A stretch of 26,285 bases of DNA. Source: Thermodesulfovibrionales bacterium. Lineage in GTDB: Bacteria; Nitrospirota; Thermodesulfovibrionia; Thermodesulfovibrionales; SM23-35. The notes under the pieces were generated by a model. That model saw only the letters and a list, made by a program, of their open reading frames with translations. It did no database searches and had not been told where the DNA came from. The stretch lies in the NCBI GenBank assembly GCA_035624555.1, contig DASPRG010000169.1, positions 1 through 26,285 on the forward strand. Reading direction: 5' to 3'. Of this stretch, positions 1 through 26,285 are shown piece after piece; within the stretch, counting starts at the first letter, position 1; every line of letters starts with the position of its first letter. The position numbers and the translations under genes were made by a program.

Positions 1-6
1 GGGGGG

Positions 7-34
7 GAGGAGCCCCCGGGGGAGGGGGCCCCTC
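7..34 (-). terminator. GC-rich stem-loop 12 nt downstream of the ftsZ stop (possible terminator or REP-like stabilising hairpin)
   Basis: The mRNA strand reads GAGGGGCCCCC-UCCCCC-GGGGGCUCCUC, an 11-bp stem with one G.U pair. It is followed by a C-run rather than a U-tract, and the window edge cuts off what comes next. Confidence 0.5.
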
Positions 35-46
35 GGTGGAGGGATC

Positions 47-1216
47 TTATATCTCTTTATGCATCTCTTTAAAGGATGATTTTCTCATAAAAGTAGGAAT
101 GTCAATAGGATCCTCATATGAAATAACATCTGCTGTTACTGCATTTACAATATACTCACGTCCGAGACTCTTTGCCAGAACCCTGTCTGACCCCTTAAAA
201 CTCACAGGCTCCTTAATAGGAGTCCACTTTTTAATCTGTGGCAACTCTACCTTCTCCTTCTCTTCCTGAAACCCTGTTGCGATTACGGTGATCTTCACCT
301 CGTCATCTATGTCCGGGTTTATGACTGCACCGAATATAAGGTTTACCTCCTCGTGGGCTGAGTCATAGATGTAAGAGGCTGCTTGCTGAACGTCATCTAA
401 GGATAAGTGAAGGCCACCAGTTATATTCAGGAGGATATTCTTTGCACCTTCGATTGAGGAATCCTCGAGGAGTGGGTTTGATATAGCCTTCTTAGCTGCC
501 TCGATGGCTACTCCTTCTCCTTTTACGAATCCACAGCCCATGACGCCACGACCTTTATCAGCTATAATTGTTTTGACATCAGCAAAGTCAACGTTAATAA
601 GACCTGGAATCAGGATGATGTCAGATATTCCCTGCACTGCCAGTTTCAAGACATCATTGGCTAAAGCGAAGGACTTGAGCAGAGGTGTCCCCTTTTCAAC
701 AGCAAGGCCAATCTTATCATTCGGTATGACAATAAAGGTATCAACATATTTCTTCATCTCCTTTAAACCTTCTTCGGCATTCATGCACCTCACTCTTCCC
801 TCATAGAAAAATGGCTTGGTAACAACAGCTACAGTAACGATACCAAGTTCTTTTGCAATGCCGGAAATCACTGGCCCTGCACCTGTTCCTGTGCCTCCAC
901 CCATGCCGGCTGTTATGAAGACCATATCCGAGCCTTCAATAGACTCAGCAATTGCAGCCCTGTCTTCGAGTGCTGCCTCTCTTCCGATCTGAGGATTTGA
1001 ACCTGCTCCAAGTCCCCTTGTAAGTTCAGTTCCTATCTGCACCTTAACAGGCGCAAGCGAGGAATCGAGGGCTTGTAAATCAGTGTTAACGGCGATAAAC
1101 TCAACTCCCTGGAGATTGGATGCAATCATGGTATTGATTGCATTGCCTCCTGCGCCTCCGATACCAACAACTTTAATCTGTGCTTTCTGCCCTCTTACTT
1201 CTTCAATCTCAAACAT
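47..1216 (-). CDS. ftsZ: Cell division protein FtsZ
   Basis: GGAGGNA and GMGGGTGTG tubulin signature, INVDFAD T7 loop, C-terminal core peptide DIPTFMRK. Start moved to ATG 1216 because AAAGGAGG lies 5 nt upstream of it and abuts the GTG at 1222. Confidence 0.99.
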
Positions 1217-1256
1217 ATACACCTCCTTTTAGATTTTTTGGTCTTACCTTCTGTAT

Positions 1257-2486
1257 TTATAAATCTGAATCTCCATTACCTTTAAACATCCCTGCAAACC
1301 AACCCTTCATTCTTGCAAATATTCCTGTAAGATTACCTTCAGAGAAGTTTTCCCCTGACTCTTTACCTAAACCGTAAAGTACAAGGCCTACTCCTGTTGC
1401 GTACATTGGATTATTTATGTTTCCCCTGCATCCTTTTATGCCATCTGGAGACCCTATCCTCACTGGAAGTCCCAATACTGCCTCTGCCAATCTGTCAAGG
1501 CCATCAAGGAGAGAACCACCTCCTGTGAGGACAACACCCGATGATACAATGTCGTATCCAGAGCAGGATAAAAGCTCATCCTTTATTAAATTTAGGAGTT
1601 CCTCGGCCCTCGGCTGTAAGATCTCTGATAAATACCTGCGGGGTATCTTCCTTTCCTTTCCTGCCTGAGTAACATCTATTAAATCATCATCTCTTACCAT
1701 ATTCGCTATAGCACAGCCAAAATCCTTTTTGAGCATTTCAGCCTTTGCTAAGGGAGTTCTCAGTCCGATGGCGATATCATTTGTGAAATGGTTTCCTCCA
1801 ATGGGAAGGATTGACAGATGTTGCAGCAAGCTATCCTTGTAAATGACAATGTCTGTTGTACCACCAATGTCTACGAGGGCAACACCGAGTTCCTTTTCAT
1901 CTTCTGTGAGTATCGCCTCTGTTGAGGCAAGGGGCTCAAAGACTACCTCAATGACCTCAAGCCCGGCCATCTCGCAGCATTTTAGGAGGTTCTGCAACGC
2001 AGAAACAGCACCCATGACAATATGAACCTTTGCCTCCAGCCTGACACCAGCCATCCCAACAGGATCTTTGATGCCGTTATGTCCATCGAGAATGTAACCT
2101 GTCGGGATAACATGCAGGAGTTCCCTGTCAAGAGGCACATAGACAGCCTTGGCAGACTCTATGACACGCTCCACATCCAGAGGGGTTACTTCGCTGCCTA
2201 TGATTCCGACAGCACCATGACTGTTCAAACCCTTGATATGACTACCTGTGATTCCCACATATACCTCGTGTATCTGAACCCCTGTTGAAGACTCTGCTTC
2301 CTTCACAGCCTTTTTTATTGATTCCACTGTTGGCTCTATATTTATGATCAGGCCTTTTTTAAGCCCTGTTGAGGGAGATGTGCCGACACCAAGTATTTCT
2401 ATCTCACCATCCACTTCTTCTCCAACGACGGCACAGACCTTTACTGTTCCTACATCAAGCCCGATAATAATATTTCCGCTGCTCAA
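1257..2486 (-). CDS. ftsA: Cell division protein FtsA
   Basis: GLDVGT phosphate-1 motif, VVLTGGGSLL, YATGVGL, C-terminal amphipathic helix (IFARMKGWF), position between ftsQ and ftsZ. TTG start overlaps the ftsQ TGA. Phosphate-2 motif reads DIGGTTD (see findings). Confidence 0.97.
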   Translation of the reverse strand: MSSGNIIIGLDVGTVKVCAVVGEEVDGEIEILGVGTSPSTGLKKGLIINIEPTVESIKKAVKEAESSTGVQIHEVYVGITGSHIKGLNSHGAVGIIGSEVTPLDVERVIESAKAVYVPLDRELLHVIPTGYILDGHNGIKDPVGMAGVRLEAKVHIVMGAVSALQNLLKCCEMAGLEVIEVVFEPLASTEAILTEDEKELGVALVDIGGTTDIVIYKDSLLQHLSILPIGGNHFTNDIAIGLRTPLAKAEMLKKDFGCAIANMVRDDDLIDVTQAGKERKIPRRYLSEILQPRAEELLNLIKDELLSCSGYDIVSSGVVLTGGGSLLDGLDRLAEAVLGLPVRIGSPDGIKGCRGNINNPMYATGVGLVLYGLGKESGENFSEGNLTGIFARMKGWFAGMFKGNGDSDL

Positions 2487-3223
2487 TTGATTACCTCTTT
2501 TATCGGTTTTACAACCACTCTATTTGCAAATCGTAAGTCTATGTAATCGACAGGTATCTTTCTCCTCTGTATCTCTTCCTGCAGTTCAAGAAGTCGTTCA
2601 AGTTTTTCTCGATACTCTCCTATCCCTATCTTGACAACAGTTCCATCGATGACTGACGTGAGTTCCTGGGGCTTTGATAGGACTATCTCAATCTGGTCTC
2701 TCTCTGATGAAAAGCCCATATCAATCATCGTCTTTGCAAGGGTAAGAGCTTCTGAAAAACCTTCCTTCTCTTTAAAGGGGTCGCCTGTGATTATGGGAAG
2801 GAAGGGAATCGTATTATCTTTAAGCTCCTCGAGGAGGTTACCTTTATCATCACTTAAAAAAATATGGCCATTTACATCAAGAAGTACAAAAGGTACCACT
2901 TCACTTATTACTATTGATAAGGTGTCGGGAAACACTTTACTTACACTTGCAGATCTGATCCATGGAGATTTGAGTAACCTCTGGCTTACACTTTTTCCTG
3001 AAAGAGCAATCAGACTTTCCTTTCCGTGAATCCCTGCAAGTGCCCTGAGTTCATCAATGGTAAGATGTTTATTGCCATTAAAAATAATTTTTTTGACCGG
3101 GAATGCTGATATTACTTTGATGTAAGAAATATATGCGACGGTTGCAAGGGCAGAGACAAGCAATACAAAAGCAGTGATTCCTATTAATAAGCTGCTCTTA
3201 TTTTTCTTTTTCTTTGCTTTCAT
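2483..3223 (-). CDS. ftsQ: Cell division protein FtsQ/DivIB
   Basis: Basic N-terminus, single TM helix, POTRA-like segment (FNGNKHLT...[17 protein letters not shown]), C-terminal YIDLRF motif. Start moved to ATG 3223 (GAGGT 7 nt upstream). Confidence 0.95.
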
Positions 3224-4142
3224 CAAGAGCACCTCTGAGCATTTCTTCTATTAAGGCTGAAAAATTAAGACCTGCAAGCATTGCTACTTTAGGGAGAAGG
3301 CTTGTTTCGGTCATGCCTGGAATAGTATTGACCTCAAGTACATAAGGATTACCTTTTCCATCAATTCTTAAATCAACCCTCGTAGCACCTCTACACCCGA
3401 GGGCACGATGGGCAGAGAGAGCAGTTTCCTTAGCCCTCTCATAAGCCCTCCTGTCTATTTCCGGAGGGAGGATATACTCAGTAAGACCTTTCTTATATTT
3501 CGCTTCATAACTGTAGAATTCAAGAGATGGCCTTACCTCAACTCCTCCGAGCGCACTGTTATTGAGTATTCCTATGTGTACTTCTTTACCTTCTATATAT
3601 CTCTCTATGATTACCCTTTCACTCGAAGAAAATGCCTTTTTAACAGCAGACGGGATCTGCTTTTTTTCTTTCACGATACTTACCCCAATGCTTGATCCCT
3701 CTGTCGCTGGCTTGACAACCCAGGGCAACGGAAAATCTACTTTTGATGAGTCCATGCTTTTGGCTCTATGCTCTTTGCCCAGCACGATAAAAGGTGATAC
3801 GGGAATTTTGTGATAGAGGAATATTTTTTTGGATGCCTCTTTATCCATTGCAATGGCAGATGCAAGAACTCCTGATCCTGTGTAAGGGATTCCGAGGACT
3901 TCCAGCATACCTTGCACAGCACCGTTTTCTCCGTGTCCTCCGTGGAGTGCAATAAAGGCTATCTTTACTTTCTTCCTTTTTAGGGCGTTGCAAAGGTCAG
4001 AGCCGGCATCTATTGCAGCAGCATCATACCCTAAGTCTCTGAGTGTGTTATAGATTGCCTTTCCACTCCTCAGAGAAACTTCCCTTTCGGCTGACCTTCC
4101 ACCCATCAAAACACCTATACGTTTATCTGTTAACAACTTCAT
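3198..4142 (-). CDS. ddl: D-alanine--D-alanine ligase
   Basis: [34 protein letters not shown], omega loop FYSYEAKY (Tyr, typical of D-Ala-D-Ala ligases), EVNTIPGMT. Confidence 0.98.
3751..3778. repeat. Heptamer array inside ddl
   Basis: Coding strand GCAAAGA GCATAGA GCCAAAA GCATGGA, encoding [10 protein letters not shown]. Confidence 0.65.
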
Positions 4143-5073
4143 TTCTTCCTACTATCCTTATCTCCGGTTCAAAGACAACTCCAAATCTATCTTTTACCCT
4201 TTGGGCAACATCCTCTATGAGCCTGATAAAATCAGAGGCCTTCGCCTTTCCCTTGTTTATAAAGAAATTTGCATGAATGCTACTTACCTCAACATCACCG
4301 ATTCTCATACTTTTGCACCCTGCCTCATCGATCAATTTCCCTGCAGATAATTTAGGAGGATTTTTGAATACGCAGCCTGCAGATGGTTCTGAGAAAGGCT
4401 GGTTCTCCCATTTTCTCTTTAAGAAATCCTCTATCTTTGCAGAAACATGTTCTTTTTTATCCTTATTGAGCACTATTTCTGCACTGAGAATAAGTTCTGT
4501 TGAAGAAATACTCGACCTTCTGTATCCGAAGTCAATGTCTTCCGTCTTTAAACTCTTGATTCTGCCTTTGTTATCCATTATCGATACTGAGATAATCACA
4601 TCCTTCATTTCATAGCCGAAGGCTCCGGCATTTCCATAGATCGCCCCACCAACAGAGCCTGGTATGCCTGCAAGGCCCTCAATACCTGAATATCCTTTTT
4701 CTCGAGAAAAGTTCACGAGTCTCTGAAGCAGCGCCCCTCCCTCAACATATACATATACATTCGTGTCATTCTCGCGTAAGATCTCGATCTTTTTGAAAAA
4801 CTTGAGAGATATAACAGCGCCCTCTATACCACCGTCCCTCACCAGGATATTTGTTCCGCCACCAAGAGCTAAAAAGGGTATTTTCCTTTTTTTCAAGATA
4901 ACCAAAACATTTTTGAGGGAAGGGAGGTCTCGAGGAACGACAAAGAGATCTGCTGGCCCTCCTATCCTGAGCGATGTATGTTTCATCATGGGTTCCATGA
5001 ATCTCACATCTCCCTCAGAGGTGATTTCTGAAAAAATCTCTTCGAGTTCTTCACCTATACCCTGACTTCTCAC
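4123..5073 (-). CDS. murB: UDP-N-acetylenolpyruvoylglucosamine reductase
   Basis: [59 protein letters not shown] start overlaps the murC TGA. Confidence 0.98.
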
Positions 5074-6482
5074 TCCTTTCTCCTTAGCCTCTGGAGTATC
5101 TCATCGCCTATCTTCCATACATCTCCTGCTCCGAGAGTCAGGAGCATGTCGCCTTTTCGCATATTGGAGATAATATGTTTTATCGCTTCTTCCTTATCTT
5201 TCAAATACAAGGTGTTATTACAACATCTTTTTTTGATTCTCTCGAAAAGGGTTGCCGAGCTTACACCCTCTATAGGTCTTTCTCCTGCAGAATAAACATC
5301 CAGAAGGATAAGAAAATCTGCATCCTTGAAAGAATAGGTAAATTCATCCATCAGGTCTTTTGTCCTTGAATATCTGTGGGGCTGGAAGAGGACAAATAAC
5401 CTTCTCGGTTCTTGCACCCCGACTTTTGACGCCTGGTTATGTATCAGCCCTTCCTTGGCTGCCTTCAGGGTTGCCTTTATCTCAGTAGGGTGGTGCCCAT
5501 AATCGTCAAATATTTTTATCTCCTTTGCCTCACCTTTAAACTCGAACCTCCTCTGTATGCCCTCAAACCTCTTCAGAGCCTCCTTTATCATTGGTATATC
5601 TATCTTGAGTTCTAAGGCAACTCCTATAGCAGCCAGGCTGTTCAAAACATTATGCTCTCCTGAAAGGGGTAGATCGAAATCACCGATGGCTCTTCCTTTA
5701 TAGGTTGCTTCAAAGCTGACGTACATAAAACCCTTTCTGATGTTTTTTGCATAAATTTCTGCTTCACTATGGAATCCATAGGTGATGTATCTTCTGTGAA
5801 GAGAAGGGAGAAGTTCACGCAGATGCTCATTCTCGATAGACACTATTGATACACCATAAAAGGGAATTTTATTCAGGAAAGAGCGGAAGGCCTCTTTCAG
5901 GGAATCCATTGACTGGAAGAAATCCATGTGTTCTCTGTCTATGTTTGTTGCAACAGCTATTGTTGGAGAGAGTTTCAGAAATGAACCATCGCTCTCATCA
6001 GCCTCGGCAACGAGAAATTCTCCCTGACCGAGTCGTGCATTACTGCCTGTTGCTTTTAGTCTTCCACCTATGATTACTGTAGGGTCAAAACCAGCATGGG
6101 CAAGAATAGTGGATATCAAGGATGTTGTTGTCGTTTTTCCGTGAGCCCCTGCAACGAGTATCCCGTATTTTAGTCTTGCAAGCTCTGCAAGCATCTCTGC
6201 GCGAGGTATTACAGGGATAGACTTTCTCTTTGCCTCAATGATCTCCGGATTATTGTCTGAAACTGCCGAGGAGACGACAACAACATGGGCATCATCTATG
6301 TTTTCTGCTTCATGACCGATATAGACCTTTATACCCAAGTCCTTCAACCTTTTCGTTGTTTCTGAATCCCTTACATCAGACCCTGTAACATCGTAGCCGA
6401 GATTATGGAGCACCTCTGCAATACCTGACATGCCGATACCGCCTATCCCAACAAAATGTATTACTTTGTAGCGCTCAAACAC
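5070..6482 (-). CDS. murC: UDP-N-acetylmuramate--L-alanine ligase
   Basis: HFVGIGGIGMSG, GAHGKTTT P-loop, EADESD, NIDREH, DDYGHHPTE, FQPHRYSRT, GAGD. GTG start with AGGAG SD. Confidence 0.99.
   Translation of the reverse strand: MFERYKVIHFVGIGGIGMSGIAEVLHNLGYDVTGSDVRDSETTKRLKDLGIKVYIGHEAENIDDAHVVVVSSAVSDNNPEIIEAKRKSIPVIPRAEMLAELARLKYGILVAGAHGKTTTTSLISTILAHAGFDPTVIIGGRLKATGSNARLGQGEFLVAEADESDGSFLKLSPTIAVATNIDREHMDFFQSMDSLKEAFRSFLNKIPFYGVSIVSIENEHLRELLPSLHRRYITYGFHSEAEIYAKNIRKGFMYVSFEATYKGRAIGDFDLPLSGEHNVLNSLAAIGVALELKIDIPMIKEALKRFEGIQRRFEFKGEAKEIKIFDDYGHHPTEIKATLKAAKEGLIHNQASKVGVQEPRRLFVLFQPHRYSRTKDLMDEFTYSFKDADFLILLDVYSAGERPIEGVSSATLFERIKKRCCNNTLYLKDKEEAIKHIISNMRKGDMLLTLGAGDVWKIGDEILQRLRRKE
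5419..5432. repeat. Eroded heptamer pair inside a murC loop insertion
   Basis: Plus strand CCGACTT TTGACGC. CCGACTT also occurs in the murD array at 9899-9905. Only two units. Confidence 0.35.
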
Positions 6483-6496
6483 GATTAGCTCCTAAA

Positions 6497-6524
6497 TCTG
6501 TGTACTGGATTCTGTATTTTGTAT
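6497..6524. repeat. Heptamer array in the murG-murC spacer
   Basis: TCTGTGT ACTGGAT TCTGTAT TTTGTAT. Confidence 0.6.
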
Positions 6525-6529
6525 GCTTA

Positions 6530-6550
6530 CTCATCACTTATCACCCTTCA
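6530..6550. repeat. Heptamer array spanning the murG stop codon
   Basis: Plus strand CTCATCA CTTATCA CCCTTCA. The murG TGA (6541-6543) is the first three bases of the unit TGATAAG. Confidence 0.65.
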
Positions 6551-7644
6551 TGTTTTTTAAGAAGGTTCATTGCAATATCGACTACCTTAGTACATGCCTC
6601 AGGTCTTCCGAGGGCCCTGCTGTTTTTTTGCATTTCTGCCCTGATTGTCTTATTCTCATAAAGCTCCTGTACGGTATGGGCGAGGGATTTACCACTCAGT
6701 TCACTTTCAGGGATCATCTTCGCTGCGCCCATCTCGAAGAGTTTTCTTGCGTTCAAATCTTGATGGTGTCCGGCTGCATGGGGGTAGGGGATTAAAACAG
6801 CGGGTTTTCCGAGAGCTGTCAGTTCAGCGAGAGTTGTTGCCCCTGCTCTTGAGATTACAATGTCGGAGACAGCGTAGGCTTCACCCATTTGATATATGAA
6901 GGGGGCGATTGTCCCTTTGTAGCCAAGCTTTCTGTAAGCATCCCTGATATATTCATAATCCTTTGTACCTGTCTGATGAAGAAACTGAATCCTGTCTTTT
7001 AAGTCATGCATATAATTGAGGGAGTCTACGACTGCTGTATTAATGCTTCTTGCTCCCAGACTTCCTCCAAAGACAAAGATAGTGAATAAACTTTTTTCAA
7101 GTGAGAAAAGCCTCAGTGCGGATTCTCTGCTGCCCTTGAGTATATGCATCCTGACAGGGTTGCCAGTAAGAAAGGTCTTTTCTTTTGGAAAGAAAGGGAT
7201 GCTCTCCTGATAGTTTATGCAGATAGCCTTTACGAATTTCCCGAGGATCTTATTCGTAAATCCGGGGATACAGTTCTGTTCAAGTATCATAGTTGGAATT
7301 GACATAAGAGCTGCGATAAGAATGATCGCTCCTGATGCATAACCACCGACGCCTATCATGATATCGGGCCTCATATTCTTAATAATTTTGTAAGAATCCA
7401 AAAACGATAGAAACATCTTGGCCATCGCCTTTATCCTTTTTGGAACAGATACTCCTACCATTCCTTCTGCCCTTAAAAACTTTATTGGATATCCTTCCCT
7501 CGGTATGACCCTTGCCTCTATACCATGTTCTGTTCCAACAAATATCACTTCTGTCATCTCATTTCTTCTTCTGAGTTCTTCAGCTATTGCAAGCCCTGGA
7601 AAGAGATGTCCTCCTGTACCTCCTCCCGCAACAATTGCCCTCAT
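6541..7644 (-). CDS. murG: Undecaprenyldiphospho-muramoylpentapeptide beta-N-acetylglucosaminyltransferase
   Basis: AGGGTGGHLFPG, GVGGYAS, EQNCIPG, GNPVR, FGGSLGA, RAGATT. Confidence 0.99.
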   Translation of the reverse strand: MRAIVAGGGTGGHLFPGLAIAEELRRRNEMTEVIFVGTEHGIEARVIPREGYPIKFLRAEGMVGVSVPKRIKAMAKMFLSFLDSYKIIKNMRPDIMIGVGGYASGAIILIAALMSIPTMILEQNCIPGFTNKILGKFVKAICINYQESIPFFPKEKTFLTGNPVRMHILKGSRESALRLFSLEKSLFTIFVFGGSLGARSINTAVVDSLNYMHDLKDRIQFLHQTGTKDYEYIRDAYRKLGYKGTIAPFIYQMGEAYAVSDIVISRAGATTLAELTALGKPAVLIPYPHAAGHHQDLNARKLFEMGAAKMIPESELSGKSLAHTVQELYENKTIRAEMQKNSRALGRPEACTKVVDIAMNLLKKHEG

Positions 7645-7677
7645 AAAACATTCAACTTAAGAATACAAAAGAAAAAT

Positions 7678-8970
7678 TCACAATAAAGGAGTTTCATAAT
7701 TGTCCATTTTGTCTTTTTCATTTTTCATTCCGTAAATAGCCCTTTTAGCTTTTCTTCTTGCAATCAATTTTTGTTTTATATCTTCAATCTCCTCGTTGTC
7801 TTTTCCTCTTGATATATTGAGGAGCATTCCAATAGCAGCCATGTTTACAAGGAGAGATGAACCTCCATAACTGATAAAGGGCAGAGGTAAGCCCTTTGTA
7901 GGAACCATGCCGGTAGCAACAGCGAAGTTGATAAGAGCCTGAAGTGAGACCATCAGGGTGAGTCCAACAGATAGGTAATAGGCGAATCTGTCCTTTGTTT
8001 TATTTGCTATCGATATCCCTCTGATAAAAATGAGCAGAAAAAGGGCAGTTACAACTGAGACGCCTATAAAACCGAACTCTTCACCGATAATAGAAAAGAT
8101 AAAATCTGTATGTGACTCTGGCAGGTAAGACAATTTCTGCATTGAGCCACCGATGCCAACACCGGTGATGCCCCCGCTGCCAAAGGCTATAAAAGACTGC
8201 ACAAGCTGAAAGCCACTGCCCTGAGGATCCTTCCAGGGATCAAGAAAGGATATGACTCTCCTGAGGCGGTAAGGTTCCCTAATGAGTATATACAGTACTG
8301 GGAGGGCGAATACAGAGAGGGAGGAAATGTATCTGAGTCTTGTCCCAGATAGAAAGAGCATTGCGAGCGTAAGAAACGCAAGGCTCATAACAGCTCCGAA
8401 GTCTGGCTGCATAAGCATAACAGCCTGGAATGCGATCATAATAGAAAGGGGCTTTATAAAAGATCCAAAGCTTTCAGTTCTATAGTTAGCTGATGACAGA
8501 TGCTGTGCAAGGAATATGACCATAGAAAGTTTTACGAACTCTGATGGCTGAAAGGTTGAAGGCCAGAGTCTTATCCATCTCCGTGCACCACCTGCAGAGA
8601 CACCAATACCAGGCACGAAAACGAGTATTAAGAGCAGAAAGGAAAAGATCAGAAGAGGGATGGCTATCTTCTTGAGGAAAGAAGGTTTCAGACTGTAGGC
8701 AAGAAACATACACCCAAGTCCTATGAGGATTGTAACGATATGTCTCTTGAAGTAATAAAATTCGCTAACACCCTTTTTTGCAAGGTCTGGTGTGATGACA
8801 GAGGTTGAACTGTATATCATGAGAACGCCAAAGACAACAAGAACAAACGTGGTTAGGAGAAGCAATTTGTCATAGGTAGGGTAAAGTGACGAGGGACTGT
8901 TAACAGATGACAGGTTAAGTTCTGAAAATCGAAGGCTTAATTGCTTCTTACTCATTGCCTTATCCCTCAT
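7678..8970 (-). CDS. ftsW: Peptidoglycan glycosyltransferase FtsW (SEDS family)
   Basis: GARRWI, QPSEFVK, QPDFG, GFQLVQS, LPESHTDFIFSIIGEEFG, PTKGLPLPFISYGGSS. ATG overlaps the murD TGA. Confidence 0.98.
   Translation of the reverse strand: MRDKAMSKKQLSLRFSELNLSSVNSPSSLYPTYDKLLLLTTFVLVVFGVLMIYSSTSVITPDLAKKGVSEFYYFKRHIVTILIGLGCMFLAYSLKPSFLKKIAIPLLIFSFLLLILVFVPGIGVSAGGARRWIRLWPSTFQPSEFVKLSMVIFLAQHLSSANYRTESFGSFIKPLSIMIAFQAVMLMQPDFGAVMSLAFLTLAMLFLSGTRLRYISSLSVFALPVLYILIREPYRLRRVISFLDPWKDPQGSGFQLVQSFIAFGSGGITGVGIGGSMQKLSYLPESHTDFIFSIIGEEFGFIGVSVVTALFLLIFIRGISIANKTKDRFAYYLSVGLTLMVSLQALINFAVATGMVPTKGLPLPFISYGGSSLLVNMAAIGMLLNISRGKDNEEIEDIKQKLIARRKAKRAIYGMKNEKDKMDNYETPLL
7701..7728. repeat. Heptamer array in the ftsW C-terminal tail
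   Basis: Coding strand ATGAAAA ATGAAAA AGACAAA ATGGACA. Confidence 0.55.
8886..8913. repeat. Heptamer array in the ftsW N-terminal extension
   Basis: Coding strand CTGTCAT CTGTTAA CAGTCCC TCGTCAC, containing the 10-bp palindrome CTGTTAACAG. Confidence 0.5.
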
Positions 8971-10439
8971 GTCAGCTCCATAACGACCTTTTTGAATTGT
9001 CTTCCTCTGTCTTCAAAATCCAAAAACATATCAAAACTGGCGCATGCAGGAGAGAGGAGGACAACATCCCCTTTTCCTGCGATACCACGTGATATATGTA
9101 CTGCCTCTTTCAGGTCTTTAGCTATAAACGTCCCAGTAAGGTCTCCGAGAGCCTTTTTTATCTTCTCGCGGGCTTCACCGATAAGAACAAGGGCCTTTAC
9201 CCTCTCTTTTACTAAACTTCTCAGCGGCGAGAAATCTCCTGCCTTGTCTCTGCCTCCTGCAATCAGGATGACAGGCTCTTTAAAGCTCTCGAGGGACTTG
9301 ACTACAGCACCTACATTCGTCCCCTTTGAATCATTAACGTACCTGATGCCATCTATCTCTCTCACAAATTCGAGTCTATGCTCCAGACCAGGAAATTCTC
9401 TCAGGGAATCCTTTATTGCCTCCAAGGGACTTCCTGCAAGGAGAGCCATGGCCGAAGCGGCCATGGCATTCTCCAGGTTATGAACTCCTTTGATTTTTAT
9501 CTCGTCAGCATGTATGAGTGATGAGTGGCGAGTGATAAGTGACAAGTCAGGAAAATTACAGTAGATTCTTCCGTCTTTAAAATAGATACCTTCAACCTCT
9601 TTTTTCCTGCTGAAGTAAAAAATATCTGGTTTTTTACGTTTACCCTTTAACTTTTTTCGTGCAACCTCTACTGTTTTGGGGTCATCAGCATTGAGGAGCA
9701 GGAAATCTCCTCCCCTCTGGTTATCGAATATTCTTGCTTTTGCCTCAGAGTACTCTTCAATTGAATGGTATCTGTCAAGGTGGTCAGGTGTGATATTTAG
9801 AATCACGGCCCCTTTGGGTCTGAAGTCCTTTATTGTTTCGAGTTGAAAGCTTGATACCTCAGCAATAATGTAGTCAATGGTGTTTTGACTGTTGATTACC
9901 GACTTCCCATGGGTTGTAGACTGGCTTTTAGCCATTTTCAGTATCTCATCGGACAGGGCATTCCCTATGTTGCCCCCGAGGATTGTCCTGAAACCACCCT
10001 TTCTGAGGATTGCATTCAGGAGGGTAGTTGTTGTGGATTTGCCATTTGTTCCAGTAACAGCAAGAAACGATATCCGACTGCTGACTGCTGACCTATCAGA
10101 TACGAATCGCAGTGTCTGGTTGCTTGCCATCTGGTAAACAAGTTCAAGCTCCCCTATGACGGGAATACCTTTTTCCCTTGCCTTTAATAAAGGTGGAACA
10201 CTGAGGGGAACTCCAGGGCTGATTACTATCATATCAGCTGACACGAATAAGTCTTCAGGATGACTCCCCAGAGAAAGCCTGACCGAAGATTTGAGTTTTT
10301 CTCTAAAATCCATAAGTTCCTCTTCTGTTTTTCTATCTGTCACCGTCACATCAGCACCGAGTTCGGAAAGCAGATTTGCTGCTCCTATACCGCTTCTGCC
10401 AAGGCCCACAACCGTAATTCTTTTACCCTGTATTTCCAT
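8967..10439 (-). CDS. murD: UDP-N-acetylmuramoyl-L-alanine--D-glutamate ligase
   Basis: GLGRSG, SPGVP, TGTNGKSTTT, EVSSFQLE, NITPDHLDRY, HRLEFV, NDSKGTN, LSPACASFDMF. Confidence 0.99.
   Translation of the reverse strand: MEIQGKRITVVGLGRSGIGAANLLSELGADVTVTDRKTEEELMDFREKLKSSVRLSLGSHPEDLFVSADMIVISPGVPLSVPPLLKAREKGIPVIGELELVYQMASNQTLRFVSDRSAVSSRISFLAVTGTNGKSTTTTLLNAILRKGGFRTILGGNIGNALSDEILKMAKSQSTTHGKSVINSQNTIDYIIAEVSSFQLETIKDFRPKGAVILNITPDHLDRYHSIEEYSEAKARIFDNQRGGDFLLLNADDPKTVEVARKKLKGKRKKPDIFYFSRKKEVEGIYFKDGRIYCNFPDLSLITRHSSLIHADEIKIKGVHNLENAMAASAMALLAGSPLEAIKDSLREFPGLEHRLEFVREIDGIRYVNDSKGTNVGAVVKSLESFKEPVILIAGGRDKAGDFSPLRSLVKERVKALVLIGEAREKIKKALGDLTGTFIAKDLKEAVHISRGIAGKGDVVLLSPACASFDMFLDFEDRGRQFKKVVMELT
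9512..9546. repeat. Heptamer array inside murD
   Basis: Plus strand GTATGAG TGATGAG TGGCGAG TGATAAG TGACAAG, encoding LSLITRHSSLI on the coding strand. Confidence 0.8.
9885..9905. repeat. Heptamer array inside murD (STRR3-like)
   Basis: Plus strand TTGACTG TTGATTA CCGACTT. The coding strand contains CAACAGT (9888-9894). Confidence 0.55.
10074..10094. repeat. Heptamer array inside murD
   Basis: Plus strand CCGACTG CTGACTG CTGACCT, encoding RSAVSSR. Confidence 0.65.
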
Positions 10440-11535
10440 TTGTATTTTTTTCTAGGACTCTGTAATCTTTCCCCTTTTTAGTCTTTGCAAGTGTTTTTGT
10501 CTTACTCCTTTTCTTTGCAATGGAATTTGTTCCACTTTTTTTCTTTGTCAGTTTTGTCTTTGCTTTCAGCTTTGAACTTTTAACCTGAACCTTTGAATTT
10601 TTCTTATAGGTTGCCTTTCTCACATTGTAAACATCGTAATCTGCTTTTGTGAAATAGATAACAGGTTCTTCTTTGTTGACCATAATGTTAAACCCCTTAT
10701 CAATAAGGGTCTCTGTCTCTTTCCAGAGGTTCACCCTGCTCGGGCTCCCGAGAAGGGCAACAATTACTGTATCCTTTTCACGCTCAGCTGCACATACAAA
10801 ACAGTGCCTTGCCGCGCGTGTATATCCTGTTTTTCCTCCTATAAGGTCTTCATCAGACCATAATAGTTTGTTTGTGTTCTTGAGAAATAAGCCGTTTCCC
10901 TTTTCTGTCGAGACCTCTGCCACACGAGTTCCGATTATTTCTTTCAGTTTTGGGTATCTCAAGGCATACCGCATCATGAGCGACAAATCAAAGGCAGTTG
11001 TATACTGGTCTTGGCCAGGGAGGCCATGAGGATTTATGAATTTAGTATCCCTTAGCCCAATAGCTTCTGCCTTTCTGTTCATGAGGTAGACAAAGTTCTC
11101 CTCAGAACCAGCTACAGCTTCTGCGAGAGCAACAGCAGCATCATTTGCAGACTTCAGGAGTGCGGCATAGAGAAGTGTCTCAATGGTTACCTCATCCCCC
11201 TCTTTGAACCCTGCCTTTGAAGGAGAAACCAGAGAGGGATTTTTGCTTATCCTTACAATATCCGAAAGATTTTTCTCTTCTATGGCTACAATTGCTGTCA
11301 TCAGCTTTGTTGTACTTGCCGGAGGAAGCCTGAGATTCGGATTCTTTGCATAAAGGATCCTTTCTGTTGATGCCTCCATCACGACTGCTGCCCGGGAATT
11401 AAAATCATCAGCATGTACGACGGTGGGAAGTGAAAACTGAAAAGTGAAAAGGATAAAGACTAAAATGAAAGATAATTTTTTCTGCTTGACAACTGACGAC
11501 TGAAGACTGACGACTAACGACTGTTTCATGATCAC
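10423..11535 (-). CDS. Serine-type D-alanyl-D-alanine carboxypeptidase/endopeptidase (peptidase S11, low-molecular-weight PBP) with Lys-rich tail
   Basis: SxxK (PASTTK), SxN (KSAN), KTG (GKTGYT), NPHGL, signal-peptide-like N-terminus ending VHA|DD. Start is GTG 11535 or ATG 11529. Confidence 0.93.
   Translation of the reverse strand: MIMKQSLVVSLQSSVVKQKKLSFILVFILFTFQFSLPTVVHADDFNSRAAVVMEASTERILYAKNPNLRLPPASTTKLMTAIVAIEEKNLSDIVRISKNPSLVSPSKAGFKEGDEVTIETLLYAALLKSANDAAVALAEAVAGSEENFVYLMNRKAEAIGLRDTKFINPHGLPGQDQYTTAFDLSLMMRYALRYPKLKEIIGTRVAEVSTEKGNGLFLKNTNKLLWSDEDLIGGKTGYTRAARHCFVCAAEREKDTVIVALLGSPSRVNLWKETETLIDKGFNIMVNKEEPVIYFTKADYDVYNVRKATYKKNSKVQVKSSKLKAKTKLTKKKSGTNSIAKKRSKTKTLAKTKKGKDYRVLEKNTNGNTG
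10563..10597. repeat. Heptamer array in the S11 peptidase C-terminal tail
   Basis: CTTTCAG CTTTGAA CTTTTAA CCTGAAC CTTTGAA. Confidence 0.7.
11430..11457. repeat. Heptamer array in the S11 peptidase signal peptide (hydrophobic part)
   Basis: GTGAAAA CTGAAAA GTGAAAA GGATAAA. Confidence 0.75.
11485..11523. repeat. Heptamer array in the S11 peptidase N-terminus
   Basis: CTTGACA ACTGACG ACTGAAG ACTGACG ACTAACG ACTG, encoding QSLVVSLQSSVVK. Confidence 0.85.
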
Positions 11536-12614
11536 CTCACCTTTAGTGTTGCCAGACTTAATAAAGCCAGCATCATTCCTATTATCCAGAACCTTACAAT
11601 TACTTTTGGTTCAGGCCATCCTTTTAATTCAAAGTGGTGATGGATGGGTGCCATTTTAAACACCCTTTTACCCGTGAGCTTAAAGGATAGTACCTGCAGC
11701 ATGACAGAGATTGTTTCTATAACAAAGATTCCTCCTACTACTGCAAGGACTATCTCATGCTTTGTTATTACCGCGAGGGTACCGAGGGAACCACCGAGCC
11801 CGAGAGAACCCACATCACCCATAAAAATATCAGCTGGATAAGAGTTATACCAAAGAAACCCAAGGGAAGAACCAAATATGGCACCACAAATAACGGTTAA
11901 TTCTCCAGTGCCTGGGAGATAGAGGACCTGAAGGTACTGGGCTAATCCCTTATGCCCTGATATGTAGACGAGTACACCTGTGGCAAGGACGGCAATGGCA
12001 ACAAGACCTATTGCAAGTCCATCGATACCGTCTGTGAGGTTAACTGCATTGGATGAGCCCACAATTACAATTGCTGAGAATGGTATATAGAACAAGCTGA
12101 GGTCAAAGAGCCATTTCTTAAAAAAGGGAACACTTAAGATATCTGCATATGGGTCCTTTGGATTCATGTAGAGGAAGATGCCTATTAAGAGCGCAAGGAC
12201 AATCTGGTTGCCGAACTTGTAAAAGGCCCGTAGACCCTTGTGATTTTTCCTTATGATCTTGAGATAATCGTCGAGAAGACCGATTAGTCCAAAACCTGCA
12301 AGGGAGATAATCATGACCCAGACATACATATTTTTCAGGTCTCCCCACAGAAAAATAGAAAGGAGTATGCACAGAATGATGAGGATCCCGCCCATTGTAG
12401 GAGTGCCTGCCTTGTTCATATGGGTTTTTGGACCGTCATCCCTAATCTGCTGGGTCATACTGAATCTTTTCATTCTTCCTATAATCCATGGTCCCAGGAG
12501 AAGAGAAAACAATAGTGCCGTAAGCACTGCGAGGGAGGTCCTGAAGGTAATGTACCTGAAGACATTCAGAGGAGAAAACCAGTCATGTAAATTGTACAGA
12601 AGGCTATATAACAT
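11532..12614 (-). CDS. mraY: Phospho-N-acetylmuramoyl-pentapeptide-transferase
   Basis: IRDDGPKTH..KAGTPTMGG, GLLDDY, SNAVNLTDGIDGLA, FMGDVGS, MAPIHHHFE. Confidence 0.99.
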   Translation of the reverse strand: MLYSLLYNLHDWFSPLNVFRYITFRTSLAVLTALLFSLLLGPWIIGRMKRFSMTQQIRDDGPKTHMNKAGTPTMGGILIILCILLSIFLWGDLKNMYVWVMIISLAGFGLIGLLDDYLKIIRKNHKGLRAFYKFGNQIVLALLIGIFLYMNPKDPYADILSVPFFKKWLFDLSLFYIPFSAIVIVGSSNAVNLTDGIDGLAIGLVAIAVLATGVLVYISGHKGLAQYLQVLYLPGTGELTVICGAIFGSSLGFLWYNSYPADIFMGDVGSLGLGGSLGTLAVITKHEIVLAVVGGIFVIETISVMLQVLSFKLTGKRVFKMAPIHHHFELKGWPEPKVIVRFWIIGMMLALLSLATLKVR

Positions 12615-12615
12615 T

Positions 12616-13980
12616 TTATTCTGTCTCCAGAACCCGTTCCATACGCATACCCCTCGACCCCTTTATCAGAAGGGTATCTCCTTCTTTACAGATACCCCTA
12701 ATCATTTCCCGAGCATCGAGAGAATTCCGAAATGTATAAAACTTTCGTGTGAATTCGGATGCTGCAGAAGACATCAAGGGTCCTATCGCCACAAAGATGT
12801 CAATCGGCAGTTCTGACATCCAACTCACGAGTTTTCTATGGGCATCATATTCATAAGAGCCGAGTTCCAGCATATCTCCCAAAACAGCAATAGCCCTTTT
12901 CTTCTTGAGCCTGACAAGTTCTTTTATGGCCTCCTCCATAGAAGCCGGGTTTGCGTTATATACATCACTGATAATTTGAAGGCCCTTGAGTTCTTTAATC
13001 TCGAATCTCATCGGGATGCTACTAAAAGAATCTATCACATTCTTTATATCCCTCAGTTCAATATGAAAGAGATGACCAATAGAGGCAGCTGCGAGGAGAT
13101 TATAAATATTAAATTTCCCTGATATTTTCGGATTGACTTCTACAGATTTGTTCTTGCCGATGTGTAAGAGAAAGGTAGAACCCTTTTCATGAAGCCTGAT
13201 ATTCGTCGCATAGATTTCGGCGTCATTGTCTATCCCGTATCTGACTATTCTCCCTTTGAACCCTGAGTTTTGAATACCTTCTATCAAGAAGGAATCATCA
13301 GCGTTCACAACAGCCACACGAATATAATTCAAAATTTCAAGTTTTGTCCTCCTCAGGGTCTCCATATCCTTAAAACCCTCGAGGTGGGATGGACTGATAT
13401 TTGTTATAACACCATAATCTGGCATTGCTATTTCGCATAACTCCTTTATATCGCCCGGTATACTTGCACCCATTTCTAAAACAGCAGCCTCATCCTTTTC
13501 ATTTATCCCTGTTAAAGTCAGGGGAAGTCCGATGTGATTATTCAGATTACCTGTATTTTTCAGTACCCTGTATGTAGAGCTCAGGATCGATGCTATGAGT
13601 TCTTTTGTGGTTGTCTTGCCATTCGATCCTGTGATGCCAATGACAGGAATGGCTCTTTTCAGGCGCATATAATGAGCCATCCCCTGAAGGGCCTTGAGTG
13701 TGTCCTCCACAGTGATGATGGTTTTCCCCTCTATCAGTTCCGCAGGAGGAAATGTTACAAGAGCGCCGCTTCCTACCTGTAATGCCTCTTGAAGAAAATC
13801 GTGCCCGTCAAATCTCTTGCCTTTGAGGGCAATGAATAACTCGCCTTCTTGTATCAATCTTGAATCTATTGACACACCAGTGAAGGTATGAGCATTTTCA
13901 CAGATAACTTTCCCCCCTGTTGCTGCAATGATATCTTCGATTTTCAAAACCCCTTTAATCTCATTTCCGAGCATCCACAA
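12616..13980 (-). CDS. murF: UDP-N-acetylmuramoyl-tripeptide--D-alanyl-D-alanine ligase
   Basis: SIDSR, ITGSNGKTTTKE, NLNNHIGLP, VLEMG, DVYNANPASM, GDMLELG, KGSRGM. Exact start uncertain (TTG 13980 or ATG 13974). Confidence 0.98.
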   Translation of the reverse strand: MWMLGNEIKGVLKIEDIIAATGGKVICENAHTFTGVSIDSRLIQEGELFIALKGKRFDGHDFLQEALQVGSGALVTFPPAELIEGKTIITVEDTLKALQGMAHYMRLKRAIPVIGITGSNGKTTTKELIASILSSTYRVLKNTGNLNNHIGLPLTLTGINEKDEAAVLEMGASIPGDIKELCEIAMPDYGVITNISPSHLEGFKDMETLRRTKLEILNYIRVAVVNADDSFLIEGIQNSGFKGRIVRYGIDNDAEIYATNIRLHEKGSTFLLHIGKNKSVEVNPKISGKFNIYNLLAAASIGHLFHIELRDIKNVIDSFSSIPMRFEIKELKGLQIISDVYNANPASMEEAIKELVRLKKKRAIAVLGDMLELGSYEYDAHRKLVSWMSELPIDIFVAIGPLMSSAASEFTRKFYTFRNSLDAREMIRGICKEGDTLLIKGSRGMRMERVLETE

Positions 13981-15581
13981 TGCTCATTCACTCCCTGAAT
14001 TCGCAATTTGTCTTTAATCGCCTCCTCAAGAATTTCTCTATCATTCAATCGATACCGCTTGCCTTTGATTTCTTGGTAATCCTCATGACCCTTGCCTGCA
14101 ATAAGGACGATATCTCTATCACATGCTAAATCTACTGCCTTTCTGATTGCTTCTCTTCTGTCGGGTTCTTTCATGTAGTTTCTTCTTACAGCGCCATCTT
14201 CGATCTCCCTGATGATATCGGATGGTTCTTCTGACCGAGGATTATCAGAAGTCAGAATAACAATGTCACTCAGCTTTGTTGCTACAGCACCCATCTTTGG
14301 TCTCTTACCACGGTCTCTGTCTCCCCCGCATCCAAAGACGGTAATTATACGTGGCACTTTCTTTAGTTCATAGTTAGTGAACTGGTCATTGGTCATTGGA
14401 CATTGGTCATTTGTCACTGGTACCAATGTCTGATGACTATTGACGGATGACTTTTTTATGATATCCCTTGCTGTACATATCAGCCTATCAAGAGCATCAT
14501 CTGTATGGGCATAGTCAATAAGGCAAAGGAAGTTTTGACCAAGGTCAATTTTTTCGAACCTCCCTGTAACACCATCAGTCTTTCTTATGCCTTCAAGGAT
14601 TATCTGCCACGGGACTCCCAGGGAGATTGATACGCCAGCTGCAGACATGATGTTGTATACATTAGGCAGACCTATCAAAGGGGATGCGACATCGTAACTC
14701 CTGCCGCGGAAAGATATCTTAAATCTCAGTCCCTCAGAGGATGGATTCATTTCCCTCGCGACGATATCTGCTGCATCCTCAAGCCCGTATGTCAGTATCC
14801 TGCTCGGTTCTGAGTCTTGTCCGCCTGAGGCAGATCCAAACTCTGAGGCTAACCTCTTCCCATAGGAGTCATCCAGATTTATTACAGAGGTTCCATTCTT
14901 GTCGAGGAGCTCCCTGAATAATCTCTCTTTTGACCGGAAATAACTTTCCATCGTTTTATGAAAATCCAGATGGTCTCTCGTGAGATTGGTGAAAACAGCA
15001 ACCTTGAAAACAGCCTCATCCACCCTGTGCTGTTCAAGGGCATGGGAGGATACCTCTGAAATAACATGGGTGCAACCGGAAGAGAGCATATCTTTTAACA
15101 GACCATGGAACTCTAAAGATTCAGGTGTTGTGAAAGGTGCAGGATAGATCCTGTCTTTTACCATGTAGTGTATCGTGCCAATCAGGCCAACGTCCTTTCC
15201 CCAGGATTCGAGTATGGACTTGAGGATATACGTTGTTGTTGTCTTCCCGTTTGTACCTGTTATACCGATGAGGAAAAGATTTTCTGATGGCATTCCGTAA
15301 AAATTATGTGCAATGCAAGCAAGGGCTTTTCTGCTATCTTTGACGCGGATGTAAGCAATCTTTGCGTCTCTCAAGTCTCTCTCCCCCATTACTGCGATCG
15401 CTCCTTTCTTGATTGCTTCTGTGATAAAATCATGTCCATCATACCTTTCACCCTTTATCGCTACAAACAGATAGCCCTCTTTTACCTTCCGTGAATCATA
15501 AGCCACACCCTTTACATCTCTATCCAGTGACAGAGAGTTGTTTACAAAATCACAGCCTTGAAGAAGTTCTTTCAAGATCAT
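13944..15581 (-). CDS. murE: UDP-N-acetylmuramoyl-L-alanyl-D-glutamate--2,6-diaminopimelate ligase
   Basis: YDSR, TGTNGKTTT, TTPES, EVSSHAL, TNLTRDHLDFH, DYAHT, VFGCGGDRD, DNPR (meso-DAP specificity motif), GKGHEDYQ. Confidence 0.99.
   Translation of the reverse strand: MILKELLQGCDFVNNSLSLDRDVKGVAYDSRKVKEGYLFVAIKGERYDGHDFITEAIKKGAIAVMGERDLRDAKIAYIRVKDSRKALACIAHNFYGMPSENLFLIGITGTNGKTTTTYILKSILESWGKDVGLIGTIHYMVKDRIYPAPFTTPESLEFHGLLKDMLSSGCTHVISEVSSHALEQHRVDEAVFKVAVFTNLTRDHLDFHKTMESYFRSKERLFRELLDKNGTSVINLDDSYGKRLASEFGSASGGQDSEPSRILTYGLEDAADIVAREMNPSSEGLRFKISFRGRSYDVASPLIGLPNVYNIMSAAGVSISLGVPWQIILEGIRKTDGVTGRFEKIDLGQNFLCLIDYAHTDDALDRLICTARDIIKKSSVNSHQTLVPVTNDQCPMTNDQFTNYELKKVPRIITVFGCGGDRDRGKRPKMGAVATKLSDIVILTSDNPRSEEPSDIIREIEDGAVRRNYMKEPDRREAIRKAVDLACDRDIVLIAGKGHEDYQEIKGKRYRLNDREILEEAIKDKLRIQGVNEHCGCSEMRLKGF
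14382..14451. repeat. Ten-unit heptamer array forming an imperfect inverted repeat inside murE (STRR2-like)
   Basis: CTGGTCA TTGGTCA TTGGACA TTGGTCA TTTGTCA CTGGTAC CAATGTC TGATGAC TATTGAC GGATGAC, centred on GGTACC at 14419-14424. Confidence 0.9.
14820..14834. repeat. GC-rich mini-hairpin inside a murE loop
   Basis: The mRNA strand reads UCUGCC-UCA-GGCGGA, a 6-bp stem with one G.U pair, inside the apparent insertion GSASGGQDSE. Confidence 0.35.
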
Positions 15582-17275
15582 TTCGCTACCAGTAGAGTGT
15601 TCTCGTAAGGGATATCTCTCCTCGGTATATTGAGATATGATAGAGCTTGGTTTGCAATATCCCTGAAAACAGGTGAAGCTACTACCCCTCCGTAAATTTG
15701 GCCTTTGGGTTCATAAACAACAACTATGAGTGCAAACCTCGGTTTATCAGCAGGTACAAACCCAATAAAGGAGCTGACATATTTTTCTCTCGAATATCTT
15801 TTTGTCTTCGGATCTATCATCTGGGCTGTCCCTGTCTTGCCTGCAACCTCATCTCCCTCAATGGAAGCTTTTTCGCCAGTCCCTCCTTCTACCACACTCT
15901 TGAGGATTTCTCTAAATATCTCGGCAGTCTTTGAAGAAAGTATGCGTTTCCTTTCGCTATCTATGGACGAAAAAAGAGTCTGGCCTTCAGGGGAGATTAT
16001 TTCAGATACGACATGAGGCCTTACGAGGAATCCTCCATTTGCAATTGCAGAGTAGGCTCGTAATATCTGAAGTGGTGTCACTGCAACTTCTTGACCAATT
16101 GGTATCGCACCAATAGATGTCCCTGACCATAGCTCGGGTGGGTGTATCCATCCAGAGACCTCACCTGGTAAGTCTATCCCTGTTTTTTCACCAACTCCCA
16201 ACAGTTTTGCGTACTTATATATCCTTTCCTTTCCGAGCTTCATGCCAATCATAATAGCACCTACATTGGAGGACTTCTGGATAACCTCCTTGAATGTCAG
16301 TACCCCAGATCTGTGAACATCGTGAATAGTTTTTCTTCCAACCTCAATAGCTCCTTTGCTGACATCAAAGAGTGAATGAGGTGTTGCTATTTCTTCCTCA
16401 AGTGCTCCGATACCAACAACAATTTTGAATGTAGAACCAGGTTCATAGCAATCAGTTATAGCCCTGTTTCTCTTCTCGAAGTCTTTAGCCTTTCCCGTGT
16501 TGTTAGGGTCATACGAGGGCCTGTTAGCGAGGGCAAGGATCTCGCCGGTAAAAGGATCCATCATAATGGCTGATGCTGCAGCAGCCTTCCATTTTACCAT
16601 TGCTTTCTCTATCTCCTTTTCTACAATACCCTGTAGCCCTTCATCGATAGTGAGTACAATATTATTGCCCTTTGCTTCTTTGTTTACTCCTGATGAAAGT
16701 GTTCTTCCACCTGCATCTCTTTCAGAAAATACCTTGCCACCCCTTGTTTTTAGATACCGGTCAAATTGGAGTTCGACCCCTTCGAGGGCCTGGTTATCAA
16801 CTCCAACAGAGCCAAGTATGTGTGAAGCAAGTTTTCCTTTCGGATAAACCCTTTTTGCCTCATTCATAAAACCCAGACCTTTAATATTAAGGTCTTTTAT
16901 CCTCTCTGCAATATCAGGCTCAAGTTTTCTTTCAATCCATACAAATTTCCCTTCTTCTGGTATCTTCGCGAGAATAACCTCTGGTTCCTTTGCCAGAGCA
17001 AAAGAGAGTTTCCTTATGTTCTCGTTATCAAGGTGAAAGTTCTCAGGTTCACAATAGAGAGATTCCAGTTCGAGGTTCAATGCGAGTTGTCTTCCATCCC
17101 TATCAAATATTATTCCCCTTCTCACCTGTATGTCTTCAACCTTTATATGTTGCTGTTTGGCCTTCTCTGAAAGCAGCTTGTGGTTGAGGATCATTAAATC
17201 TGTTAAACGCAGAAATAATGCAAAAAAACTAAAAATGATTATCGTATTCAGGATGACCCACCGTTTTTTATTCAA
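15578..17275 (-). CDS. ftsI: Class B penicillin-binding protein FtsI/PBP3
   Basis: N-terminal TM helix, RGIIFDRDG, RVYPKG, GVELQFD, LTIDEGLQ, EPGSTFK (SxxK), KSSN (SxN), GKTGTAQ (KTG). TTG start with GAGGTG SD. Confidence 0.97.
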   Translation of the reverse strand: MNKKRWVILNTIIIFSFFALFLRLTDLMILNHKLLSEKAKQQHIKVEDIQVRRGIIFDRDGRQLALNLELESLYCEPENFHLDNENIRKLSFALAKEPEVILAKIPEEGKFVWIERKLEPDIAERIKDLNIKGLGFMNEAKRVYPKGKLASHILGSVGVDNQALEGVELQFDRYLKTRGGKVFSERDAGGRTLSSGVNKEAKGNNIVLTIDEGLQGIVEKEIEKAMVKWKAAAASAIMMDPFTGEILALANRPSYDPNNTGKAKDFEKRNRAITDCYEPGSTFKIVVGIGALEEEIATPHSLFDVSKGAIEVGRKTIHDVHRSGVLTFKEVIQKSSNVGAIMIGMKLGKERIYKYAKLLGVGEKTGIDLPGEVSGWIHPPELWSGTSIGAIPIGQEVAVTPLQILRAYSAIANGGFLVRPHVVSEIISPEGQTLFSSIDSERKRILSSKTAEIFREILKSVVEGGTGEKASIEGDEVAGKTGTAQMIDPKTKRYSREKYVSSFIGFVPADKPRFALIVVVYEPKGQIYGGVVASPVFRDIANQALSYLNIPRRDIPYENTLLVAK

Positions 17276-17295
17276 AGCCTTTCACCTCACCACAA

Positions 17296-17646
17296 TTAGG
17301 GTCCAGCCAATTGTTTTTTCTCGAGAGATGCTTTATGGGGCAGGGACCCCCTCTGTCTCTTTATATGGATTACCCTGACTCTGTCAGGAAAGACAAAGCC
17401 ATTGTTTTCCATTGAGGATGCTTCCAGTTTTTCCAGAGATTGAAGGCCTGCCTTATCAGCAAGCAGTAACCTTCTCTCTTTAATATGCTCAGCTTTCGTC
17501 TTTTCAAGGATACCGATTTTGTATTCCAAGGTAAGAACATTTGACTTGAGCCATATAAGACTGAACTGACCAGCAAGTAAAAGAGCAATACACAAGGGCT
17601 TAACAATGAGAGACATCATGCTTTTCTTTCTACCTAATCGAATCAT
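17296..17646 (-). CDS. ftsL: Probable cell division protein FtsL
   Basis: 116 aa with short basic N-terminus, TM helix, coiled-coil-like segment and terminal GFVFP..VIHI strand. Canonical position between rsmH and ftsI. The call rests largely on synteny. Confidence 0.75.
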   Translation of the reverse strand: MIRLGRKKSMMSLIVKPLCIALLLAGQFSLIWLKSNVLTLEYKIGILEKTKAEHIKERRLLLADKAGLQSLEKLEASSMENNGFVFPDRVRVIHIKRQRGSLPHKASLEKKQLAGP

Positions 17647-18518
17647 ATCTTCTCCGCTGCCCTGAGTTTCGCACTCCTTGAAGAAGGATTTGATCTGAGT
17701 TCTTCAGATCCTGGAGGCATAGGTTTTTTTGTCATCACCCTGAGTAATCCCCTTTTTGAACTCTGGGCCATAAAATGTTTTACTATCCTGTCTTCGAGTG
17801 AATGGTAGGAGATGGTGCACAACCTTCCACCCTTTTTCAGAAGCCTTAAAGAAGAATCAAGCCCTCTCCTCAGTTCGTCAAGCTCATTATTCACCTCTAT
17901 CCGTAATGCTTGGAATGTCTTTGTTGCAGGATGAACTCTTCCTCTTCTCCTGTATAATCTTTCTACAATCCCTGAAAGTTCAGAACAGGTATCAATTGGT
18001 TTTATCCTCCTCTTTCTGACTATCGCCTCTGATATCTTTCTCGATAAACGTTCTTCGCCGAATTCTCGGAGTATTTTCTCAAGGTCCTTCTCAGGATATC
18101 TGTTTACGATGTCCCATGCAGATAACTCTTGTTCCCTATCCATTCTCATGTCCAGACGCTTATCAGAGGTGAAACTCAATCCCCTCTCAGGATCTTTCAT
18201 CTGCATCATGGAAACACCGAGGTCGAAAAGAATACCGTCGACTTCTGAGATTCCATCCCTATGGAGCAAATTTTCCATATCTGAAAAATTCCCTTTCTTG
18301 AGAATCAGCCTTTCATTGAACAATTTCTTTCGGGCTACTCTCAAGGCCTCATCGTCCCGATCAATGCCTACAAGCTTACCCTCTGAGCCGATCAGCTTTA
18401 ATATCTCTTCTGCGTGTCCCCCGGGCCCAATCGTTGCATCTATATATATTCCACCCGGTATCGGGTTAAGAACCTTAATTGCCTCTTTTACCATAACCGG
18501 GAGATGAACAATCTCCAC
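17643..18518 (-). CDS. rsmH: 16S rRNA m4C1402 methyltransferase RsmH (MraW)
   Basis: HLPVM, DATIGPGGH, DLGVSMMQ, LDMRMD, HPATKTFQALRIEVN, ISYHSLEDRIVK, NPSSRSAKLR. Start moved to GTG 18518 (GGAG 7 nt upstream). Confidence 0.98.
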   Translation of the reverse strand: MEIVHLPVMVKEAIKVLNPIPGGIYIDATIGPGGHAEEILKLIGSEGKLVGIDRDDEALRVARKKLFNERLILKKGNFSDMENLLHRDGISEVDGILFDLGVSMMQMKDPERGLSFTSDKRLDMRMDREQELSAWDIVNRYPEKDLEKILREFGEERLSRKISEAIVRKRRIKPIDTCSELSGIVERLYRRRGRVHPATKTFQALRIEVNNELDELRRGLDSSLRLLKKGGRLCTISYHSLEDRIVKHFMAQSSKRGLLRVMTKKPMPPGSEELRSNPSSRSAKLRAAEKI

Positions 18519-18539
18519 AGTCAATCTCCATTCTTGTCT

Positions 18540-18992
18540 TTAAATACCGTAGGCTGTTAGTCTCTCTTCGACAGATTTCCTGTCTATCGCTTTTGGATCA
18601 GAAAGTTTATCCCATTCACTTCTGTCCCAGAGCTCAATTCTCTCTATCTGACCCACGATAGCAACATCACTATTTATGTTTGCATCTTCTCTATGCGCTG
18701 ACGGGACGAGGATCCTACCCTGTTTATCCATCTCTACCTCAGCGGCAGAGGCAATAACCCTTCTCATAAAAAATCTGACAGCTTCGTCGGATCTTGGTTT
18801 TTGCCGCACTTGTTCCTGAAGCCTGTTCCACTCTTCGAGAGGGTAGATATAAAGGCAGCGATCAAAGGGAGCATTTGTAATATAAAGTTTTGTGCTATAA
18901 TTACTTGCAATGATTTCTCTGAAAGGAGCGGGAATGATAATTCTTCCTTTTAGGTCTACACTATAGTAGTATTTTCCGGAGAAAGACGGCAA
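18540..18992 (-). CDS. mraZ: Transcriptional regulator MraZ
   Basis: Two SpoVT/AbrB-like repeats with DxxGR motifs (DLKGR, DKQGR) and IELW. The real start is most likely TTG 18992 (GGAGGG 5 nt upstream). The ORF-track extension to 19055 runs through the promoter. Confidence 0.96.
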   Translation of the reverse strand: MPSFSGKYYYSVDLKGRIIIPAPFREIIASNYSTKLYITNAPFDRCLYIYPLEEWNRLQEQVRQKPRSDEAVRFFMRRVIASAAEVEMDKQGRILVPSAHREDANINSDVAIVGQIERIELWDRSEWDKLSDPKAIDRKSVEERLTAYGI

Positions 18993-19000
18993 AATTTCCC

Positions 19001-19025
19001 TCCACTTTCTACCACTTTCCACCAC
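19001..19025 (-). promoter_or_regulatory. MraZ operator: three GTGG boxes with 10-nt period
   Basis: Minus strand GTGGTGGAAA GTGGTAGAAA GTGGA. GTGG cores at 19022-19025, 19012-19015 and 19002-19005 match the known MraZ direct-repeat architecture. Confidence 0.9.
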
Positions 19026-19055
19026 AATATAGTAGAGATAAAAAACGAATGTCAA
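19026..19055 (-). promoter_or_regulatory. Sigma70-type promoter of the dcw operon
   Basis: TTGACA (19050-19055), 18 nt, TATATT (19026-19031). The predicted start site falls within the MraZ boxes. Confidence 0.75.
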
Positions 19056-19307
19056 GTAAAAAATTTCAAATCCTATATACTGTATATCAGATAGAGTTGG
19101 ATAACTATATATTGATAACTTTTTATTCCTTCTTTTCGAATTGCATGAGCATGGTATAGAGACTTTGAGAGATCAGATAGAGAATGGAGATGTTTGCTCT
19201 CTCTCTTTTTAAGAAAGGAAGATTTCACAAATATCCATTTTTCATTGGATACCAGAGTAAACCATAAACTGGCATGAACTTTTCTACAAGGAGATTGAAT
19301 TTTTGGC

Positions 19308-19336
19308 TTGACAAAAGGATTTCTTCTTGATACTGT
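19308..19336 (+). promoter_or_regulatory. Sigma70-type promoter of hup
   Basis: TTGACA (19308-19313), 17 nt, TACTGT (19331-19336), with extended -10 TG at 19328-19329. Confidence 0.8.
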
Positions 19337-19382
19337 TAATCTCAACTTCTTAAAAACTTGTATATGAAAGGGGGGAATAGGG

Positions 19383-19655
19383 ATGACAAAAGCAGAGCTC
19401 ATCGACAAGGTTGCCTCAGGCGCAGGATTAAGTAAGGTAGATGCCTCGAAGGCGCTGGATACCACGTTAAACTCCATAAAGGGAGCCTTAAAGAAAGGAC
19501 AAAAGGTTACCCTCGTTGGATTTGGGACTTTCTTAGTTGTGAAAAGGAAATCCAGGAAAGGCCGTAATCCCAGGACCGGCGATGTTATCACAATACCTGC
19601 TGCGAAGATACCGAAGTTTACATCTGGCAAAGCACTTAAAGACGCAGTACGATAA
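19383..19655 (+). CDS. hup: DNA-binding protein HU
   Basis: 90 aa: MTKAELI, VTLVGFGTF, RKGRNPRTG, IPAAKIPKFTSGKALKDAV. Confidence 0.98.
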   Translation: MTKAELIDKVASGAGLSKVDASKALDTTLNSIKGALKKGQKVTLVGFGTFLVVKRKSRKGRNPRTGDVITIPAAKIPKFTSGKALKDAVR

Positions 19656-19672
19656 ACTTTGTGTAATTTATC

Positions 19673-19686
19673 TTAAGAATTAAGAA
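19673..19686. repeat. Heptamer pair downstream of hup
   Basis: TTAAGAA TTAAGAA; two exact units only. Confidence 0.4.
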
Positions 19687-19688
19687 TA

Positions 19689-19717
19689 AGGAAAGGGGGC
19701 ATAACGCCCCTTTTCTT
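19689..19717 (+). terminator. Intrinsic terminator-like hairpin after hup
   Basis: AGGAAAGGGGGC-ATAAC-GCCCCTTTTCTT: GC core stem followed by a T-rich tract. Confidence 0.75.
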
Positions 19718-19782
19718 GTCTATACCTTTTTGCTAACCGGATCGTGTAAACACACATTAGAATAATGAAGAAAGGAGGGGTT

Positions 19783-20088
19783 ATGCTTGTCGAGCTCAGC
19801 GTTATTCCTATTGGTATTGGCAGCAGTATCGGTGACAAGCTTGCTGAAGTATTAAAGATCATTGATGCAAGTGGGCTTCCTTATAAAATTAATCCCATGG
19901 GCACTGTTATCGAAGGTGAATGGGATGAAATAATGAAGCTTATAAAAAAATGCCATGGGGCTGTCATGAAAACCGGTGAGAGGACACTGACAACGATTAT
20001 CATCGACGACAGGAAGGGAAAGCCAAACAGAATAGAAGAGAAGGTAAGATCGATAGAAAGAAGGATTGGTAAATCTCTTAGGAAATAA
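19783..20088 (+). CDS. MTH1187-family thiamine-binding-like protein
   Basis: MLVELSVIPIG..S...., GLPYKINPMGTVIEGEWDE, RTLTTIIIDDR, KVRSIE. Start moved to ATG 19783 behind AAAGGAGGGG. Confidence 0.9.
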   Translation: MLVELSVIPIGIGSSIGDKLAEVLKIIDASGLPYKINPMGTVIEGEWDEIMKLIKKCHGAVMKTGERTLTTIIIDDRKGKPNRIEEKVRSIERRIGKSLRK

Positions 20089-20098
20089 GGGAAAGAGA

Positions 20099-22720
20099 TT
20101 ATTTCTCTGCAGGCTTTGTTGCGAGAGATCTTACGAGTCTCTCCTCGTCTTCCCGCGACTTGAGATGTCCTCTCAGTCTTTCTTCGAGGAGTTCTCTGAG
20201 AATTCTCGAATAGATAGGCCCAGGTCTAACACCCATATTTTTAAGGTCTTTTCCCGTGAGCGTTGTTTTCACTTTTCGTAACTCTGTCAGATACTGGGAT
20301 ATTACCTTCTGTTTCTGCCTATCCTTGCTAATTGCCATTGATAGCAGAATTGTTTCGAGCTTGAGTTTGCTCAGGAGGTTATATGTTTCCACGGGATCAT
20401 CAAGTGGTAGTCTTTTCAGAACTTCCCTTGCAAGCGGTATACCTTTGATAATCATATCCTTGATCTTTGGAGGTGGTGATAATCTTTCTATGGTGGCCTT
20501 CACCTCTTCATCCTGCAATCCTGACAACATGGCCATGAGATACAAAATTCCCCTGTCGGTCTTTTCTTCAAGGAAAAGCAGATTAAACCATGAGAGGGTC
20601 TCATGCATTGATTTCATGGTTATCTCAAGTTCCTCATTGAATATGAGGTTTTGGTATATAACCTTTGAGAGGCCGAGATCTGAAAGTCTCTTGAGTGTCC
20701 TGCTCGGTTCAGTCTCTTGAAACAGGAGCAGGAGCTCTTCATACAATCTCGGTCCTGAGAGCCTTTCAAAGAGGTTCATCTTTATTGTTGATTTTATAAG
20801 ATTCTCTGTATGTTTACTGATTCGAAACCCGAACCTTTCTGAAAACCTGATTGCCCTGAACACCCTTGTCGGGTCTTCAATAAAACTCAGGTTATGGAGA
20901 ACCCTGACCGATTTTTCTCGTAAATCACGCTGACCACCAAAAAAATCTATCAGTAGCCCGAAGTCCTTTGGATTTAATTTTATTGCTAAGGTGTTGATGG
21001 TAAAGTCTCTTCTGTATAGGTCTTTCTTAATTGATGAAGTCTCGACCTTTGGAAGGGCTGCGGGTGACTCATAGTATTCAGTTCTGGCTGTTGCAATATC
21101 AAGTTTTACTTTATCCGTAATTACCTGGGCGGTATTAAACTTCTGGTGTGTTTTTATCCGTGCGCCTAGTTGTTCACCTAATGCCTTTGCAAAGGGAATC
21201 CCTTCACCCTCAATAACAATATCTATATCAAGATTTTCCTCGCCCCTCAAAAGATCCCTTACTGTCCCTCCAACGAGATAGGCATTAAAACCTGCTTCCT
21301 CCGCAACCTCACCAGAAAGCTTAAGAATGTTATAAATCTCTGAAGGAAACCTGTCCTTCAGTAAAGAAGAAAGGCTTCTCCCCATAGACGATTTCTCTTT
21401 TATCACAGTTTTTTCTATCTTTCTGCGCCTGAGGAACTCCTCATAAAGGGTCCTCAACAAGTCTGTCCTTGTGATTGCACCGATAATTCTGCCATTCTCT
21501 AAAACAGGCATAAACCTCTGGTTTTGTTCTATCATTAAAGTTTCTATCTCTCTAATCGGTGCGTTTGGGCCAACGGTTATAGCATCTATTGTAGTAAAAT
21601 CGATTGACCTGCTTTTTCCAAAACCATGGAAAAGGGCCTTTTCCACGATCTCTCGCGATATGAGGCCAGTATACTTTTCCTCTTTCAAGACTGGCAGGAC
21701 GTTGACACCATAACGAGTCATCATTGCCTCTGCATCTTTGATAGAGGTGCCTCCCTGGATAGTGATAACATGACTCGTCATGATATCAGAGGCAACTTTA
21801 AAGGGCTTTACCGTATTTCGGAGTAACTCTGTTAATCTGTCCTCAAGAACTTCTAGGGATGCTTCTTTAATTGTGGCAGAGGCTGCAGTAGGATGGCCCC
21901 CGCCTCCAAATTCTTTCATCACCTTTGATACATCGAGCTCCGGAACCTTGCTCCTTGCTACCATCAATATCTTTCCTTCCAGGCTCAACAGTAACACCAC
22001 AGCATCGATATCTTCGATATCCATCAGTCTGTGGGCAAAGTAGGCTGCATCTCCAAGGTAGCTTTCACGAGATGCCTTTGCTACCTTTATTCTTATCCCT
22101 CCTATAACCATCTCTTTTGATGACTGTACAAGTTCATTCAGGAGGTCAAGCTCTTCCATACTCAATTCCATTTTTAAAAAGCTTGAGACAATATTAAGGT
22201 TTGCACCCCTTCTCAGAAGATATGAAACAGCAAGTACGTCCCTTTCTGTCGTAGAAGGAAAAAGCAGACACCCTGTCTCTTCATATATGCCTAAGGCGAG
22301 TATCGTGGCCTCCATTGGCGTCAGATGTATTTTTCTGGTTTTCAGTATCTCTGTAAAGATGGTTGCTGTAGCCCCGACATTTTCGATCTTCTCTATATCT
22401 CCCCTTATATCGCCTTTATTGAATGGATGGTGATCATAGATGTGTATCTTTATTCCTTTCTGCGAAAGTAGTTCTGCAAAAGGACCTATCCTGCTCGGTA
22501 TTTTTGTATCCACAATAATGAGCCGTGTAACCTTTGAAAGGTTAATGTCCTTTATCCGCTTTATCTCTACAGGGTGAAAAGCCTCCATGAAATCTCTCAG
22601 TTTTTTTTCCTGAGAACCTGGAAAGACCATCTTTGCTCCAGGATACAGTTTATTGGCAGCTACCATCGAAGCGAGAGAATCAAAATCAGCATTGATGTGA
22701 GAGGTAATTACGTCCATCAT
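20099..22720 (-). CDS. Class II tRNA nucleotidyltransferase (CCA- or A-adding) with N-terminal DHH/DHHA1 and tandem CBS domains
   Basis: HINADFD, YDHHP and GGGGHPTAA (DHH/DHHA1), two CBS repeats, LVGGTVRD..DIDI (motif A), RTEYY flexible loop, RRDFTIN, EDPTRVFRAIRF. Confidence 0.93.
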   Translation of the reverse strand: MMDVITSHINADFDSLASMVAANKLYPGAKMVFPGSQEKKLRDFMEAFHPVEIKRIKDINLSKVTRLIIVDTKIPSRIGPFAELLSQKGIKIHIYDHHPFNKGDIRGDIEKIENVGATATIFTEILKTRKIHLTPMEATILALGIYEETGCLLFPSTTERDVLAVSYLLRRGANLNIVSSFLKMELSMEELDLLNELVQSSKEMVIGGIRIKVAKASRESYLGDAAYFAHRLMDIEDIDAVVLLLSLEGKILMVARSKVPELDVSKVMKEFGGGGHPTAASATIKEASLEVLEDRLTELLRNTVKPFKVASDIMTSHVITIQGGTSIKDAEAMMTRYGVNVLPVLKEEKYTGLISREIVEKALFHGFGKSRSIDFTTIDAITVGPNAPIREIETLMIEQNQRFMPVLENGRIIGAITRTDLLRTLYEEFLRRRKIEKTVIKEKSSMGRSLSSLLKDRFPSEIYNILKLSGEVAEEAGFNAYLVGGTVRDLLRGEENLDIDIVIEGEGIPFAKALGEQLGARIKTHQKFNTAQVITDKVKLDIATARTEYYESPAALPKVETSSIKKDLYRRDFTINTLAIKLNPKDFGLLIDFFGGQRDLREKSVRVLHNLSFIEDPTRVFRAIRFSERFGFRISKHTENLIKSTIKMNLFERLSGPRLYEELLLLFQETEPSRTLKRLSDLGLSKVIYQNLIFNEELEITMKSMHETLSWFNLLFLEEKTDRGILYLMAMLSGLQDEEVKATIERLSPPPKIKDMIIKGIPLAREVLKRLPLDDPVETYNLLSKLKLETILLSMAISKDRQKQKVISQYLTELRKVKTTLTGKDLKNMGVRPGPIYSRILRELLEERLRGHLKSREDEERLVRSLATKPAEK

Positions 22721-22722
22721 CT

Positions 22723-22731
22723 ATTTTAGCA
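22723..22731 (-). promoter_or_regulatory. Extended -10 promoter element directly before the nucleotidyltransferase start
   Basis: Minus strand TG-C-TAAAAT-AG-ATG-ATG; no SD upstream. Confidence 0.55.
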
Positions 22732-22781
22732 GATACCTGATGATGAGTTTTGTCGTGTCTACAAGCTCAAATAATCAAACA

Positions 22782-22812
22782 CCCCGCCTTATTCTTAAGG
22801 GAAGAGGTGGGG
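22782..22812. repeat. Imperfect GC hairpin (REP-like or terminator) between the cyclase and nucleotidyltransferase genes
   Basis: CCCCGCCTT ATTCTTAAGG GAAGAGGTGGGG. The CCCCGCCT and AGGTGGGG arms pair with one G.T. Confidence 0.4.
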
Positions 22813-22869
22813 GAGGTATCCATTTTTTTGCCACTTTGTGAGCCAAATGCTTATAAAGGTTTTTGGTTG

Positions 22870-22897
22870 GGTTATTGTAATTTGGTTATTGGGTATT
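22870..22897. repeat. Heptamer array just after the cyclase stop codon
   Basis: GGTTATT GTAATTT GGTTATT GGGTATT. Confidence 0.7.
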
Positions 22898-22899
22898 AA

Positions 22900-24312
22900 T
22901 TACAGGGAAGGATTTATGGCAATCTGATCTCGCCCCTTTTTCTTAGCAGTAAAGAGGGCATCGTCAGCAAAAGTAATGAGGTTATCAGGGTTTTTGATCC
23001 TTGTATCAGAACTGCAGGCTATTCCCACACTCACGGTAATTTTTTCTCCATCTTTGAGGGCATAAAACTGATATTTCTTTACTATCTTACTTAACCGTTC
23101 TGCCTCCGCTAAGGAGCCAGATAGAGATGTCTGAGGCAGGAGCATGATGAACTCTTCACCACCATATCTTGCAAAGATATCAGATTTTCTTGTATGTTCT
23201 TTCACGAGCTGTGCGAATTCTCTGAGGATTATGTCTCCTACTCTGTGACCATACGTATCATTTATTTTTTTGAAATTGTCGATATCGAACATCATGCAAC
23301 ATAAAGGCATCCTGTGTCTTTCAGCCCTGCTGAATTCCTCATCAAGTCTGTTATAGAAATATCTCACATTGTAGATTCCTGTCAGGTAGTCAGTTATCGC
23401 AAGCCTTTCGAGATCTCTCTTTTCTCTTGCAAGATTGTCATACAGGAAGGCATTGTAAAGGGTGTTTGCTGATGCACTGGCTATAGCCGTACAAAGCTTT
23501 CTCTCCCTTTCTGAAAAGGTTCGTTCTGCCTTTGCTATATTCAGCAATAATGTACCTATTACCTCATCATGGAAGATTACCGGTATCACCATAATAGAAC
23601 GAATGCCCATAGGCTCTATGATATCCTTTACCTCTTCCATCATTGGGTCTTTCAGTGCATCTTTTACCAGTACTGATTTTTTAAGGGATAAGGCTTTCCT
23701 TATCTCAGGATATTTCTGGAGATCAAGCCTGATATTTGTGATGTTAGGATCTTCAAAGGTTGAGACGACATTTGCGTATCTCTTATCTTTAGCATCTATG
23801 CTGATTATTGAACATCTCGTGACATGTATTATCTCTGATAATTTTTTCACCACGAGATAGAGTGCCTTTCGCGGGTCAAGGGTTGATGTAATAAAGTGTG
23901 TAAGTTCGATAAGGGCCTCGAGATCTTTATTTTCCTTATGTAGGGTCTCCAACCAGCTCTTTCTCTTTATCGCAACCCTTAGTCTGTCTTCAAGGTCTTC
24001 CTTATAAAAAGGAGCAAGTAAATAATACTCCACACCTGATTTGACGACAGAACGAATCCCGTTAATTGTATTACCGGGCGATATCAAGACTATTACAGGG
24101 AATTCACTCTCTGAAGGCTTTATGCACTCAAGGGCGTTGGGGCTACCAATAATAAGGGCAGCAGGTTTTTTCTTTTCCAGTTCTCTCTTTAAGCCCTCTT
24201 CACCTTTTTTATTGATAAAGCGGGCTGTATAATCATTCCTTCCTCTAAAGAAGGACTTCAGAAATTTCAGAACTTCTCTGTCATCGTCGTAAATGAATAT
24301 TTCCCTTTTCAT
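22900..24312 (-). CDS. Diguanylate cyclase: atypical receiver - GAF - GGDEF
   Basis: DYLTGIYN, MFDIDNFKKINDTYGHRVGD, RKSD I-site 5 residues before GGEEF, TVSVGIA, ADDALFTAKKKGRD. Central GAF-like region; N-terminal receiver-like fold. Confidence 0.95.
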   Translation of the reverse strand: MKREIFIYDDDREVLKFLKSFFRGRNDYTARFINKKGEEGLKRELEKKKPAALIIGSPNALECIKPSESEFPVIVLISPGNTINGIRSVVKSGVEYYLLAPFYKEDLEDRLRVAIKRKSWLETLHKENKDLEALIELTHFITSTLDPRKALYLVVKKLSEIIHVTRCSIISIDAKDKRYANVVSTFEDPNITNIRLDLQKYPEIRKALSLKKSVLVKDALKDPMMEEVKDIIEPMGIRSIMVIPVIFHDEVIGTLLLNIAKAERTFSERERKLCTAIASASANTLYNAFLYDNLAREKRDLERLAITDYLTGIYNVRYFYNRLDEEFSRAERHRMPLCCMMFDIDNFKKINDTYGHRVGDIILREFAQLVKEHTRKSDIFARYGGEEFIMLLPQTSLSGSLAEAERLSKIVKKYQFYALKDGEKITVSVGIACSSDTRIKNPDNLITFADDALFTAKKKGRDQIAINPSL

Positions 24313-24387
24313 CTTATCTCACACGAAATTATTACAGATTTCCCTGCATTTGTCCAATAATTTTTCCATGCAGACACCTCTTTTTCC

Positions 24388-24401
24388 GTGATAAGAATCA
24401 C
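24388..24401. promoter_or_regulatory. Perfect palindrome GTGAT-N4-ATCAC (CRP/FNR-family-like operator)
   Basis: GTGAT AAGA ATCAC, upstream of the cyclase and its leader ORF. Confidence 0.45.
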
Positions 24402-24571
24402 TATGACTTTTTGCAAACTCTTCCGGTGTCCTGACAATAAACCTTCTATATCCATTAACTCGAAGAACCAGAAACGTAAGGGTAGATTGAGGTACATATG
24501 AAGCCTCATTCGAAAATTTTTGTGAAAAAGTGTAAGTGAGATATGAAAAACAAACAATTGAGAATGTTACA

Positions 24572-24580
24572 TGTGGATAA
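24572..24580. promoter_or_regulatory. Perfect DnaA box (TGTGGATAA = TTATCCACA)
   Basis: Exact 9-mer. A second TTWTNCACA-consensus match (TGTGAAAAA) lies in the same orientation at 24521-24529. Confidence 0.45.
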
Positions 24581-24698
24581 ACAGAAATGTCTTGATTTTT
24601 GATTCGTGGTCGAAGTAAATTAATTTGTCCAATCCGAAAAAACATTAAGTAGACATTACGATATAATCGAAAATATTTTTGGAACAAAGGAGGGAAAT

Positions 24699-24932
24699 AT
24701 GGAGGACATGGATCGGTATAATGAGATGAATAAGCATATAGCATGTGTAGAAACATTTTTTGATGTGTTTAGTGTCATATCAAAACATGGGTTACTGGAG
24801 GAGGTAAAGAATAGCTCAGTCAGTTATCTTCTTATGGAAATGGGCGAGAGATTGGAAGCGATCAAGAAGTTGAATAAGGAAACAAATGACAGATTACAAG
24901 AGTTAAAAAATCTGACAGGGGTAACAGGCTAA
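24699..24932 (+). CDS. Hypothetical 77-aa helical protein
   Basis: Strong SD AAAGGAGG (24686-24693) 5 nt before ATG, perfect TATAAT at 24662-24667, amphipathic or coiled-coil-like sequence. No family recognised. Confidence 0.75.
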   Translation: MEDMDRYNEMNKHIACVETFFDVFSVISKHGLLEEVKNSSVSYLLMEMGERLEAIKKLNKETNDRLQELKNLTGVTG

Positions 24933-24960
24933 ATAGATCCCATATCCAGTGATAGGAAAT

Positions 24961-25042
24961 GTCATTGCGAGTTAAACGAAGCAATTTCATCTTTGAGAAA
25001 TAGCTTGCGACAATAACAGGCACAATCGATACTTGCAATGGT
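24961..25042. repeat. Degenerate two-stem palindromic repeat element (GTCATTGCGAG...GCAATG type)
   Basis: Outer stem GTCATTGCGAGT/ACTTGCAATGGT (12 bp, 3 G.T) and inner stem CGAAGCAATTTC/GAAATAGCTTGCG. Confidence 0.65.
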
Positions 25043-25115
25043 TATTGCTGACTTGGGGTAATACCGTTTGTGATAGACCCTTAGATTTCTAAGAGATATT
25101 ACTATTAGAAACTGA

Positions 25116-26285
25116 ATGCCTCGCACTAAACTTATCGATACGCAGTTATTGTCTTATATTCTGGATTTCCTTTCAGTGATAGCTGACCTATCCTTTTCGA
25201 TCTATGATGGTAATGGCGTTTTATTGATGCCTCCAAAGAGTGAAAAAAGGTTGACTGCTTACAGAAAATCGTATACCTCGGAGAGTAAGGAAAATGAAGC
25301 ATTTATTTGTGAAGGGGTTGTAAAGGCTGTCATTAGAAGGGACCCATTTTTATTTAAAGGGCATGCCAAGGGATACTACCTTTTTATTCCTGTTTACGCC
25401 GACAATTTCAAACTCGTTCTTGTCAGCAATGCATTTTACCTTTCAAGGGCTGAATTTGAAGACTTTTTGCCTAAAAATGAAGAGCGTTTTGATGTTTCAA
25501 CATCGCACCCTGAATTGGGGGATGAGACATTGAAAGTAAAAGATTACTCAACAGTTCTTAGGATGGCAGTACATATAAAATACCTGATCGAAGCTTTCCT
25601 AAGGTGTGACCATGCTAAAAAAATGAACTATAAAAGGTTTAAGTCGGCTAACATCATCACAGATGTCCTCTCAAGTATTCAATTGCCTGCTTCGACAGAA
25701 AAAATCTATTCCCTCGTGCTTGATACAATCCTGTTGCTTTTTGATGTTGACACCATCTCTATTATGGTGAATGGAAAAAATGTATTTAAGACCCTTATGG
25801 CATCAGGGAGGTTAAGAAATGACGTAAAGCATCTCTGTCTGGAAGACGACCATCCGCTGCTTTCTCTGTCTACAAAAGAGTTCATACCGGTGTTCACGAA
25901 TGATGTTATGAAAATTATGAGGCTCGGTTTTTTAAATGACATAACCTCAATGCACGTTTTCCCTCTTTCTTACAAGGAGAAAATCCATAGTTTGGTAGTT
26001 CTTTATAATTCCATCATTTCAGAAGAGGAATCTCATAGTATTTTAGAGTTCTGCAAACTTGTGACTCTTGTCCTTGAGAGCCTTACTGTTCAAAATGCAT
26101 ATGAGCAATGTGTGACTGACATTGACGTTTTAAATATAGCAGTAACAAAACTTATCCCTCACCTTCATAACCATAAAGCCCTTTGTGAAACAATTTTGTA
26201 CAAAGCCATGGAACTTTCAAATGCAGAAAAGGGATCCCTTATGCTGCCTGAGGATGATAGCCTTGTCGTGAAGACCGTAAAGGGT
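25116..26285 (+). CDS. Multi-domain sensor protein (PocR-like - GAF - GAF...), 3' truncated
   Basis: My own translation gives 390 stop-free codons from ATG 25116 to the window end (missing from the ORF track): MPRTKLIDTQLLSYILDFLSVIADLSFSIYDGNG...; GAF-like LVLDTILLLFDVDTISIM...MHVFPL...LVVLYN; a second GAF starts at ILYKAMELSNAEKGSLML. The output domain is outside the window. Confidence 0.85.
   Translation, partial: MPRTKLIDTQLLSYILDFLSVIADLSFSIYDGNGVLLMPPKSEKRLTAYRKSYTSESKENEAFICEGVVKAVIRRDPFLFKGHAKGYYLFIPVYADNFKLVLVSNAFYLSRAEFEDFLPKNEERFDVSTSHPELGDETLKVKDYSTVLRMAVHIKYLIEAFLRCDHAKKMNYKRFKSANIITDVLSSIQLPASTEKIYSLVLDTILLLFDVDTISIMVNGKNVFKTLMASGRLRNDVKHLCLEDDHPLLSLSTKEFIPVFTNDVMKIMRLGFLNDITSMHVFPLSYKEKIHSLVVLYNSIISEEESHSILEFCKLVTLVLESLTVQNAYEQCVTDIDVLNIAVTKLIPHLHNHKALCETILYKAMELSNAEKGSLMLPEDDSLVVKTVKG

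Follow-up and report, generated by a model that had tools for sequence, protein, structure and literature searches.

Heptamer repeats have been known in cyanobacteria since 1990, when the STRR heptamers of Calothrix/Nostoc were reportedly described by Mazel and colleagues; TTGGTCA, CCCCAGT and CAACAGT are STRR units. Heptamers were later found in Beggiatoa, Xanthomonas and Geobacter as well, and to our knowledge no mechanism has been established for any of these repeats. The cyanobacterial STRR heptamers are mentioned in one later study (PMC4692102). TAACTGA arrays comprise 2-6 copies and lie mostly between genes near start codons, with few in ORFs, and MacGregor proposed a regulatory role for them in Beggiatoaceae (PMC4679880). 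A literature search found no paper on heptamer repeats in Nitrospirota, and searches with STRR unit strings matched unrelated primer lists only.

The stretch of DNA analysed here, referred to as the window, is 26,285 nt long and belongs to a peat Nitrospirota bacterium. An initial annotation had listed 15 sites of heptamer arrays in it, most of them in cell-wall genes, and had called the genome non-cyanobacterial; the latter is correct, the nearest relatives of its MurE being found in Nitrospirota / Thermodesulfovibrionales MAGs. The repeats are a variant of STRR-like heptamer repeats that is new to the record. With a probability of roughly 0.6, the arrays are local members of a genome- and phylum-wide STRR-like heptanucleotide class (AGTKANR) that would be self-maintaining, largely selfish DNA, the encoded peptides being by-products.

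Period, consensus and pairing of the arrays

The genome (1.31 Mb, 81% complete) was scanned with TRF at a score of at least 40 and compared with whole-genome controls in which triplets were shuffled within 300-nt blocks. Period 7 accounted for 54 arrays against 0.0 in the shuffles, period 14 for 32 against 5.4 and period 8 for 12 against 0, and the counts for all other periods were near those of the controls. A genome-wide lag-match scan, in which a locus was counted at 17 or more matches out of 21, gave 78 loci for period 7 (0 in the control), 17 for period 8 (0.3) and 8-11 for periods 6, 9 and 12 (about 1). The excess of period 7 is strongly borne out by these comparisons, and the fixed 7-nt register, in some arrays 8 nt, lies far above chance expectation. 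The 103 arrays are spread over many contigs. With period 7 at 54-78 loci against 0 in shuffled sequence, and few loci at neighbouring periods, they show the over-representation of tandem 7-nt units that marks heptanucleotide long SSRs or STRR-like repeats.

The initial annotation had further stated that the units differ and the period alone is constant. This proved wrong: 57% of the units contain AGT/ACT, compared with 18% of background heptamers. Aligned units give the consensus AGT-[T/G]-A-N-[A/G], and runs of four AGT spaced 7 nt apart were counted at 60 loci, as opposed to 0-2 loci at spacings of 5, 6, 8, 9 and 10. Nor is a variable sequence supported in view of this common core, whose conservation between species, in all three reading frames, is 84% versus 59% at other positions. 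Dozens of unit variants exist within one genome, the arrays are short (3-7 units) and internally heterogeneous, and the view that they are not one conserved mobile sequence is upheld. Heptad selection at the protein level was rejected, since AGT is retained whichever of the three frames is read and the majority of arrays lie outside coding sequence.

About 40% of the arrays form convergent pairs, (AGTN4)n-spacer-(N4ACT)n, of which there are 16. Among array neighbours at most 150 nt apart, AGT followed by ACT was found 16 times (gaps of 6-60 nt), the reverse order three times and the same sense once; approximately 30% of TRF arrays have an inverted partner, versus 1-6% in controls. The median z of the pair folds is -3.9. 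According to a crude longest-ORF call, on which the coding and intergenic counts rest, 53 of 80 AGT-phased arrays (66%) are intergenic in a genome that is ~88% coding and ~12% non-coding, and 45% of the 103 arrays are intergenic or at an ORF edge. Arrays frequently abut stop or start codons, and those inside genes are located in variable loops, linkers, signal peptides and tails. The array pattern was detected in 182 of 301 Nitrospirota genomes, patchily by family; as a control the pattern was reversed (TGA at period 7), which makes an imperfect null because heptamers phased on TGA also exist.

Arrays in the window

The 15 claimed sites, scored by lag-7 matches out of 21, turned out to be real but over-counted (Table 1): seven are solid, five are marginal and individually non-significant, and three are weak. 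One weak site, at 5419 (7/21), is without periodicity and found no support from any evidence. Close relatives rescue three of the eight marginal or weak sites. Those at 3751, 8886 and 9885 look like decayed arrays, because more regular counterparts exist in the same-genus genome G001 (all three sites; a series of equal length at 3751..3785, a regular GTGACG-type series at 8886..8920) or in G003, where the 9885 site is a clean array of four GACGAGT units. The latter place is an array hot spot in relatives, with 8-mer arrays in G005 and G002. In ftsZ, ftsA, ftsQ, mraY, murF, ftsI and rsmH the lag scan gave no lag-7 peak of 14 or more, in agreement with the first reading, which had named all of these but ftsQ. 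Its proposal that the arrays furnish conserved enzymes with new loop and tail sequence was supported by alignments with relatives and with a PDB chain, which extend it to lineage-specific residues of linkers and signal peptides.

Table 1. Heptamer arrays of the window, with the claimed sites that fall in them
Element	Position	Strand	Context	Claimed site (lag-7 matches out of 21)	Support	TRF score
Decayed TCTNTGC array	3751..3785	-	inside ddl, at variable loop	3751 (13)	marginal	
Two abutting arrays, TCTGTAT type then CTCATCA type	6496..6552	-	murG-murC spacer	6497 (15); 6530 (13)	solid; marginal	
TTTTCAT-type array	7699..7734	-	C-terminal tail of FtsW	7701 (14)	marginal	34
Decayed GTGACGN array	8886..8920	-	N-terminal tail of FtsW	8886 (12)	weak	
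AGTGATG array, ~4 units	9507..9552	-	third MurD loop	9512 (16)	solid	
Decayed YTGACTR array	9885..9905	-	second MurD loop	9885 (12)	weak	
CTGACTG array, 2.4 units	10063..10103	-	MurD loop immediately preceding P-loop strand	10074 (14-15)	solid	34 (100% match)
Degenerate CTTTGAA-type array	10552..10600	-	Lys-rich C-terminal tail of S11 peptidase	10563 (15)	solid	
AGTGAAA array (sense TTTCACT)	11428..11464	-	encodes hydrophobic core of S11 peptidase signal peptide	11430 (17)	solid	
ACTGACG array (sense CGTCAGT), ~5 units	11485..11523	-	S11 DD-peptidase residues 5-17, ahead of signal-peptide core	11485 (18)	solid	
Palindromic element: ~5 TTGGTCA-type units, GGTACC centre, three TGAC-type units	14383..14451	-	in murE	14382 (19)	solid	57
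TTAAGAA array, 2.1 units	19671..19701	.	upstream of hypothetical gene 19073-19630	19673 (14)	marginal	30
Hypervariable spacer: marginal GGTTATT array and G/C-rich hairpin	22735..22899	.		22870 (13)	marginal	

In the S11 peptidase, the start codon and ribosome-binding site upstream of the 11485..11523 array are conserved in five genomes. The ACT core of this array is kept at 95% and its other positions at 28%, and its unit type is common to G002 and absent from the closest genome, G001. The neighbouring array of the signal peptide was found in all five genus genomes (5/5), and the two form a convergent AGT...ACT pair without a fold (z = +1.6). The C-terminal tail is variable in the protein alignment, with a length that is conserved within the genus. 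In MurD, the loop at 10063..10103 differs in length among all relatives, with a 15-nt indel relative to G003 and G005. The 9507..9552 array aligns in five genomes and is, judging from this alignment, an old array of genus-wide conserved length; its AGT core is conserved at 83% versus 72% at other positions. The FtsW tail at 7699..7734 is not covered by the FtsW profile, which ends before it, and differs between relatives.

The abutting arrays at 6496..6552 fill their spacer and provide the murG stop codon; in G001 one extra 7-nt unit in the murG-end array moves the stop and changes the last MurG residues. The array at 19671..19701 is exactly one unit (7 nt) shorter in G001, and the 95% alignment to that genome breaks precisely at 22735..22899, which is replaced there by an unrelated inverted pair of 8-mer arrays.

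The murE element has a palindrome complementarity of 74-83% and a hairpin of -31.8 kcal/mol (z = -6.6). It translates into most of an insert of ~30 residues within the linker before the C-terminal domain, where the alignment of MurE to the PDB chain breaks between residues 375 and 411 and the solved chain has 5 residues. In G001 the site is 69 nt shorter between flanks that are 95% identical; the left arm is missing from G002 and G005 as well, and in G003 the site holds a different array. One TTGGTCA palindrome is present in three unrelated genes, which encode MurE, a UDG-family protein and a CoA-enzyme activase. The peptide VNSHQ..TNDQ(C/W)PMTN is common to the three proteins and an identical patched TGA to the three copies, with copies within one family being only 75-85% alike. 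A single palindromic element that is read in frame in unrelated genes and gives one peptide resembles a Rickettsia palindromic element.

Turnover between species and strains

Within the genus the arrays gain or lose entire 7-nt units, have their units exchanged in concert around a retained core, or are substituted as a whole. Compared with the sister genome G001 (93-95% identical), the length differs by exactly 7 nt at four intergenic arrays and at the murG-end array and is the same at most arrays inside ORFs; where murE and murD differ in length between species, the indels of 69 and 15 nt are divisible by three. At hot spots, complete elements have come, gone or been exchanged between species of 93-95% identity; relative to G001 such replacements lie at C82 5553/5587 and C140 8966. 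Among strains, represented by contigs of four peat runs, no indel was found at any array; contigs hide rare variants, so that this stability gives a lower bound on the rate of change. Slippage in a 7-nt register, which the initial annotation had also considered, fits the exact 7-nt differences from G001 but by itself leaves both the unit length of 7 and the AGT core unaccounted for. The sharing of unit types with G002 and with G003, discordant with the phylogeny of the flanks, could reflect recombination or repeated insertion rather than homogenisation in place.

Proposed origin and alternative explanations

In its canonical form the element consists of two converging arms, (AGTN4)3-5 and (N4ACT)3-5, which are separated by 5-60 nt and fold into an imperfect hairpin, and most elements are intergenic; copies in genes persist only where loops, linkers, signal peptides or tails tolerate them. 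In-gene arrays are read in a stop-avoiding frame and orientation, and a unit giving an in-frame TGA is patched by a point change. Hairpin-prone repeats probably favour slipped-strand mispairing and templated repair between the arms, by which arrays would be renewed and homogenised, and a putative activity reading AGT at 7-nt spacing would set the register. The arrays would in this way maintain themselves as largely selfish DNA, what MurE, MurD, FtsW and the S11 peptidase gain in peptide sequence would be a tolerated by-product and not the purpose, and a reverse transcriptase would not be needed. Against this explanation, plain slippage predicts neither a register of 7 (sometimes 8) nor the retention of AGT, neither a target-site duplication nor a transposase was identified, and the conservation of the core and of some arrays genus-wide would also fit a selected function.

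Such a function could be that of cis-acting elements, either RNA/DNA hairpins or multimeric sites for a putative protein that reads AGT every 7 nt, with roles as RNase III processing sites, transcript-end stabilisers, terminators or translational operators, along the lines of MacGregor's proposal for TAACTGA (PMC4679880). This possibility, to which we give about one chance in four, agrees with the enrichment of arrays between genes, often abutting stop or start codons, with the significant folds, with a core conserved at the nucleotide level in all frames and with some arrays staying in place across the genus. However, unrelated elements replace whole ones between species that are 95% identical, many copies lie in coding sequences of essential genes, in which cleavage or termination would do harm, and the units differ widely outside the core.

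Slightly less probable is an origin from a mobile cassette with a gene for an Avd-like four-helix bundle (Pfam 23S_rRNA_IVP), the arrays being its ends or IVP-less derivatives. Pairs standing alone and copies within genes would then descend from it in the manner of MITEs, and the AGT/7-nt register would be imposed by the cassette's own machinery. In four repeat-rich genomes six IVP genes were inspected, and each has 7- or 8-mer arrays on its flanks, in an inverted arrangement for at least four of them; one IVP gene in G001 is bracketed likewise. In the present genome the orthologous spacer measures 64 nt and lacks this ~600-nt unit of G001 cassette and arrays, which constitutes a presence/absence polymorphism. 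The number of IVP genes per same-genus genome is 2-7. When the 21 Nitrospirota families with three or more sampled genomes are compared, the share of genomes with arrays correlates with the share with IVP genes (Spearman 0.74), and four families without any IVP (f20, f21, f27, f5) have arrays in at most 3 of 41 genomes. Against this, no IVP gene was found in G276, a 100% complete genome with the highest load (~400 hits), so that such a gene is rejected as a strict requirement. None of the 16 pairs in this genome contains a gene, and its empty site is without footprint. An IVP ORF between the arms, the mark of a 23S-IVS-type cassette, is seen in relatives and not here. A shared distribution in related genomes does not by itself establish cause, and arrays that already existed may have been landing sites of cassettes or been recruited by them. 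The lack of a match to the IVP gene (PF05635) in this 81% complete genome also weighs against a cassette, though only weakly because sister genomes have 2-7 copies. Equally speculative is the broader proposal that AGT-phased arrays, including STRR and TAACTGA of other phyla, are the working ends and orphaned remnants of an Avd-like-IVP mobile cassette system that moves without a reverse transcriptase or known transposase and, incidentally, seeds new loops, linkers and signal peptides in essential proteins.

Y1_Tnp was found in four of the five top-load genomes and not in G060, which has ~240 array hits, and a Y1/HUH transposase was rejected as a requirement. Terminal inverted repeats are present as convergent arms with significant folds in the 16 pairs, that is in ~40% of arrays only. 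No target-site duplication was visible at the MurE or C6 presence/absence junctions, and with family copies only 75-85% alike the arrays lack the many near-identical copies of a MITE.

The initial annotation had proposed a dedicated templated repeat-adding polymerase or reverse transcriptase that writes the heptamers. This reading, already weakened, now seems very improbable. It would account for the fixed register, and IVP proteins and the Avd accessory proteins of diversity-generating retroelements are, we take it, members of one Pfam family. However, an RVT_1 (PF00078) reverse transcriptase gene was found neither in this genome (81% complete) nor in four of the five most repeat-rich relatives, each at least 99% complete, which led to the rejection of retroelement-written repeats of a telomerase- or DGR-like kind. 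Dozens of unit variants in one genome are also hard to reconcile with one templating enzyme, and the short heterogeneous arrays are unlike copies of one template.

It is scarcely credible that the arrays are contingency loci, at which genes are turned on or off by copy-number changes that shift the frame. Seven is not divisible by three and 7-nt changes do occur between species in spacers, but the genes encode essential housekeeping enzymes, the ORF arrays are mostly length-stable between species (the murE and murD indels being 69 and 15 nt), the arrays are short and imperfect, and the contigs of four runs contain zero indels at the arrays and hence no frame-shifting copy-number polymorphism. 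Chance, codon-usage periodicity or assembly artefact can practically be dismissed: several of the sites claimed in the window are individually no better than chance, but the shuffled controls gave 0 and arrays are present in independent assemblies from four runs and in five sister genomes, so that this explanation is refuted for the class as a whole and stands for site 5419 only.

Comparison with known repeats

The arrays offer three handles on repeats of this type: a common AGT core repeated every 7 nt, with which the classic STRR and TAACTGA units agree as well; the strict convergent orientation of the arms; and family-level co-distribution with Avd-like IVP genes that are themselves bracketed by arrays. 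In addition, the essential enzymes of species that are 95% identical would show selfish repeats turning into protein sequence, a passage marked by in-frame insert lengths, the reading of a stop-free frame, the patched TGA and one signal peptide that is largely built of repeats.

Like STRR, these are short tandem 7-nt units at many loci with several unit types per genome. Arrays of TTGGTCA were found at three loci and units with CAACAGT at C140 7959, most units being different; the STRR units CCCCAGT and CAACAGT, when rotated, also carry the AGT core. Unlike STRR, the arrays are found in Nitrospirota, comprise dozens of variants on one consensus, are paired convergently as a rule and are in many copies translated in essential genes. 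The TAACTGA repeats of Beggiatoaceae, cyanobacteria and Bacteroidetes (MacGregor, 2015; PMC4679880) are likewise heptamer arrays with a patchy distribution across phyla, and their reverse complement, rotated to AGTTATC, fits the consensus found here. That system differs in having one dominant unit, with related heptamers rarely repeated and inverted pairs exceptional (one case) (PMC4679880).

The GGGAATC / GGGGAYT repeats of Xanthomonas and Nostoc (Rehm et al., 2015; PMC4692102) share the over-representation of heptamers only, the convergent opposite-strand pairs (~70 per genome) and gene positions that are not conserved between close species, but their units are G-rich and quadruplex-forming, each genome has a single unit, and only 7-11% of copies lie within genes. 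The multicopy heptanucleotide elements of Geobacter metallireducens (Aklujkar et al., 2009; PMC2700814) resemble the present arrays as families of 3-5 tandem 7-9-mers within and between genes, commonly paired on opposite strands at variable distance; they differ in that their consensus units are few and fixed (GGACCGG, MTYCTGA) and were interpreted by the authors as sites of global regulators. Finally, Rickettsia palindromic elements (PMC10969869) are also in-frame palindromes in unrelated housekeeping genes, with a fold-compatible conserved peptide per family, whereas they are ~150 bp long, are not heptamer arrays, have no heptamer register and occur in copies that are far more alike.

Period-7 arrays and their AGT core

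The period-7 signal of this genome is real on three measures. Exact tandem runs amount to 23 at period 7, compared to 0.3 in Markov shuffles and to 2-4 at periods 5, 6, 8 and 9. At a score of at least 40 and with triplets permuted within 300-nt blocks as a control, the tandem-repeat finder (TRF) returned 54 arrays versus 0 at period 7, 32 versus 5.4 at period 14 and 12 versus 0 at period 8. A lag-match scan with a cut-off of 17 matches out of 21 gave 78 loci versus 0 at period 7, and the excess over shuffled controls and other periods expected in the initial annotation is thereby confirmed. Period-8 arrays are a true minority class genome-wide (17 loci versus 0.3 in the same scan) and flank some genes matching Pfam 23S_rRNA_IVP (IVP genes; loci L118 and L125), so that the register is 7 or 8, not strictly 7. 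Identical copies of array elements occur at the ends of different contigs, which indicates that the heptamer repeats break the assembly and that counts of arrays and array-flanked genes in metagenome-assembled genomes (MAGs) are underestimates.

The idea that only the period is fixed while the units vary had to be abandoned, because the units share an AGT core: 57% of the TRF consensus units, versus 18% of random heptamers, contain AGT or ACT. Four AGT spaced by 7 nt were found at 60 loci, compared to 0-2 for spacings of 5, 6, 8, 9 and 10, and among the trinucleotides tested at 7-nt phasing only A-rich ones approach the AGT count. Alignment of 258 units on the core reads AGT, T or G (74%), A (65%), any nucleotide, and A or G.

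In its canonical form the element pairs two convergent arms, an AGT-arm followed by an ACT-arm. Among the 80 phased arrays of the genome (at least three phased cores each), 16 neighbouring pairs within 150 nt have this order, with gaps of 6-60 nt, versus three pairs in reverse order, every gap exceeding 90 nt, and one same-sense pair. About 30% of the TRF arrays are accompanied by an inverted array no more than 100 nt away, compared to 1-6% in reversed or complemented controls. Convergent pairs are predicted to fold into imperfect hairpins (median z = -3.9), the murE element reaching -31.8 kcal/mol (z = -6.6). Of the 80 phased arrays, 53 are intergenic; coding sequence makes up ~88% of the genome according to a crude ORF call.

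Arrays within the division and cell-wall cluster

The window (C154) is one of 181 contigs of a 1.31 Mb assembly with 41.6% G+C and a completeness rated at 81%, and its DNA is present almost whole in one peat metagenome run. The complete division and cell-wall cluster lies on the minus strand in the order, from the low-coordinate end, ftsZ, ftsA, ftsQ, ddl, murB, murC, murG, ftsW, murD, S11 DD-peptidase, mraY, murF, murE, ftsI, rsmH and mraZ, beyond which follow an A-adding tRNA nucleotidyltransferase and a diguanylate cyclase. The closest relatives of MurE (52-65% identity) come from MAGs that bear the names Nitrospirae, Nitrospirota or Thermodesulfovibrionales, which confirms the original statement of a non-cyanobacterial genome. 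The placement of the S11 peptidase gene is conserved among Thermodesulfovibrionales-like relatives.

Features of the window and of related loci
Feature	Position	Remark
Arrays, solid by lag-match (n=7)	6497, 9512, 10074, 10563, 11430, 11485, 14382
Arrays, marginal by lag-match (n=5)	3751, 6530, 7701, 19673, 22870
Arrays, weak by lag-match (n=3)	5419, 8886, 9885
S11 DD-carboxypeptidase/endopeptidase gene	10423-11535	between mraY and murD
ORF, 185 aa	19073-19630	no Pfam or NCBIfam match
ORF, >390 aa	25116-26285	open at window end; no Pfam or NCBIfam match
G-run/C-run palindrome	1-43	just past ftsZ stop
G-run/C-run palindrome	22783-22818	within spacer 22735-22899
G-run/C-run palindrome	L083 (relative G003), murE site	nested beside heptamer array in murE insert
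Shared array at contig ends	C157 6-73; C72 6380-6447	same element
Shared array at contig ends	C116 24-62; C24 390-428	same element
IVP cassette of G001	L125 1295-1954	array-gene-array, ~600 nt
Orthologous spacer here	C6 6572-6636	64 nt

The initial annotation listed 15 sites. Besides the seven solid ones, three doubtful sites (3751, 8886 and 9885) are rescued by sister genomes, their series being more regular in the closest relative, G001, and 9885 corresponding to a clean four-unit array in G003; site 5419 has no periodicity in any genome looked at, and the rest are marginal. Its observation that ftsZ, ftsA, mraY, murF, ftsI and rsmH are free of arrays holds, the lag-match scan giving no period-7 peak in any of the six.

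Alignments with up to 18 orthologues bear out the coincidence of arrays with length variation: every supported in-gene array lies in a length-variable region, namely three loops of MurD, both tails of FtsW, the linker of MurE and the N-terminal extension, signal-peptide core and Lys-rich tail of the S11 peptidase, and the loops are short at these positions in Nitrospira and other outgroups. In the alignment of MurE with solved MurE structures, a break from residue 375 to residue 411 stands opposite a stretch of 5 residues in the solved chain; the NCBIfam match, too, falls into two parts here. The S11 start codon and a strong ribosome-binding site, both located before the arrays, are conserved in five genomes, which shows that these arrays are truly translated.

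Elsewhere in this genome, two elements are related to the murE palindrome: one lies in the N-terminal extension of a UDG-family protein, the other in a CoA-enzyme activase, at its interdomain linker. All three copies share one orientation and frame (peptide VNSHQ..TNDQ(C/W)PMTN), and the single unit with a would-be in-frame TGA has TGT or TGG instead. A clear selective filter acts on arrays inside genes. The murE and UDG copies have their unit variants in identical order in the right arm, which points to shared ancestry, not to separate slippage events. An all-against-all comparison yielded ~10 unit-type families of elements with 75-85% identity within families. G-run/C-run palindromes (GGGGGAGG...CCCC type) are a second small element type.

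Turnover between species and stability among strains

Five same-genus genomes with 81-95% identity to the window were compared. The G001 alignment covers the whole window at 95% and is continuous but for three breaks, two of which carry elements (the murE palindrome and spacer 22735-22899). For 18 arrays, both flanks could be located in G001. Of these arrays, four intergenic ones differ by exactly 7 nt, most of those inside ORFs are unchanged in length, and several loci show wholesale replacement; at the murG end, one additional unit in G001 displaces the stop codon. The left arm of the murE element is missing in G001 (69 nt shorter there), G002 and G005, and G003 has an AGAGTTC-type array and a G/C-rich hairpin instead. 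The S11 N-terminal array is of equal length in all five genomes; its ACT is conserved at 95% and the four non-core positions at 28%, switching as a block, and the window has its unit type in common with the most distant of these genomes and not with the closest one. Arrays thus change by whole 7-nt units, by concerted unit replacement and by wholesale turnover. Pooling of four coding arrays gave 84% conservation at core positions versus 59% at others and, as the core lies in all three frames, the constraint is on the nucleic acid, not the protein.

Arrays are stable among strains. Contigs of four peat runs contain no indels at window 3100-23000, and in two of the runs the murE element lies within a single contig; the arrays are thus no hypermutable switches. 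One contig of a third peat sample (run X3), which may represent a co-occurring sister population, carries clustered substitutions at window 11008-11023 and 11418-11482; those inside the AGTGAAA array make it more regular, as in G001.

Distribution, candidate enzymes and interpretation

AGT-phased heptamer arrays are a real, lineage-wide class. Of 301 Nitrospirota genomes sampled, 182 contain the four-AGT pattern, with a maximum of ~400 per genome, and its distribution is very patchy by family: high in the window's own family (8/8), f22 (52/57) and f26 (42/57), low in f20 (0/10), f27 (2/20) and f5 (0/4).

The reverse transcriptase proposed in the initial annotation is not supported, as no RVT_1 match was obtained in this 81% complete genome or in four of the five genomes richest in the pattern (completeness 99% or more in all). 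For Y1_Tnp, one of these five gave no match. Matches to 23S_rRNA_IVP, a family of small Avd-like proteins with a four-helix bundle, number 5-9 (3-7 full-length) in four of the five, with none in the fifth, G276. All six inspected IVP genes lie between 7- or 8-mer arrays, which in at least four cases are inverted. Across 21 families of the ~300-genome sample used for the four-AGT count, the share of genomes with IVP tracks that with arrays (Spearman 0.74, kin not being independent). Sister genomes hold 2-7 copies, and the absence of IVP genes from this fragmented assembly is therefore probably a gap. In the G001 cassette, the IVP gene, the 8-mer arrays on its two sides and a short ORF fragment sit between a conserved gene and the downstream gene, presumably carB-like (product starting MPKRTDIKK); the orthologous spacer here lacks this cassette, with no trace or footprint. 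Arrays may be linked to IVP cassettes, with cause running in either direction, and the intergenic pairs may have a regulatory role. Our preferred reading is that the arrays would be self-renewing, mostly selfish repeats, their register set by a putative activity reading AGT and the encoded peptides being tolerated by-products.

Over-representation of heptamers among bacterial repeats, convergent pairing and patchy distribution have already been published, the mechanism being given as unknown (PMC4692102, PMC4679880, PMC2700814), and palindromic inserts in frame are known in Rickettsia (PMC10969869). Our literature search found no paper on heptamer repeats in Nitrospirota. The Beggiatoa unit TAACTGA, when rotated and reverse-complemented, reads AGTTATC. 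Cyanobacterial STRR heptamers include CAACAGT and CCCCAGT, and the AGT core is present there too.

What the first reader, a model, noticed from the sequence alone, without database searches (positions are those of the whole stretch)
14382..14451. A 60-nt palindrome made of head-to-head heptamer arrays, translated as a roughly 30-aa insert in MurE
Seen: ten in-register units. The left arm is TT(G/T)GTCA-type and the right arm is of opposite sense (..TGAC). Folding about GGTACC (14419-14424), 21 of 30 positions over 14392-14451 are Watson-Crick complementary by my hand count. It encodes SSVNSHQTLVPVTNDQCPMTNDQ between TARD and RIITVFGCGG, next to the DAP-binding DNPR region. Known: translated palindromic inserts exist (Rickettsia palindromic elements), but as far as I know they are not built from heptamer tandem units. 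Inference: the intact unit of this system may be a hairpin of two opposed arrays (fold-back synthesis or a cruciform substrate), and the single arrays elsewhere may be its remnants.
Basis: partly seen in the sequence, partly recalled or inferred. Interest (0 to 1): 0.75.

Follow-up and report, generated by a model that had tools for sequence, protein, structure and literature searches.

The report
Translated heptamer-repeat hairpin inside MurE
A 70-base hairpin-forming repeat made of two opposed runs of 7-base units sits in frame in a floppy loop of the cell-wall enzyme MurE; it is one copy of a repeat class that riddles housekeeping genes of this Nitrospirota lineage, real and fast-changing but of a kind whose parts are already described elsewhere.

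Summary
Window 14383-14452 is ten 7-nt units in one register: five good TGGTCAT units, a centre unit holding GGTACC, and four degenerate units of the opposite sense. The arms are 72% complementary about GGTACC and 83% in a shifted register. It is read in frame as residues 377-400 of a 35-residue insert (376-410) in an otherwise intact MurE.

The pairing is not chance. About 1% of juxtapositions with other arrays from this genome fold as well. 34 of 83 heptamer arrays genome-wide have an opposed partner, against 9% in a permutation null. The same element, in the same frame, sits in two other genes of this genome. Contigs from three studies carry the insert without length change.

AlphaFold2 models the insert as a disordered loop. 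Every relative in the family has some heptamer array or GC-rich palindrome at this MurE site, but the content differs even between sister species.

Best reading: tolerated selfish hairpin-repeat DNA that changes by slippage and by copying between loci. Inverted heptamer-array pairs are published for Xanthomonas, and translated palindromic repeats for Rickettsia. Earlier notes of this scan report the same class in at least eight windows, of other Nitrospirota and one CPR genome. It is a new variant of a known kind.

The parts
13944..15581 (-). murE (UDP-MurNAc-tripeptide synthetase), 545 aa, intact, in a dcw cluster (ftsI upstream, murF and mraY downstream)
   Evidence: ORF list; Pfam Mur_ligase, Mur_ligase_M and Mur_ligase_C; PDB MurE hits down to E 1e-99; catalytic motifs invariant in the alignment
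14352..14456 (-). Whole insert, residues 376-410, absent from insert-free MurE. It splits the Pfam Mur_ligase_C model between profile positions 34 and 35.
   Evidence: HMMER alignments to PDB MurE jump from query 375 to 411; alignments of relatives; AF2 gives pLDDT below 50 and coil for 380-407, between helix 361-380 and strand 412-419
14383..14417 (-). Strong arm: five units, TGGTCAT on the + strand and TGACCAA in gene sense. The third unit is changed (TGA to TGT) where the consensus would give an in-frame stop.
   Evidence: TRF; codon listing; the same substitution logic (TGG) in the two other copies
14418..14424 (.). Centre unit TGGTACC holding the GGTACC symmetry centre; it is the loop of the hairpin
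14425..14452 (-). Weak arm: four degenerate units of opposite sense (TCAxxAG type in gene sense, encoding SSVNSHQ). It holds the dispersed 15-mer GTCAATAGTCATCAG at 14430-14444.
   Evidence: 15-mer hits in 34 of 57 family genomes
14352..14382 (-). Rest of the insert (FTNYELKKVP). It may be a decayed remnant of the GAACTCY array that occupies this side in relatives; the similarity is weak.
   Evidence: Comparison with MurE of G003, G009, G008, G012 and G018; by eye only

Best explanation
The MurE palindrome is a resident copy of a lineage-wide class of small hairpin-forming repeats built from opposed tandem heptamer arrays. These are long simple-sequence repeats of the STRR type, arranged as inverted pairs. 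It is most likely selfish or neutral DNA. It survives in an essential gene because it lies in a disordered surface loop of the C-terminal domain and has been purged of in-frame stops.

Shown: it is translated in frame. It belongs to a dispersed family. The site is a hot spot whose content turns over quickly.

Inferred: unit number changes by replication slippage, and in genes only net changes in multiples of 3 survive. Unit type and the second arm change by copying between array loci, through template switching, gene conversion or an unknown mobilising activity that uses the arrays as homology. The peptide itself has no role. My confidence that it is a tolerated member of this repeat class is about 0.85. 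My confidence in the slippage plus inter-locus copying mechanism is about 0.55.
For: Period 7 dominates tandem repeats in the genome: 63 arrays at TRF score 40 or more, against 1, 16 and 10 for periods 6, 8 and 9, and 28 against at most 4 in a stricter scan.

Adjacent arrays are reverse complements in 13 of 19 cases, against 15% expected (p 3e-7). 34 of 83 arrays have an opposed partner within 90 nt, against 8.7% in the null.

The same element sits in the same reading frame in the UDG gene (C15) and a CoA-enzyme-activase gene (C50). The order of variant units is shared, and every third unit is altered to avoid TGA or TAG.

Other hairpin inserts lie at domain junctions or ends of CarA, Alr, PurL, QueC and dihydroorotase.

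The insert is a disordered loop in the AF2 model.

Slippage signature: QueC orthologues keep the same units but have 5+5, 5+4, 2+4 and 1+1 copies, with lengths 126, 105 and 84 nt, in steps of 21.

Inter-locus copying: the 15-mer from the weak arm occurs up to about 20 times per genome in 34 of 57 family genomes, against 0-2 for the reversed control. About 12 of 30 sampled copies carry the opposed TGACxAA arm. The CarA site holds 4+4-unit pairs with four different unit types in four congeners.

Turnover: on the MurE tree, G000 (long insert) is sister to G001 (short), and G003 (long) is sister to G005 (short), with supports of 99/93 or better.
Against: No empty or filled site with clean ends or a target-site duplication was found, so copying between loci is inferred from similarity only. 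No length polymorphism was seen in contigs from three studies, although contigs hide rare variants. The persistence of some insert at the same MurE site in all 17 family members examined, and the conserved 4+4 architecture at CarA, could instead point to a selected function. The excess of period 7 itself remains unexplained.
Confidence: 0.6

Rival explanations
1. The hairpin is a true non-autonomous mobile element (MITE/REPIN-like). A trans-acting enzyme that recognises hairpins, for example a Y1 HUH transposase of the RAYT or IS200 type, moves it as a unit and prefers existing arrays or hairpin loops as targets.
For: Multi-copy, near-identical arm sequences occur within and between genomes. 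Elements nest: a 39-nt GC-rich palindrome lies between arrays in MurE of G003, G018, G009, G008 and G012 and in the G000 dihydroorotase gene, and 5 of 15 GC palindromes abut heptamer arrays against 1.4% expected. Long and short states are homoplastic between sister species. Y1_Tnp genes are present in 52 of 57 family genomes, one of them in G000.
Against: No defined termini or target duplications were seen. Dozens of different unit families would each need recognition. Y1 gene counts do not track element counts: G007 has 22 Y1 genes and 0 copies of the 15-mer, G015 has 2 and 20. The single Y1 gene of G000 is flanked by a different palindrome, GGGACAACCCCC. No gene-carrying cassette lies between distant opposed arrays in G000.
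Confidence: 0.25
2. The hairpin is a selected cis-acting structure, for example an mRNA stem that sets transcript stability or processing or pauses ribosomes, or an array of protein-binding sites. The translated loop is then a by-product.
For: Some insert is kept at the same MurE, CarA, Alr, UDG and QueC positions across species while its sequence is replaced. CarA keeps a 4+4-unit architecture with four different units. Several inserts sit at domain boundaries. The sense RNA folds well (z -4.4).
Against: Close relatives do without the second arm (G001, G004, G005 MurE) or hold an unrelated GC palindrome at the site. The arms are poorly complementary in some orthologues: CarA of G001 and G005 fold at only about -14.5 kcal/mol. 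QueC of G005 has shrunk to 1+1 units. No consistent strand bias of stem stability relative to gene direction was found. Location at loops and junctions is what a tolerance filter alone predicts.
Confidence: 0.1
3. The palindrome is a chance juxtaposition of two unrelated arrays, or an assembly chimera.
For: The weak arm is degenerate (19/28) and TRF does not call it. The locus-level permutation score is only modest: 16/21, reached by 3.9% of the null.
Against: The same left and right pairing recurs at two other loci in G000 and at many loci in relatives. The array-preserving folding null gives about 1%. Three independent assemblies carry it.
Confidence: 0.03

Closest known systems
Inverted pairs of heptamer tandem repeats in Xanthomonas (GGGAATC; Rehm et al. 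2015, PMC4692102)
   Same: Tandem 7-nt arrays often occur as two convergent arrays on opposite strands with stem-loop or cruciform potential. Between species the type (single or inverted pair) is kept while the length varies. This matches the behaviour seen here.
   Different: In Xanthomonas there is one G-rich unit family, mostly intergenic, discussed as G-quadruplex formers. Here there are dozens of AT-rich unit families, about half of the arrays lie inside long ORFs, and the unit type is replaced at orthologous sites.
Cyanobacterial STRR heptamers and other long simple-sequence repeats (Mazel 1990 and Mrazek 2007 from my own knowledge and as cited in PMC4679880 and PMC4692102; Nostoc GAC(C/T)AAT x8 upstream of recO, bioRxiv 10.1101/2022.06.06.494920)
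   Same: Short tandem arrays of 7-nt units, several unit families per genome, and an excess of period 7. The MurE strong-arm unit TGACCAA/TTGGTCA is a rotation of the Nostoc unit GACCAAT and, from memory, equals STRR2.
   Different: The cyanobacterial repeats are described as intergenic or regulatory. Pairing into hairpins and in-frame translation in essential enzymes are not part of that description. The shared unit may be coincidence.
TAACTGA direct repeats of marine Beggiatoaceae (MacGregor 2015, PMC4679880)
   Same: Heptamer arrays of 2-6 units. Ten sets are interior to ORFs and read through as 7-residue periodic peptides.
   Different: There is a single unit type, overwhelmingly upstream of start codons, and only one inverted set in the genome.
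Rickettsia palindromic elements (Ogata 2000, 2002, as summarised in PMC10969869)
   Same: Dispersed palindromic repeats inserted in frame into unrelated housekeeping genes and translated, at positions compatible with the fold.
   Different: RPEs are about 150 bp with family-specific consensus sequences and are not built from tandem units. No sequence relation was tested. The elements here are 60-110 nt, have an internal 7-nt period and change copy number.
REP/REPIN elements with RAYT transposases (Bertels and Rainey 2011, PMC3116915)
   Same: Hairpin-forming doublets as the replicating unit. A Y1 gene flanked by its own palindrome exists in this genome.
   Different: REPINs are extragenic, each family is tied to one RAYT, and the arms are unique 20-30-mers rather than tandem arrays. 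The palindrome flanking the Y1 gene here is unrelated to the heptamer arrays.

Membership tests
Heptanucleotide long SSR / STRR-type tandem repeats | Head-to-tail copies of a 7-nt unit, three or more copies | tested here: met
   TRF period 7, 5.6 copies, 84% matches at 14383-14421
Heptanucleotide long SSR / STRR-type tandem repeats | Many loci per genome with an excess of period 7 over neighbouring periods | tested here: met
   63 arrays against 1, 16 and 10 for periods 6, 8 and 9 at score 40 or more; 28 against at most 4 in a stricter scan; also in relatives G015, G024 and G007
Heptanucleotide long SSR / STRR-type tandem repeats | Copy-number change between related genomes (slippage) | tested here: met
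   QueC orthologues with 5+5, 5+4, 2+4 and 1+1 units. Not seen at the MurE locus itself within the species.
Inverted heptamer-array pairs (Xanthomonas type) | Two arrays of complementary units in convergent orientation close together, more often than chance | tested here: met
   13/19 adjacent pairs (p 3e-7); 41% against 8.7%; the MurE pair is 72-83% complementary
Rickettsia palindromic elements | Dispersed palindromic repeat inserted in frame in unrelated protein genes | tested here: met
   Same element in MurE, UDG and CoA-activase genes in one frame
Rickettsia palindromic elements | About 100-150 bp element with an RPE family consensus, in Rickettsia | tested here: not met
   70-nt element made of 7-nt units in a Thermodesulfovibrionales MAG. 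It works like an RPE but is not a member.
MITE | Terminal inverted repeats plus target-site duplication, with filled and empty sites | tested here: inconclusive
   The whole element is an inverted repeat, but no empty site with clean ends or a duplication was found among 17 MurE orthologues or at the UDG, Alr, CarA and QueC sites
REPIN/RAYT system | The cognate Y1 (RAYT) gene is flanked by the same repeat, and copy number is tied to that gene | tested here: not met
   The G000 Y1 gene (C56:10372-11070) is flanked by a GGGACAACCCCC palindrome, not by heptamer arrays. Y1 counts and element counts do not correlate.
MurE (Mur ligase family) | Three Mur ligase domains with the P-loop GTNGKT and the DNPR motif | tested here: met
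   Pfam; invariant columns G109-T115 and D446-R449; AF2 mean pLDDT 83, pTM 0.84

The most novel reading that the evidence does not exclude
Opposed heptamer arrays may be the replicating unit of an undescribed kind of tiny mobile DNA. Such an element would home to existing arrays or hairpin loops by homology- or structure-guided copying, not by classical cut-or-copy transposition. It would overwrite the resident repeat at fixed landing pads inside housekeeping genes across Thermodesulfovibrionales. Together with a 39-nt GC-rich palindrome that nests in it, it would keep remodelling disordered loops of essential enzymes.
Probability: 0.25. Interest if true: 0.8.

Novelty: new variant of a known kind. 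Interest (0 to 1): 0.5.

Why it matters
A non-triplet simple-sequence repeat can live inside an essential cell-wall enzyme, and inside many other housekeeping enzymes. This happens where a loop tolerates it and where selection edits every third unit to remove stops. The same protein positions act as long-lived repeat nests whose content differs even between sister species. That offers a natural system for studying three things: how new disordered protein segments arise from repeat DNA, how hairpin repeats spread and replace one another, and how far essential enzymes tolerate insertions. For annotation, such inserts should not be read as frameshifts, inteins or assembly errors. They also break MAG assemblies: murE of G004 is split between two contigs about 40 nt upstream of its array.

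Tried and rejected
1. Strand bias of stem stability. The first eight ORF-embedded hairpins folded better as antisense (32 G.U pairs against 8), as did the CarA and QueC orthologues. A wider sample from G000, G015, G024 and G007 showed no bias (in ORFs 3 against 3, intergenic 6 against 7). I dropped this as an effect of two unit families.

2. A lead from earlier scan notes said the gene-less hairpins derive from cassettes carrying a small gene. In G000, opposed arrays 60-2500 nt apart are no commoner than direct ones (2 against 4), and none encloses a small ORF. G000 is fragmented, so this is weak.

3. Y1 transposase as mobiliser. It is present in 52 of 57 genomes but does not correlate with element counts.

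4. Expression. No RNA holder was listed among the public runs, so there is no evidence either way.

5. One X4 contig joins 14342 to 14464 with a 27-nt side. It is probably a relative with another insert and was not used.

6. Elhai et al. 2008 (small dispersed repeats nested in heptamer repeats of Nostoc) could not be read and is cited from memory only.

7. Literature searches that combined the phylum or Thermodesulfovibrio with heptamer or tandem-repeat terms found no description of this repeat class in that lineage.

8. The intein, intron and programmed-frameshift readings were rejected. The ORF is continuous, and the insert is short and repeat-built.

9. Complex prediction, the protein database searches and the structure searches were not used, because they would not bear on the question.

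Full report
**What is there.** The window is contig C154 of an 81%-complete, 1.31-Mb, 41.6% GC metagenome-assembled genome. Its nearest named relatives are Nitrospirota of the order Thermodesulfovibrionales. Public runs that hold the stretch are peat, wetland and sediment metagenomes. The finding lies in murE (13944-15581, minus strand, 545 aa) within a dcw cluster. The protein has the three Mur ligase domains, strong matches to solved MurE structures and all conserved motifs.

On the + strand, 14383-14452 reads as ten 7-nt units in one phase. There are five good TGGTCAT units (TRF 5.6 copies), then TGGTACC, then four degenerate units with an ATGAC/TTGAC core. The repeat finder reports the palindrome about GGTACC at 72% over 32-nt arms, and a shifted pairing at 83% over 23 nt.

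**The insert in the protein.** HMMER alignments to PDB MurE chains jump from query residue 375 to 411. The insert is residues 376-410 (window 14352-14456), and the palindrome encodes 377-400. It splits the Pfam Mur_ligase_C model between profile positions 34 and 35. An AlphaFold2 model built on 11 sequences (mean pLDDT 83, pTM 0.84) shows 380-407 as coil with pLDDT below 50, between helix 361-380 and strand 412-419. DNPR is at 446-449, not adjacent in sequence. MurE of a neighbouring family (G019) has four residues here.

**Is it real and more than chance?** Contigs of three studies span the insert with no gaps: X1 at 4.4 kb, X2 at 750 nt, and X4 at 250 nt and about 96% identity. The sense RNA folds at -22.2 kcal/mol against -11.3 +/- 2.5 for dinucleotide shuffles. 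I kept the tandem units and swapped one arm for pieces of the other heptamer arrays of the genome. Only about 1% of those juxtapositions fold as well.

**Genome-wide picture.**
- Period 7 dominates tandem repeats: 63 arrays at TRF score 40 or more, against 1, 16 and 10 for periods 6, 8 and 9. A stricter self-match scan gives 28 against at most 4.
- Adjacent arrays are reverse complements of each other in 13 of 19 cases (at most 2 mismatches per unit), against 15% for random array pairs (p 3e-7). Direct relatedness is not enriched.
- With a more sensitive test, 34 of 83 arrays have an opposed partner within 90 nt, against 8.7% in a permutation null. The score distribution is bimodal.
- Head-to-head arrays are therefore a real, recurrent architecture, although more than half of the arrays stand alone.
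- Samples of relatives show the same pattern: G015 at 43% against 9%, and G024, from another family of the order, at 24% against 10%. The G015 contigs were chosen from contigs with pattern hits, so its array density is biased upward.

**A dispersed, translated family.**
- 40 of 83 arrays lie inside long ORFs, against 72% for random segments.
- The MurE element recurs in the same reading frame in a uracil-DNA glycosylase gene (peptide KSLVNSHQSLLKTSDQWPMTNN) and a CoA-enzyme-activase gene (TNDQWPMTNDQ). The order of variant units in the weak arm is the same.
- A perfect TGACCAA array has TGA in all three frames within 21 nt. In all three genes the in-frame unit is changed, to TGT in MurE and TGG in the others. 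The in-frame TAG of the other arm is CAG. This is the mark of selection keeping the frame open.
- Other hairpin inserts sit between the two domains of CarA and of alanine racemase, and in PurL, QueC, dihydroorotase and others.
- The 15-mer GTCAATAGTCATCAG from the weak arm occurs, with at most one mismatch, in 34 of 57 genomes of the family. It reaches about 20 copies per genome, against 0-2 for a reversed control. About 12 of 30 sampled copies are followed by an opposed TGACxAA array. Copies are both intergenic and genic.

**The MurE site is a repeat nest.** All 17 family members examined carry a heptamer array, a GC-rich palindrome or both at this position, but the content differs.
- G003 and G015 share the weak arm with G000.
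- G003, G009, G008, G012 and G018 hold a GC-rich palindrome (translated PPxPPxxKGGxGG or similar) followed by a GAACTCY array.
- G012 has TCAGAAG x5 and G013 has AGAACAA x5.
- G001, G004 and G005 have only a four-unit array.
- On a MurE tree with the insert masked, G000 (long) is sister to G001 (short), and G003 (long) is sister to G005 (short), with supports of 99/93 or better. The state is therefore homoplastic and turnover is fast.

The same holds elsewhere. CarA carries 4+4-unit pairs with four different unit types in four congeners. QueC keeps its units but varies from 5+5 to 1+1 copies, with lengths of 126, 105 and 84 nt. Alr and UDG hold GC palindromes in other species.

**Mechanism.** The steps of 21 nt at QueC fit slipped-strand changes filtered for reading frame. 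Three observations fit copying between array loci better than a fold-back duplication of the local arm: unit types are replaced at fixed sites, arm sequences are shared between loci, and the MurE strong arm resembles other loci's strong arms more than the complement of its own weak arm.

Whether that copying is template switching, gene conversion or enzyme-driven mobility is open. Y1 transposase genes are common in the family (52 of 57 genomes), but their counts do not track the element. The one copy in G000 is flanked by another palindrome. No termini or target duplications were found.

A selected RNA or DNA structure is less likely. Close relatives lack the second arm, or hold unrelated content, or have poorly complementary arms. 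No consistent strand bias exists.

**Comparison with what is known.**
- Heptamer arrays in excess are known in many bacteria (cited in PMC4679880 and PMC4692102).
- Convergent inverted pairs of heptamer arrays are described for Xanthomonas, 70-75 per genome, with the type conserved and the length variable between species.
- ORF-internal heptamer arrays read as 7-residue repeats are noted in Beggiatoaceae.
- In-frame palindromic repeats in housekeeping genes are the hallmark of Rickettsia RPEs.
- I did not find the combination described: many unit families, hairpin pairs translated in essential enzymes, and conserved nests with replaced content in Nitrospirota.
- Earlier notes of this scan report the same class in at least eight windows, of other Nitrospirota and one CPR genome. 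This is one more instance, not a first sighting.

**Verdict.** It is a new variant of a known kind and of moderate interest.

Noticed in passing
G000 contigs C4, C6, C8, C9, C12, C34, C123, C137, C153 and others; also MurE of relatives (L083, L101, L087, L086): A well-defined 39-nt GC-rich palindrome (six C, three variable bases, six C, TTTAGTAAA, six G, three variable bases, six G) has 15 copies in G000. Five of them abut heptamer arrays, against 1.4% expected. It is translated as PPxPPxxKGGxGG inside MurE, Alr, UDG and dihydroorotase of various species.
   Followed up: partly
G000 contig C56:10372-11070 (-): A single Y1_Tnp (PF01797) gene in a 233-codon open frame is flanked on both sides by the inverted pair AAAGGGACAACCCCCATAT. 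This arrangement looks like a RAYT gene with its REP. The 12-mer core has only 6 copies in the MAG.
   Followed up: partly
window 1-43: The contig starts with a G/C-rich repeat of period 16-17 (TRF) of another type than the 39-nt palindrome. This is probably why the assembly broke here.
   Followed up: no
window 11428-11523: Two further heptamer arrays (AAGTGAA x3.4, TGACGAC x5.3) lie at the 5' end of the ORF downstream of mraY. Another first-reader note says they encode a signal peptide.
   Followed up: no
G000 C6:3925-5313 (dihydroorotase) and MurE of G012 (L100): The same three-part composite appears in two unrelated genes of two genera: a TCAGAAG array, the GC palindrome, then a GAACTCY array.
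   Followed up: partly
window 14383-14417 against Nostoc PCC 7120: The strong-arm unit TGACCAA is a rotation of the GAC(C/T)AAT heptamer repeated 8 times upstream of recO in Nostoc (bioRxiv 10.1101/2022.06.06.494920). From memory it is the same as cyanobacterial STRR2 (TTGGTCA). This may be coincidence or a shared preference.
   Followed up: no
G004 contigs C31 (end) and C351 (start); L146 (G005 Alr): murE of G004 is split between two contigs about 40 nt upstream of its four-unit array, and the Alr insert of G005 reads as a run of N. I suspect these repeats break or mask assemblies, but did not test it.
   Followed up: no

Follow-up and report, generated by a model that had tools for sequence, protein, structure and literature searches.

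A patched heptamer array in the murE linker of a Thermodesulfovibrionales bacterium is probably one arm of a copied hairpin cassette

Results

The murE insert and its reading frame

The window (the whole stretch of 26,285 nucleotides that was analysed) carries a complete dcw (division and cell-wall) cluster on its minus strand. It comes from G000, a MAG that is 81% complete and comprises 181 contigs totalling 1.31 Mb, and DNA near-identical to the window is present in peat and wetland metagenomes. Among named relatives, those closest in MurE are MAGs that carry the label Nitrospirae or Thermodesulfovibrionales. The match of this MurE to NF001126 comes as two stretches, interrupted at residue 377. 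We took the position of the insert from alignment to solved MurE chains: against PDB chain 8f5d the alignment has a gap in which query residues 375 to 411 correspond to 385 to 391. The insert is flanked by DYAHT and FGCGGDRD and occupies the domain 2/3 linker, between the central and C-terminal domains; the peptide stretch VTNDQCPMTNDQ belongs to the predicted MurE translation product. The features discussed here are collected in Table 1.

Table 1. Features of the murE insert and the ftsW tail, with positions in the window
Feature	Position	Strand	Basis
murE, UDP-MurNAc-tripeptide synthetase, host gene, 545 aa	13944..15581	-	ORF; NCBIfam NF001126 2.3e-172
Third-array remnant, AACTATG AACTAAA	14352..14381	-	By eye; weak
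Right arm of the putative cassette, six TGACCAA-type heptamers, read as VPVTNDQCPMTNDQ	14382..14423	-	Sequence, TRF
In-frame TGT (Cys394) where the unit consensus has TGA; the 'patch'	14400..14402	-	Sequence; same TGT in 10/12 cassette copies
GGTACC, centre of the imperfect palindrome, in place of the usual AGTnAAAACC loop	14419..14424	.	Sequence, cassette alignment
Left arm, AGTCATC CGTCAAT AGTCATC AGACATT, read as (K)SSVNSHQTL	14425..14452	-	Sequence, congener comparison
ftsW C-terminal tail, ATGAAAA ATGAAAA AGACAAA ATGGACA, weak array	7701..7728	-	Sequence, TRF, congeners

Read as the reverse complement of 14382-14423, the right arm is GTACCAG TGACAAA TGACCAA TGTCCAA TGACCAA TGACCAG and encodes MurE residues 387-400; Tandem Repeats Finder reports an array at 14383-14421 with a period of 7, 5.6 copies and 84% matches. 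Because 7 and 3 have no common factor, one stop-bearing unit in every three will have its stop in frame. Codon 387 begins at 14423, and units 1 and 4 are therefore in phase 0, where they read GTA and TGT; the out-of-phase units 2, 3, 5 and 6 all retain TGAC. The initial annotation had drawn attention to this pattern, and re-reading the sequence gave the same units, with only the in-phase units 1 and 4 lacking TGA. Unit 1 agrees with the consensus at just 4/7 positions and shares bases with GGTACC, the centre of the palindrome; 'array edge' describes it better than 'patched unit', and unit 4 is alone in being a clear one-base patch. Since a stop codon in murE would be lethal, the change is a selected one, and the phase pattern in murE is by itself uninformative because, given an open frame, its probability is 1; the initial annotation had itself acknowledged that an open frame demands such deviations. 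On chance within murE alone, two deviant units of six would fall on the two in-phase places with a probability of 1/15. Growth of the array by 21-base blocks was considered and rejected: units 1-3 and 4-6 are identical at 15/21 positions, which is not above unit-level similarity.

Between the murE arms, 14385-14407 and 14422-14444, complementarity is 83% over 23 bases, and the RNA hairpin is predicted to fold at -29.6 kcal/mol (z=-4.7). Next to the right arm, the remnant at 14352..14381 resembles, by eye and weakly, the AACTCYG arrays found at the same site in murE of the congeners G003, G008 and G009.

The ftsW tail was given in the initial annotation as a second case, and its third unit is indeed AGACAAA; the array, however, is a weak one, with two exact units, a TRF score of 34 and 15% indels. 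It is translated as MKNEKDKMD, and the TGA position of unit 3, which would be in frame, reads GAC. The A-rich tail is kept in three congeners, where the differences are substitutions only.

The murE array was spanned without indels by Logan contigs from three metagenome studies: X1 (4395 bases), X3 (750 bases, from another study) and X5 (250 bases, from a wetland study). The insert is thus real and not assembly noise, as had been proposed, and since the open frame runs into the conserved C-terminal MurE domain it is predicted to be translated, which had also been claimed. The strain behind X5 is ~96% identical and has AGA instead of TGA in unit 6, which is out of phase. A compensatory hairpin change at unit 4 was entertained and set aside: its TGT pairs with the ACA of AGACATT (AGTCATT in G015), but this is one pair only, it is absent in other cassette copies, and the X5 variants at 14388 and 14435 are unpaired.

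Turnover of arrays in the murE linker and among orthologous sites

The TGACCAA arm is present in murE of G000 only; it is missing from murE of five congeners. The AGTCAWY left arm is common to murE of G003, G015 and G009, and from the comparison of these sequences the left arm appears to be older than the right. The linker is a hot spot, its contents differing in G001, G003, G005, G015, G017, G007, G008 and G009. ACNCATY arrays are found there in G001, G004 and G005; AGTCAWT units, a CCCCCC..GGGGGG palindrome and AACTCTG units in G003; inverted AGTAACA and ACTTGTC arrays in G015; and the GC palindrome alone in G007 and G017.

We used the congener G001 (1.43 Mb, ~95% protein identity across the dcw cluster) as a replicate genome. 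At 71 array sites orthologous between G000 and G001, many arrays were replaced wholesale, some were identical and some were altered in concert, for example C156:3366, with CAAAGT x5 against CAGAGT x5. Length differences between the two genomes were multiples of 7 in 12/22 intergenic and gene-edge sites; in genes they were 0 or multiples of 3 in 26/32 orthologous sites. Five of the remaining six in-gene sites were checked, and one resolved to -18 and two lay at or beyond the gene start. The two others that were checked gave a net difference of -8 (C50) and an ambiguous match (C100). The GlmU-like tail has identical in-frame patched units in the two genomes, and its out-of-frame units toggle between TAA and TGA.

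Heptamer arrays across the genome

Genes were called by a codon-usage-scored ORF picker rather than a trained gene finder (88% coding, with the dcw genes recovered), and period-7 arrays of >=21 bases were collected. Such arrays exceed those of neighbouring periods seven- to ten-fold in both genomes: there are 90 at lag 7 in G000, as against 13, 25 and 8 at lags 6, 8 and 9, and 95 in G001, as against 11, 28 and 17. The 110 refined arrays of G000 comprise 53 in genes, 41 intergenic and 16 that straddle a gene end. The 41 intergenic arrays lie in 12% of the genome and the 53 in genes in the 88% that is coding, which makes arrays ~6 times denser outside genes (density ratio of genes to outside, 0.17).

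Nine gene arrays of G000 have a stop in the sense-strand consensus. Each of the nine (9/9) lies at a terminus, in a linker or in a loop of a real housekeeping gene, the hosts being GlmU-like, TolB, UDG, MqnA-like, CoA activase (with two arrays), ThiE, ValRS and MurE. The stop triplet was kept at none of ten in-frame positions in these arrays and at 20/28 (71%) of those out of frame; the corresponding figures for G001 are 0/8 and 9/16, which gives 0/18 against 29/44 for the two together (Fisher p=6e-7). Non-stop triplets were not phase-dependent across the coding arrays (p=0.23), and in G000 their retention was 78% in frame against 75% out of it (p=0.35). All the in-frame deviations in G000 (10/10) are one-base changes, and in G001 5/8 are at one base and 3/8 at two. 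When units were permuted in the nine G000 arrays, all frames stayed open with a probability of ~1e-5. The phase test across coding arrays that the initial annotation had called for thus came out as it had anticipated, and so did its expectation for arrays between genes: at least one frame is open in 24/51 intergenic arrays with a stop consensus, where 20.0 are expected, which amounts to no phase effect. The other mismatches in arrays are spread over the codon positions without bias (8.2, 8.7 and 8.4%; p=0.94), and the sole detectable constraint on arrays in genes is that they stay open. Tests that are conditioned on an ORF are partly circular, in that the definition of the ORF forces the phase pattern and also the division between patched arrays inside ORFs and unpatched ones elsewhere, and they show consistency rather than mechanism; the genomes compared are also kin.

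Orientation of arrays in genes

Arrays in genes avoid stops mainly via their orientation and not by patching. The G000 gene arrays with a stop in the antisense consensus number 32, as against the nine with one in the sense consensus, and among those with a stop on one strand only, three have it on the sense and 26 on the antisense strand (p=1.5e-5). G001 gave 2 and 28, and the pooled counts are 5 sense-only and 54 antisense-only (p=2e-11). Intergenic arrays have a stop on either strand in ~2/3 of cases, and 10/16 of the gene-edge arrays sit at the 3' end of a gene, oriented so that they supply a stop.

Two accounts of the stop-bearing arrays in genes were examined and rejected. Inverted partners are not enriched around them (2/14 as against 10/84), and the idea that they are second arms of inverted pairs holds solely for murE and TolB. 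A one-time filter, in which random intergenic draws are kept if open, predicts 30% with a stop consensus, and 14% were observed (p=0.004). Beyond a single filter, either an additional factor acts or other unit families enter genes.

A hairpin cassette with a shared patch

G000 has three copies of the cassette, in murE, in a UDG-family gene and in a CoA-activase gene. Each is a composite in which roughly four AGTCAWY units are followed by a short loop and then by ACCAATG ACCAATG KCCRATG ACCAAT, and the three share a reading frame as well (..VNSHQ....NDQ[C/W]PMTN..). The general form, a cassette of ~65-75 bases made of two inverted heptamer arrays, is (AGTCAWY)4, a loop and then AATGACC AATGTCC AATGACC AATGACC, in which the consensus sequences of the left and right arms are reverse complements except at one base. 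The TGT of murE had been presented as a deviation of that gene's own array. It is not specific to murE: an identical 19-mer, ATGACCAATGTCCAATGAC, is in frame in five other genes from other genera. The patched core ATGACCA ATGTCCA ATGACCA ATGAC is the cassette consensus inside genes of this bacterial family, and a pattern search of 57 family genomes found it in 20 genomes of 11 genera, as against 2 control matches.

We also searched with the stop position left free (ATGACCAANNNCCRATGAC). The position was occupied by TGT in six matches, TGG in one and TGA in nine, with three unrelated triplets besides; the other six one-base sense variants of TGA were not found in this search. All seven TGT and TGG arrays (7/7) fall within sense ORFs, 325-1005 aa in length, that read the triplet in phase 0. 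No sense ORF passes through any of the nine TGA matches, which represent seven arrays, and two all-TGA arrays are antisense within ORFs.

In-frame copies of the cassette were aligned from twelve genes in nine genomes of the Thermodesulfovibrionales family, whose members are bacteria of peat and sediment; eleven of these genes have a Pfam identity. Their consensus, ~65 bases long, is AGTCAACAGTCAATAGTCAnCAGTCATTAGTnAAAACCAATGACCAATGTCCAATGACCAATGACCAAT. The patch codon is in phase 0 in every copy and reads TGT in ten and TGG in two, both of the latter in G000. Apart from MurE and UDG in G000, the hosts are TrpE, CoA activase, a GT9 heptosyltransferase fusion, CobQ-like, SMC hinge, TsaD, FabF, LpxB and DapF, and they are unrelated to one another. 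The copies are not all independent, because the genomes are kin and because two sites recur as orthologues, one in LpxB (G016 and G046) and one in CoA activase (G000 and G032).

A standard right arm has one unit ahead of the patched unit and two behind it, and it ends before the next in-phase copy; in the murE copy an extra unit and the GGTACC loop shift the layout of the arm by 3 bases. The murE copy is non-standard, with its GGTACC in place of AGTnAAAACC and one extra unit before the patch, and departs from a plain copy. The murE site showed neither a target-site duplication nor a clear insertion boundary. ORFs matching PF01797 (Y1-transposase-like) occur in G000 (C56:10672-11001), G005, G015 and G007; none was found in the array-rich G001, which is 74% complete.

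Discussion

The phase pattern that singled out the murE array follows from arithmetic, and it is the wider tests that are informative. We think it probable that the murE stretch is an arm of a copied hairpin cassette and that the patch was brought in with the cassette and did not arise within murE. Since unrelated genes have the identical TGT, this triplet most likely travelled with the cassette, and judged from sequence comparison the patch is probably an inheritance rather than a local change. A cassette variant with one open frame would have entered the AGTCAWY array already present in the murE linker, by copying or by recombination, the right arm arriving within the lineage of G000. Lying in frame in this variable linker, the cassette would be translated as a low-complexity loop, and the arm would be tolerated only if its in-phase copy is altered and if it stops before the next in-phase copy. 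We infer that copying is the source of the patch; the peptide that the cassette encodes would be a neutral loop.

A broader proposal can be put forward only tentatively: that the cassette is mobile and has a coding-competent master form, which is still actively being copied in frame into the linkers and loops of essential genes in at least eight genera. In such a form the fixed TGA-to-TGT change, together with a T-to-C change in the other arm, would leave exactly one frame open through both arms. The Y1-transposase-like ORF is only a lead as a possible mobiliser in the style of REP/REPIN-RAYT systems.

The initial annotation had envisaged a local origin, in which a purer TGACCAA array arose by slippage in murE, its in-phase units mutated and the patched ones persisted. 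Slippage does occur, as the intergenic differences in multiples of 7 show, and the G000 record, in which every in-frame deviation is at a single base and the out-of-phase units keep their stop at the background rate, is what such a history would leave; but murE is essential, an in-frame TGA or a frame-shifting 7-base step would be lethal, and the purer intermediate is therefore impossible. The murE units carry no trace of duplication as a 21-base block, and the TGT core recurs in other genes and genera, so that we regard a local origin as unlikely. The claim that the arrays arose as purer repeats is not supported, because a purer in-frame TGACCAA array could not exist in this essential gene; nor, as originally put, is the in-place patching that was to follow it. 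What stands of the original proposal is that the inserts are real, are predicted to be translated and are filtered for an open frame. Selection on the protein, with NDQCPMTND and its Cys-Pro-Met as the functional part of a small module, might be read from the Cys in 10/12 copies and the conserved flanking NDQ..PMTND. This conservation is, however, that of the DNA repeat unit itself; array mismatches show no codon-position bias genome-wide, the hosts are unrelated and the sites are linkers and termini, two copies encode Trp, and close congeners have an intact MurE that lacks the arm. We consider selection of this kind quite improbable.

It is very unlikely that there is nothing biological here and that the pattern is a by-product of viewing chance low-complexity sequence in an ORF. 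An open frame does make the absence of an in-phase TGA certain, and the ftsW tail could be a mere A-rich Lys/Asn/Glu tail; but chance does not account for the excess of period-7 arrays, their orientation in genes or an identical cassette core that recurs. A heptamer array within a coding sequence also recalls a slipped-strand phase-variation switch, a contingency locus of the neuO kind. The gene is essential, the array is degenerate, the contigs of three studies contain no indels and most in-gene length differences preserve the frame, and a switch is accordingly an explanation to which we attach very little weight indeed. The fragmentation of the MAG, and the splitting of the G004 murE between contigs at the same site, might raise the suspicion of assembly or binning noise, but with X1, X3 and X5 spanning the array and the frame open the chance of this is negligible. 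Copying of a cassette that carried the patch with it is the reading we retain.

The nearest published counterpart is the TAACTGA family of heptamer direct repeats of Beggiatoaceae, cyanobacteria and Bacteroidetes (MacGregor 2015, PMC4679880), whose 'forward' repeats have stops in three frames and end ORFs and whose 'reverse' repeats are translatable within ORFs (PMC4679880). The arrays described here resemble them in being abundant 7-base tandem arrays, mostly intergenic, that obey the same orientation rule. They differ in that the TAACTGA repeats have one unit and lie mostly just upstream of starts, whereas in this Nitrospirota lineage there are ~100 unit families, many arrays are in essential genes, often as inverted pairs, and the stop-bearing orientation is held open by a fixed one-base variant. 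For Calothrix PCC 7601, the STRR heptanucleotide repeats of cyanobacteria are cited in PMC4692102; heptameric SSRs that are over-represented in bacteria belong to the same comparison. Like STRR/LSSR arrays, the present ones consist of head-to-tail 7-base units, show a period-7 excess and are enriched in non-coding DNA, but STRR are cyanobacterial and the phylum here is a different one. One STRR unit may be a rotation of the heptamer unit found here.

The palindromic elements of Rickettsia (RPEs) are ~100-150 bases long, are translated as extra surface segments and are not built of heptamers. They are said to be small and dispersed and to lie in frame in unrelated housekeeping genes, as Ogata and colleagues reportedly described in 2000. 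The cassette is like them in its dispersed, recognisable copies (12), its hairpin structure and its in-frame position in unrelated genes; it is unlike them in being built of heptamer arrays, and the likeness drawn here is one of architecture. The neuO locus, (AAGACTC)n, has perfect repeats whose variable copy number turns the gene on and off, with a 7-residue periodic peptide when in frame. Both neuO and murE have heptamer repeats in a coding region, but the murE array is degenerate (84%) and fixed, the gene is essential and no frame-shifting variation in copy number was found in the contigs of three studies. The neuO heptanucleotide locus of E. coli K1 receives a mention in PMC13001214. Our literature search found no published in-frame hairpin cassettes that share a stop patch, a search that combined heptanucleotide repeats with Nitrospirae found nothing, and one on the sequences of STRR units led to unrelated papers only.

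The phase rule is arithmetic and the orientation rule has already been published for TAACTGA repeats. What is new is that across unrelated genes and genera one and the same base holds a stop-bearing heptamer arm open, and this shared patch makes 'degenerate repeat units' a marker of descent. It suggests that heptamer arrays may spread as ready-made, frame-open cassettes, without growing in place. For annotation there is a warning that such inserts are genuine and are not frameshift or assembly errors. If the cassette reading is true, it would give a handle on how these repeats move and would bear on the gain of loops in MurE, FabF, TsaD, DapF and SMC. Should a mobile master form exist, it would imply a way of copying that has so far gone undescribed in heptamer repeats, and would be a continuing source of new protein segments in this family.

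Inverted pairing and possible sequence replacement in heptamer arrays

In the metagenome-assembled genome that holds the window (G000), 21 of the 110 heptamer arrays have an inverted partner no more than 120 bases away, a genome-wide count that falls to zero in a control that used the reversed consensus. The intergenic arrays are those most often paired in this way (13 of 41), with examples at the 3' ends of genes (see the table). The inverted pairs of G000 may act as terminator-like hairpins.

Comparison with the congener G001 showed that the arrays at G000:C156:3366-3404 and G000:C5:1130-1162 have the same length as their orthologues and differ from them by an identical base change in every unit. 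For example, the C156 array has five copies of CAAAGT in G000 versus five of CAGAGT in G001. The flanks of these orthologous arrays are 85-91% identical between the two genomes. Such a unit-wide change looks like concerted evolution or in-register replacement.

In the signal-peptide region of ORF 10423-11535, a CAGTCGT array in G000 is represented in the related genomes G003 and G005 by an AAAGTTN array of equal length and register, and AGT recurs every 7 bases in both. The AAAGTTN array is in the stop-bearing orientation, and its in-frame TAA position reads GAA. Two further sites vary in murD: at the first, G003 has four near-perfect TCGTCAC units and G000 has AGTCGGT AATCAAC AGTCAAA; at the second, G000 and G001 have 12 additional bases of CAGCAGT units.

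Features associated with the arrays, with their locations
Feature	Location	Details
Inverted array pairs at gene 3' ends	G000:C82:9331-9407; G000:C37:2565-2636	
Signal-peptide-region array	window 11428-11523	N-terminus of ORF 10423-11535; compared with G003, G005
murD variable site 1	window 9885-9905	compared with G003
murD variable site 2	window 10074-10094	G000, G001
GC-rich and shorter palindromes	window 3-43; murE linkers of G003, G007, G008, G009, G017; L204, L230	
233-aa ORF with Y1 transposase domain	G000:C56:10672-11001	PF01797, 53 bits

Associated elements and abundance

GC-rich palindromes of the form CCCCCC..TTTACTAAA..GGGGGG, and shorter ones of the form TCCGCC..GGCGGA, occur as in-frame inserts within heptamer arrays or cassette loops, and are translated as PPHPPLTKGG-like segments. 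Period-8 arrays, such as three copies of GGGGACTC in murD of G005, number 25 in G000 and 28 in G001 and are somewhat commoner genome-wide than those of periods 6 and 9. ORFs resembling the Y1 transposase-domain (PF01797) ORF of G000 were found in G005, G015 and G007 (the last with 22 matches at 28 listed places); a search of G001 found none.

In three peat runs, Logan unitigs of 33-44 bases match the murE array (window 14383-14416) with 2 differences. These short unitigs have a depth of 28-48, compared with 3-13 for the genome's own contigs, which means that this array family is either multi-copy in these samples or carried by more abundant organisms there.
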